DNA of 59,465 nt, counting the filler, from Malassezia furfur (lineage: Eukaryota), in the NCBI GenBank assembly GCA_052055015.1. It is 3 parts of 3 records of this genome, joined end to end, with 100 filler letters (N's around TTAATTAATTAA, not from the genome) between each part and the next. Parts side by side here need not be neighbours in the genome. Positions count along the whole stretch, not along the records: positions 1 to 19,850 come from JBQJIT010000182.1; positions 19,951 to 39,768 come from JBQJIT010000183.1; positions 39,869 to 59,465 come from JBQJIT010000185.1. The stretch is one strand, 5' to 3'. Of this stretch, positions 1 to 59,465 are shown in pieces. The position numbers were made by a program, and so were the translations under genes. The notes beneath the pieces were generated by a model, which made no database searches, was not told where the DNA came from, and saw nothing but the letters and a program-made list of their open reading frames with translations. Within the stretch, counting starts at the first letter, position 1; every line of letters starts with the position of its first letter.

Positions 1-2162
1 TGCCTGCGAGCGGCTGCGGCAGCGGACGCGGCGGCTTGGCCGACGGCGTCGTGGGCGACGGCGGCGCGGTGTAGCGCGGCGCGTCGGGCGCGAGGTGCAT
101 GGCCTGCATGCCCTGCGCGAGCTGCGTGTGCGACGACGAGGGCGACACGGCGGGTGCGGCCGTCTTGAGCGTAGGGATCGCCGCGGCGCTGGCGCTCGAT
201 GTGTCGTGCATCGCCGGCGGCGTTGGGGCCGGCGGCGGGACCGCCGGGGTGTCTGTGGACAGCTTGAGCGGCGAGCGGCTCGTCTGGCGGTCCTTGTTGA
301 TGGTGGCGATGTTGCTCAGCAGCTGGTTGGCCATCTCCATCGACATCCCGCAGAAGTCCGGCACCAGGTGCGCACAGTCGGCGTGGCACGTCAGGTCGCA
401 CTCGCTGCACTTGCGGTTCGTGCGGCGGCCGAGCGGCAGCATGTAGCCGCAGTGGCAGCACCAGTTCGCACCGAGGTTCGTAAACGGCTCCCAGCGGTGG
501 GGGATGCGGTGGTTGAGCTTCACCTCGTCCCGGTCGGGGTCAGTGTTGCTCTTGCTGATGCACTTGGTGACCACCTTTTGCGCACACTTGCGGTGGCATG
601 TGTAGTTGCAATCCTGGCACTGGCTGCCCGCGGCGTTCAGCAGGATCTCGCCGCAGAGCGCGCATCGGATCATCTGGTAGAACTGCCGCTGAACGAACTT
701 GTGCCCGTTCACCTCCGAGACGTCCTCGCGGCGCTTGCGCAGTGCACCCTGGCGGCCAAGGCGCGCGTCGTACGGGCGCTTCTGCACATTCTGCTTCACA
801 AAGTTGAGCCGGAGCAAAATCGCACCGATCGGCTCCACGGCGAACCAGCCCTCGATGCCGCTCTCGACGGGCTTGGTCGGCACCAACTGCCCGGCCGGCG
901 TGTTGTAGAACGCGTCGCTGCCGGACGTCTTGTCGATCGTCGGCACCGACGGCTCCTGGCGCATGCGATCCGCCGTGACCCACTCCCCGCTCTGCCCATT
1001 GGCGGGCGATTGCGCGGGGCTGCTCTCCGGGCCGCCGACCTGACCAAACTTTTTGCGCCGCAGCTGGTCAACAAGGTCGCTGATCTTGATCCACACTAGG
1101 CCCACCGGCACCGGCTGGGCAGAGCCCACGCGGTCGTACACAATTAGCTCGATCTCGTTCGCATTGTCGATGGGCAGCTGGAAGTCTTCGTTCCACTGGT
1201 CGATGCGCGAGGCCTGCGTCTGCACACGCTCCGTGTCCTCAATCTTGAGCGCAATGTACGACTCGCGCGCACTACGCGCGCCGCTCGGCATTGCCGCGTG
1301 GTCGATGTCTTTCACCGCCTTGATCGAGATCGACAGCGTACCCGTCTGCGGCTTGCGCGCGCGCCGATTCGCATACACGTTCTCCTCTTCCGCCTTGGTC
1401 TCGTCGGGGTCGAGCACGTTGAGCTGCATGTACCGCTTGAGCGCCTGCTGGATCAGCACGAGCTTGCTCGCGCTCTCCGCATACCGCCGCTCGGCATCGT
1501 GCATGCTGCGCCGGTCGCCCTCAGCCTGGTAGAGCTTGGCGATCTTTTCAAAGCCTTGCTTGTACTGCCGCTCGAGCTGCAGCTTGTGCTCCAGCTGCTC
1601 GATCATGCGCGTGATCTTGGCATGCGTCAGCGGCGTCTCACACTTCATCAGGTCGAGGTTCGTGTAGTTGCGCCGCGTCATGGTCTCGTCGCGGCGCAGC
1701 GCACCGTCGGCCGCCGGCGCCACGTCGGGCACACTGCCCGGCACGCCGTACGCCGCAAACGCCCCGCTCCGGTACGCGGCGCTGCTGTCGATCGGGTAGC
1801 CCGGCTGTGGCGCACCCACAGACGACACCGACATGCGCTGCCCGGTCTGGGCCGCCACACTGGCGTCCATCGGCGTCATGCTGCGCCGCGCCGTCGGCGA
1901 CGAAGCCACGGGCGGCGGCGCGCCCATGTCCACCGAGCTGCGCGTCTGCAGCGAGTGCAGGCTCTCTTCGAGATACGAAATTGTCTGTTGCGCATTGCGG
2001 ATGTTCGACTCCGCCTGCCGGATCACGTCGGGGTTCGGCGTCGCGTTGCGCAACGTCTGGAACCCCTCAATCATCCGGCGTTGTTTCTGGATGCGCGCCT
2101 GCACATCCTCAATCCGACTGCTCGTAGAGGACTGCCACGTAAGCCTCTTCACCTACCTGCAT
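1..2162 (-). CDS. PKC1: Protein kinase C (fungal Pkc1), 5' part; continues beyond left edge of window
   Basis: ATG CAG at 2162, 25-nt intron 2156-2132, then HR1-like SRIEDVQARIQKQRRMIEGFQ. Two C1 zinc fingers follow (e.g. GHKFVQRQFYQMIRCALC...CQDCNYTCHRKC). Not in the ORF track because the frame runs off the window. Confidence 0.92.
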
Positions 2163-2362
2163 CGTACACCAACCACTCCGTCAATCCCAATCCACTCTTG
2201 TCGCACGCCCCCTCTGCGCGTGGTGGGTGGACACGGACCGCTCCACCGGCGCCGCGCGGCCGGCGCCCAGCGCGGTCGAAAGCTCGGCGTGGGGCTCGGC
2301 CGAGGGAGTGTCGCGCCCGCATCGCGCGCCTCGCCAGGCACGCCTCCTCCCCTTGCCCCACG

Positions 2363-3511
2363 ATGCCGGCCTTGGCCGTGGCCGTAGAGAGGGCATCGTA
2401 TAGCGCACACGCACACGTAGACTACGAACTGTGTGCACCAGAGCACACGACCGCATGCAGCAACGCACACGACACCGACGAGCCACGGATGGTCGTCGTG
2501 ACGTATGCCTGTGCGGTCGGCATGCAGGGCACATCGCATCTCCGCCGTCTCGCATCGAGTCAACTGACCCATAGCGGCCTCCGCGATGCCCTCGAGGCAT
2601 TTTTGGTTTCAGTAGGTCACCACGCTCACCCGGAACGGCGAGCGGCTCCACGCCCGCGCATGTCACGCGACGTACACGAGCGGGGTATGGGACAGCGCGC
2701 CTTTGCGCAGCGACGTACACGGCCATGCGGCAGCGACGTGCGACACATCCAGCCCCCCTCTTGCGTGTAGGTGCACCACTCACCCAGGGCACCTTGTCCT
2801 TGCCGATGCACCGCCGCGCGTGCCACGCCCCAGGTGGCCCGTGCGCATTGCGCTCGACGTCGTCTGGCGCGCCACGGACGATGCCGCGCTTGCTGAGCGC
2901 CTGTGTGCGCCGCGATTGGGTGCTGCGCTTGCAGCAATACATGCTGAGTTGCTTGTCCGTGTGTTTACCGCTGTGTGCCATCGCACAGGCGCCGCGATGC
3001 ACGGTGCCTACGCGCAGGTACGCTGCACACGAGTCTGACGCAGCGCATGCACCGAGTCGCCCCGTTGCTATACCGCATGGCACACGACCTCACCGACGTC
3101 CTAAGTACCTCGTCCCCTTCCTCTAAACGGGCGCGAAGGCCCGATTTGCCATCGGTTGTGTATGTGGATGCCGAAGCAATGGCAGCGGCGCTGCTCGACG
3201 CCGATCAGCGTGTGTTTCCTCCGCATTCGTTCGACGTACGTACGCATCTAATCCAGCTTCTTCTCACGACGGCGGTTCCACAGGGACAGGAGGCAATGTC
3301 TACGCCACGGATGGGGCGTGTCTCGCGCGCGTCCTATGCGCTCCATGTCCCAGCGCATTCGGACGAGACGCTGCCCCTGTTCAGCACCGACACTACCTCG
3401 CCACTCGAGCTGCCGCCCAGCTCGGTCGCACTGAATGCATCGGAGAGCGAGTCGGAGGTCACATGGGCAACACCACCATCCATGAGCTCGCCAACGCGGC
3501 GGAGTGCGTAG
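2363..3511 (+). CDS. Hypothetical multi-exon protein, unknown function
   Basis: Three ORF pieces (1298.., 2703.., 2975..) join in frame through tiny introns, e.g. 2767-2787, 3018-3043 and 3236-3256, each with GTRYG/GTAGG...CTRAC/CTAAT...CAG. The 5' exon structure is uncertain. Confidence 0.55.
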
Positions 3512-3525
3512 TTACAAAGGGCTAC

Positions 3526-6500
3526 TTAGCGCTTCATGCTGGGGCGCGCGGAGCGCAGCCAGCTGGGCCCTGCTTGGGTCCCATCGTTGCCGCGCGACTC
3601 GCCCGGCGCAATGGGCGTCGGGCGCGGCGCCGTTGGCTTTTGTTTGGACCGCTCAACAATCGCGGCCCACTTGCCCTTTTTCTCTGGCGGCGTGTCCGTG
3701 GGGGGTATCGAAGGTTTGGACGGCAACGACGCTGGACGGGGGTTGGGCTTGGGCGGCAGCGGCGCTGCGGGGCGCTTGGCCGGGACAGAAGGCGGCGCTG
3801 CACTGCTTGGTGTGCTTGTTGTTGGGCGGGCGGCACCAACCGTAGGCGGTGCACGAGCGGCACCAACGGCGGGCGGCGCCGAGGGACGGGCGGACGCCGA
3901 GCGTGCTTCGGCGCCGGGGCGCGTCGTTTGTGCGGTGGGACGGGATGGCTTGGCCAGCAGGTTGATCGGCGCGGTCTTGGATGGCGGGCCTGCTTTGGGT
4001 GGCGGGGCCGCTTTGGGCGGCGGTGCATCATGGCGCGGGCGCTTGGGCGGTGGTGCGGTGCGTGCAGGAGTCGCCGGCGCACGTGCGGCAGGTCGCGCGG
4101 CGCTGCGGTCCTCCAGCCGCCCTGGTGTCGCTGGTTCGTGCGCTGCAATGCTCGTCTGCACACGCGTCGGTGCACGGAATGTATGGGCATCGACGCGGAC
4201 GAGGTAGCCGAGGTTGCGTGCCTCGCACACGAGTTTTTCCCACACAGGACTCGCGCGCTCGAGCATCGCCGTGTCGCCCAGCACAAACATGTTGCTGCGT
4301 GCGCGTGTCAGGGCGACATTCAAGCGGCGCTCATCGCCCAAGAACCCGATGACGTTGCGCGGGTTGCTACGCACGCAGCTCAAGATCACCACGTCCTTTT
4401 CCTGGCCTTGGAAGCCGTCGACCGTGTTAAATGTCGCGTCGTCCAGCGCCTCGGCGCCATATCGGGCACGGAAAAGGCTGCGCATGAGCGCGACCTGCGC
4501 CTTGTACATCGTAATGAAACCAACGCGCCCGGCGAGGCTCGAACGGGCGTGCGTTCGGAGCGCATCATACAGCGCGATCGCCGCTTCCGCCTCGGCGCGG
4601 TTCACAAGCGAGTGGCCCCGCCCCGTGTCCTCTGAGCCACGCACGTCGAGCATGCGAAATGGCGCAAAGAGTGGCACGGTATGCCAGGGCTGCGCCGTAC
4701 GCTGCGCCATCGCGTCGCCGTCCGCAAGCTGCCCGTCGTAAAACGTGGACGAAGGGAACAGGCTGATGTGTGGGTGCATACGGTACTGGATGCTCAGCAG
4801 GTACACGTTCTGCGGCGCCTGCGCAAACATGCGTACAAACAGCGACTGCGAGTAGCCCAGACGCTCGGCCTCTTGCGAGATGACCGTCGGCGGCAGCTGC
4901 TTGGGGTCGCCCACCAGGATGCACCGCGTGCAGTTGTACCGGAGCGGAATGAGCGTGCTCAGCTCAACGGCCTGTACGGCCTCGTCGATGATCACCGTAT
5001 CGAACTCGAGCGGGTACAGCAGCTCGTGTCCTGCACCCGCAAGGGTTGTGCACACGACTTCGGCCTCGTTCAGCACATCGACACGCACGTGGTGCCGTCG
5101 TGCGTCGTCCATCGACGCGGTCGACTTTTCCGCGCGCGCGAGCGATTCGTGTTCCTCACGCGCCTCGAGGCGCTGGTCGGTGAGCACGTTGAGCTCCGCT
5201 TGGAGCTGGCGCGCAACGAGGGCATCCTGGGCGCGCACGAGCTCCTGTTCCTTGTTCTGCCACTGCCGCTCAATCTCGGCGAGGCGCGCGCGTGCCGCCT
5301 GCTGCTTGGCCGCCGCGTCCGTGCGCTGTCCGCGTCGGCGCTCAACGGCCGCCTCGAGCGTGGTCTCGCGCACCGCTGGATTCACGGCATCTTCCCGGCC
5401 GATACGCACGACGCGGGGTTGGATGGTGCGGCCGTCAACGTGCACACCGTGCTGGATGCGTGCGACGATCTCGTCGATCGCCGCGTTGCTCGGCGCACAC
5501 AGGAGCAGCTTGGCGCCCGATGCGCCGCTGCGCCGCCGCTGCAAAAAGGTGGCGACCAGTGCGCTGATCGTCTTGGTCTTACCCGTGCCGGGCGGCCCCT
5601 GGATCAGGGAGAAGCCGGGCGTGCGCATCGCGCCAAGCACCGCACGCGCCTGTGGTGGATTCACGCCAAAGCGCCGCACGCCCGCGGCGACATCCGCGTC
5701 GCTCACCTCGGCGCGGCGCGCGGCGCGCGCATGGAGGATGTCGTCCACGAGGCCCAAGTCGGGCACGCTGAGTAGTGCCGCATACTCGCGGCGGAGCGTC
5801 ACGAGGCTGAACAGCTTGCCGAGCTGCCACGTGTGTGCTGTACTGGATGCCTGCTGCACGGCGGTGCGCTGGGCAGGCGAGTTGGGATGGCACAGCACCG
5901 ACACGTTCAGCTCGCGCCCGCGTCCCTCGACGTTCTGTACCTTGGCGAGAAGCTGGAGACCGCTCGAGTTCTGCAGACACACCACGTCGGCATCGCTGAG
6001 CGTCCACTTGGCCGGCGGCTGCACCTTGCAGTCGAGTCGCACCAGCTCGTTCACCGTACCACCCATCGACATACCGACGGGCAGCAAATCGCTCGCCTGC
6101 AGCTCCTCCTTGGCCTGCTGGAACTGCGCCCAGCACTCGAGCAGGAAGAGCGCACCGTACACCCGCATGTATTCGCCGCTGTCGGCAAACCTCGGCGGCA
6201 CGGCCTGTGCGTGCGTCGTGAGCACCGCGCCCTGGCTATCGGACGGCGCGGGCGGATGCGCGGCGTCTGAGGCCATGTCCCACGCCAAGATGCAGCGATG
6301 CAGCTCGCTCAGGTCAGGCGCCGTGCGCAGGCGGCGCAGGCGGCCATCGTCGCGTGCACGCCGCATGGTCTTTTGTAGTGCACTGTCATCCAACAGCACG
6401 ACCGAGCGGCGCAAGGGCGCCGTGGGTTTGGTGGGCGCCGCCTTGCGCGGTGAGCGCAGTGCACGCAGACCGGCTGCGCCGCCACTTTCCTCATCGCTGC

Positions 6501-9102
6501 TGGACGAGTCCGAGTCGCTCGGCGACGGCGGACGCCGCGGCGCAGGCGCTGGCTTGATCGTGCCGGTGACACTGCTCATCGCAAGCGGCGCACGCAGCTC
6601 GTCGGGCTCGAGTGTACGCACGGGTGCATGAGGACGCCGCGCCGTATTGCGTGTCTGCTGGAACTCGGAGCGCAGCTGCGACAGGCGGCTCGGTGGGCCG
6701 CTCGCGCTCGGTGCGCTCGGCGTGCCCTTGCCAAAGCCGGTGCGCCCGGTGCTGGGCTTCACCACCGGCTTGACGCCGAGGCGGGGCAGGCCCGGCGTGC
6801 TGCGGCTCGGCACAGCGGCGGCTGCACGGAACTGGTTGCGCGGCGAGTCACCGGTCAGGTCGACGACATCGGCAGGCCGCGGTGCAAATGACAGTGTCTG
6901 TTGGCGCAACTTGCCCCCAGATGCGCCCGGGGCCAGGGCGAGCGTCGCGGACGGCGCCTTCGGGGGGGCTTGGGCCACGCGCCCCTCTTTGGGCAGCGCG
7001 AGGAATTCGTCCAAGAGCAGCTCGAGCTGGGCGGTGCTAAGCAGCGTCTTGCGCTCGCTGACCTCGGCAATGTCGAGCTGTTGCGTGAGAAAGTCGACGG
7101 CATGCTGCGTGACATGCGCTGGAAGCGACATCGACGCCTTGCTGAACGTCTGCACGACGCGGCGGATGTAGTCGGCTAGCTCTTGGAGCAGCTCCTTGTG
7201 GTTGAGACGCAGCCAGCCAATCGCGCTGTCGAGCGGCATCGCTAGCGCCGCGACGACTTCGCGCGCGCTCCATGCGGGGTCATCTAGCGCAACAACGGCC
7301 GCCGTCGTCACCGAGACGCGCTTCACCATGAACGACGCAAGCGCCGGCACGCGCGGCAGCCACGCCAGCAGCTCGTCGCGTGCAGCGGTGCGCGACCACA
7401 TCGGCACACGCACAAAGATGTGCGCCAACGCCTCCGATGCGCGGTCCCACAGCGCGAGGCAGACGGGCGCCCCACGGCCGTCGAGCGCGTGCACGGCGTC
7501 CGGGCGCGGGTGCCACGCGACAAACGGCAAAAAGAGGCCAAGGTGGTGGTCGCACAGCACGTGCAGCACATCGTCGAGGGTTTCGAGGAAGGCAGGCGCT
7601 GCGTATACGGCGCTCGGCACGCCCTCGTTGACGAGTGTGTACGTACGCAGAAAGCGGTCGAGGCTCGCGGCGGCGGCGCTTGCGTCCTCCAAAAACCGCG
7701 CATGGAGCGTCTCAAACCGCGTGAAATGCAGTCCGCGGTCGACGTCGGCGGTCGGCGTCGCGCCCGACCGGATGGCTCGCGCCTCGCAAGCGTACAGGAA
7801 GACGAGCGCATCGACGTCGCGCTCCAGCACCGCGTCCCACGCGACGCGCGTGCCGCTCGTCGATGCGACGCCAAACTGCTCAGCAATCGTCGCCATGGCG
7901 TGCCGCGTTTGCACAACGGCGGTTAGCATGCGAGCGGCGTACGTCGCCATCGCCGGGGGTTCGTCGCCCGCCGCGCGCGCGCGAGGCGCCAGCGTCTCTG
8001 CGACAGGCGCCGGGAAGAAGAGCGCGGCGATGGAGGTCGCGCGCAAAACGTACAAGCCGAGGGCCAGCACGTCGCTCTCGCTGCTGCACAGCGCGAGCGC
8101 ACATTCGTGCCACAGTGTCGCGGCGATCGTTGGACCTTGCAATGCACCGTCGTGTTGCGAGAGTGCGTCGACAAACACGCGTGCGTCAGCATCTGCACCA
8201 GACGCGTTGGCGACACGCTTGCGTTCTGCCTGCACGGCAGATGCGACGTGCGGCAGGGCCAGACATGCGTTGGCGGCTTTGACCGCGTCGTGTGCGAGGG
8301 CCAGTGCGGCGGTGCGCAGCAGACGGCGGTGCGCGATGCCGGCGGCGAGTATCTGCGTCGCATACAGGTCGAGCACGGCACACACGCTCGCATCGCCACG
8401 CAGGCGCGCCGCTGGCGTCGCGTGCGGTGTGAGCGACGCGGCAAACGCACAGCGCACGCGCCGCTCGAGGAGGAGCACGCCGAGGGTGCGGTACCGCAAG
8501 CGCATTGCCTCGGGCTCGTGCAGCTGCTGTCGTGCTTCGAGGAGGTAGTGCATGAGCTGCTTGAGCGCATGGTCATATGCCTGGTACAGATAGGAGTAAA
8601 CCGAGTCGAGAAACACGGCGAAAAAGGTATACAGCGCCTCGTCACTCGCCTCGTCGAGCCCGGGGCGATCCAAGAGGCTCGTAAGCGTGGGTACCGGGAG
8701 CCGTTTTGTATCACTTGCATCCCACACGTCGGTCGTCTCGGCGTGCAAAAGCAACGACGTGAGTGCGTGCACGAGCGGCGCAAATGGCACGGCGGGGTCG
8801 TGGATGTACGGCAAGAGGTGCACACCGAGCGTGCCGTACGCCGCAGGGTCCAGCGCAGCCGCGCGCATCCACACTGTGGCGTCGCGTCCTTGCGCGGCGC
8901 TCAGCGCCGCCACGAGGCCGTCGCCCGCGTCGCGTGCGTCGTTGGCCTTGTGCGTACGCGCATCGAACGCCGCCAGCATGCGCTCCACGCCATCGGGCGG
9001 TGGAATCGGAGGAAGCCGCGCTTCAACGGCATCGCAGTATGCGTCCGCAAGTGTGACGCCCTCTGGTGCGTCCACAACATGCGACGCCGCGAGCCATGGC
9101 AT
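3526..9102 (-). CDS. SEN1: Sen1/senataxin-like SF1 RNA/DNA helicase
   Basis: Motifs LIQGPPGTGKT, LLCAPSNAAIDE, IIDEAVQ, LVGDPKQLPPT, QYRMHP, VDGFQGQEKD and RLNVALTRAR after a long helical N-terminus. Likely start MPWLAA at 9102. Confidence 0.93.
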   Translation of the reverse strand: MPWLAASHVVDAPEGVTLADAYCDAVEARLPPIPPPDGVERMLAAFDARTHKANDARDAGDGLVAALSAAQGRDATVWMRAAALDPAAYGTLGVHLLPYIHDPAVPFAPLVHALTSLLLHAETTDVWDASDTKRLPVPTLTSLLDRPGLDEASDEALYTFFAVFLDSVYSYLYQAYDHALKQLMHYLLEARQQLHEPEAMRLRYRTLGVLLLERRVRCAFAASLTPHATPAARLRGDASVCAVLDLYATQILAAGIAHRRLLRTAALALAHDAVKAANACLALPHVASAVQAERKRVANASGADADARVFVDALSQHDGALQGPTIAATLWHECALALCSSESDVLALGLYVLRATSIAALFFPAPVAETLAPRARAAGDEPPAMATYAARMLTAVVQTRHAMATIAEQFGVASTSGTRVAWDAVLERDVDALVFLYACEARAIRSGATPTADVDRGLHFTRFETLHARFLEDASAAAASLDRFLRTYTLVNEGVPSAVYAAPAFLETLDDVLHVLCDHHLGLFLPFVAWHPRPDAVHALDGRGAPVCLALWDRASEALAHIFVRVPMWSRTAARDELLAWLPRVPALASFMVKRVSVTTAAVVALDDPAWSAREVVAALAMPLDSAIGWLRLNHKELLQELADYIRRVVQTFSKASMSLPAHVTQHAVDFLTQQLDIAEVSERKTLLSTAQLELLLDEFLALPKEGRVAQAPPKAPSATLALAPGASGGKLRQQTLSFAPRPADVVDLTGDSPRNQFRAAAAVPSRSTPGLPRLGVKPVVKPSTGRTGFGKGTPSAPSASGPPSRLSQLRSEFQQTRNTARRPHAPVRTLEPDELRAPLAMSSVTGTIKPAPAPRRPPSPSDSDSSSSDEESGGAAGLRALRSPRKAAPTKPTAPLRRSVVLLDDSALQKTMRRARDDGRLRRLRTAPDLSELHRCILAWDMASDAAHPPAPSDSQGAVLTTHAQAVPPRFADSGEYMRVYGALFLLECWAQFQQAKEELQASDLLPVGMSMGGTVNELVRLDCKVQPPAKWTLSDADVVCLQNSSGLQLLAKVQNVEGRGRELNVSVLCHPNSPAQRTAVQQASSTAHTWQLGKLFSLVTLRREYAALLSVPDLGLVDDILHARAARRAEVSDADVAAGVRRFGVNPPQARAVLGAMRTPGFSLIQGPPGTGKTKTISALVATFLQRRRSGASGAKLLLCAPSNAAIDEIVARIQHGVHVDGRTIQPRVVRIGREDAVNPAVRETTLEAAVERRRGQRTDAAAKQQAARARLAEIERQWQNKEQELVRAQDALVARQLQAELNVLTDQRLEAREEHESLARAEKSTASMDDARRHHVRVDVLNEAEVVCTTLAGAGHELLYPLEFDTVIIDEAVQAVELSTLIPLRYNCTRCILVGDPKQLPPTVISQEAERLGYSQSLFVRMFAQAPQNVYLLSIQYRMHPHISLFPSSTFYDGQLADGDAMAQRTAQPWHTVPLFAPFRMLDVRGSEDTGRGHSLVNRAEAEAAIALYDALRTHARSSLAGRVGFITMYKAQVALMRSLFRARYGAEALDDATFNTVDGFQGQEKDVVILSCVRSNPRNVIGFLGDERRLNVALTRARSNMFVLGDTAMLERASPVWEKLVCEARNLGYLVRVDAHTFRAPTRVQTSIAAHEPATPGRLEDRSAARPAARAPATPARTAPPPKRPRHDAPPPKAAPPPKAGPPSKTAPINLLAKPSRPTAQTTRPGAEARSASARPSAPPAVGAARAPPTVGAARPTTSTPSSAAPPSVPAKRPAAPLPPKPNPRPASLPSKPSIPPTDTPPEKKGKWAAIVERSKQKPTAPRPTPIAPGESRGNDGTQAGPSWLRSARPSMKR

Positions 9103-9173
9103 CCTCTGCCGCGGCGGTGTCGTGACAAATTTCGCGCCGCGCACACGTGGATCTCCACATCGCTTGCGGCACG

Positions 9174-9821
9174 ATGCCGGGCAGCGACCGGCGCACGCCG
9201 CACGCGCCTGGCCTTGCACCGGATGCACCCGAGAAGATTGCACAAGGCGTCGCTTACAAGCAACAGGGGAACGAGGCGTTTGTCGCGCGCGACTTTGCCG
9301 GAGCGTTGCATGCGTACCACCACGCGGTCCTTGTACGTCGACGACGCCTGACACAGTACCTCGCGGGGCTCGACCAGTCCCCCGCAGCGGGCGTCCTGCC
9401 CCAGCAGGCGGCACACAACGACGCCATGGACCAAAGTGTCCGTGAAGACAAGCGCGAGCTAAGCCAAGTGCGCTCCAACGTACGTTACCGTTCGCTCACG
9501 CAGATGGCCGCTTGCTACTTGCAGCTCGCGCGCTACGACCGCGCCGTCGAGTCGTGTGACCAGGCCATTGCGCTGGACACGCACAATGCGAAGGCCATGT
9601 AGGTGGTGGTGAGTGACTGACGCAGCTATCGCAAGGCACAGGCGCTCGCACGTCGCGGCGACTTGCACGCGGCACAAGACTGGCTCGCGTCGGAGCCCGC
9701 GAAGCCGTACGCCAACGACCCTGCATTTCGTGCCGAGGCTCGCGCGATTGCAGCACAGATCGAGGCGCGCGAACGGAAAAGTGCTCAGGCCCTGCGGGGA
9801 TTCTTGAGCAAGGGACGGTAG
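9174..9821 (+). CDS. Small TPR-repeat protein (TTC9/FKBP-type TPR module)
   Basis: KQQGNEAF...ALHAYHHA, SNMAACYL and NAKAIYRKAQAL after removing introns 9333-9356, 9480-9503 and 9599-9625. Confidence 0.75.
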
Positions 9822-10043
9822 AGGCCCTTTCGGGGCGCACACCCGCGGGACCCCGACGTTTCCATGGTTCCAAGCATCCTACGAAACTCGCTTATGTACC
9901 ACTGTAGCCATACTGCTAGAGCCACACTATGGGCGCCCATAGGTGGGCCGTTGGGACCGCACCTTCCCTCGGTCCCTGGCGGCCGTGCACGGACCTGTGC
10001 ATATTTCCCCCCCGGCACGGACGTGGCTCCACACGACGCCGCC

Positions 10044-13000
10044 ATGCTGTGGCTGTCGCAGACGCACCCCGCATCGGCCACGGTCGCCGCCGTACGCCTT
10101 GACCGGTGGTACCCCGACGGTCCGTGCTTGTGTGTTGCGCAGCAAAGTGCGTTGGCCTTTTATACGCTCGCCGAGCATAGCACCGATGCAGAGGGCGTGC
10201 AACAGGCGCAGCGGCCACTGTCGCTCCTGGAGCGGGTGCCCCTGCGTGCGCGTATCCTGGCCCTTGAGGCCATCCGTACGGACGGCGCACCCGATCGCGT
10301 TGTTGTGCTCACTGACCACCCCGTTCCGCGCCTGATTGCGCTGCGTCCCACGAGTGCTTCGGACGTCTACGACCTTGCGCAGCCTCGTCCGTGGCCCCAC
10401 ATCCATACCGAGACAAGTCTTGTGCTGCACGACGCTGCGCGTCCTCCGGCAGAACTGGGATTGGGGCTGTACATGGAGCCGTCGAATGCTGCGCTACGCG
10501 GCCGGTGGGCCGCTACACACACCCACACCGGCCAGCTGCGCGTTGTTCCGCTGGACGGCTTTGAAGCGCCGGTGCAGACGTCGCACGCATTCAACGCACG
10601 GTATGTCGTATGCTGACACAGTCTTCCTCATGTTTTCCTGGTGCACGCCGCGTTCCTTGCGCGACGCGACGCCGAGGCGCCCGCCGTGCTGGCGCTGCTC
10701 AGCCTGTCGAGCAAACCGTCGAAGATTGCTGGGTTTGGTGAGCAGGGCCTGCCCGTGCTGTCTTTCCATATGCCGGATGCACAGACACAGCAGCTGGAGC
10801 CTGTGCCATGGGGTGCCCCACGCAAGGCGCCGCCGCCGTCCGAGGCGCCCGCCGAATACCGCTCGCCGGTCGCTCCTGGCCGGCACAAGTGGCCGGCGGC
10901 GGTCGGTCAGCGGATCGATGCAGCGGAGATTGACGCGCGCGAGCGCGCATGGCTCAAGGACCCGCTGGTACACGCGCATGTGCCGCTGCCGGTCGACGAC
11001 GCGCGCACGGCCCATCTGCTGTGCGCAGTGCCGGCCGAGGCAGGCGGCGGCGTGCTTGTGTTTTGCGAGACGAGCATCGTGTACGTGCCGCCCCCAACCT
11101 CCCCTGCGCCCGTACGCCCCCGCGGCGGCGCTCGCAGCGCCAAAGAGAAGCGGCGTATGAGCGCGGGCAAGGAGGCGCATACCGAACACGTCCAGCGTCC
11201 CCGCGCAGCGCCCAAGCGGCGCAAGGTGCCGGGCGCGGACACTGACACGTCCGAGGGCGATGCGGCGGACGACGGCACGCGGAGCGAATTGTCGGACGTG
11301 GCCCTCGCACTTACGCAGCTCGTGCACCTGCGTGTCGGGCGGCCGATGACGGTAGCGTCGGCCACGGTGTTGGACGGTGCGCCGCACGACGGGCCCGTCG
11401 AGGTGCTGCTTGGCACCACGGACGGTGCACTGTATGTACTGAAGCTCGAGCGGCACGCGACCGATGCGCACGGAAGCGCCGCACCCGGTGCGCCGGCCCG
11501 CGGCGTGGCACGCATGCAGCTCCGGCGTGTCGGCCACTCGTCGGTGGCGAGTGGTCCGCAGGGATTGACGCCGCTGGGCGAGCGCTTTGTGCACATCAGC
11601 AGCGCACTGGGTGACGCGGTACTTGTGCACGTGGATGACGTCGTCTCCGACGTGTACCGCTGGGCCAACCTTGCGCCGATCGTCGATCTCGCCGTCGAGC
11701 ATGGCGCGGACGACGCACGGACCACCCGCGCGCAGCGGCGTGTGGTGACGTGCAGCGGTGCGGGGCCGACGTGCAGCGTGCGTGTATTTTGGAACGGCGT
11801 CGCGACCACCGAGGTGGCCCGCATCGGCGTCGCGTCGTGTCTCGGCGTCGACGCCGTGCACACCTACACGCCGGACGCCGTGACGGCCTTCCTGGTGCTG
11901 CGCTTTGCGGCGCACACGCAGGTGCTCGACTGTGCGCGTGGCATGGCCGATGCAACCGACGTGTTCCGTGCGCGAGGCGTGCCGCTCGACGAGCGTGCGG
12001 TGCATGTACAGAGCGTGCGCGCCGCAGCGCCAACATGGGTCCTCGTCACGCGCCGCGTCGTAGCGGCAGTGCTGCCCAACACGTGCACGGTGTGGACGCC
12101 CCCGGACGACGCTGAAATTGTCGCAGCGGATGCACAGGATGACGGCGAGGTGCTCGTTGGTCTACAGGGTGGCTGTGTTGTGCTGCTCGCCCTGCACGAT
12201 GGCGCATGGGCCGTGCGGGCGTCGCATCGTCTCAGCGCGGACGTTGCGGCCGTGGCACTGCCCGGCGCCGAGACGCTGCCGCTTGCGCTTGTGAGTGTGT
12301 GGGACCCCCCCGGGCTCGTGGCGCTGTCGGTGCCGGATCTGGCGCCGTGCGCGTTCGACGGCGCCCCACGGCATGCACTCGGCGCACTGGGCGTGTCGTT
12401 GCGCCTCCACAGCTTTGCGCCCGGCACACCGACCTACGTGGTCGTGGGTCTTGCGACAGGCGCCGTCGAGGCGTACTCGCTGGCGCACGTCGGTGCGCCG
12501 CTGCATCCCGTCCATACGCTGCATATCGGCCCGGGTGCCGCGCACATCGCCGCTGTCCACGGCCGCAGCGTCGTGGCGTTTGGTGAGCAGGCATACGTTG
12601 TGTCGCTCCACGGCGAGCGGCTGCAGTACAGCGCGCTGCGATACACGCATCAACGCGCCGTCGCGTCACTCGCGCTGCCAACCGCCGACGGCACGGCGCA
12701 CGTCCCGCTCGTCGCCGCGCTCACGCACGAGGCCCTGCACGTGTTTTCCGTGGACGACCTGAACGGCACCGACGTGCGTACCGTCGACCTCGGCGTGGAC
12801 CAGCCCACGGCAATTGCTGCACACGACACGGAGGGCGCGTACGTCGTCACGACCTGGCCTGCGCTAGACGCCGAGCGCGGCGCAGAAGCCTGTGGCGCCG
12901 TCCGCATCGTACGGCCCGCCGAGTCGGCGCTGGGTGTGCCGCTGCGCCTGCTGCGCAGCGAGCGGCCCAACTGTGTCACAGTCGCCACGCGGCAAGGCCG

Positions 13001-13949
13001 CACGCTCGTACTTGTCGGCACGGGCTTTGTGCGTGCCGACGAGGAGGAGACGAAGGCGGGGCGCCTGCTAGGCTTCGAAGCGGCGCCAGACGCCACGCTC
13101 GTGCCCGTGTTTGCGCTTGACGTGCCCGGCAACGTGTACGGCATCGCGTTCGCTGCAGACCACGTCGCTGCGGCGATCAACGCGCAGGTACACACCTACG
13201 CCTTGGACACAGCGACCCACGCCCTCTCGCTCGTGTCACGCTGGGGCTGCGCCTTTGTGGCAAGCAGCCTTGCCCTGGCGCCGGACGGGCGCACACTCGT
13301 GGTGGGCGACGCGATGCGCTCGCTCACCGTGCTCGCCGTGTCCGACACGGGCGCGCTCACCGAGCTGGCGCGCGACCTTGACCCGTACTGGACGACGGCC
13401 GTGGCAGCGTACGACGCGGCGCGGCAGCAGTACCTTGGCGCAGACATTGCCATGAACCTGTTTGTCACGGCGCGCGTCCCGACGCGCGTTCAGGGCGAGT
13501 GGGGGCATGTGATGCGCCGTACGGCCGCGTTCCACTACGGCGACATGATCAACCGCTTTGTGCCCATGCCTCCGACGGCCACCGGCGACGTGCAGCCGCG
13601 CGCGCAAATCGGCACTGCGGGTGGCGCTCTCGGCGTCGCCTGCGAGGTCGAAGACGACCTCGGCGTGTTGCTCGACACCGTACAACAGAGCCTCGCGCAG
13701 GAGGCCGCCGTGCCGGGCGCCATCCCGTGGGACGAGTGGCGCACGCTGCGCACGGACCACCGCACCGCGCCGCCGCGCGGCGTGCTCGATGGCGCGCTGC
13801 TGCGCATGTTCTTGACGTGCACGCCGGTACAGCGCGAGCGCGTTGTGGCGGTCGCCAGTCACCTCGCGCGCAAAAAAGAGCGGGGCGCGGCGCCCATCTC
13901 GTCGGACGCTGTACTTCGGGCGCTGGACCGCATCGCGATGATAGGCTAG
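10044..13949 (+). CDS. DDB1: DDB1-like (MMS1/CPSF_A family) triple beta-propeller protein
   Basis: AFNARL across 21-nt intron 10601-10621; NLAPIVDL, VVTCSG, VVGDAMRSL, ELARD and FHYGDMINRF are typical of DDB1. Confidence 0.8.
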
Positions 13950-13950
13950 C

Positions 13951-16322
13951 CTAGGCTACATAGACCGAGCCGAGGTTCTCCAGGACGCACTCCACGTCGG
14001 TGTGTGCGTCGCGCACACGCAGTGCTCCGAGCGCATGCCGCCCGCGTGCCACCGCACACAGGTGCAGCACGGCCGTCGCACTGCTCCCGGCCGGTACCGT
14101 GCCAAGGCGCACCTCGGCGACCTCGGCCAGCATCGCTGTGGGCGCAAGCGCCGAGCGTGCAACCCGGCCCGCGTCCCACGCCACCACGGGCTCGACGGCC
14201 TCAGCAGACACGTTCGATACGCACACATGCACGGCCAGCTTGCCGCACACTGGCACCGCGTCGCCGGAGCCGCTCTCGGGCGCCACGCGGACAGAGGCCA
14301 GAAGGCGGCGATCCGTGCGCGCGCCGCCCGCGTGCTTTGCCCATTCGGCGCCCGCGCCGTCGCGGCCCCACGCCGTAGCGTGGTGTGCGCGAAGGGGGGG
14401 TGTTGGCACGGGCGCAAATGGCGCCGCACCCTGCGCGCGTGCCTGGGCGTCTTGCAGGTAGGCGAGCGGCGGTGCAGGCAGGGTGTCCACACGCGCCTCT
14501 TGGGCCGGCTCGTCGCCCGCTGCAGGCGCCCTGGCAGCAGCGGCCGGCTCACTGGGGCGCCGCGGCGGCGGTGGGGGGGTCGGTAGATCCCGCTCGACAT
14601 GCGCGGCAAGCGTGCTTGCGGCCAACGCCGCGTCGCCGGCCACTAACGCAGGCGGCGCAGGCGGCGCGCGGTCCGCATCGTACTGCATCGCATCGTACAC
14701 GACCGACTCAGCTGCAAGACGCACGTATTGCTCGACTTGCAGCGTGCGTAGGTCCAGTACGCCGTCCCACTGGGACGCACACGTCACGGGTGCGGCACCC
14801 TCCGCACGCACGATCGCGGTTTGTACCGTCACGCGCGTCTCACGCCGCGGCGACCACTGCTCAACCAGCGACGCAAGCGCGCCGGGCGCGCCGCCAAAGT
14901 CGTCGAGGTGCACCGTGTACAGCACGTTGAACTGCGCCCCCGCGCCGAGGCGGATCGGCCACGCAAAGCCGCCGTCCGCCGGTGCCACGACGGGGGTGAT
15001 CGACTCGGTGAGCGCATCGCTTGCCGCGTCGGGTGCAATCGGCCCGCCGACCGCAATGTCTACATCGTGCACCTGCACGTCACCGTGCGTCAGCGCACTC
15101 TCAAGCTCGATGCACAAAAAGACGCCACGCGCGCCGCTCGGCAAGGTATGCGCACGGTTCAGCGTGCGCATGCGCACGTACATGGTCGGCTGCACACGCA
15201 GCGACGCAGAAGCATGCCGCGTAAGCACGACAATACCACGCATCACCGCCGTCGCAACGTCGTGGGCTGGCGGCGCATCGGTCGTGCGCGCCGGCGGCAT
15301 CGACGTCTGTCTCGCAGGCGTCGGCCGCGTGGTGCGGTCGACATGCTGCGCCTTGTTGGCCACAGCGAGCGGCGCAAGCGCAATGTCGGCATCGGATGCA
15401 ATCGCGGCGTTTTCAAGGTCTTTTGCACGCGCCATGGCGTTCACCAGTTGCGCACTCTGGCTGAACGGCGCGACGAGGTGCACGCCTGTTGCGTGCGGGA
15501 CGAGCATCGAGAGCGGCAGCAGCGTGAGCCGTGACGCAATGTGATGGTGCCGCTGCTCGGCGGTCTCATCTGGGACCGTGACACTCTCGCTGTACAGGGC
15601 GAGCAGGTCGACGTCCACCACGTAGGGGTCTTCGGCGCTCAGGAACGGGTGGCCTTCGCCTGCTGCAAAGTGGAAGGGCGTCTGCGGCGGAGGCGCATCG
15701 ACGCGCCTCACAAGGCGAGAGAGGTCGAGGCGCAGCGCGAGTGAGGCGTCCAGGCGCACCGTGTCGATGCCCGGCTCGGCGCTGGGGTAGGCTGCGTCAG
15801 TGTGCACAACATACGTATCACGACATCACACAGCCAGGCGACGCGCCAGGCGTGGGCGTGTGTGTCAAACACGATGCCGCTCACAAACGCAGGGTCCGTA
15901 AGCGGGGTGCGTGTGTCTGCTTCAGCAAAGCGGTCGTTCTCGTCGCGCAGGACGAGCGTGCCGTCCGCCTGCGCACCGTGCCAGCTGCGCGTGAGCAGCG
16001 GCACGTCGTGGCCTTCGCGTGTGCCGTGCATCATCACATGCAGTGAGCCTAATAGTACGCGCAACAAGTGCGGCACACCGGTATCGGCGGCGGACTGGTA
16101 CGTCGCGTGCGCGGCATCGTCCGACGGCGCAGGCAGCTTGCTCGGTACACTGGGAAGCGTGAGCACGAGCTGCGCTCGGACGCGCTCGTCGTAATGCACG
16201 GCCGTTACCTGCTCCGCAGCATGCCCGGGTACCTGTAGCGACGCCGAGGAGCCCGTATAGAGCGCGGCCAGGTCGGTGCACAGCGCCCGCGCCTCGGCGA
16301 ACGCCAGCGTCGGGCACAGCAT
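13951..16322 (-). CDS. Probable TRAPP II subunit Trs65-like protein
   Basis: Two ORFs joined by 23-nt intron 15814-15792. Ig-like beta segments and C-terminal 'VRLGTVPAGSSATAVLHLCAVARGRHALGALRVRD' resemble TRAPP accessory subunits. Confidence 0.5.
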
Positions 16323-16409
16323 GGGCGTGTGGGGCAGCTGCTGGAGCGCACGTGGCTTTCGGCGTCGAGACACGCCCCCGGCAGGCGCGCCGCCTACGGC
16401 ATTGACTAC

Positions 16410-17306
16410 TTAGGCCTCGAAGGTGAGCGAGGCACCGAGCTTGTGCGCACTCGCGTCCGTCGAGCCAGACGTGAGCTTGAGCGCGTCGAGCGCAAGACCG
16501 AAGGTGGCCTTGATGCCCGGGCGGAGAGCCTGCGCGTAGCCGAGCGCAAGGATACCCGAGTTGTTGATCTTGGCCTTGATGAACGCGGCGTTGTCGAGGT
16601 AGGTCTTGGTACCCACCTCGAGGTTCACGTTGCTCGAGGCCTTCGAGTCGTACGTAGCGCGCGCGCTCGCCTCAATGTCCGAGTTGACGCGGTGGTAGTA
16701 CGAGGCGCTGTACGTCGACAGGTTGCCGAGGGCGTGCAGCGCAACGGCGTACTCAGGCGCGTAGAAGCCAGCCGCCAGGTTGTAGCGGGCGAGCTTCTTG
16801 TCCTTGGCGTCGTACGCGGTCTCGGCACCCACCAGGAAGCCGTCGCGGCCGAGCACCACATCGGCGGTCAGGAGGGGGCCCTTGAACACGTCGACAAAGT
16901 TGCGTGCGTGCACACCCGGGGCACGGTACGAGGCAGCGAGCAGGGCGTTCTTGGCCTGCTTCTCGGGCACGAGCGTCGAAATGAGCTCGAACTTGAGACC
17001 ACGGGCGAGGTGGTTCTCGAGCTCGACGTGGTTGCGCAGCACGTTGGCGGTCGACCACGCCTGGGTCACAGCCAGACCACGCTTGCGGTTCACCCAGCTC
17101 GCCTCAAGGTCACCGCTGATGTTCTGCGACTTGTTGTCGTGCAGACCAAACACGCGGAAGGTCACGCCGGAGGGCGTGCGGGTCTTCACCTCGAGGGTCG
17201 AGCCGTGGATCGGGTAGTCCTTACCAAGGATGTCCGAGGCGGCCTTGCCAAGGTCCTTCCAGCTGGGCGGGACGGGCTGAGTCGGGGTCGTCGTCGTCGT
17301 CGACAT
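16410..17306 (-). CDS. POR1: Mitochondrial outer-membrane porin (VDAC)
   Basis: PPSWKDLGKAASDILGKDY N-terminus; KAKINNSG and HKLGASLTFEA C-terminus; about 298 aa. Confidence 0.95.
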   Translation of the reverse strand: MSTTTTTPTQPVPPSWKDLGKAASDILGKDYPIHGSTLEVKTRTPSGVTFRVFGLHDNKSQNISGDLEASWVNRKRGLAVTQAWSTANVLRNHVELENHLARGLKFELISTLVPEKQAKNALLAASYRAPGVHARNFVDVFKGPLLTADVVLGRDGFLVGAETAYDAKDKKLARYNLAAGFYAPEYAVALHALGNLSTYSASYYHRVNSDIEASARATYDSKASSNVNLEVGTKTYLDNAAFIKAKINNSGILALGYAQALRPGIKATFGLALDALKLTSGSTDASAHKLGASLTFEA

Positions 17307-17562
17307 GTCGTGGTCAGAGTTCGGAGCAAGGGAGTTGGTGGAACACGGCGGAGCGAAGTCGGGCCGCCGGGCCAATGCGTTCCGCGCTGGCACCCCGCCG
17401 CATCGGCACTTTCGGCCGGAACCGGCAGATGCGGGGCACGTGGTCCCACGCCGGGGGTGGTCCCACGCGGGCTGGGGCGCAGCGCCGCAGGCGCCCGCGA
17501 TCGCTGCACGCCCGATCCCCTGCGCACCGCCTGCCCCCGCCTCGACTCGGTTGAAGCGCTCG

Positions 17563-18152
17563 ATGAATCCACACCAGCAGGACAAGGTCGACATCTCGGT
17601 ACGTAGCACCCGTCGCATGCCCACTGACCCGCCAGTCGCTCACGGAAGAGGAGCAAAAGCTCTTCCGCTTGTACGGCAAGCTGCCGACGCGCAAGGACCT
17701 GCTCGCCAACAAGCTCAAGGTAGGTTTTTGCGCCACTGCTCACACCTCAGGAGCGTAAATACTTTGACTCGGGCGACTACGCCCTCTCGAAGGCGGGGCG
17801 CGCTCCGAAACAGTCGGTCGGCACCACGATCCCCAACCCGGACATGGTTCCGCACGCGGCCAACATGCAGGCGGGCACGCCGCCGATCCACATCCCGGGC
17901 CATGGCGGCTCGCCGCCCGCCGACGGGCATGCGACGCCGATGGGCATCCCCGGACAGAATGGCTCGAGCCCGACGGGCGGGCATGCGCACCGGCTCTCTG
18001 CGTCGATCGGGAGCAACGTGTTTGGTGCATCGCCCTCGCGTTCCTCCTTCCCCACCGCGACGGGCGTGCATGCTGGCAGCCCCGGCGGCGAGCCGACGAG
18101 CGCGCTGGCGCGTGGCTCGATGGAGGCGGACGACGATATGCGCGACGCTTGA
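17563..18152 (+). CDS. IGO1: Endosulfine / Igo1 mRNA-stability protein
   Basis: MNPHQQDKVDIS|SLTEEEQKLFRLYGKLP...|ERKYFDSGDYALSKAG; introns 17599-17635 and 17720-17750. Confidence 0.9.
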
Positions 18153-18392
18153 GTGCCCATGCGCACTCATGCGGTGCGGTGCGGTATGGTGCAGCGTGTG
18201 TCCATGACTTGTGTGTATAATGCTTCGAGGCTATGTACATTGTGGTGCCTATGCAGTCCGCTCGAGGCGGACCCGCGTACCATAGACCCTGGGACCCCCG
18301 CCGGTTGTATGTAAATCTCTCCTTCCCACGTGACAGGGCATGCGGGGGCGCGTGCTTCCTACGCCGACCACGGTGCACGACGCGTTGGAGCG

Positions 18393-18917
18393 ATGGACCC
18401 CATCACGCAGCTCGAGGATTCGCTTGACACGCTGCTTAAGGTGATGGCCTCGGCAATCGCCTATCTCTCGCGTAAGGCCGGGCACAAGCAGGTGAATGCG
18501 CGCGTGCCGCTGACGGTGCTCGGCACGACCGAAGCGCTGCCGGACGACGTGCTGAAGGCGAATCGTGAGGAGCTCGTGCACGACCTCGTGTCACAGGCCA
18601 AGGAGGTCGAGCAGCACATCCGTGCGCTGCCGAGCCTCGACACGGACGAGGAGGCGCGGGTACGTGCGCTGCCCACTGACGCAGACGGCGCGCCTCGAAG
18701 CGCTGCAGACGCGGCTGCACACGGCGAACGATGCGTACCGCGCCGCAGTCCAGGAAGCCCGTACGTACTGGCTGCTTACCCAGACATGCTGCTTGGACAG
18801 CTCGACACGCTGCTCGAGCGCCTGTGCGCCGAGCGCCAAGCGGCGCGCGACGTGCTCGACCCCCCGCCGGCCGCATCACGTGGCGAAAGTGGAGGCGGCG
18901 TCGCGCGAACCACCTGA
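18393..18917 (+). CDS. MED21: Mediator subunit Med21 (Srb7)
   Basis: MDPITQLED...LVHDLVSQAKEVEQHIRALPSL; introns 18660-18684 and 18761-18783. Confidence 0.8.
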   Translation: MDPITQLEDSLDTLLKVMASAIAYLSRKAGHKQVNARVPLTVLGTTEALPDDVLKANREELVHDLVSQAKEVEQHIRALPSLDTDEEARVRALPTDADGAPRSAADAAAHGERCVPRRSPGSPYVLAAYPDMLLGQLDTLLERLCAERQAARDVLDPPPAASRGESGGGVARTT

Positions 18918-18966
18918 TTTCGGACGCGGCGTGCGGGTGGCGCCACTACTTGTCTTCTGATCTGCG

Positions 18967-19365
18967 ATGGAGTCGGCGCCGTGGATGGTGCCTCCTGGCA
19001 CGACACAAAGTATGGAGGTGATTCCGCCGCTGTCTGCATCGGACGATGCGCGTACATGGGTCGCGCACGGCGGTGTGCCCGAGTCGCCCAAGTACTGGGC
19101 GCAGGTCGAACTGCCCGACATGTTTCTCAGCAACCTGTTCCAGCCGTCGGAAGACGGTGCGCTGCGTGACGATGCCCTGACCGACTTTTCCGGCTCGGCG
19201 ACCACCGGTAGTGACTCGGGCGAGAGTCCCGAGGCGTTCCAGGAGTTTATGCTCGGCCATACGTCGGACCCATCGTCGCCTGCGCAGGACACCAGCGACG
19301 TGCCGCCGGTCCTGTCGTCGCCGCAGGACGAGGTGCCCGCGTTCAAGGCGAACGCGTCGCTCGAT
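18967..19365 (+). pseudogene. 5' fragment of an unidentified gene with an acidic Ser/Pro-rich N-terminus, broken at a junction
   Basis: Coding-like acidic sequence (MESAPW...QDEVPAFKANASLDG) turns into antisense-of-GCD7 sequence near 19360. Confidence 0.45.
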
Positions 19366-19778
19366 GGCATGTTCGGCTCATGGGCGGCGCCGGGCGCCGC
19401 GCCCGCGCCCGCCGGCGCGCTGGCCAGGTCGCCCAGATTCTGTGCCGCCTTGGCTTCTTCGCGCAGCAGGAACAGCACACGCCGCGTCACGTTGCCGATC
19501 ACGGGCTCCGACGGCAGCGCATCCTGCAGCACATGCCCGACCGTGCGGATCATGCGCACGAGCTCCTCGAGCCGCCAGTACTTGGCGGAGCTCACGACGC
19601 CGCGGATCGTCTTCGCCGTCGCCTCGGCGACTGCCTGCGTCCCTTGGATCTGCTGCCGCCGCAGCTTCGTCGCAAACTCTTTCACGGCCAGCTGCGACGC
19701 GCGGTCACGCACAACATCCTCCAGCGCGCCGTACTCCATCGCCTCGGTCGTGGGCGGCGCCGAGCTGCGCGCCGACAT
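19360..19778 (-). pseudogene. GCD7: eIF2B beta subunit, N-terminal ~140 aa only
   Basis: KLRRQQIQG...LEELVRMIRTVGHVLQDALPSEPVIGNVTRRVLFLLREE matches the eIF2B-beta N-terminus; the C-terminal Rossmann-like domain is absent. Confidence 0.75.
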
Positions 19779-19850
19779 TCGACAAAGGGCGTTTAGTCAA
19801 CCTACGGGCGGCCGCGGCGCCGCACGCCGCCGCGGTGGAGGCGCCGCCGC

Positions 19851-19950
19851 NNNNNNNNNNNNNNNNNNNNNNNNNNNNNNNNNNNNNNNNNNNNTTAATT
19901 AATTAANNNNNNNNNNNNNNNNNNNNNNNNNNNNNNNNNNNNNNNNNNNN
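19851..19950. other. Assembly gap / artificial linker
   Basis: 44 N + TTAATTAATTAA (19895-19906, stops in all six frames) + 44 N. Confidence 0.97.
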
Positions 19951-21394
19951 GCGAGTGCTGGTAGTGCGGCGACGGCACACCGCCGCGCAGCGACTGCCGG
20001 AACCGCGTCGGCGAGCCCTGTGGGGCGCTCGGCGGCGTGGTCACGGGTACACTGCGTGGCGACACGGGCGGCGCACTGCGCGGCGTCGACGGCAGGGGGG
20101 CCGGCGAAGCAGCGTCGCGTTGTGGTGTCGCGGCACGGCGCTCGGGGCTAATGGCGCGCGGCGTCGCATCCCTGTGCTCCGGCGTCGTGGCGCGCGGCGT
20201 CGCTGCATCGCTGGGCGCCGGTGCTCGGGGTGTAGCAGGGCGCACGGAACTGGCCTCCGGCGCCGTGGGCGACGCAATCATCTCTTCGCGCAGCACCATG
20301 GTCTTCCGGCGCTCGGGGGAGCGCCGTGGCGACGACAGCGAGCGGTCCGGCGACGTACGCGCAGAATGCGCAAACTTGCCCCACGTCGCGGTCATCTCCA
20401 TCGCCGACTCGTCCATCGTCGACGCCGAGTCGGTTGTGCGGTCCATGGACGTATCATCGGCGATGCTGGGCGACGTGGGTGCGGGCGCGGATGCAGGCGC
20501 TGGCGCTGCAGTGTACGCCTGCGTAAACTGCATCGAGATGGACGCATCTTCTTCGCTCTCCTCGTCCTCCTCCCATGCGGGCGCCGAGACGCCCGTTATG
20601 TCCATCGCGCTGTCGCTCGTCATATCCAGTGCGCTTGTGCTTGCATCTGCCGCCTCGGGCTGTGCATGCCATGCATTCGTCATCTCCATCGTCGCACTCG
20701 TATCCGACGCGAGCATCGACTCGTCCGAGTCCATAGTGAGGTCCATCGACACCTCGTCGCTGCTCGTCGTTGTGTCGGCGCGGCTGCTCGGCACAGGCGA
20801 GCCGCGGTCCATGAGCCGCTGGGCGGGCCGGATGCTCATCGTCGGCTCGTCCTGCTCAAAGTCGGTCTTTTCCTGGTGCGCACTGAACGTCACGCGGCGC
20901 TGCCGCCGCGCGTGCTCCGGCGACGTACGCGTCGGCACAACAGCGACCGTGTGCTCGTGCCGCCCAAGTGGCGCCATCGACCCGGTGGCCTTGGTGGGCG
21001 ACGCCTTGGTGGGCGAGCGGTACAGCGCCGCAAACGGGTTCGGCAGGCCGGGCGAGTGCGCTGGTGCGTCGTGCTCCCACACGCCCTGCAGCGAGGTGCG
21101 CGTCGTCGTCTCGACCATGTGCGCAATATCGGACCAGCCTGGCGCTCGGATGTGCTCGCGCTCCGTGTTGGGCCCGAGCGCCGTGGGGCTCACAAACACC
21201 TGGGGGGTCGCGCGAATCGCGCTTTTGCGGGGCTGCGTGAGCGGTGCAACACGTACGGCGCGCGCCTTGCGCGCAGGGCTGGGTGGCAGCGCGCCCATAC
21301 TTGCCGCGCGCTTCCTGCGCGCCTTGGCTGGGCTCGTGTTCTCCTTGTTCGGCGACGACGCGCTCGGCATCGACGGCCGCGAGCGCGCGTGCAT
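19951..21394 (-). CDS. SPC105: Kinetochore scaffold Spc105/Spc7/KNL1, 5' part truncated by the gap
   Basis: KEN box (NKEN), SILK-like RKSAIR, PP1-binding RRVTF, and repeated MELT-like motifs (MDLT, MEMT, MDIT, MQFT, MDRT, MEMT). Confidence 0.85.
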
Positions 21395-21438
21395 GGTCCC
21401 TGCTCGCAACCCACAACACGACGCGTCGGTCACGTGAC

Positions 21439-22481
21439 ATGGAGCGGCCATGGTACCGGTACGGCGCGGCGCCGATGGTGAACCAGTCGGACCTCGCGTT
21501 CCGGCTGGCCGTCGTCCAGATGGGCGCGACGGCGACATGGACGTAGGTCGAGACACTTATTTAGCCAAATGTACACGACGCATGATCTCGAAGACCCGGC
21601 CGTGCGCGAGCCGCTCCTGCACGCGCTGCAGCTCGGCCGCGACGCGCCCGAGAGCCGTGACCGCGTGACGGGCGCGCGCACTCCGCAGATTGTGCAGCTC
21701 GCGGGCGACGACCCGGACGCGCTTGTGCGCGCGGCGCGGCACGTTGCGCCGCTCGCCGACGGCATCGATTTGAATTTGGGGTGCCCGCAGCGCCGTGCCA
21801 AGGAGGGACACTACGGCGGCTACCTGCTGCACCCACGCGACTGGCCGTTGCTGGATACGATCGGTAGGTACCCATGCTGACCGTGCAGTGGGCGCCCTCG
21901 TGCACGCGACGCCGCTGCCCGTCTCGGTCAAGATCCGCCTGTGCGACTATGCACCCGACACGCCCACGCTCGCAGTGCGTCTCGCGCGGGCCGGCGCCTC
22001 GGTCGTGACGCTGCACGCACGCCATGTCGCAATTCATCGGCGGCGGGCGCACGCCGCCAAGCTTGAGTATGTCGCACAGGTGCGCACCGCGCTCGACGAT
22101 GCCCAGCTGCATGCGTCGCAGCCCGGCGGGCACTGCCGCTTGCTGAGCAACGGCAATGTGCGCACGTTTGACGACATCACACGCAACCTGCACGACACGG
22201 GCGCGGACGGCGTCATGGTCGGCGAGCCGCTGCTCGACCGCCCGCACGTGTTTGCGCCGTCGGTCGGCGCTGCACTCACCGCGCACGACGCGATGTGCAC
22301 CTACCTGCGTCTGTGCGAGACGTACCCGCTCGAGGCGCAGGTGCCACGGGTGCAGCAGCACCTGCAGTCCATCGTGCACGCCGGCTACACGCCGAGCCGC
22401 GACACTCGCCTTCTCCTCGATACCCTGCGCGCCGCGCCGTCGGTCGCGGCGATGCGCGCCTATGTAGAAACGCTTGCCTAA
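21439..22481 (+). CDS. DUS1: tRNA-dihydrouridine synthase (Dus1-like)
   Basis: AAPMVNQSDLAFR, IDLNLGCPQ, VSVKIR, TLHAR, SNGNV and GADGVMVGE; introns 21543-21564 and 21864-21888. Confidence 0.85.
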
Positions 22482-22485
22482 CTAG

Positions 22486-24054
22486 CTACGGCCGCCGCGC
22501 CTGCGCCGCCAACACGCGTCGTGCATAGGGGTGCTCGAGAATGCGCGGCTTGGTGCGGCGTACGGGCCGCCCACTCTGCGCGAGCTGCTCCCACTTTCGT
22601 GCGAGCGAGCAAATGGCGTCGCGGCGCAGCGCCAGCGCATCCGCACGCAGCTCCTGCACGCGGGGGAGTAGCGTCACGAGGAACAGGTAGAGCGGCAGCG
22701 CGACGTACGTATACAGCGCGCTTGGCGCGCGTGGCGGTGCCGGCGGCGCCCCCGTCTCGGGCTCGCCAAAGTCGTGCCGCGACCAGTGGATGCGCGGCAC
22801 CGCATCGCGCGTCGCGTCGTGCACAAAGCCCATCGCCTGCTCCTCGTCTGCAAGGCCATAGTATGCGAGCGCCTGCTCCCAGCGCGTCGGCGCCCACCAT
22901 GGGCCGACAGGCGCGCGCGACGGCAGGTGCGGCAGTTCCAGCACCGCCGCATCCGGGTCTGCGTCGGCAGCAGCGGTGTCGTGCGCGGCACGCTCGCCTG
23001 CGGGCGCGGACGCCGATGTCCCCGCAGGCCTTGGCGGTGTCCGACGCGCGCGCTGACGCGCATGCACCAGCATCACGCCGTGTACCACCGCGTACACGGC
23101 AAGCGCCGCGCCCGCACACCACCGGACGTACAGCGGCGCACGCAGCACAAAAAGCGACACGAGCACCACCATGCGCAGCACGAGCCCAAGAACGGTGCGT
23201 GCCGCGACGCCGACATCGACAGCGAACTCCCACGGGTCCTGTGCCTGTGCCGCCGCCGGCACACTGGGCGCCTGAGAACGCCACGTATGTGTGTCGTGCA
23301 GGTGTGCAATGGCCAGCAACGCATCGTTCAGAAAGCCGAGGCGCGCGTCAATCGCCGCTTGGCGCGCACGGACGTCGTCCGCCGACGCGGGTGGCGCCGC
23401 ACTCAGCTCGCGCAGCGGCGTCCACTGCATCACCTCGCGCTCGATAAAGGTCACAGCAGCGGTGCGCAGCGCGGCGTCGCCAAGTGCCTCTTCGATGGGC
23501 GCCCACGGCACGCCGACAGGCCGCACGAGCCGCGGCGCGCGCGCATCGCTGTGTATTGTGCGCGCCAATGCGTCGTAGTAGCACGCGTAGCAGGTATAGG
23601 TGATGGCGAGGGCGTGTGCCAGTGGCATGAGTTCGCTTGGCTTGACGCGCACGACAAACTCGCACAGCGGGTTGCTGCTCGGCGTGCGAAAGTAGCCCGA
23701 GGCCAGCAACGGCTCCATGGGCGGCGCTGCAGGCGGGTTCGGTGCGTCAGCCGCCGGCGCCGGCGGCGTCGCGGCGCGCTCCAATGCACCGGGGCGGATA
23801 GCAATGTGCAGCACGAGACGGTGCGCGTCGTCGCGCGGGAGCGTATTGAGGTGCACGTCATCGTCGAGTACCTGGCCGCGGTGAATGCACCGCACGCCGC
23901 GCGGGTCGAGCGTGTGCGGCTGCCACAGCGCGGGCAGGGCGTTCTTGACCTGCGCAATGGTCGATGTCTCGTCGCATGTGAGCGAGCGCGCCTGAGCGTC
24001 GCCCGGCTCGCGCAGCTCGACGTGGATCGGCGCGGGCGATGCGCCGAGCGGCAT
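22486..24054 (-). CDS. N-terminal ubiquitin-like domain membrane protein (Herp/Usa1-like)
   Basis: UBL pattern (TSTIAQVK...RCIHRGQVLDD...LHIAIR), two central TM helices, C-terminal LFLVTLLP. Confidence 0.55.
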   Translation of the reverse strand: MPLGASPAPIHVELREPGDAQARSLTCDETSTIAQVKNALPALWQPHTLDPRGVRCIHRGQVLDDDVHLNTLPRDDAHRLVLHIAIRPGALERAATPPAPAADAPNPPAAPPMEPLLASGYFRTPSSNPLCEFVVRVKPSELMPLAHALAITYTCYACYYDALARTIHSDARAPRLVRPVGVPWAPIEEALGDAALRTAAVTFIEREVMQWTPLRELSAAPPASADDVRARQAAIDARLGFLNDALLAIAHLHDTHTWRSQAPSVPAAAQAQDPWEFAVDVGVAARTVLGLVLRMVVLVSLFVLRAPLYVRWCAGAALAVYAVVHGVMLVHARQRARRTPPRPAGTSASAPAGERAAHDTAAADADPDAAVLELPHLPSRAPVGPWWAPTRWEQALAYYGLADEEQAMGFVHDATRDAVPRIHWSRHDFGEPETGAPPAPPRAPSALYTYVALPLYLFLVTLLPRVQELRADALALRRDAICSLARKWEQLAQSGRPVRRTKPRILEHPYARRVLAAQARRP

Positions 24055-24076
24055 GACGTGGAGGTTGCTCGGGGCG

Positions 24077-24773
24077 ATGAACGTATTTGAGGTGTGTGGG
24101 GTAGGCGCCTGACCGCAGGAGCAGCGGCTCTACCATACGAGCCAGGAACGCGAGAACTATGAGAGCATGGCGACACTGTTCAGTCTCATCTCGTGCCTGG
24201 ACTATCTTGAGCGCGCTTACGTGCGCGGGGCCGTGCTGGAAGAGGCGTATACACCCGCTTGTACGCGCCTCCTCGCGCAGTACAAAACGGTTATCAAGCT
24301 GATCACCGACCCCGAAAAGCCTGAACCTTTTCGCTTTGCAGACGTGGGCAGATTTATGCGGTATTATGATGTACGCTGCGCCTTTGCTAACGCAGATGGA
24401 CTATCCTGCGGCGGCGCATCGCCTCGCGCTCGGCGTCCCGGCGACCGTGGAGCACGCGAGCGGCGACGCGCCGAGTGCGACGCAGGCCCAGCTCGTCGCC
24501 GAGACGACGCAGTACTTCATCACGCTCATGGACGCACTCAAGCTCAAGATGCGCGCCAAGGACCAGCTGCATCCGCTGCTGAGCGACCTGCTCACTGCCT
24601 ATACCAAAGCCGGCGCGGACACCAGCGAGACGCGCGCCAAGCTCGTGCACTGGCTCATCACGCTCAACCAGCTCACCGCGAGTGAGGAGATGAGCGAGAC
24701 GGACGCGCGCGAGATGCTGTTTGACATTGAGCACGCCTACTCGACGTGGTTCCAGAGTTTGCAGGGTACATAG
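24077..24773 (+). CDS. VPS28: ESCRT-I subunit Vps28
   Basis: ERENYESMATLFSLI...LERAY...YTPACTRLLAQYK and FITLMDALKL...KDQLHPLL; introns 24092-24118 and 24371-24395. Confidence 0.93.
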
Positions 24774-24779
24774 AGCGCG

Positions 24780-27186
24780 CTACGACATGGGCAGCAGCGA
24801 GCCGAGCAGCAGGCCCGAGATGGGCAGCACGAGGTTGTCGTTCTGCTCGGAAATGCCCTCGATGGCGGACAGCAGCACCGCATTCAGCAGCACGTTGGGA
24901 AGGTAGAGCGGTTCGATCATGCGCACCAGGCGCAGCAGCAAAACGGCCGCGACGACGCTCACAAAGAAGGCAAGCGAGCCCTCCACGGTCTTGGCCGAGC
25001 GCGGCCAGTGCAGGCGACCGTAGCGGCGGCCCACGAGCGACGCACACGAGTCTCCCACGCCGAGCAGCACAACGCCATACTGCAGCAGGAGCGCTGAGCG
25101 CGTCTCGAGCCAGGTGGCCGCGGCGCATCCGGAGAGGAGGTACAAGTGGCTCAGAATGACGAGCCCCGAGTCCTTCGAGTCGAGGAACTGGCTGAGGAAA
25201 AAGTGCAGGCTGGCGCCCACGGGATACACGGCACAATAGCGCAAGTACTCGCCAAAGACGAACAGCGCAAACGCCGCTGCAAAGGCCAGGTGCATAAACG
25301 CAGGCTGGGGTCAGTGTCAGGTCACGTACGTCCCACGCCAGTCCAGGCACAAATAGGAGCACGGCGAGCATATGGAAAAACTTGCGGCGCACATTCACGT
25401 TCACCGCCAGCGCAGGACCCAGCGCCGTTGCCTCGTTGTCCGCGCGCGGCGCGGCGAGGCGCGACACGGCCGACGACGCCGCGCGCTGGCTGGCGGTGCG
25501 GTTGGGGGGCACTTGTGTCACCGAATCGCTGCGAGCCCCGCGGCGCTTGATTGCCTGGGCCTGCACCTGGTCGCCGACCGTGGCGTACTGCCAAACACGG
25601 TTCACCATGAGCTGCAGCGAGAGCAGCGCAATGTTGCACAGCACGCCCCAGTAGCCGAGCAGCGCCAGGCGCAGCCACCAGTACGGGCCCTGCAGCGTGA
25701 AGCGCGCAATGAACAGCCACGGGTTGCGCCGCCCTAGCATCCACCACACCCACGGTCCGAGCGTGCCAAAGACGATCAACGCCAGAAACACAAAGAAGCC
25801 GAGCGACAGCAGGCGGCGATGCAGGTTGCGCTTGTCCGGCCAGCGCAGGCGGTGCGTGGGACGCTGCGCCAGCACGCGCGACAGTGCCAGCAGCGGGCTC
25901 AGCACGAGGCCTACGAGCATCATGCCGACAATCAGCGCCAGCTGGTAGGCATACACGACGCTCGGCGTGCGGTACGCCACAATGAGCTCGGGCACGGGCG
26001 CCAACTTGTACATGGTGAGTATGATTGCCTCGAGAATTAGCGTCGTGTTAAAGGTGCACGCGATCGACAGCTCGCCCAGCGTAAAGTTCTGCCGTGCAAC
26101 GCGCGTCCATGCGTACAGCCCGAGCTGGAAGAGGATCGCGTCCACGGCGACCTGCGTGATGGTCAGGTCGCCCAGCAGCACCGACTTCCACCCGCAAAAG
26201 CTCAACACGCCCTTGAGCAGCGCAATGAGCGCCGTGACGCCCAGCGCAAAAGCAATGTAGTACGCAAACACCGTACCGCCCGGCATGTTTTCGATCTGGA
26301 GATGCAGGCCCTGGCGCTTGCTCTGCTTGCGATGCCACGTCGTGCCGAGGATGTGCAAACCAATGACCAGGCCAAACAGCGTGTACACGTCGAGCATCGC
26401 GCGCCGCCCTCGCACCACGTCCTCGGCGCTCTGCGGCACGCCGGGCATGGGCAAAAAGCCCGCACGCCACGGCGCGCCGGACGCCGTGCCAAACACGGCG
26501 GGCGCGAGCGGACGCGGCGGGTCGTGCGGCATGCCATCGGCCAGGTACACGCACGCGAGCAGTGGCATGAGCAGCATCGAGTACAGCGCGTCCGACATGT
26601 CCGTCTTGCGCAGGTAGCGCACGCGCGTCGCCCACACGGTACATGTCGCATTCAGGTGCGTCGCAAAACACAAAAAGCTCAGCGTGACCAGCAGGCCGAC
26701 CTCGGGCAGCTTGGCACGCACGTCGTCGCGGCCCAGCGCGCTCAGACGGTGCATAACCGCAACCGACGCGACGAGGAACAGCAACGCCTCGCAGAACGCA
26801 CGCAGGCGCGACTTGACCTCGATGCGTACGGGCACGCGCGCCCGCCGCGCGCGCGGCGCCGACGCATCCACCAGCTCCTGGTCGTCCACCGCCTGCTCGT
26901 CGGCGTCCGCGCGCATCAGCGCCAGGCCCGCGGGGGCTCCCTGGCGGCGCCCGGACGACCGCCGGCGCTCCGTCTTGCGCACATCACCCGAGCTCGCCAG
27001 ATCGCGCCGGCTGCCACGGGGACGCAAGGTACGCCCATGGTCGGTGAGCGCGTCGCAGCTTGCCTCGGCGTCGTTGCCGCTCTCGCCGTACTGTGCCGCA
27101 TCGGACCGCTGCCGTCCCGACACGGCGGGCGATGCCGCCTTCTTCTGGGAGCCACCTGGCGCTATGCCTGGGAGTACCGTCGGCAT
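24780..27186 (-). CDS. SEC59: Dolichol kinase
   Basis: RRKFFH, FLDSKDSG, ILSHLYLLSGC, GVGDSCASLVG, KTVEGS and QNDNL; intron 25329-25305; start codon uncertain. Confidence 0.9.
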
Positions 27187-27317
27187 ACGCTCGGACGCAG
27201 CGTACTCTACGCGGCCCGGCTGCCCCATGGAAGGTTTGCCTGGCCGTCGCCTGCCGTGGACACAAGCCCCAACGCACGCACCGCGCAATTAAATCCTATG
27301 GAGCCACGTGGCGCCCG

Positions 27318-28483
27318 TCAAAAGCGCGCCCGCTTGGGGCTGCGATCACCGTAGTCCGCCGCGGGGCGGCCGTAACCGCTCGTAGCCACGGCCCCGTCGC
27401 GGTCCTGGTACGCAGGACGCGCTCCAGCGCCACCAAAGCTACCACCAAAGCTGCCGCCGCGTTGGCCCTCGCGCACGAACCGCGGCCGCGCCGCGTCGCG
27501 CCCAGCATAACCGCGGTCGCGGTCGCGCTCAAACCCGCGGTCGCGCTCAAACCCGCGGTCGCGGTCGCGGTCACGCCCGCCGTAGCCACTGTCGCGCGCG
27601 CCGAAGCCGCCGTCGCGCATTCCGCCGCGTCCACGCCCACGGAACGACGCGCCGCCTCGTCCCCGTCCGCCTCCACGCATGCCGCCGCGCGCGTCTGGGT
27701 GAGTAGGTGCCACGTACATGCATCGGCCACCGCCTTGATCTTGGGCCGTCGCGACTGGCCGCCGAGCCCACCGCCCAGGCGCTTTGGCTTCCAGTCCTTG
27801 ACTGTGCGCCCACGCTCGACGTCGACCATGATGCGCCGGCCGTCGATGCGAACCCCCTCGGCGCGCGAGTATGCCGCTGGTGGTTAGCAGGATCCACGTA
27901 CTCCGCATATCGCGCTCGCGCTCAAATAGAATGAACGCGTAGCCCCGGCTCTTGCCGTCACGGTCACGCACGATTTCGATGCGCTCGATCGGGCCATATC
28001 GATCGAATTCGCGGCGCAGGTCGCGCTCGGTCGTGGCATAGGACTGGGTCAGTGCATAGACAACGTACGAGCCGTGCAAGAAAGAGCGTCTTGAATGGGT
28101 CGCCAACGGCATGGGTATCCTTTTTGGGGTCGTCTGCATCGTCAGTGGGTGTGGGACGCACATTCTGCGCGCATGCGCTTTTGGGTCTCAGCGCGCTGCT
28201 TCGCACGCTCTTCGCGGCGCATCTCCGTCTGCGTAACGAGCGCGTGGGTGTAGGTGGTGTCGTCCTCGGTCGTCTCGCCGCGGTCTGCGGCCTCCTGCCG
28301 GGCGCGCTCGAGGAACGCGGCGACGCCCTCGAGCGGGCGCACGCGGCCGTTCGCGATCTTGTTCGCGGTACGTCGCTGCGGAGGCGCGTTCCAGTCGCGG
28401 TCCGCGCGCAGCGGCGTCGCGTGCTCAAGCGGCGCGCGCGCGACAAACAGCCGCAGCATCTGCGGCGGCAGCAGATGGGTCAT
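27318..28483 (-). CDS. SNP1: U1 snRNP 70 kDa protein
   Basis: [25 protein letters not shown] and [26 protein letters not shown]-rich tail; introns 28161-28134, 28068-28044, 27901-27877 and 27717-27695. Confidence 0.92.
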
Positions 28484-28541
28484 GGTGGTTTCGGCCGAAA
28501 GTGATCGGCGGAGGCCACGACGCGCTTGCGCACGATCCACG

Positions 28542-29319
28542 ATGGCGTCGCAAGGCACCGGGTACGACCTGTCCGCGAGTACCTACTCGCCGGACGGGCG
28601 CATCTTCCAGATCGAGTACGCGACCAAGGCGGTCGAGAATGCGGGGACCGCGATCGGGATCCGCACCAAGGACGGCGTCGTGTTTGGCGTCGAGAACCTC
28701 GTGCACTCCAAGCTGCTTGTGCCCGGCTCGAACCGGCGCATCTTTACGGTGGCCGACCACGTCGGCATGGTACGTCGTGCAACACTCACACCAGACCTCT
28801 GCTGGACTCACCGCGGACGGCAAGCACCTCGCGGGCCGCGCGCGCGACGAGGCCGACAACTTCTTCGACAACTACAAGCAGGCGGTGCCGGTCAAGACGC
28901 TTGCGGAGCGCGTCGCACTGTATGTGCAAGCGTTCACGCTGTACTCTTCCGTGCGCCCATTCGGGATTGCGTCTATTCTCGGCGGCGTAGACCGCGAGCG
29001 CGGGCCCCAGCTCTTCGTCATCGAGCCGAGCGGCATGTTCTGGGGCTACCATGGGTGTGCCATCGGCAAGGGCAAACAGTTTGCCAAGACCGAGATCGAA
29101 AAACTCTCGCTGGATACCCTCTCGATGCGCGAGGCGGTCGAAGAGGTGGCACGCATCATTTACAAGGCGCACGACGACGCCAAGGACAAGGAGTTTGAGC
29201 TCCAGCTCTCCTGGATCGGGCCCGAGACCAATCTCGAGCACCAGCCGGTGCCGCGCGAGCTGCACGACGAGGCAGTGCGCAAGGCACAGCTTGCGCTGGA
29301 GGAAGAGATGGAGGATTAG
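28542..29319 (+). CDS. PRE10: 20S proteasome alpha-7 subunit
   Basis: [23 protein letters not shown] and [10 protein letters not shown]; intron 28770-28794. Confidence 0.95.
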
Positions 29320-29338
29320 GTCTATAGTACGTGGTGCG

Positions 29339-30610
29339 CTACCGGCTCTCCTCGTCCCGCACCACCAGGGACAGCAGCGTGCATAGAAACAGTTCCGAGG
29401 CCACCAACACCAACTCGAGCACCAGCACAATGACCTGGCTCGTGCGATACAACAAAAATGTGGGGATGGTCAGCTGCATCAACCGCAGTTTGAGCTCCAT
29501 CCGTAGATGCGTACGGAGTAGCAGGCGCAGCCACAGAGGGTAGGGCTGGCCCGCGTTCCGCGGTGGCTGTAGCGTCGCAAACATCCACACCAACAGCGGG
29601 CGCGGCAGGCACAGCAGCACCCAGTTCGCACGCGGCAGATCCTCGCAAGGTGAGGCACTTGCGTCTTTGCGGCTGATCGCGTGGCCGACGAGCTCGCGTG
29701 CGACGCCCACGACGCGCTCGCGCATCTCGGTCGAGCGCGGCGCAGAAGGCGATAAGAAGGGCGCGTGCAGCTCAAACGCCAGCTGCAGCGAAAGACGCAT
29801 AGGGCGTACCGTCCGTGGCCGTTCCTCCCACACGGGCACCGGTGGGCGCGGGCGGATGGTGTGCCGCACCTCGTACCCGAGCTCCTCGGCGTACGGCTCG
29901 CTAGACGCTTGGCCCAAAAACAGCCACTCGTTCGACGGCACGCGCCGCAGCCGGTCGCTGGCGTCCTCGATCTGATTCTGCAGGCGGTGCAGCAGGCTCT
30001 CCATCGCCTGGCGTTTGTCCATCGCCGGTGTGTTTATGTGGAAGGCAGCTCGCCGCGCATTGCGCGACTCATGGCGCCAGAACTGTCGCGAGCTCTGCCG
30101 CGTAAGCATCCGTTCGTCAAAGTAGACGTGGCGGTCGCTGGTCGATGGTTCGCCGTGCAGCGACTCGTCAAGCTCGCCCTCGACGCGGTCGTCGCACTCG
30201 GGCAGATCGTCATCGACCGTAAATGTCTTGCGTGCGGGCTGCTGCAGCAGCCGATGCGACTCGCGATCTAGCGAGGAAAGCAACATGCGCTCCAACTGCG
30301 CACGGGCATCGTTCACGGCCGAGGACGGTGCGGAGCGCTGTACCGCCACCTCGTGATCCTCGGCGTCCCGTGCACCATTGCCCGGCTTGCCCCCAGCCGA
30401 TGGCATGCTCGAATCGGACGCATTCTCGTCCGAAATCGACAGGCTGCTCGTGCCGCGCGCAATCACACCACTTGTGCTTGGCGTGGCGGCCGTCGCTGTA
30501 ACAAGCGCTGGGCTTGTCTGCTTCGTCGATGTCAAGAGACCAGGCATCCGCTGGGCACGCTTGCCGCGCCCGCCCCCGCCCGACCCCTTGTTCTTGGACT
30601 TCTTTGCCAT
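29339..30610 (-). CDS. Hypothetical protein with hydrophobic C-terminus
   Basis: Single ORF MAKKSKNK... that fills the space between neighbours; no family recognised. Confidence 0.6.
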   Translation of the reverse strand: MAKKSKNKGSGGGGRGKRAQRMPGLLTSTKQTSPALVTATAATPSTSGVIARGTSSLSISDENASDSSMPSAGGKPGNGARDAEDHEVAVQRSAPSSAVNDARAQLERMLLSSLDRESHRLLQQPARKTFTVDDDLPECDDRVEGELDESLHGEPSTSDRHVYFDERMLTRQSSRQFWRHESRNARRAAFHINTPAMDKRQAMESLLHRLQNQIEDASDRLRRVPSNEWLFLGQASSEPYAEELGYEVRHTIRPRPPVPVWEERPRTVRPMRLSLQLAFELHAPFLSPSAPRSTEMRERVVGVARELVGHAISRKDASASPCEDLPRANWVLLCLPRPLLVWMFATLQPPRNAGQPYPLWLRLLLRTHLRMELKLRLMQLTIPTFLLYRTSQVIVLVLELVLVASELFLCTLLSLVVRDEESR

Positions 30611-30698
30611 GGCACCGACCGAAACGGTGGACGCGTCCGGCACGCCGGGCTCCTTGCGCCAGAATCGGGCCCGATCGTGAGTCTACGCCCAATCTCTA

Positions 30699-32540
30699 TC
30701 AATCTGTGGGGAAAGGTGGAGGCGCCACCGCGTCCGGCGCGTCGCGCGCACTGGAAACGGGCGACCTAGACTCCGAACGCGCCACGCTTGGCGAGGCACC
30801 GGCGTCGACGGGTGTGCGCGGCGGCGACGCCACAAGGGAGGGTGTGCGCCCCACCCATTCCCATACGCGCTGCCACTCGCCGTGCCACTCCATCTGACGC
30901 GTCCGCACATTTGCGTTCTGCTCCACGACCCGGGCAACGCGCGCCCATTGCTGCCGCCGGGCGCGCGCATTGGGGTCTGTGTGAAGCAGCTCGTCTCGCA
31001 GATGGGTAGCAGGCACCTCACGGGGACCCTCGCCCGCAGCGTGCCGCGCCGCCTGCAGTTGCAAATGCTCATAGACCTGCTGCACCTGCAGCGCGACGTG
31101 CCGGTGCCGCAGCCGCGCCATACGCACGCGACGAACCAGAAGGTAGACCAGTGTGCACAAAATCACCACAAATGCCACACGGAAGCGGCTCTGCCACACG
31201 AGGTTGGCCACGTACAAACGGAGCCGGCAGCTGATCGGCGCCGCAACGCGTTCCGATGCAAACCACATCCTGTCCGATTGCGACAGCGGCACAAATTCGT
31301 CTTTTGCATGCTCTTCCAGTCCCGCGACAGCAATCGCCCATACCGACAAGAACGTGGCCGAGTCTACCACGTCGTCCGCCCGGTCGAGCAGCGCGGCTTG
31401 CACTTCTTGTGCTGGCACGGCATAACGGCCCAGGCGATGCTCCGGCGCGTGTGCGTACGGTGCAGCACGCCCACACAGCACTTGACCGTGCCAATGCGCA
31501 AGGTACTCGACTATCGCATCGGACAACTCGCTTGCGAGGATGAGCTTGTAGGTGTCTGGGACACACCGCGGCGCATGCCACGCAAACGGCATCAAGTACG
31601 ACACCACCGGGACTTGTGCAATTACAGGTGCCTCTGCAACGTATTCGCTGTCGCATGCTTGTAGTGCGCCGCCCGCACACATGCCATTCTCCGGACACGG
31701 GGTACAGGCGGGCGAGGAAAGCGTGCCACGTCCCACTGTGGTGCCATCGCAGAAGCCCACAACCGAGGTACGGTGGCAGTAGTAGATCCACAGGGCCGCT
31801 CCAGTCCACATGACCCAGCGCAGCAGTGAAGCGCGCCAGTTAGCCAGCGCCTCGCGTAGCGAGACGCCGGACCGGACCCCGGATGGCTGCTCGTGAGGCG
31901 ATGGCACCTTTTCTTTTTGGAAAGTGCGTGCACGAAGCCGCTGCACCTGCTCTGACGTGCGAGAGGGGGTATGGGCAAGCGTAGGAGCCTGCGACATCGT
32001 CGAGCTGGATGGTCGGTGCGGAGTAGTCGCCTCAATTTCGTCCGGCTTAGCTTCGGGACTCGGCGGCGCATGCTCATCCGACGGCAAACTGACCTCACGC
32101 ATTGTAGACTGTTCCACCTTGGTGGGCTGTTTTGGGGAAGTCCGAGTAGGTGCCGGCGGCGACATCGACGCTGAAGCACTGCGCTGGTCGAGCTGGAACA
32201 GATTTTCGTCGGCAAACTTGATTTCGGGCGTAGCCAATACGGGTTGATCCGCCCCGCTGTACCTGTGGGGGGTCCTAAGAGGTGTCCCCAAGCTCTCCCT
32301 TTGCGTTGGCTGCGACCTTCGCGGGGTGCCGACCCGCCGCGCCGGTGTGCGCTTCGACGGCGTCGCTGCATTCTCTTCTGAAGCGCCTAGTGTAGGGCGC
32401 ACGTACGCATTAAAAGCCTCGACGAGCTCTGCCTTGCGTGCACCACTTGGCACTGCAATTTCGTGCGCATGCAAGAGGCGGCGCAAGTCGGCGACACGTA
32501 GACTCGCCGCATCCACCGCGGCGTCCAAACGCGGGGCCAT
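30699..32540 (-). CDS. SRC1: Inner nuclear membrane HeH/LEM-MSC protein (Src1/Heh1/Man1)
   Basis: HeH motif LRVADLRRLL...ARKAELVEAFN; TM-GFC...CTPCPENGMC lumenal domain; C-terminal WARVARVVEQNANVR...VWEWVG. Confidence 0.88.
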   Translation of the reverse strand: MAPRLDAAVDAASLRVADLRRLLHAHEIAVPSGARKAELVEAFNAYVRPTLGASEENAATPSKRTPARRVGTPRRSQPTQRESLGTPLRTPHRYSGADQPVLATPEIKFADENLFQLDQRSASASMSPPAPTRTSPKQPTKVEQSTMREVSLPSDEHAPPSPEAKPDEIEATTPHRPSSSTMSQAPTLAHTPSRTSEQVQRLRARTFQKEKVPSPHEQPSGVRSGVSLREALANWRASLLRWVMWTGAALWIYYCHRTSVVGFCDGTTVGRGTLSSPACTPCPENGMCAGGALQACDSEYVAEAPVIAQVPVVSYLMPFAWHAPRCVPDTYKLILASELSDAIVEYLAHWHGQVLCGRAAPYAHAPEHRLGRYAVPAQEVQAALLDRADDVVDSATFLSVWAIAVAGLEEHAKDEFVPLSQSDRMWFASERVAAPISCRLRLYVANLVWQSRFRVAFVVILCTLVYLLVRRVRMARLRHRHVALQVQQVYEHLQLQAARHAAGEGPREVPATHLRDELLHTDPNARARRQQWARVARVVEQNANVRTRQMEWHGEWQRVWEWVGRTPSLVASPPRTPVDAGASPSVARSESRSPVSSARDAPDAVAPPPFPTD

Positions 32541-32559
32541 GGTGAGGTGGAGGTAGGTG

Positions 32560-33721
32560 CTACGAAGCCGCGCGCTGGGACCAGCGCAGGTACGGCGCCG
32601 GCGTGGGGCGGCCCAGCACTACAAAGGCATTGCGCAGAGGGTTGGCAAACTGAAACGGTGTTCGTCTCCGCTGTGCTTCTCGCTCTTTCTTGGCCGCTTC
32701 AGCCGGCTGCGTCACAAAGTCCGCCGGCACAAACCAAGACCGCACGGCGGCATTGCAACGCGTCATTTGGCGCAGGCACACATTCGTTTCGAAGCAATCG
32801 GTCGCACTCCGTGGCATATCATACAGCTGATCCATTGCTTCGAGGCGAATCTGCTCAACCGTGCTGCGGTTCTGGCATAGGAGCCAGGTGTGGTATGTCC
32901 ATAGGCACGCCACGGGTATCATCCAAATCAGCGCGATCCAGAAAAACGCCACACTCGCAGGCGATGTCTGCAGCGCATGAACAAAGCCGCGTTTGGCGTT
33001 GGGATCACGCGGCACGGCGAGGTAATAGAGGTGCAAAATGCATCCCACGAGTCCCACAAAGCACAGGCCAAGCATGTGGCAGAGCATGCCGTAAAAGGTG
33101 GTATAATTGCGTCGCCCAATGCATGTGTTTAAGAAGACGCAATGGTGGTCCAGGCCATCGACACAGTTGTCGCACGACCGACAGTGGCTACACCGGGGCG
33201 GTCGGTACACCTGGCATGCGGTGCACCAGCGGCTCAGGATGTCCACCTCGATGCCCTTTTCCGGTACACCACCGTGATCAACACGTCGCAAATGCACCGT
33301 GCGGTCTTTGGCGGGAGGGTACGGCTCCTCGCTCCCAAGCGGCGTGGTCGCCTGTGGCTCGCGCTCAGGATGCGGGTCCAAGTGCCGTGGGAGAATGCCA
33401 GGGTCACAGAAAGACGTCGCACTGCATCAGAATCCACACGTACATCATCGCCGCCAATGCGCTCATCCAAAAGTATGCCCCTAGAACAATCAGGGCGGGG
33501 CTCACATTCAGCCACAAGAATTTGGCCTGCCATACGAGCCACAGCGCAGGTCCTGCCAAGAGGAGCGTAAAGGAGATGACAATGATCCAAGGACTCTCTT
33601 TGGAGGTCTGCAGGTGCCCTCCCAGCAGGAACCATGTCTGTCCCTCGTGCGTACGGTACACACGCTGCAACTTGCTGGGAGTCGGCGGCGTCATCCTCCA
33701 TGCCGAAAGGAACCTCCACAT
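32560..33721 (-). CDS. ERF2: DHHC palmitoyltransferase (Erf2-like)
   Basis: DPGILPR, CTACQVYRPPRCSHCRSCDNCVDGLDHHCVFLNTCIGRRNY; intron 33443-33422. Confidence 0.88.
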
Positions 33722-33731
33722 GACTACGGCC

Positions 33732-35297
33732 CTAGAAGGTGGCATTGTCGGCGACCACGCGGCGCTGGTTGTACTTGCCCTTGCCGCCGCCGTGCCTCCG
33801 GCCCGGCTTGGTCGCCTGTGATTTCCGCCCGTGGTGTTTTTGCGTTTGGCGTGCCGAATGTGCCTGAGATGCCGCGACGCGCGAGGCCACTGTCGAAGCG
33901 TCCAGCACCGGGCGCGTCGACGCGCCGCGCGCCTTGCTTTGTGGATGCACGTCGTCGCTATCCTCGCGTTCATCATCCGATTCGCCGCCGGAGCTTTCCG
34001 TCTCTGAGCTTGTGCTTGCATCGCTGCCACCGTCTTCGTCGAAAGAGCCACTCGATTCCTCTCCCGCGGACAAATAGACACTTTCGAGATGCTGGGTGAG
34101 TCCTGCACGTACCGAAGACAGCTCGTCGACCCCCTTTTGATAGCCGCTCGCTTTGGTGACTGCATCGAGCCGTGGGTCATCCCTCCCTACTTCCTTGATC
34201 ACGTCATCGAACGTGGGGTATTCCTCGGACTCAAAGCGGAACCGCTTCTTGAAAAAACGGCGTACGCAATCCACGTCACGGGTGAAGTAGTATTCGGCAT
34301 TGGGGTGCTCAATGCTCACCATTTGTGGAAAGTCGATCAAGATTGGCTCGACTTGGACGCCATCCTCAAAAGTAATCATCTCGTCGTCGTCTTCCTCTTC
34401 CTCTTCGGACTCACTCGCCTCTTCAGGCTCAACGCGGCCTTCGGGCAGAACGACGCGCTCGAACCCCTTGCCGTGCTCCACGGTCATACCAGGCACATCC
34501 GTAGCATCGTCAGGCAATTCCTCTTCGCCCGGCGCATGTGTTGCAGGCTTCTCATGTTCGTACTCGCTCTCCTCCTGTACCTCGCGAATGAGCAAATTGA
34601 ATTCGTTAAAATCGCCATGAATCAGTCCCGCTTTGGCTAGGCGGACAATCAGGGCCATCAGCGCAGCGTACAGCTTCGCGACTTGGTCCACAGGCATGCC
34701 AGAGATCTGCCGAAGGGGGTATGCGTCAATGAAGCTCATCACCACCGTGTGCCGGGCCTGGTCGATCGGCAGAGGTACCGGGAATTGGTGCTCGTACAAC
34801 ACCTTCATGAACTCGTACTCCTTCTCGGCCGCAAGGCGGCTCATGTACATCCAGCTCGCGCTTTTGCGGTTGCCCATGTAGTCGCGTTTCTCTTTGATCT
34901 TGCGGAAGCTGATACGACCCAAGCGGTGCAGCTTGAGGACACGCGCCTCGCCCTCCTCGTCCGCGACGATCTGGATATCGCTTTCCTTCCCTACACCGAT
35001 CCGCTGCCCAACGCTGTAGATCGACTTACGCTTACTTAGTGCGCGTACGGCAAGGTAGTCATACCCACCATACGTCAGGCGGAATCCATCGTAGGCGTTG
35101 TTCTGCACGCGTGCCACCAGTTTCCGCTTAGCGAGACTCGCAAGCAGCTTGCTAATCCCTGCGTGGCGCAGCGCCGAGATTTGCGCAATGAGAGTCGAGG
35201 GCACAATCTCGTGGTTCTTGGAGCCCATCTCGACCGCGGTCAGCACCCGGAACTCGTCCGCGGTGATGTAGCGCACATCGGTCGCGTCGAGACGCAT
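33732..35297 (-). CDS. RIO2: Rio2 atypical protein kinase
   Basis: FRVLTAVEMGSKNHE, IGVGKESDI, HRLGRISF, LIHGDFNEFN and IDFPQM; probable in-frame 21-nt intron 34112-34092. Confidence 0.95.
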   Translation of the reverse strand: MRLDATDVRYITADEFRVLTAVEMGSKNHEIVPSTLIAQISALRHAGISKLLASLAKRKLVARVQNNAYDGFRLTYGGYDYLAVRALSKRKSIYSVGQRIGVGKESDIQIVADEEGEARVLKLHRLGRISFRKIKEKRDYMGNRKSASWMYMSRLAAEKEYEFMKVLYEHQFPVPLPIDQARHTVVMSFIDAYPLRQISGMPVDQVAKLYAALMALIVRLAKAGLIHGDFNEFNLLIREVQEESEYEHEKPATHAPGEEELPDDATDVPGMTVEHGKGFERVVLPEGRVEPEEASESEEEEEDDDEMITFEDGVQVEPILIDFPQMVSIEHPNAEYYFTRDVDCVRRFFKKRFRFESEEYPTFDDVIKEVGRDDPRLDAVTKASGYQKGVDELSSVRAGLTQHLESVYLSAGEESSGSFDEDGGSDASTSSETESSGGESDDEREDSDDVHPQSKARGASTRPVLDASTVASRVAASQAHSARQTQKHHGRKSQATKPGRRHGGGKGKYNQRRVVADNATF

Positions 35298-35352
35298 GGC
35301 GTGAAGACAGGCACTTTTTTTGGCGCACACTTCCTCCACACGAGCACTCCCG

Positions 35353-36014
35353 ATGCAGTGGATCCGTGTGGTCGTTGGGGCGCTATGTGCGGCCGCCGCC
35401 GTCTCGTGTGCATCGCCACAGACCGTCTTTCAAGTCCAGGGCCAGGCCGAGCCCGATCTGGTGGACCTGATGGTCGACGAAGCCCGCGCCAACGGTATTC
35501 ATCTGGACGATGAGCTACGCCCCACCTCCGCCGAAGCACAGGGTGGCTCGTTCTCCTGGACGCAGTGTGGCGGCGACAACTTTGCCGTGCGTGTTGAGTC
35601 GATCGAATTGTCGCCTGAGGCGCCCGAGCGTGGGCGGAATCTGACGGTGCACGGCAAAGGAACGCTGTCCCGCCGGGCCGACGTACGTTGACGCACTGAC
35701 CCAGTTTGGCTCGTACATCGATGTGAGCGTGCGTGTGGGATTCCTGCGCATCTTCTCGCAGCGCGTTGACATTTGCCGTGCGCTGCGTGAGAACGACGTC
35801 GAGGTGCAGTGTCCTGCTGAGCCGGGGCACTACGATGTCGTCCACACGGTCGAGCTTCCGTCGCAAATCCCGCCAGGTATGTCGCCCCTCTGACGCAGCC
35901 AAGTACAGCGTGCATATCGAGGGCAAGAACCACGAAGCAAAGCCCCTGGCATGCCTGGACATGACCGTCTCCTTCTCCATGTTTCAGCGTATGCGCTCGT
36001 GGCTCGGCTGGTAA
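35353..36014 (+). CDS. NPC2: ML-domain PG/PI transfer protein (Npc2-like)
   Basis: Signal peptide, SWTQCG, PERGRNLTV, DIC...QCP, IPPAKY and LACL; introns 35683-35704 and 35877-35898. Confidence 0.85.
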
Positions 36015-36039
36015 TTTCGTATCTCCACATAGTAACACG

Positions 36040-37998
36040 ATGGCGTCCGATGCGGAGGACGACGCGGAGGTCGTGCGCTTCCTGCTTGCTTCCGATACCC
36101 ACCTTGGATACCTGGAGCGCGATCCGGTGCGCGGCTCTGACTCGTTTGATGCGTTTGAAGAGATTTTGCAGCTAGCGCAGGCGCACGACGTCGATTTTGT
36201 CTTGCTGGGCGGTGACCTCTTCCACGAGAACAAGCCGTCGCGCGCGACCATGTACAAAACAATGTCGTTGCTGCGTGAATATACCCTAGGTGACCGTCCT
36301 GTCTCGGTGGAGTTGCTGAGTGATCCGATGGATGCGCGCGGACAGAAATGGTCGTTTCCTGCGGTGAATTACGAGGACGCCAACTTGAACGTGAGCATCC
36401 CCGTCTTCTCGATTCACGGAAACCACGACGATCCGCAGGGCGCAGACAAGGAGGGGCCGCTGTCGGCACTTGACGTGCTCTCCGCGGCTGGCCTGCTTAA
36501 CTATTTTGGACGCGTCGAGCTGGCGGCCGACGCGCGGACGAAGCGAAAAGCGACCGAGGAAGAGATGATCAAGCTGCGGCCCATCCTACTGCGCAAGGGC
36601 AGCACGCGCCTAGCGCTGTATGGTATCGGGAACGTCAAAGATGAGCGGCTCGTGTACGAGCTGGAGTCGAACCACGTGTGTATGTACCGCCCCGCCGAGG
36701 ACCCCGACGCGTGGTTCAATGTGCTCGTCGTGCATCAGAATCGCGCGGCACATTCGGCACGCGGGTTCATCCCCGAGAGTGCTTTTGATGACTCGGTCGA
36801 CCTGGTGGTCTGGGGCCACGAGCACGAGCAGCGCATTGCGCCGGAACCCATCTCGGAGAAGCACTACTACATTACGCAGCCGGGCAGCAGCGTCGCCACG
36901 AGCTTGGCGCCGGGCGAGGCGGTGGAGAAGTGCGTTGCGATCGTGAGTGTGTGCGGCAAAGACTTCAAAGTGGATCCTATTCCGCTGCGCACGCCGCGGC
37001 CCCTCGTGATGAAGGATGTTTCGCTCCCACACGAAGCGGCAGCGGCGCACCTCGACGTTTCGAGTCGCACAGACGTGGCCAAGCTGCTGCGCACGCACAT
37101 CGAGCTGCTCATTGCGCAAGCAATGCGCGACTGGGATGCACGTATGGCCGCTGTACCGGCCGACCAACGGCCCGAGCCGCCGCTCCCTCTCGTGCGCCTG
37201 CGTGTCGCGTACGAAGCACAGTTGGCACTCGGCAATGTCGCACGTTTTGGACACGAATTTGCGGGGCGCATTGCCAATACCAAAGACGTGCTGCAGCTAC
37301 AGCTCAAGCGAGGGCGCACGGCGCGTGCACCGTCGAGCGGACATGCCGTGCGCCTTGACAAAGACATGCTTCCTGCCGAAAAGCTTGAGCGCGTCGAGTT
37401 GGCGGACCTGGTCCAGGAGAATATGCGAGCACAGCACTTTGACCTGCTCGAGGGCGCACAGCTCCAGCAGAGTGTAATGCGCTTCGTGGAAAAGGACGAG
37501 TAGGTGGTTTACTGACGCAGGCGCGACGCTGTCGAACAGTGCGTGAGAGACTCACCCAGGTTGTTGCAGCGCACGCTACCCGATATCGAGGCAAAACTCG
37601 CTGCGCGCCATCTTGACGAGGCGCAGCTGCAGCAGGAAGTACGTAAGCCACTGACCCAGCTCGACCGTCTCACGGCGCACCCCGCGGCCATGGGGCCGGC
37701 GTCGGCCAGCACGGCTCGGCACCACGCGCCGCGCCAGCCGCCAACGCAAGTGTCGCTGTCACCACCGGCGTCGGAAGAGGAGCGCGGGCGCGCCCCGACG
37801 CCCGATTCGATGGACGAAGACTACGTGCCAGCGACAGCTCCCGTACGCCCTGCGCGCCGACGAACAGCTGCGGCATCACCGCCCGCGCCGGCCTCGCCAC
37901 CGGCGCCGGCCTCGCCGCCGCGCTCGTCGCGGGCTGCTGTCCTCTCTCAGTCGGCACGGCCGACGCAGCGGCGGAAGCGGAACCCCAACGTATTTTAG
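36040..37998 (+). CDS. MRE11: Mre11 DNA double-strand break repair nuclease
   Basis: ASDTHLG, GGDLFHENKPS, IHGNHDDP, VHQNR, WGHEHE and QPGSSVATSL; three 21-nt introns 37500-37520, 37539-37559 and 37639-37659. Confidence 0.95.
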
Positions 37999-38116
37999 CA
38001 TACCCGGACTATGGGCAAGGTATATGGTCCAACGATGCTTCGCGAGCATGTTCTGTACAACGCAACGCCCAAGCTCCCAGCGGGCGGTATCGAGGCGTTG
38101 CGGACGATGACGCCGC

Positions 38117-39100
38117 TCAAGCCTCGACGCGGTCCGACAGGTTGAGCAGCAGCGTGGCCAGACACCGCTTGGTGATGTGGTCATTTTTCAGCAGCTGCGA
38201 GAACGTCGCATCGCGCAGCGGGCCGGGAAGGCAGGAGCGCAGCGCCTCGCGGGCGCGGGGGTTGTCGCTGAGGCGCAGGTAGCAGCGCACGACGTGCTTG
38301 AGCAGGCGGATAGCCTGGCTCTCGACGATCTGCGTGACCATGTTGCTCAGCACGGTGGCCACGGCGTAGAAGCGCTCGTAGGTCTGGCAGATGTAGTTCA
38401 GACCGAGATCATCGAGCAAAATCTTTTGCACGATGAAAATGGCCACCGTCTTGCTCAGCTCCGAGCCAGTCTCCATGATGCGCAGGCACAGTGGGATGAT
38501 CTCCGTGGAGAGCAGGAAGGTGATCACGTCCGAGTTGTCGTTCTGCTTCACCAGCGCGCCGACCACACCGAGCGACGTCAGGCGAAGGTACTCGAACGGG
38601 CGCGACTTGGACGTGGTGTTCAGGAACGGGTAGAGAAACAACGGAATGTGCGCCTGCAGAAATACGCCGCGCGTGTCTGGGTGCGAGGCGACACACTGCA
38701 GCAGCGCCAACGCATTGCACACGCGGTTCGACGCATGCGCCGTGAGCACGGGCGGCGACAGCAGCGGGTACACCGAGATGATCTCTTGCAGCAGCGAGGG
38801 CATCACACCGAAGCTGTTCCATAGAACCAGCGCTAGGTCCTCGTACTGCTCACGCTTCTTGCTCAGCTCGAGCAGCGCATGCTCGCGCTGCGCCGAGCTG
38901 CCCGGCGCATCGACGTTGCCCGAGGCAATTTCGACGGGGTCGGGGCGCTGGCAGAACTGCGATATCAGATGGCGGAGCTCAAGAGCTGTCATGGCCTCTC
39001 CGGCCGGCGGGGCCGCGGCTTGGACGTGCACGTCTCCCATTCCGGTCGCAGGCGTGCAGCTGGTCGTAGACGGGCGGTCGGACGCGGCCGCCGGTGGCAT
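38117..39100 (-). CDS. CAF40: CCR4-NOT subunit Caf40/Rcd1/CNOT9
   Basis: [30 protein letters not shown] and [19 protein letters not shown]. Start could be 39100, 39040 or 38992. Confidence 0.95.
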
Positions 39101-39137
39101 CGCTGACTAAACGTGGACGGCGCCGGTCGCCACCGCC

Positions 39138-39768
39138 ATGTACAACGGCATTGGGCTGCAGACCGCCCGCGGCAGGTGCGTGCTCTTTTTCTCACACAGC
39201 GGCACGAATGGTTACGTCCAGCGGAACTTGTCAAGCATCCGTCCCCGCGATGCGCCGCGCCCACCGCCGCAGGAAAAGGCGCGCATTTTTGAGCCCGATG
39301 AGCGCATCCTCGACCACGAGCGCAAGCGCAAGATTGAGATTCAGTGCATCGAGCTACAGGACGAGCTAGAGGAGCAGGGGTACGTCGCACCACTTACACA
39401 GCCTCCCGCATGATGAAATCGAGGCGCGTGTTGACGCGCTGCGCGCGCGACTGCGCGAACGCCAAGACGCCGTGCGTCCGTCCCACCAAGAAACCAAGAA
39501 TTTGCGTCCGTTAGATACCCATGCACTTGGTGCTGCAAAGAAACTTGAGCGCGAAAAGATGGAGCGCGCGCTACGGATACGCCCGGATTACGTCGAGGGA
39601 GAAGCGTTTTCACCCGAAATCCAGGAACGACGCAAGATGGAGCGCAAGGAGGAGCGCGCGCGTCTCCACGAGGAGGCCGAGGCGCGCTGGGAGCAGCGGC
39701 GCGCTGAGCGCGCTGAGCGCGACGTGCGCGTGGACCGCCGGCCGGACATAGACGACCCACGCGCGCCT
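39138..39768 (+). CDS. CWC21: Splicing factor Cwc21/SRRM2 N-terminal, truncated by the gap
   Basis: [24 protein letters not shown] and ILDHERKRKIEIQC; introns 39176-39199 and 39380-39401. Confidence 0.93.
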
Positions 39769-39868
39769 NNNNNNNNNNNNNNNNNNNNNNNNNNNNNNNN
39801 NNNNNNNNNNNNTTAATTAATTAANNNNNNNNNNNNNNNNNNNNNNNNNNNNNNNNNNNNNNNNNNNN
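39769..39868. other. Assembly gap / artificial linker
   Basis: 44 N + TTAATTAATTAA (39813-39824) + 44 N. Confidence 0.97.
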
Positions 39869-39900
39869 CCCCCCGCCGCAACCGTGTGGAGGCCACGACG

Positions 39901-41810
39901 ATGGAGGACGCCGTGCAGTACGTGCGCCGACTCACGCAGGCAGTTGCAGGCGATCCTTGGGTGTACGGCCGAGCAGGCTACGCAGGCGCTCCAGGTACGC
40001 CGCCCGCCATGCTCACACAGGACACGGGGCACGATGTGGACCGCGCCATGAACCGCTTGCTCGACATGTCCGCACCGGAATCGGCGCCCGCCCCGACACC
40101 GACGCCCGCGCCGCCCGCGCACGCGCCCGCACGGCCGCCGCTGCCGCTGCGCAGCACCGCGGCGTCCAAGGAGGTCGTGTACGACCTCGACTCGGACTCG
40201 CTGTCCGACTCGGACGCGCTCGCGATGTCGTCGACCCACATGGTGCCGGACGAAAGCGCCTGGTCGTGGGCGACCGCCCACGCCGCGCCGAGCCGCACCT
40301 CGCTCGACGCACTCTCGGAGCGCGTGCGCTCGCTCAGCAGCGCGCTCGGCGACCCGGACCAGCTGCCCGAGTGGCTCCGCCGCGGCGCCGGCGTCTTCGA
40401 AGGCACGGTCAACATGGCCAACAGCATCCTCGGCGCAGGCATCGTCGGCCTGCCGTACTCGATGCGCGAGTCGGGCTTCGTCGCTGGCGTCGTGCTGCTC
40501 CTCGGCATCGCGCTCCTCACCGACTGGACCATCCGCCTGATCGTGCTCAACGCCAAACTGTCCGGCCGCTCGACGTACATCGACATCATGGAGCACTGCT
40601 TCGGCCACCACGGCAAACGTACGTCGATCGCCCCCCTCTCACCCAGTCGCCGTCTCGCTGTTCCAGTTCGTGTTTGCGTTCGGGGGGATGTGCGCCTTCT
40701 GCGTCGTGGTCGGCGACACGATCCCCAACGTGCTCTCCAGCGTCTTCCCGGCGATCCGCAACACGTTCCTGAGCAACCGCCAGGTGGTGATCGTCGTGTG
40801 CACGATGGCCATCAGCTTCCCGCTCTCGCTCTACCGCAACATCGAGAACTTGAGCAAGGCAAGCGCCGTGGCCCTCGTGTCGATGGTCTTTATCATCATC
40901 GCCGTCGTCGTCCGCGGGCCGGCAATGCCCGCCGAGCTCAAGGGCGATGCGTCGCTCCGCGTACGTTGCCCCGCACTCACGCATGCAGTTCACCATCGTG
41001 CACCCCGCCAAGATCATCCGCTCCATCTCGGTGATCAGCTTCGCGTTCGTGTGCCACCACAACTCGCTGCTCATCTACGGCAGCCTCAAGGAGCCGTCGA
41101 TGGACAAGTTCAAGACGATCACGCACTACTCGACACTCATCGCCGCCGTCGCCGCACTGTCCATGTCCATCGCAGGCTACTGGTCGTTCGAGGACAAGAC
41201 ACTCTCCAACGTGCTCAACAACTTCCCGCAGACCGACACCATCGTCAACATTGCCCGCTTCTGCTTCGGCCTCAACATGTTCACCACGCTGCCGCTCGAG
41301 TGCTTCGTGTGCCGCGAGGTGCTCGAGACCTACTTCTTCCGCGGCGAGTACGAGCGCAGGCGCCACATCGTCCTCACCACCGCGCTCGTCGTCTCGGCCA
41401 TGTTGGTGTCGCTGCTCACCTGCGACCTCGGCGTGGTGCTCGAAGTGACCGGCGGACTGAGTGCCACGGCCCTCGCCTTCTTCTTCCCGAGTATCTGCTA
41501 CCTCAAACTGAGCCACAGCGCGTCGCAAGTCGACCGCGCCGCCCTCTACTTTGCCGTGCCGGACGACGACGAGGAGCAGAACGCCGCACCGCCCGGCGCG
41601 GACGACAGCGTCCAGGCGGACCACATCGCTCTCCCCTTGCGCCCGGGCGCCGACGCACACCAGCGGGGGCAGCAGTTCAAGTGGTGGGAGTCCACCAAGC
41701 TCCTGAGCATCGCATGCGCCGTCTTTGGCTTCGTCGTGCTCAACATCTCGGTCATCACCGCGCTCGCCGACTTCTGGTCCGGCCGCTCGGGCGCCACGCA
41801 CCAGTGCTGA
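39901..41810 (+). CDS. AVT2: Aa_trans family amino-acid transporter (Avt2-like)
   Basis: NMANSILGAGIVGLPY, SFAFVCHHNSLLIY and TLPLECFVCREV; introns 40619-40646 and 40961-40988. Confidence 0.85.
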
Positions 41811-41979
41811 GCATACCCCCCTAGCGCGCGCCACGCCGGACACTCACCCACCCCCCTGCCGCTCGTTTCCGCCCGCGCCCACCGGGTACGCGGCGATCCC
41901 ATAGTACATATCCCTCCCGACTCGACGTCGTCCACACCAACCAGGGTCATGCTACACCACCAAACTACCACACCACCGT

Positions 41980-43383
41980 CTAGGCGTGCCGCGCGTGCGC
42001 ACGAATGTGCTCGCGGATCGCACGGTCGTTCGGGCCGATCTGGTCACCCACAATGTTCTGGATCTGGTCCACCAGCGTCTGCAGCGCCTGCTCACGCACG
42101 CGCGCACTGTCGAGCGGGTTGTTGATGTACTCGTGCCGGAACCCCTTCGGGAACGACTTGTCCGCAAAGCGGTCCTGGATAAAGAAGAGCACATTGGGCA
42201 CATTCACCAGCTCGGTCGTCGCGTGCCCGAGCAGCGGGAACGTGTCCGTCTGGAACAGCACATCCGCACCGTGCTCGGCCCACATCTGGCCAGCCTTGAG
42301 CGCGTCGTGGTAGGGGATCACTTCGTCGTTCCGACCATGGTACATGTACACGGGCGCCGTCGGCGTCTGCGACTTCTTCGCACCCATCACATAGTCCTTC
42401 AGAATGTTGGTCACGATCGGCTCCTCGAGCAGGTGCGTGCCGCCCCGGATAAAGTCCTCGCTCACCACGCGCGAAAAGGGGTAGCGCAGCAGCGTCGACA
42501 CCAGGCAGTGCGTGCGCGCAAACTCCACCGCACGCCGGCCCTTGGCCGTCAGGCGCGGCGTCAGCCACGCGAGCAGGTCGTCGTTCGCGTACGCAATGCC
42601 CGTCACACCGGCAACCGCAAACGCCGAAAACAGGCCATTGTCCAGCTTGAGCAACGTGCCGGTCATGTTGGCAGGCGTCCCGCCCATCGCAAAGCCTTTC
42701 GCATTGATCGACGACCCATACGACGGCTGCAGCGCCGCGGTCCAGCCGGACGCAATCGCACCCCCCGAGTAGCCCGTGGTGACCACCGGCGAGTTCGCCT
42801 TCAGGTTCAGCCGGTCAAAGTTGAGCGTCGCTTTGATGCCATCCAGCGACTGGCGACCCGCCAGCGGGCCCACACCAAACGCACGGTTCTTGCCTTCGTA
42901 GTCGGGCAGCGTCACAATGTAGCCCGCCTCCAGCACCTGCTGCAGCAACAGCAGCTGGTAGTCCTCCACAATGTCGCCGGGGAAGTTGCTGCCCTTGCGG
43001 ATCGTGTAGCTCAGCGCACATTCGGAACCATCGGCGTCCACGTACGTCAGCGCGTTCACGAGCTTGTCGCGCTTTGCATTGTACGGCACAAGCACCGTCG
43101 TCGCCGTCACCGCAGGGTCCGACTCATGCGTGCCCGTCGTGCGGTACAGAATCTCGTACGAATGCTCCACCTCGATCTCGTCCACGGTGAACAGCGCCGG
43201 CACAATCGTGCGCGAGCGCAGCACCGTACCGGGCGCCTCGTCCTCCTACCCGTCGGGGGCCTTGTAGAAGGGGTCGTCTTTGGGAGGAGGAATGTCTGCG
43301 CGGCGCTCCACCCCGGCAGTCACCGCCGCAGCGGCCACCAGGCGAACGCACAAAGCCACCAGCACCAAAAGAAGGGAACGCAT
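41980..43383 (-). pseudogene. Secreted LIP-family lipase (copy 1) with in-frame TAG at codon 46
   Basis: Signal peptide MRSLLLVLVAL..., DDPFYKAPDG*EDEAPG (TAG 43248-43246), PDYEG, GYSGG, DEVIPY and LGHATTE; TATA-like element ~35 bp upstream. Confidence 0.85.
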
Positions 43384-44070
43384 CGGATGCGCTCTCCTCG
43401 CCCCACATGCCCTGGTTTATATACACTCGCAACGGCTCCTCCTTCCCCTCCGCGGACCTACGCTAGGGTACCTGTTTTTGCCGGAAAGACACCACGGTGT
43501 GCATCAACCCGCTGCCACCTTGCAGGGCGTTGGCTCGTAGGAACGGTGCTAGCGGATGGTGCCGGTGCCAAGCATTCGTACTTGGCAGGCGCAGTCCGAA
43601 CGGATTCGTCGTGTGCTGCGGCGTCGTGCCGGGTGCATTCTTCGTAGAATTGTGCGCGGTCCCCCCCGCGATGATGACTAAATCGTAAATGACCGGCCGG
43701 CCGCCTGTAATTTCCACTGCGTTTGATTGGTATTTAGAGCGTACAAAGAAGCGAAATAACGTGGATTACGGAGTCGACGCGGCCAACGTTCGGCCGTTGG
43801 ACAAATCACAAGGCCCGCCAGGGTTTCAATTGTGGCTTGCGAGATGGTAGACCACGTCTAAGTTGTCATGTGTCGTGCGCCTCCAGCGTGACCTTAGCGA
43901 CATATCTGGCTCTGGACGACACAGCGCGCGGAGAAAACCCTGTGTCTTTGCGAAACCAAGTAGCTTCTATGTCGCGCGGGCCCATCTCGGTGCTGCGCAA
44001 CATGCGTTGCTAACCTTGGCTACGTCTCCGCGTATAAAATGATGGTTTGGCGCAATTGTGCATCCGGACG

Positions 44071-45471
44071 ACGCGCTCCTTGATTTTCTTCGTCTTAGCC
44101 TTTTCTCAGGCGCTCGTTGCCTTTGCAGCGCTGAGGTCGCTTCATCCGCGAGGCTTTATTCTCTCTCCCGAGAACGATCCGTTCTACCGGCCGCCTGCGG
44201 GATGGGAGGACAAAGAGCCGGGTACGGTGCTGCGCTCGCGCAAAATCACCCCGACTCTCCTTACGTTTGACAAGATCAACGTGGAGCATGCCTATCAGCT
44301 TCTGTACCGGACCACGGGCACCTTTGACACAGAGGCCGCGGTGACCGTCACGACCATCCTGGTCCCCTACAATGCGAAGCCGAACAAGCTGGTGGCCCAC
44401 CTCACCTACATTGATGCAGACGGTTCCAAGTGTGCACTTAGCTACGGGATCCGCAAGGGGAGCGACTTCCCCGGTGATGTGTCGATGGACTACCAGCTTC
44501 TTCTCCTGGAGCAGATCTTGGAAGCGGGATACATTATGACGCTTCCCGACTACGAAGGCCTGAACCGTGCATTTGGAGTGGGCCCCTTGGCTGGCCGACA
44601 AACGTTGGATGGGATCAAGGCGACGCTGAACTTTGAACAACTTGGTCTGAACCAAAATACGCCGGTGGTCACGTCCGGCTACTCGGGTGGTGCCTTTGGT
44701 TCGAGCTGGAGTGCTGCGTTGCAGCCGACATATGCACCGTCGATCAACGCCAAAGGCTTTGCCATGGGCGGTACTCCTGCGAACCTGACAGGCTCGCTAA
44801 TCAACCTCGATGGCGGTCCCTTTGCTCCCTTTGCCATTGTTGGCGTCGTTGGACTGATGTACTCGTACCCTGACTTGCTGGATTGGGTCGACCCGCGTCT
44901 TACGCCGAAGGGAAGCCATGCGGTGGAGTTTGCGCGGTCGAACTGTGTGGCAGAGATGACGGTGCGCTACCCCTTCTCCAGGGTGATTAGCAACGACTTT
45001 ATCCGCGGTGGTGCACACCTGCTCGAGGTGCCAGTGGTCAAGGAGATTCTGTCGAACCTGACACTGGGTGTGGATCCATCCCTGACACCCAAGGCGCCTG
45101 TATTCATGTATCACGCACGCAACGACGAGGTGCTTCCTTACCGCGACGCACTCAAGTCCGCCCAGCTCTGGGCACAGCATGGTGCCAATGTCCTGTTCCA
45201 CACGGACACCTTGCCCACGCTGGGCCATGCGACTACCGAGCTTGCCAATTTGCCTAACCTGCTCTTCTTCATCGAGGACCGTTTCGCAGACAAGCCGTTC
45301 GCCGAAGGTCTCCAACACGAATACGTCTTGAACCCACTCGCAGGTCGTCGCGCCAAAGAGCAGGGTCTGGGAAGCATTGTGGAGATCATCAAAAACATCC
45401 TGGGCGACAAGATTGGGCCGAAAGATGCGCGCCTCCAGGCGGCCGCGATCCGCAATCGTACAGACAGTTGA
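44071..45471 (+). CDS. Secreted LIP-family lipase (copy 2); ACG stands at the expected start codon
   Basis: (T)[10 protein letters not shown] signal peptide, [21 protein letters not shown] and LGHATTE; TATAAAA at 44033. No in-frame ATG before 44485. Confidence 0.8.
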
Positions 45472-45836
45472 GACTTGCCTGGTCCGTGCGAGCGCTCCAT
45501 TAGTTGGCTAATATGAATTGACACCTTGTGCGTCAGTGAATCGGTGCTTGCCCGATGCAAAGAGGCCTAAGCCCCTCGATCAGCATGAGAAAATGTTCTG
45601 CTTGTGCTGACGTCTGGTTGGATGCTTCAGGTCCGTGACAAGACCGGAATCCATGCGACCAACAGAAGAGAATTCCGAAGCGTGCCATGGCCCTTGTTGA
45701 TGGGAGGGGGCGATCGTGACGCACAACAGAGCAACGGGCCAAGCGGCCCAGGCGCGGACTGTTCACAACGGCCCCCCGTTTGGGTGTCGCGTGTTGTATA
45801 AATGAACAGACCGTCCAGCGGTCCACCCCCTCCGAC

Positions 45837-47312
45837 ATGCGGTTCGTGTGCCTGGGACTTTGGGGCCTGTGTAGCCTGCTTGTCGCGCATGCAGCACCGG
45901 CCACTTTTTCCCCACGCTCCTCGATTGTATCCCCTGAGAACGACCCCTTTTATCGCCCGCCCAGTGGCTGGGAAGAAAATGCGCTTGGCACCATTTTGCG
46001 TTCACGCGAAATTGTGCCGGCGCTGTTGACCGTGGACGAGGTGCGCGTGGAGCGGGCCTACCAATTGCTTTACCGAACCACGGGGAAAGATGAGTCGGAG
46101 CCGGCTGTAACAGTCACCACGGTTCTGGTCCCTTACAATGCAATCGAGAACCAGCTGGTCGCCCATCTGCCGTATGTGGACGCCGACGGCTCTAGGTGTG
46201 CGCTGAGCTATGCGATCCGGAAGGGCAGTGAATTTCCTGGAGATCTTTTCAAGGACTATCAACTCTTGCTGATGGAACAGATACTGGAAGCAGGCTACAC
46301 GGTGACTTTGCCCGACTACCAAGGCATGAACCGAGCCTTTGGCGTCGGTCCCTTGGCTGGGCGGCAGACCCTGGATGGGATCCAGGCGACCTTGCGCTTT
46401 GACAAGCTCAGCCTGCATAAAGACACGCCCGTTGTGGTCACTGGCTACTCGGGCGGTGCCATTGCATCAGGCTGGAGTGCAGCATTGCATTCCACCTATG
46501 GCAACGCCATCCAGATCAAAGGGTTTGCGATGGGCGGGACGCCGGCCAACATGACGAGCACGCTGTTGCATTTGGACGGCAGTCCGTTTGCCGCATTTGC
46601 GGTGGCTGGTTTCGTGGGTCTTCTGTACACGTATCCCGAGTTGCTTGAGTGGGCAAGTGAGCGCTTGACGTCAAAGGGGAGCCGAGCCGTGGAATTTGCG
46701 CGGTCATCCTGTGTGATGCCCATGTACTTCCGATATCCATTTGCCCGTGTCATCAGCGAGGATTTCCTCCAGAATGGCACGCACCTACTCGACGAGCCGA
46801 TTGTCCGAGCGGTCCTTGCCAATTTGACTCTGGGGGTACCCAAACGGCTGACACCCCAAGTGCCGGTGTACATGTACCATGGCCTGCACGACGAAGTCAT
46901 CCCGTACCGAGATGCCCACAAAACAGCACAGATGTGGGGCAAGCACGGAGCGGATGTCCTTCTTCATACAGACACGTTCCCTGCGCTAGGACATGCGGCG
47001 ACGGAGCTAGCGAATCTGCCCAACTTGCTCTTCTTCATCCAAGACCGTTTTGCAGACAAACCTTTCCCGACGGGTTTCCACAACCGACGGGTATGGAACC
47101 CGCTGGATAGCAAGCGTGCCAAGGAACAGGGCCTGAAGAGTGTGGTGGAAATTATCAGGAACATTTTCGGCGACAAAATTGGTCTTAAAAGGGTGAGGAA
47201 GCTCGCGGTCAAAGCGCGTCGACGGGATAGCACATGCAATGATGTAGAAGCTCTTGGCATTGGGATCCAAGGGTGGGTCCATCATTGCCTTGCACGCCCA
47301 CGGCAAAATTAA
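45837..47312 (+). CDS. Secreted LIP-family lipase (copy 3), apparently intact
   Basis: MRFVCLGLW signal peptide, [27 protein letters not shown] and LGHAATE; TATAAAT at 45797. Confidence 0.9.
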
Positions 47313-47476
47313 ATGGTCCGCATGTATTGGTTATTTTCGCGGTTTGAACACGTGATTCGTACGGCGGACAAATGCTGTCTGCAAGCATTGCGGGGAAAAT
47401 TCATACGAGTGCAGGCCCGCCTGCTGCGAAGTGGAGAGCGACCTCCACATCGATCCACTGCGCGCGCACCGCAAGC

Positions 47477-49396
47477 ATGGGTCACCCAGAGAACAAACGG
47501 GTGAACTTGAGCTGTTTGCCTTGCCGCTCGCGCAAAATTAAGTGTGATCGGAATGTACCAAACTGCTCAAGTTGTGTAAGACGTGGAATCACACATAAAT
47601 GCCGCTGGGGAGACGAGCGTGATGATCTCGTTCAGAAGCAAGACTCCCCGCCAAAGGGCGCTCTGCTCCAGAACGTTGTCGACGAAGTCATGAACAAGCT
47701 GCAAACGAGGGACACACGCGAACCAGAAATTGTCGACACGGTCGTATCTGCCACACATTTTGCGTGCCAGACTCCACTCGATCGTGCTGGCACGCCTGTC
47801 TGGGAGCGCCACATGCGGTTGCTCCCTGCCGAAGAGGCATGCAAGCGCCACGTACAATTCTTTCTGCAGCACATCAACACGATCATCAATGTGGTCAATG
47901 CGCACCAGTTGCTCGCACAGGTGGCTGAAGTTTACCGGCAGGATCCGCGAAGCGCAGCCAGCGAGTTCTGGGAAGAGCGGCCGAACTGGGGTCTGGTCTC
48001 GCTGGTGTTCGCTATACTGCAGCTTGTGGACGACCATATGGAAAGACAGGACCGTTTGGGTACAAACTGGCACGATGCCGCCATGTATTTTCTCCTCAAC
48101 TCCAATCATATGTGCAAACCTACGTTGCGCACCCTGCAGACGATGGCCATTCTTCGGGAGCGCCTCCTGTACAAGACGCCTTTCCGAGCCGTCATCATGT
48201 GGCACAGTGTCACGATTCGTCTGGCCCAGTCCATGTCGCTGCACCAACTGGGCAGCGTGGGACAAGACGTCCAATACCTCCGGTCCAAATCGTCGTGGTC
48301 CGAAGCCAACTACCTGCCCCAACCCAATTCGTTGGTAGCCGTGTGTGAAAACCTGCGCTTCGGGTATCTGTGGGGGCGGCACTTTTCCAAGGGCGATCTG
48401 TCTGAGCGCGAGATCGGGCGCAAGGTCTGGCACAACCTTCTTGCGTTCGACTGGCTGGCCGCTAACCACGCCAACCATACGTACGTCATCTCCGAGACAT
48501 CCACGTCCACATCGCCGCCAGGCCATTTGGGCGACAAGGAGGTGTTGCAGCTGGATGCATGGGATCCGAACCTGTCCATGGACTTTTGCAGCACGGAGCG
48601 GCCCACCGAAGTGGGCTTTGTGAGTGCTCTGGCCAAGCACGCCGCTTGCACGCGGAAACAAGTGGATTTGGAGAACAACAACCGCGTTGCACACGGCGTC
48701 TCGCGCCTTGACCCCAGCACCATCATGGCCCTGGACACGGAATACCGATTCCTGCTCGCCCAGCTGCCTCGCTATTACCGCCTGGATGGAGCGAGCGAAC
48801 ACGACTGGCAAACCCAGCAGGACCATCTCGAGCGGCCCTGGCTCACCGTTCAACGGTTGGTGCTCCACCAGGAGGTGCACTACCAGCTCATGATTACCCA
48901 CTCTCCCTACCTGATCCAAGGGCTTCGCCAGCCTGCGTTGCAGAAGCACGCGGTCGAGTCGATCCGCTCAGCCAACACAATCGTCGCGTTGTACAAGGAG
49001 ATCCATGCGCTCCGCTCGCCCGTCCAGCAAAAGTTTAACCTGCTCATTCAGCTCCTGTTTGCTGCCCTTATTCTTCATTTTGCCTACGCCATGGGGGACA
49101 ACGTCGCGGGCGCACAGGACATGCGCAAGAACATATGTTTTGTGGTTGAGCACATTCATTCGATTTTTGAGCAGCGTGACATCTTGCATTCCAACGAATT
49201 CACTGGCCTGCTCCGTGCTTTGCGCACAGTCTACGTGGTCCCCGGCCACGCCGCGGGCACCGACAACGAAGCTGAGCTTGGTTCCAATGCAGACGGCGAG
49301 CACGTCTCCAAGATACTCGAGGACGTCACGCTGAATCACGAATTCGACTTTGGGACCTTCGTGCGGCTCATGTCTTCCGTTATGCCGGCCGACTAA
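47477..49396 (+). CDS. Zn(II)2Cys6 fungal transcription factor
   Basis: SCLPCRSRKIKCDRNVPNCSSCVRRGITHKC; middle homology region (IRLAQSMSLH...EREIGRKVW). Confidence 0.92.
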   Translation: MGHPENKRVNLSCLPCRSRKIKCDRNVPNCSSCVRRGITHKCRWGDERDDLVQKQDSPPKGALLQNVVDEVMNKLQTRDTREPEIVDTVVSATHFACQTPLDRAGTPVWERHMRLLPAEEACKRHVQFFLQHINTIINVVNAHQLLAQVAEVYRQDPRSAASEFWEERPNWGLVSLVFAILQLVDDHMERQDRLGTNWHDAAMYFLLNSNHMCKPTLRTLQTMAILRERLLYKTPFRAVIMWHSVTIRLAQSMSLHQLGSVGQDVQYLRSKSSWSEANYLPQPNSLVAVCENLRFGYLWGRHFSKGDLSEREIGRKVWHNLLAFDWLAANHANHTYVISETSTSTSPPGHLGDKEVLQLDAWDPNLSMDFCSTERPTEVGFVSALAKHAACTRKQVDLENNNRVAHGVSRLDPSTIMALDTEYRFLLAQLPRYYRLDGASEHDWQTQQDHLERPWLTVQRLVLHQEVHYQLMITHSPYLIQGLRQPALQKHAVESIRSANTIVALYKEIHALRSPVQQKFNLLIQLLFAALILHFAYAMGDNVAGAQDMRKNICFVVEHIHSIFEQRDILHSNEFTGLLRALRTVYVVPGHAAGTDNEAELGSNADGEHVSKILEDVTLNHEFDFGTFVRLMSSVMPAD

Positions 49397-49488
49397 GATC
49401 CGCCCGGGCCCACGCGCATACGAAGAGAGCTGCGACTACGTCTCATCCCATTATACCCATTACATAAGATACGCCTATTGTTACATGA

Positions 49489-50757
49489 TCAAGCTTCTTC
49501 CACCCGACGCTTCTTCCAGAACTTGATCTGGTCCTTCGAAACGAGCGGCTTCTTGCCCTGCTGAGTGCGGCGGTCATTCGCCCACATCACCATGACAATG
49601 GCCACAATGGCCACCCAGTAGAGACAGTAAGAGGTGAGAGAACCGACCGTGGCCGTGTTGTTCCATCCCACCAGCGTGTTGAAAATGGACCAACCCGAGC
49701 CACCGTCGTCGGTCTTGTCTTCGGGGTTGCAGCAGTCCAAGTGCCACACATAGTTGCGCGCGTCGTACGTGCCGTAGCTATTACCACCCTCGGTCGCCGC
49801 ATAGTCTACCAGCTTGACGTACTGGTAGAACTCAAGGTAGTAAACCGAGCGCGAGAACATGCCAGCGGAAATGACCAGAAGGCAGCACGTCATCGTAACC
49901 AGGATCGGCTTCATTTTGGCAAAGCCCTTGGCACGGAAACAGAGGTAGCCGACCAAGAAGCCCACAATCAGACCCACAATGGCAGGCAGCGGAATCGAAG
50001 ACGCAGGGAGACCGAGCGAAACACCACCAATGAACACAATGGCCTCGAGACCCTCACGCGCCGTCGTGATCAGCGGAATCAAAAAGATGGCAGTCGCACC
50101 CTTGGCCTCGCCGTCAAACGGACGGCGGATCAGGCGCCAGATGCTGACACCCTCCTTGTCCTTGGCCTGTTCGAATTTCTGAAGATCGCTGCTGTGATCG
50201 AGCTCCACCTTCTCCGCCGGAGGCAGGGGCGCATGGCCAGTGCTGTCGGCGTCTTCGGGGTGAAGAATACCCTCGGTGCGTTCCGCAACGTTTTCCTCCA
50301 CGTTAGGCATCTCCTCTTTGCCCTTGGACATAGTCTCGATACCCGCAAACGCCTTGGCGAGTTTCTTGCGCCACTTGACGCGGGACTTGTCGGCCTGAAG
50401 AATGGCGAGCGACATGGGCGTGATGAGAACCACGGCGATAAGGTTGAGGATACCCTCCCAGAGCTCCTCCATACTGCCGTACACGTCAGTTTGTGACACC
50501 GACGTGTAGAACACTGCCAGACAGACAGCACCGATGATTGCGGCGATCAATAAACCGGTTAAAGCGCCGCCGACGACATAGATACGGAGCTTCTTGATGA
50601 GCTTGCGCTGGCCGGCGTCCATCTCATCCTTTTTCTTGCCGACGATGCGCTCGAGCATACCGGACAAGATACCAATGACCAGTGCCGCTTCGAGAGACTC
50701 ACGGAAGGCAATGAAAAAGATTGCTGGGGCAAACACCTTATTGCCGGTGGACGCCAT
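49489..50757 (-). CDS. FTR1: High-affinity iron permease Ftr1
   Basis: Two REXLE motifs (RESLE, REGLE), EELWEG, WHLDCCNPE and GWNNTAT. Confidence 0.95.
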   Translation of the reverse strand: MASTGNKVFAPAIFFIAFRESLEAALVIGILSGMLERIVGKKKDEMDAGQRKLIKKLRIYVVGGALTGLLIAAIIGAVCLAVFYTSVSQTDVYGSMEELWEGILNLIAVVLITPMSLAILQADKSRVKWRKKLAKAFAGIETMSKGKEEMPNVEENVAERTEGILHPEDADSTGHAPLPPAEKVELDHSSDLQKFEQAKDKEGVSIWRLIRRPFDGEAKGATAIFLIPLITTAREGLEAIVFIGGVSLGLPASSIPLPAIVGLIVGFLVGYLCFRAKGFAKMKPILVTMTCCLLVISAGMFSRSVYYLEFYQYVKLVDYAATEGGNSYGTYDARNYVWHLDCCNPEDKTDDGGSGWSIFNTLVGWNNTATVGSLTSYCLYWVAIVAIVMVMWANDRRTQQGKKPLVSKDQIKFWKKRRVEEA

Positions 50758-50986
50758 GATGGGAAGTCTCGTCTACCGCTTGGCTCGCGACACGATCGCC
50801 TTTATAGTATCTATAGTTAATTTTTCATCAAAAACGCTAAAGTGTGCAGCTCGCGTGTTTGTATCGATCGATTATGCCATCTGATGAACATGCGTAGGAC
50901 TCTCCCCTAATTTACCTTTTCGAGTCGACCAGTTCGCTTGATTGACAGCTGGGTAAGGCAGCTTTGTTCTTTTTTAACTTAATGTG

Positions 50987-51021
50987 TTATCAGCCAATGG
51001 CATTATTCCCGATTAACCAAT
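50987..51021. promoter_or_regulatory. Candidate GATA (TGATAA, minus strand) and CCAAT sites in the FTR1/FET3 divergent promoter
   Basis: TTATCAG 50987-50993, immediately followed by CCAAT 50994-50998; second CCAAT at 51017-51021. Confidence 0.4.
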
Positions 51022-51180
51022 CAACGCCCGTGTGGCACATGACTCATGCAACTTCGCAGGATTTGCACCCCCTTCATCAATTTTGTTGATGGGCTGATTG
51101 CAAATCGAAGACATGGCGAAAAAACGAGCGACTATACATATGGGCGACTTGCGAAGCGAGGCATAGTCAGCTGTGTCCTG

Positions 51181-53070
51181 ATGGTGCTCCCATACCTTAT
51201 CGGCTTGGCGCTTGTGTCGGTTGCCAATGCCGCTCGAGTCACGTACGACTGGACTGTTACCAAAGTTCCGAACATAAACCCGGACGGGCTACAGCCTCGT
51301 ACCGTGCTGGGCATCAACGGTCAATGGCCGCCGCCCCCGATCAACATCAACTCGTCGGACCAGTTTAACATCAACTTTAAGAATGGTCTCGGTGACGGCA
51401 CGCCGAGCACGCTGCACTCGCACGGCATGTTCTTCAACCGGACCAACTTTTTCGACGGTGCGGGTATGATTACGCAATGCCCGATCCCGGACGGTCAGGG
51501 CATGGTGTATGAGGTGCTCAACTCGCCCCGCTCGCCTCCCGAGCGCTTCAACACCCAATGGGGTACCTACTGGACACACTCGCACTACAAGGGGCAGTAT
51601 GTGGACGGCTTCCGCATGCCTTCCGTCATCCACAATGTGGACGACCAGGGCAACAACCGCGAGGCGCACCAGTACGACGACGACTTCACCATTTCCCTGG
51701 GTGACTGGTACCACGAGTGGTCGGGCGTCTTGAACGAGACCGAGTTTATGACCGTGTCCAACCCGAGCGGTGCGGAGCCGATCCCCAAGTCGCACCTGAT
51801 GTACTTCCAGCACACGCCTTGGAACGGCCAGGCGAGCAACCTGCCGGGCTTTAACGAGAATGCCACGCTCCACTTTGAGCCGGGCAAGACGTACCGCCTG
51901 CGCCTGGTCAACATGGCGTCGCTGGCCATGTTCTACTTCTGGATCGAGGGTCACCAAATGGAAATCATCGAGGTTGACGGTGTCGACACGCAGGCGTTCC
52001 CGGTGGACCACGTCTCGATCTCGGTCGCCCAGCGTGTTTCGGTGCTGGTCCGGGCGCGCGAGGACGCCGACCCGAAGAACTGGCGCATCAACCTCGTCGC
52101 CGACGGTGACATGTACGACAACATCCCCGACGACCTGCAGATGAACGTCACGAGCACGATTTCGTACGGCGACGGTCTCCCGTACGGCGATGATGGCCGC
52201 GCCACGCTCGACGAGCTCGACATCTTTGACGAGACGCAGCTTGTGCCCGTGGTTCCTATCCCGATGTACGAGCTTACCGACCCTTCGCAGAGCCACCGTC
52301 TCGACATTTACTTTACCACGTTCTTGAACGGTATCAACTATGCCACGTTCAACAACAACACGTTCGTTGCACCGCTCGTTCCTTCCATCATGACCATGGC
52401 CTCGGAGGGTGAAAAGGCTCTGGACCCGCTGTACTTTGGCCCGAACGCCCATGCGATCACCTCGCGGCATCTCGAGGTTGTCGAATTTGTTCTGTACAAC
52501 TGGGACTCTGGTTACCATCCGTTCCACCTGCACGGCACAAGCTTCCAGGTTGTGTGGCGCCAGGAGGACCTCACCTCGGACGACCCCGCCGACAAGCCGG
52601 AATTCAACCCCAACCAGACGAACCCGATCCGTCGCGACACGGTCATGGTGCCGCCGGCGGGCAGGGTCGCGATCCGCTTCATTGCGGACAACCCTGGCGC
52701 CTGGTTCTTCCACTGCCACATTGACTGGCACTTGGCCTCGGGTCTGGCGCTTGTCATGATCCAGGGCCCGGAGGTGTTCCAGCAGATGTACGGCGACATG
52801 CCCTCGACGCTGTACGAGCAGTGCCGTGCGCAGAACATGAACACCACGGGTAACGCGGGTGGCATTCCCAACTCGACAACCTACTTTGGTCTGCTCCCCG
52901 CCGAGCCGGAGCTGCCCAAGATCGGCTGGACGCCGGTCATGATCGGTACCTTTGTTGCCTGCATTCTCGCGGCGTTGATGGGCATTTCGGCTCTTTGCAT
53001 CTACGGTATGCAGCCCAGCCCTGAGGACGACGACGAGGTCGAGGACTACGAGGACCACCACGTTGAGTAA
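51181..53070 (+). CDS. FET3: Fet3-type multicopper ferroxidase
   Basis: Signal peptide; Cu motifs HSHG, WTHSH, HPFHLHG and HCHIDWHLASGL; EPIP; C-terminal TM helix; divergent from FTR1. Confidence 0.95.
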   Translation: MVLPYLIGLALVSVANAARVTYDWTVTKVPNINPDGLQPRTVLGINGQWPPPPININSSDQFNINFKNGLGDGTPSTLHSHGMFFNRTNFFDGAGMITQCPIPDGQGMVYEVLNSPRSPPERFNTQWGTYWTHSHYKGQYVDGFRMPSVIHNVDDQGNNREAHQYDDDFTISLGDWYHEWSGVLNETEFMTVSNPSGAEPIPKSHLMYFQHTPWNGQASNLPGFNENATLHFEPGKTYRLRLVNMASLAMFYFWIEGHQMEIIEVDGVDTQAFPVDHVSISVAQRVSVLVRAREDADPKNWRINLVADGDMYDNIPDDLQMNVTSTISYGDGLPYGDDGRATLDELDIFDETQLVPVVPIPMYELTDPSQSHRLDIYFTTFLNGINYATFNNNTFVAPLVPSIMTMASEGEKALDPLYFGPNAHAITSRHLEVVEFVLYNWDSGYHPFHLHGTSFQVVWRQEDLTSDDPADKPEFNPNQTNPIRRDTVMVPPAGRVAIRFIADNPGAWFFHCHIDWHLASGLALVMIQGPEVFQQMYGDMPSTLYEQCRAQNMNTTGNAGGIPNSTTYFGLLPAEPELPKIGWTPVMIGTFVACILAALMGISALCIYGMQPSPEDDDEVEDYEDHHVE

Positions 53071-53084
53071 ACAATTGTACTTTA

Positions 53085-53116
53085 TTAGGAAACCAGATTA
53101 GGACTAGGGAGGGTTA
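53085..53116 (+). repeat. Degenerate interstitial telomere-like repeats
   Basis: TTAGGA 53085-53090, TTAGGA 53098-53103, CTAGGG 53104-53109, then AGGGTTA. Confidence 0.4.
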
Positions 53117-53411
53117 TGGTAAGCATCTTTTGCTATTCTATGCATATCGAGGGCAACGACCGCCGTCAACATTTCAAGAAGGATTCATGCAGGACCAGCG
53201 GTGTCGATCAGTGCATCAGCTTGCAGCCAACCTTGAATTCTCGGGGCCATTACCTCGCTCCATGCAATGCCGGAATTTAAATTGCAAACCGTACACAAAC
53301 GTAGTCGACCTGGTAGATTGGGTACGATCGAATCATTTACACCCTCCAAACTTTCCTGGAGTCGAGTGCGGCTATAAAAAAGAACGTTTCGAATGTCCTC
53401 CGAGTCACGGT

Positions 53412-54818
53412 CTATTCCGAGTTGGCCGGGGCAGCGGCAAGATGCTTATTATGCTTCGCACCATGCTTAGAAGATGCGTGCGAGTGATTCTCGTGTTCAA
53501 AAATCACTTTCGTGTCACCTTTGATGATCTTCCTCTTGGCCGCAAGAACACGAGCCTCGTTACCGACATTCTCTCCAAAGACGGCCATGAGCGCATCGAG
53601 AATCTCGTCCGCATTGCCGCCGAGCACAGAGGGATCGAAAAGCAGCGAACTTTGGATCGTGAACTGACATCCACTGGGTACTGGCTGGTTGTTGAACAGG
53701 TCACGGATGAAGCGGAAAGCGGGAACACTTCCTGTAATTTCTGTAGTGAAATGACCCATTTCCGCGTTCGTGTACGAGTGGAACTGGACCTGCGCGCCAT
53801 TCCGACACCATGCCCTAGCAGTCTTGTGTGCATCTCCATATGGCACAATCTCATCTTGTTGAGCATGGTACATAAAGACAGGGGCATCCGGCGTTTCATG
53901 TGCCTTAAGCCCCATCGTCAGTTCCGTAAACAACTCTTGCACGACTGGCTCATCAAAAATCCTGGGTCCCCGGGTTTGGAAGTCGTACGAATAGATAGAC
54001 CGGAATGGATAGCGCAGGATGATTTCCTGCAGGCACGACCGGTGGCAAAACTCGATGGCACGCCTGCCAGCAGCGTTGAGCACCGAGGAAAGATACTCGC
54101 GAATCTTGGGGTACACGTCACGAATGCCCGTCAGTCCCGAAAGAATGATGCCCGAAAAGACCGTGTTGTCAATGTGGTTGATCGTTCCCGAAAGATTGGA
54201 CGGAGTACCGCCATAGGCCCACCCGATGACGTTCAACTCGGGGGCATACGAAGGCTTGAGCGAAGACGCCCAGCCTAGCGTAATGGCACCACCAGAATAT
54301 CCGTAACCAACAACACGGGTATTTTTGCTAAGGTTGAGCTTGCTGAACGCAAGAGTAGCGCGAACCGAGTCCAACGTCAACATGATATAGCCCTACTGCA
54401 AGTATTGCAAGAAGAATGTTTCGTCCAACCAAAATACGATATTTGTCTGAGAATTGTAGGTATAACCAGCACTAGGGGTGCATTGTTGACCATTCGCATC
54501 CTGAGCAGTGGAACCGATAACCAGAGCATCCTTCTTGGCATTGTGGGGAACAAGAATTGTAGTCACAGTATGAGAAGGCTCATTAGGAGTGTTCAAACTC
54601 GTACGGTACAGGAGCTGATATGCTTCCGCAACATTGAAGTCACCACCGATGAACTTGGGTTCAATCTTGCGCCAGCGAAGAATCTCACCCGGCTGCTTTG
54701 ATTGCCAACCCTCATCAGGCTGGTAAAAAGGATCGTCGTTGCCGCGTTTCAGGACAAAGGCATGCCCATTTAGAGCCACAAAAAAGAGGAAGATCAAGTA
54801 TCGAAGGAACTGAGACAT
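53412..54818 (-). pseudogene. Secreted LIP-family lipase (copy 4, divergent), with a stop and an internal deletion
   Basis: MSQFLRYLIF..., DDPFY, FFLQYLQ*GYIMLTLDSVR (TAG 54395-54393). About 20 aa including the PDxEG motif of the paralogs are missing. GYSGG, DEIVPY and MGH are retained. Confidence 0.88.
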
Positions 54819-56141
54819 CTACGTGTATATGCACGGGGTTAGTTCATCTTTTATAGAAGAGAAAATGGTACGGGACTACCCGTTCGTTATCGTTACAAGC
54901 TCTACAACATGGTTTGTTGCAGCTCAGGAGAATCCCTTACACGAATCTCAATGCGCTTCCTACACTCGAGAGCAGATTGTGGGGTACGGTCAACGTTTTC
55001 GAGAGGTCGGGTGAATAAATGTTGAGCGCTCTATTGGTCCAATGAAAGGCCCATGTGCGTCGATAGAATATTTTTGCCACGTGCAGCTGAGTTTAAGTGA
55101 CGGCACTCGTAGCGGGCCGTGTGAAATTGTCAGTCGGTTAACCGAAAGTCAAACTCGCTAGCCGTTCAAGTAGCTGTCATCACCAATTTCACTCGGCGGT
55201 AAGCCCTGGATGGTAACAAGCAATTAATGATAAACTTATATAGTACGGTAAAAGGATACTCAGAAGGTTCAGTCATGGATCGTTGTTTTACTTGTGCAGC
55301 AACTGCTATGGATGGATAAAATTTGGCAAACGAAATCTGCACACAAGGGTGTGAAAAAGGACTGCTGCATGAAAAATTTGTTTGAAGCAGTGAGAATGAT
55401 ATAGTGCTTGGTATTCTTGATCGTAATACATGCCTGAGAGCAACGTATGGATGATCAAGCAAATATTACGACAGCTACCAAAAAAATGTCGGTAGGCCTA
55501 AAAATCCAAGGAACGACTAATGTGACCTAACTATGGCCTTAATACTTTACTTCTGCCTGTCTAACTCACTAGAACGCTCCTTAAAAGAATTGATTGATCA
55601 GGAAGGTGCAAGGGTCGTGTCCCCACCGCGCTAGGAAACTGTGACTACCCTGCCCCTCCACATCCACGGATATGGCTAAAAAGGGCCGATTTTGCGTTGG
55701 ACCACATTCGATTGATGGCTGCCCTGTCTGTAATCCAATGTGTGCAAGGTTGATGACTAGCTATTTTCCAGCATCTTTAGAAACACCGAATTCGCCTACT
55801 TTCACCAAGTTCTATGGATTAAGGTTTGAAGTACATTACTGGAATGCACCTATCTCTTGGTGCATTGTGTGTGTTTGCTCTTGAAAAGGTTCCCTATTCT
55901 TAGAACTTAATCTCTATACTGATGCAAATGCGGATCAAACGTGAAAGGTGAGTTATTTCTGGAAACACTATTTCGTATAGAACATTTAGCACCAAAGTCT
56001 TGACAAACATCATTATGTAGTAGTGTCGCGGCCCTCTGTTTTGCTTGCAGACGGCTGGGAAACGACCATATTTTTACAAGCAAACATAGAAGCCCACGTT
56101 GTTTGCCGTTGCTGGTGAGAGCCACAAAACCAAACCATCGT

Positions 56142-57158
56142 CTAGAAAATGATTGGCTGAACAGGTTTAGGCTTGTAAGGCTCCTTGAGGTATTCAATCT
56201 CCTCCTCGGACAGCTTGACTTTAAGAGCCTCAACCGCCTCATCGATCCGCTTTGGCTTGTTCAGCCCAAGAATTGGCGCAACGCCCGTGTGGCTTAACTG
56301 CCAGGCGATGGCAATCTGCGCCATCGCCACATTCTTTTTCTTGGCCAGTTCTTCCACACGGCGCACAATCTCGCGATCTGAGTCCGTCGAGTCGTTCCGC
56401 ATGATGGATTTCATGAGCTCGTCGGTCTGCGCGCGCTTCGAAGACTCGTCGTTCCAGGGGCGTGTCAAGAGACCCGCTGCAAGTGAGTACCATGGAACCA
56501 GGCCCACACCGGTCGCCTGACAGTAGGGAATCATCTCGCGCTCCTCTTCACGATACAGCAGGTTGTACAGGTTCTGCATCGAGATGAACTTGTACCAGCC
56601 GTGCTTTTCGGCTATATTCTGGAGCTGCTGGAACTCCCACGCAGCCATTGAGCTCGCACCAATGTAGCGCACCAAACCCTGTTCAATCACGTCGTTCAAA
56701 GCGCGCATAATCTCCTCCTTGGGTGTCTCACGGTCGAGGCGATGGATCTGGAGCACATCAATGTAAGTACCAAGGCGCTTGACGCTCTTGGCCACTGCAT
56801 CAAGGATATGCTTGCGCGAGAGACCCTTCATGTTAATCATAGGGTCGTCGCCTGTGCCCGCCGAGTATTGGTTTTCCTCATTAACCGGAAAGTTGACCTT
56901 GGTCATAATCACCACACGCTCGCGAGGGATGTTGTACTTCTTGAGCGCCTTTCCGACAATCTCCTCCGAGAGACCGTTGCTGTACACATCGGCAGTGTCC
57001 CAGGTGTTGATGCCGGCCTTGTACGCGTGCTCAAAGATCGGCAGCGACTCTTCCTCGTTCATGACCCAGGGCTGTCACTTGTCTGAGCCAAAGGTCATGC
57101 AGCCCATGATGACTTTGGAGACCTTGAGGCCCGAGTTGCCCAGGTTGACGTATTCCAT
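56142..57158 (-). pseudogene. Aldo-keto reductase (aryl-alcohol dehydrogenase-like) with in-frame TGA at codon 28
   Basis: MEYVNLGNSGLKVSKVIMGCMTFGSDK*QPWVM (TGA 57077-57075), DTADVYSNG, GLSRKHI, IDVLQIHR and YIGASSM. Confidence 0.85.
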
Positions 57159-57684
57159 GGCGGATTCGGGAGAAATTCGTCGTTCTCGGCACCAAACTTC
57201 TCCCCGTTTTTATAATATTCTGGCTTGCCACCAGTTCCGGGCCGTAGGCTGGTGCGTCACTAGCAATATGCACGGACCCTCGAGAGAATTGTTTCCAGCC
57301 TGGTTCGATGCGCCGTGAGATCCATCGGACCAATCACATTCGCAATAGCGTCGTCAAAGGTTCATAGGGTCAGGTGATTTATATAAGCAGCGTGCAGCAG
57401 CAGGTCCCTACCGAGAGCGCGCAACAGGCGAGCAAGCTTGCCTCGGCGAAATGGCGGCCTCCCACTCGCTAGTGGATCCCTGTGCCACTGACGCGTCCGC
57501 TGCATAGCGGCGAATCCTGAAAATGATCCAAGTGCCAAATTAGGAACCTGTGGCGTGTTCATGGTGCGGTTTTGAGCGGAGGGCAACCTTGATAAGAATC
57601 TGTCGCGCGCCTCTTCTCCCGTCGTAACCTCCGTCCTCGTTCAGAAAGCAACGCGAAAAAGCAGAGCCCGTGTCTACAAAGTGC

Positions 57685-59265
57685 ATGGCTGCCATTATCA
57701 AGAACACGGCTTTTGGGGATCTCCTGCATTTCATATCGGGGGGGAAGCTGTGCAGAACTGCCACGGAGCAACATGTGCAGTCCCACTCAGAGGAATACTT
57801 TGAGACGGACCCGGATACGGGCGAGATCATTGTTGACTGGTACGGCGAAGACGATCCCGAGAACCCGTACAACTGGCCGTTTTTGTACAAGGCCTACGTG
57901 AACATTCTCTTGTTCAGTATGACGATGTCAGTGTACATGGGCAGTAGCATCGTCTCACCAAGTATACCCGACCTAGCCCAATACTTCAGCGTCTCTGAGA
58001 CCGTCGCTACCCTCTCCATGTCGCTCTTTGTATGGGCGTACGGATTCGGGCCCATGATTCTGTCCCCCATCACTGAAATTTCATGGATTGGACGAAACGG
58101 ACCGTACATCATCGGTCTCGGGCTGTTTACTGTGATGCAAGTACCCAACGCGTTGGTAAACAACCTTGCCGGCTACCTAGTGCTCCGATTCATTTCAGGG
58201 TTCTTAGGGAGCCCGGTCCTTGCGACAGGCGGTGCCACAGTCGGTGATATTTGGCGCATCGACGGCGGCTTCATGAATGGCCTCGCATTTTGGGGGCTGG
58301 GCGCGGCGGGGGGACCCAATTTGGGACCCCTCTTGTCGAGTTACGCCGTACAAAACAAGGGGTGGCGCTGGTCGCTCTGGCCGCTACTCTGTCTCAACGG
58401 CATTGTCTGGATCGTGCTCTTTTTCACGCTTCCCGAGACCAGCGGCCAGACCATCCTTACGCGTCGCGCCAAGACGCTCCGCAAGGAGACGGGCAACGAC
58501 CGCTTCCGCTCACGCGGCGAAATTGAAGACCGCAAAATCTCGCTGAGCTCGTTGCTATACGAAACCTTTTGCCGTCCCATCCAGCTGACGGTCACAGAAC
58601 CGGTGCTGCTTTGCTCGAATCTCTACATTGCCTATCTATAGGGTATTGTGTACTGCTTCTTCGAGGCATTCCCGCTTGCCTTCCAAGGTAGGCATGGATT
58701 CTCGCTCGGTGCGATGGGAGTTTCTTATGTGTCTGGCTTCATCGGCTGTACCGTTACCTTTTTGCTGTTTTGCGTATACAACCTAAAGCTTGTCATTCCA
58801 CGCTTCAAGCAGGGGAAATGGCGTCCGGAATACCGTATGGAACCTGCATTTGTTGGTGGCCTCTTGTTCCCTGCTTCTCTCTTCTGGTTTGGGTGGACGT
58901 CCTTTGGGGCTGTGCCATGGATCGTTCCCCTTCTGGCGTTTGCTTGCTTTGTGTGCGCGACCTTTTTGCTTTTCCAAGGATTCCTTTCGTATATTGGCGA
59001 AAACTTCCCACGGTTCTTGGCATCCGCGTACGCGAGTAATGGGCTGTTCCGAGCACTCGTCGGAGGGGCATTCCCGGTTTTTGCTACGCAAATGTTCAAC
59101 CGTCTAACCTTGCAAGGCGGCTGCAGTCTTCTTGGCGGTCTTGCTGCACTATTGATTCCCATTACCATTGTATTCTACATGTACGGTGCGAAGCTTCGCG
59201 CCATGTCGAAGCGCGCCGGCCGTGAACAGAAACCCCCTTCTGGTGAAAAGGTAGAAGAGGCATAG
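57685..59265 (+). pseudogene. DHA1-family MFS drug:H+ antiporter with one in-frame TAG
   Basis: VDWYGEDDPENPYNW, LRFISGFLGSP, LPET, LYIAYL*GIVYCFFEAFP (TAG 58639-58641), PEYRM and ASAYASN. Confidence 0.85.
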
Positions 59266-59408
59266 GCACGGCACAAACTGTTCTATTTTAGTTCCAGATT
59301 GCATTCGCACTCCATTCCTAGTAGAATCCTTCGTACGCCTATGCCGGATCCACGGCGCACGTTCGCCCAAGTTTACTACAAATAACATAATCACAAAGTG
59401 TACGATTG

Positions 59409-59465
59409 CTAGGATTAGGATTAGGATTAGGATTAGGATTAGGATTAGGATTAGGATTAGGATTA
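59409..59465 (+). repeat. Telomeric repeat (TTAGGA)n, right chromosome end
   Basis: CTAGGA, then 8 perfect TTAGGA units, then TTA at the sequence end; G-rich strand points outward. Confidence 0.93.

Follow-up and report, generated by a model that had tools for sequence, protein, structure and literature searches.

The genes in the window analysed here, 59,465 nucleotides (filler included) of nuclear DNA of Malassezia furfur, are interrupted by 37 short segments, between positions 2132 and 40988, that are very probably real spliceosomal introns of the canonical U2-type GT-AG class, reduced to an almost modular arrangement of near-minimal size. Among named species, M. brasiliensis is the closest relative. 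We infer splicing, splicing efficiency and the branch nucleotide alike from the DNA sequence. Accepted introns range from 21 to 37 nt (median 24), with seven of 21 nt, six of 22, three of 23, four of 24, eight of 25, two each of 26 and 27, three of 28, and one each of 31 and 37 nt. A preliminary description of the same DNA had proposed about 35 tiny introns; the seven segments that it gave as 21 nt long are all present with GT...AG ends, and no accepted intron is shorter, but its five introns of 22 nt should be counted as six.

Composite motif and intron layout

Both strands were scanned for a strict composite motif (GT[AG][CGT]G[TC], a spacer of 0-15 nt, CT.A[CT], 0-4 nt and YAG), with the chance level set by 200 first-order Markov simulations. 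The scan returned 40 matches on the two strands, where the simulations averaged 5.2 and never exceeded 14, so that about five matches are expected by chance when all spacer/tail combinations are summed, or approximately 0.07 per combination (5.2 over 80 combinations). Thirty-five matches were accepted and, together with 40961-40988 and 17599-17635, make up the 37 introns; four (3240, 18664, 24101 and 39922) are nested alternative 5′ sites. The last, at 56477-56507, sits within an uninterrupted aldo-keto-reductase Pfam match and was set aside as a probable false match. All 32 introns in genes oriented by Pfam lie on the sense strand, with no antisense matches.

The 6-nt 5′ splice site is GTAYGT or GTAGGT (GTACGT in 20 of the 37 introns, GTAGGT in seven) and is separated by a spacer of 6-13 nt, or 19 nt in one intron, from a 5-nt branch motif, CTSAC, present as CTGAC in 16 introns and CTCAC in 13. 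The tail consists of one nucleotide followed by CAG in 27/37 introns, placing the presumed branch A 5 nt from the intron 3′ end, and the minimum distance of this A from the first intron base is 15 nt. Judged from these sequences, the putative branch site and the acceptor are one composite signal, CTSAC-N-CAG. The spacers are arbitrary in sequence, and their base frequencies (A.20, C.34, G.28, T.18) reveal no pyrimidine tract. The motif and architecture statistics thus bear out the earlier observations of a branch motif abutting the acceptor, an absent polypyrimidine tract and, within the sample, a sharp lower edge at 21 nt. That floor follows by simple addition of the fixed parts: 6 nt for the 5′ site, at least 6 nt for the spacer, 5 nt for the branch motif and 4 nt for the tail.

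We propose that these introns would be recognised across the intron (intron definition); exon definition is implausible because one exon of 18 nt lies between two 21-nt introns. The 3′ site would be the first YAG past the branch, chosen without a polypyrimidine tract. The 21-nt minimum may then be what results when the fixed parts are combined with a spacer of the smallest size, 6 nt, so that the branch A never lies before position 16. It probably reflects how short an RNA can be and still connect the 5′ site helix to the branch helix in the active spliceosome.

As the floor is drawn from 37 introns in one window, it could be a sampling artefact of a single 39-kb stretch, with a genome-wide tail below 21 nt. 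In-frame, stop-free introns of less than 21 nt lacking the full motif would escape every test used, and the annotators of M. restricta chose a minimum of 15 (PMC6473144). Yet seven of the 37 introns are exactly 21 nt with none below, and no Pfam-supported gene requires a shorter intron for frame continuity. Spacers of 0-5 nt gave three strict matches, where about two are expected, all nested and sharing their acceptor with longer introns, so that no non-nested strict match has a spacer below 6 nt. We consider a sampling artefact improbable, though with a real minor chance of being correct.

Reading-frame evidence

The preliminary description held that the introns are needed to restore conserved reading frames, which is the case for 28 of the 37: in 24 the length is not divisible by three, and the other four are divisible by three but contain an in-frame stop. 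These 28 introns are as follows.

2132..2156, minus strand: 25-nt intron, protein kinase C gene (HR1/C1 domains); strict motif, sense by Pfam; follows an 8-codon first exon and links the ATG at 2162 with ORF 2-2131
3018..3043, plus strand: 26-nt candidate intron, small gene at approximately 2997-3508, close to its start; strict motif; frame test tied; the database-called ORF begins at ATG 3047, just downstream
9599..9625, plus strand: 27-nt intron, TPR-protein gene; strict motif; retention gives in-frame TAG and TGA
10601..10621, plus strand: 21-nt intron, CPSF_A/RSE1-family beta-propeller gene (CFT1-like); retention gives an in-frame TGA
15792..15814, minus strand: 23-nt intron, TRAPPC13/Trs65-like gene; strict motif; coding-frame shift equals 23 mod 3 (frame score 40 spliced versus -75 and -6 for the alternative frame relations)
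17599..17635, plus strand: 37-nt intron, endosulfine gene; connects the ATG-bearing exon with the one in which the Endosulfine Pfam match starts; outside the size class of the preliminary description
17720..17750, plus strand: 31-nt intron, endosulfine gene; Pfam continuity
18660..18684, plus strand: 25-nt intron, Med21; strict motif; frame shift fits 25 nt, not the nested 21-nt alternative
18761..18783, plus strand: 23-nt intron, Med21; strict motif; frame shift agrees in the simpler test, the codon-score test missing it as its window is longer than the last exon
21543..21564, plus strand: 22-nt intron, dihydrouridine synthase gene; strict motif; retention gives two in-frame TAG; frame shift agrees
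21864..21888, plus strand: 25-nt intron, dihydrouridine synthase gene; Pfam continuity; retention gives TGA
24092..24118, plus strand: 27-nt intron, VPS28; strict motif; retention gives TGA; choice among nested GT 5′ sites uncertain, a nested 18-nt alternative having a 2-nt spacer
24371..24395, plus strand: 25-nt intron, VPS28; Pfam continuity
25305..25329, minus strand: 25-nt intron, uncharacterised 827-aa gene; strict motif; frame score 48 spliced versus 12 and 7
27695..27717, minus strand: 23-nt intron, U1-70K; strict motif; splicing gives an RGG/RD-rich tail and read-through Ala-rich nonsense; codon score ambiguous because the region is of low complexity
27877..27901, minus strand: 25-nt intron, U1-70K RRM; exon match to human U1-70K
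28044..28068, minus strand: 25-nt intron, U1-70K; strict motif; frame score 27 spliced versus 12 and 14; the RRM_1 match begins at the second residue of the exon downstream
28134..28161, minus strand: 28-nt intron, U1-70K; strict motif; retention gives TGA; frame score 30 spliced versus 17 and 15
28770..28794, plus strand: 25-nt intron, proteasome alpha-subunit gene; Pfam continuity
33422..33443, minus strand: 22-nt intron, DHHC palmitoyltransferase gene; strict motif; frame shift agrees; spliced N-terminus membrane-protein-like, with ATG
35683..35704, plus strand: 22-nt intron, ML-domain (Npc2-like) gene; Pfam continuity; retention gives TGA
35877..35898, plus strand: 22-nt intron, ML-domain gene; strict motif; retention gives TGA; frame shift agrees
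37500..37520, plus strand: 21-nt intron, Mre11; retention gives TAG and TGA; homologues and orthologous DNA
39380..39401, plus strand: 22-nt intron, cwf21-domain gene; cwf21 Pfam match extends to the final residue of the exon upstream
39918..39939, plus strand: 22-nt intron near the start of an amino-acid transporter gene; strict motif; frame test uninformative because of the upstream N block and a 55-nt exon
39995..40020, plus strand: 26-nt intron, amino-acid transporter gene; strict motif; frame score 25 spliced versus 17 and 11
40619..40646, plus strand: 28-nt intron, amino-acid transporter gene; strict motif; frame score 47 spliced versus 1 and 12; the downstream frame carries Aa_trans profile positions 86-172
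40961..40988, plus strand: 28-nt intron, amino-acid transporter gene; Pfam frames; frame score 51 spliced versus 10 and 20

A crude codon-score test found the frame offset predicted by intron length in 19 of the 24 introns with a length not divisible by three, and a simpler version agreed for 30 of 36; the misses (5/24 and 6/36) involve short terminal exons, the N block and the low-complexity tail. A single ORF running across all junctions is a weak criterion in GC-rich DNA, and in the transporter gene a wrong set of frames is also open. Profile matches were placed at several junctions. The Endosulfine profile runs over positions 3-30 to the end of the exon upstream of 17720 and 32-73 from the first residue downstream; Dus over 53-108 in the exon upstream of 21864 and 116-240 from residue 2 downstream; VPS28 over 1-62 to the upstream exon end at 24371 and 64-188 from downstream residue 1; Proteasome over 1-48 to the last upstream residue at 28770 and 50-189 from downstream residue 2; and ML over 1-45 and then 49-107 across 35683. 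Aa_trans positions 86-172 and 190-376 flank 40961..40988 in frames offset by 28 mod 3.

Stop-free introns and homologue evidence

The remaining nine introns are in-frame and stop-free and are therefore not required for the reading frame, so that the frame argument contributes nothing there and the claim of the preliminary description does not extend to them. They are given here with a micro-exon.

2767..2787, plus strand: 21-nt candidate intron, small gene at approximately 2997-3508; motif only
3236..3256, plus strand: 21-nt candidate intron; strict motif
9333..9356, plus strand: 24-nt intron, TPR-protein gene; strict motif; coding potential in one frame on both flanks
9480..9503, plus strand: 24-nt intron, TPR-protein gene; strict motif
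21233..21256, minus strand: 24-nt candidate intron, uncharacterised gene 19898-21556; motif only, ambiguous frame scores
34092..34112, minus strand: 21-nt intron, Rio2; homologues and orthologous DNA
37521..37538, plus strand: 18-nt micro-exon of six codons, flanked on both sides by a 21-nt intron, Mre11; homologues and orthologous DNA
37539..37559, plus strand: 21-nt intron, Mre11; homologues and orthologous DNA
37639..37659, plus strand: 21-nt intron, Mre11; homologues and orthologous DNA
39176..39199, plus strand: 24-nt intron, cwf21-domain gene; L002 orthologue

Five of the seven 21-nt introns, along with several others, are confirmed by alignment with homologues or by orthologous DNA that lacks the intron; 2767 and 3236 are the two for which the motif is the one line of evidence. 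The spliced model at 10601..10621 is colinear across the junction with 12/12 aligned homologues. For Mre11, a model without any of the three 21-nt segments is colinear with 12 of 14 homologues; retention of 37539..37559 or 37639..37659 would add seven residues in each case, which are found in none of the 14 aligned homologues nor in orthologous DNA, and the six residues of the micro-exon are conserved in 12/14. The seven residues encoded by the Rio2 segment are absent from 12 of 16 homologues, and the inserts of the other four (7, 7 and 8 residues, and one model running off) resemble translated splice signals. Orthologous DNA (L001 and L002) came from a relative with a GC content of 0.50, and reads as uninterrupted coding sequence where the window has the three Mre11 introns, the intron of Rio2 and, in the ML-domain gene, the intron at 35683: L001 and L002 are both contiguous at 37500..37520 and encode the micro-exon contiguously, and L002 is contiguous at the Rio2 position and coding at that of the ML-domain intron. 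At the two cwf21 positions the relative has motif-bearing segments of its own, of 28 and 24 nt compared with 24 (39176) and 22 nt (39380) here, and at the former tblastn places the flanking exons of L002 in different frames.

Homologues or orthologous DNA thereby support four of the nine stop-free introns (34092, 37539, 37639 and 39176), and the motif is what backs the other five (2767, 3236, 9333, 9480 and 21233). Some of these five may not be removed, being instead coding or UTR sequence that happens to match the motif, or may often be retained to give variants of 7-8 residues. All five stand apart from frame and homologue support, and stops in introns that are multiples of three are not enriched (4/13 against a baseline of 33/111), so that retention would escape nonsense surveillance. 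Mildly against the intron at 9480-9503, a TPR_1 match in the unspliced ORF reaches five residues into it, the exon downstream beginning at profile position 7. The segment at 2767 lies upstream of the first in-frame ATG (2997) between flanks that score weakly as coding, and is probably in the 5′ UTR. At 3236, the only relative found (P0155, approximately 75-76% identity) has seven residues, V-C-M-H-L-T-Q, and keeps the GT.TGT, CT.AC and CAG signals. Against non-removal are the low chance rate per spacer/tail combination given above, the sense orientation of all five segments and the confirmation of the four other stop-free cases. We therefore regard non-removal of some of the five as unlikely.

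That the 37 segments are not introns at all, and represent assembly frameshifts, pseudogene lesions or non-spliceosomal removal, is effectively refuted. We found no point in its support, and it is opposed by the uniformity of the GT...CTSAC...CAG units, all on the sense strand, by the essential nature of host genes (proteasome, U1-70K, Rio2, Mre11), by boundaries that are exact with respect to homologues and by units of different length at the same positions in the relative.

Relation to known introns and to the spliceosome

Very short introns are already on record for this genus, and the novelty claimed in the preliminary description was overstated. Table 2 of PMC5389616 lists 5350 introns for curated M. 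sympodialis, with a mean of 30 bp and 99% supported by RNA-seq; in M. restricta average and median are 37.2 and 30.0 (PMC9241646, Table 1) and annotation was run with the minimum intron length set to 20 and 15 (PMC6473144); and a review mentions ‘very short introns’ (PMC7426719). The contribution of this analysis is a sharper description of known short introns rather than a new kind of splicing.

The preliminary description suggested that the floor may reflect a modified spliceosome geometry, with U1 and U2 hardly able to occupy the intron together; in its fuller form this reading makes the geometry lineage-specific, with components such as U2AF or SF1 altered or lost. The tight spacing of the branch A (15 nt past the first base, 5 nt before the 3′ end), the lack of a pyrimidine tract and the preference for CTCAC and CTGAC over CTAAC (29 versus 2), which suggests that U2 pairing may differ, are in its favour. 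Against it, the splice signals are ordinary fungal consensus, and the relative's orthologous introns are just 2-4 nt longer, as in a continuum and not a switch. In Stentor, recognisable spliceosomes handle introns of 15-16 nt (cited in PMC13644364); with shorter introns being spliced in other lineages, 21 nt cannot be a limit of general validity. A modified geometry thus seems quite unlikely to us, and the compact introns described here are the extreme end of a documented genus-wide trait, with no evidence of a different splicing machine. No snRNA was found within the window. The only U1 protein gene that it contains, U1-70K, is also the one feature there that bears on this reading, and it looks conventional: the usual N-terminal domain, RRM and RGG/RD tail are all present, and the order of residues follows the human protein colinearly, the exons flanking 27877..27901 matching human residues 112-157 and 160-201 on either side of a single split codon.

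RESULTS

Host and gene content

The window is GC-rich (0.54–0.70) eukaryotic nuclear DNA, and its assignment to a Malassezia nuclear genome agrees with the best named protein matches, which are to Malassezia, and with the LIP secretory lipase cluster that it carries. Pfam searches of the open frames identified protein kinase C, Sen1 helicase, a CPSF_A/RSE1-family propeller protein, mitochondrial porin, endosulfine, Med21, dihydrouridine synthase, VPS28, U1-70K, a proteasome alpha subunit, Src1/Heh, a DHHC palmitoyltransferase, Rio2, an ML-domain protein, Mre11, Rcd1, a cwf21-domain protein and an amino-acid transporter; from ~41 kb onward they identified five LIP secretory lipases (five ORFs), an FTR1 iron permease adjoining a multicopper oxidase, an aldo-keto reductase and an MFS transporter, and a Zn-cluster factor also lies in this part. 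Identity to named relatives was 83 % for Rio2 (M. brasiliensis). Of the nine named Malassezia models of Mre11, eight were 61–67 % identical to the query, and the M. globosa model reached 63 % across 85 % of it. The two N stretches (19851–19950 and 39769–39868) share a 44 + 12 + 44 layout at a distance of 19918 nt from each other; the second interrupts the cwf21 gene at its end and the transporter gene at its start.

A narrow class of very short introns

Both strands were scanned with a strict composite motif, GT[AG][CGT]G[TC], a spacer of 0–15 nt, CT.A[CT], 0–4 nt and YAG. This gave 40 matches, whereas 200 first-order Markov simulations with local composition preserved averaged 5.2 and never exceeded 14. 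In a relaxed scan, likewise of both strands, candidate lengths piled up at 21–28 nt. Thirty-five strict matches were accepted as introns and four were nested alternative 5' sites (3240, 18664, 24101 and 39922), each having its acceptor in common with a longer match. The other, 56477–56507, lies inside an uninterrupted aldo-keto-reductase domain and was taken as a chance match. Introns of 17–18 nt starting at nested shorter 5' sites were rejected, on account of spacers of 2–3 nt or a wrong frame, and a nested 21-nt intron at 18664 was rejected with the other nested sites on the same spacer or frame grounds; only three strict matches had a spacer of 0–5 nt, all of them nested, where about two are expected by chance. 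Two further introns fall just beyond the strict pattern, 40961–40988 with an 8-nt tail and 17599–17635 with a 19-nt spacer, bringing the accepted set to 37, which are named here by their start coordinates.

Table. Composition of the 37 accepted introns (class, then number of introns)
Length: 21 nt, 7; 22 nt, 6; 23 nt, 3; 24 nt, 4; 25 nt, 8; 26 nt, 2; 27 nt, 2; 28 nt, 3; 31 nt, 1; 37 nt, 1
5' site: GTACGT, 20; GTAGGT, 7; GTACGC, 3; GTATGT, 3; GTGCGT, 3; GTGTGT, 1
Spacer from 5' hexamer to branch pentamer: 6 nt, 7; 7 nt, 8; 8 nt, 4; 9 nt, 7; 10 nt, 4; 11 nt, 3; 12 nt, 1; 13 nt, 2; 19 nt, 1
Branch motif: CTGAC, 16; CTCAC, 13; CTTAC, 3; CTAAC, 2; others, 3
Tail past the branch motif: 4 nt (N+CAG), 27; 5–8 nt, 10

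Lengths range from 21 to 37 nt (median 24, mean 24.4), with 35 of the 37 introns at or below 28 nt and seven at the minimum, so that the set has the narrow distribution, mode below 30 nt and sharp lower bound of an ultra-short class (30 nt or less) such as that of ciliates, nucleomorphs, microsporidia and myxozoans. The preliminary description had named seven 21-nt segments (2767, 3236, 10601, 34092, 37500, 37539 and 37639), and all were found where it placed them, with GT...AG ends; its descriptive account is borne out in this window sample, which holds 37 introns, seven of them 21 nt long and none shorter. Their density is about one per kb between 2 and 41 kb. None was accepted past 41 kb, and the stretch 41000–59465, in which GC drops to 0.54–0.63, has no convincing short intron, compared with that density in 2–41 kb.

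The internal layout is nearly uniform. All 37 introns start with GT and end in CAG (36) or TAG (one), as U2-type GT-AG introns do, and all contain CT.A[CT], whose presumed branch A lies 5–9 nt from the 3' end (5 nt in 27 of the 37) and at intron position 16 or later in every case. The seven 21-nt introns have one and the same 6 + 6 + 5 + 4 layout, and the spacer accounts for nearly all variation in length. With a C+T content of only 0.52 the spacer is not pyrimidine-rich, so the polypyrimidine tract that had been reported missing is indeed absent; the introns as a whole are 59 % GC. U12-type introns have a rigid [AG]TATCCTT 5' site and a TCCTTAAC branch motif, and none of the 37 fits either. 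An origin in introner-like or transposon-derived families, was rejected because the signals alone are common to the set and the spacers differ in both length and sequence across the 37. Non-spliceosomal mRNA introns of the tRNA-endonuclease or Ire1 type have a bulge-helix-bulge or paired stem-loop cleavage motif and no GT-AG ends with a branch site; such a reading is unnecessary here because the GT...CTSAC...CAG signals are uniform.

Evidence for removal from the reading frame

The case for regarding the 37 segments as introns is a comparative one. All 32 that lie in Pfam-oriented genes are on the sense strand, and there were no antisense strict matches. For the 24 introns whose length is not a multiple of three, the predicted frame offset scored best in 19 by a crude codon-score test, and a simpler version of the score recovered the predicted offset in 30 of 36. 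The codon-score test, which uses a fixed window and stop penalties, misfires at terminal exons; misses arose where a terminal exon was shorter than this window, at an N block, through one tie and in the low-complexity U1-70K tail. The criterion of a single ORF across all junctions was dropped, as the frame set that it chose for the transporter gene conflicts with Pfam; it is weak because the wrong frame set is also open in GC-rich DNA. Individual tests of colinearity or of Pfam profiles across the junction cover the introns listed below; when exons were searched one by one, the profiles broke off at the donor and picked up again at the acceptor.

Table. Introns covered by individual junction tests, with the Mre11 micro-exon
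10601: CFT1-like gene, exact-boundary colinearity with homologues or orthologues
17720: endosulfine, Pfam profile 3–30 then 32–73 across the junction
21864: Dus, Pfam profile 53–108 then 116–240
24371: VPS28, Pfam profile 1–62 then 64–188
27877: U1-70K, exact-boundary colinearity
28770: proteasome alpha, Pfam profile 1–48 then 50–189
34092: Rio2, exact-boundary colinearity
35683: ML domain, exact-boundary colinearity; Pfam profile 1–45 then 49–107
37500: Mre11, exact-boundary colinearity
37521–37538, plus strand: Mre11 micro-exon, 18 nt, six codons, between two 21-nt introns
37539: Mre11, exact-boundary colinearity
37639: Mre11, exact-boundary colinearity
39176: cwf21-domain gene, exact-boundary colinearity
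39380: cwf21-domain gene, exact-boundary colinearity
40961: flanking Aa_trans segments in frames offset by 28 mod 3

In the CFT1-like gene all 12 homologues are colinear across 10601–10621, which introduces a stop if retained. The exons flanking 27877–27901 correspond to residues 112–157 and 160–201 of human U1-70K with one split codon between them, and splicing throughout gives a model that looks like a normal U1-70K, RGG/RD tail included; a PDB search gave no match for the N-terminal exon of either gene. A model of Mre11 without the three 21-nt segments is colinear with 12 of the 14 homologues aligned to it, which range from other Malassezia to Ustilaginales. The residues of the micro-exon are conserved in 12 of the 14 and contiguous in intron-less orthologous DNA, while the remaining two models (M. 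yamatoensis and M. psittaci) translate into the first 21-nt intron. Both of these models additionally contain the ML domain that belongs to the gene upstream.

The seven residues that intron 34092 would encode are absent from 12 of 16 Rio2 homologues. Inserts in the other four start with V-R or V-C, and three of them end in Q (7, 7 and 8 residues) while the fourth runs off, so that they appear to be translated splice signals. In the M. brasiliensis and M. equina models the in-frame intron is translated as 7–8 residues, and the M. obtusa model runs off there. A distant structure alignment of Rio2 is poorly conserved in this region, and it was the closer homologues that decided the intron.

Orthologous DNA was available from two metagenome contigs of a Malassezia relative (L001 and L002; GC 0.48–0.50, L002 from a 72-kb contig), in which the gene order Rio2 / ML / Mre11 / Rcd1 / cwf21 is kept (L002:1–7452 and L001:1–3585 against window 33700–39800). 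The relative's code is uninterrupted at the three Mre11 intron positions, at the Rio2 intron and at ML intron 35683, so five introns are absent, and at both cwf21 positions it has motif-bearing segments of 28 and 24 nt, compared with 24 and 22 nt in the window, the differences not being multiples of three. The missing five together with the longer cwf21 introns indicate that intron number and length differ strongly within the genus.

In-frame introns and weaker cases

It had been claimed that conserved reading frames need these introns. That is so for the 24 whose length is not a multiple of three and for four that contain in-frame stops; it does not hold for nine that are in-frame and stop-free (2767, 3236, 9333, 9480, 21233, 34092, 37539, 37639 and 39176). 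Homologues or orthologous DNA confirm four of the nine (34092, 37539, 37639 and 39176), and the other five (2767, 3236, 9333, 9480 and 21233) were accepted on the motif. In-frame stops occur in four of the 13 introns of multiple-of-three length, a share that matches the baseline of 33 of 111 intron-phase combinations, and there is no sign of stop enrichment in this small sample.

Five of the seven 21-nt segments (10601, 34092, 37500, 37539 and 37639) are well supported as introns by these comparisons, and the remaining two, 2767 and 3236, are plausible candidates. The first, 2767–2787, precedes the earliest in-frame ATG and could be an intron of the 5' UTR. Candidates 3018 and 3236 lie in a small gene (2997–3508), to whose 5' UTR 2767 probably belongs and for which only one relative was found; in that relative seven residues at candidate 3236 keep the splice-signal pattern, which is suggestive of an intron but not decisive. 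At 9480 the TPR_1 match is slightly longer in the unspliced ORF. The 5' part of the TPR-protein gene (9126–9495, plus strand) lies inside the Sen1 helicase open frame on the opposite strand (ORF 3529–9495, minus strand).

DISCUSSION

Very short introns are an established feature of Malassezia. Table 2 of the M. sympodialis study gives 5350 curated introns with a mean of 30 bp, 99 % of them supported by RNA-seq, and refers their length distribution to Supplementary Figure S8 (PMC5389616); Table 1 of the M. restricta study gives an average and median of 37.2 and 30.0 bp (PMC9241646), and for the annotation of that species the minimum intron length had to be lowered to 20 and then 15 (PMC6473144). 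A review refers to Malassezia genes with ‘very short introns’ (PMC7426719), and automatic annotations of M. globosa average 76–79 bp (PMC4634964). The introns described here come from the same genus and a similarly compact genome, yet with their median of 24 nt (mean 24.4) they are shorter than the M. sympodialis mean or the M. restricta median of 30. Our full-text literature search found no text on a 21-nt edge, a fixed branch-to-acceptor distance, a composite motif or intron architecture in Malassezia, the length distribution appearing only as a figure; the genus is absent from a 590-species survey (PMC11649378) and from a preprint on spliceosome complexity (10.1101/2021.03.19.436190), and it is not among the exceptions (ciliates, microsporidia and dicyemids) in the passage of a 2026 paper on ultra-short animal introns that names them (PMC13644364). 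The short-intron trait is thus already published as summary statistics, and the same 21-nt floor may already be present in public annotations. The novelty is modest: a somewhat more extreme case of a known trait and a cleaner description of its architecture.

Several other lineages provide points of comparison. Paramecium tetraurelia is described as having tiny introns of 25 nt on average (10.1101/2021.08.05.455221). Its introns resemble ours in their narrow low-20s length distribution, GT-AG ends and intron definition, but they are AT-rich with a weak branch signal, whereas ours are GC-rich with a strong CTSAC motif. Stop-free introns of multiple-of-three length are reportedly depleted in Paramecium (work of Jaillon, 2008), with stops enriched; no such depletion is seen in our small sample. 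In the microsporidian Encephalitozoon, introns of 23–24 nt have nearly fixed ends and a branch site close to the acceptor. These are likewise ultra-short introns of the fungal lineage with the same near-fixed layout, but microsporidia retain just a few dozen introns and their spliceosome is reduced, unlike the dense introns and conventional U1-70K of this free-living, culturable basidiomycete. Nucleomorph introns (Bigelowiella) measure 18–21 nt. Those of Stentor are put at 15–16 nt in the ultra-short intron paper (PMC13644364). Like our set, both form a hard and narrow class of lengths that is cut off sharply at its lower end, but they have minima below 21 nt and much weaker branch signals. 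Giardia and Trichomonas introns have a branch site fused with the acceptor motif. This is likewise a composite branch and 3' site signal at a fixed short distance, but the motif and distance are different, introns are very few and the lineages are distant.

We infer from sequence that the segments are spliced, and likewise the branch nucleotide and all protein requirements. The 37 are most likely ordinary major-class introns at the extreme of compaction, in which U1 and then U6 would presumably base-pair at the 5' site and U2 at the branch motif, and the first YAG, a fixed few nucleotides past the branch, would serve as acceptor. Such spacing would make branch site and acceptor one composite signal for which a polypyrimidine tract is not needed, and the position of an 18-nt Mre11 exon between two introns of 21 nt speaks for recognition across introns. 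On this view the minimum of 21 nt would be the sum of the fixed parts and a minimal 6-nt linker, perhaps the least RNA that can bridge the helices formed at the 5' site and at the branch. The preliminary description had gone further, suggesting a possible modified spliceosome geometry. The U1-70K gene and the ordinary fungal splice signals in the window look conventional, an Rfam search of the window returned no family at gathering score and no snRNA, and the orthologous introns of the relative, just 2–4 nt longer, point to a continuum. Since Stentor splices introns of 15–16 nt with a recognisable spliceosome (PMC13644364), 21 nt is a property of the lineage and not a universal limit.

A bolder joint reading would make these well-defined introns the shortest set known from a free-living fungus that can be cultured and transformed, with a true hard limit of 21 nt, a branch A never before position 16, a fixed 5-nt branch-to-acceptor distance, 3' site recognition without a polypyrimidine/U2AF type of signal and perhaps sequential, not simultaneous, binding of U1 and U2. 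Taken together we consider this unlikely. Were it correct, the yeast would be a genetic model for minimal-intron splicing. Retention of the quarter of its introns that are stop-free and in frame would silently lengthen proteins by 7–8 residues, and retained introns of this kind are already present in current GenBank models of related species.

If the layout is real, simple reporter deletions could probe how short the stretches between 5' site and branch and between branch and 3' site can become, as Malassezia is culturable and transformable, and 6 + at least 6 + 5 + 4 nt would be a usable gene-finding rule for GC-rich Malassezia genomes. Since database models of relatives mishandle tiny introns, comparative proteomes of skin yeasts would contain systematic small errors, and a practical by-product of the present analysis is the set of retained or misread tiny introns in the Mre11 and Rio2 database proteins of related species.
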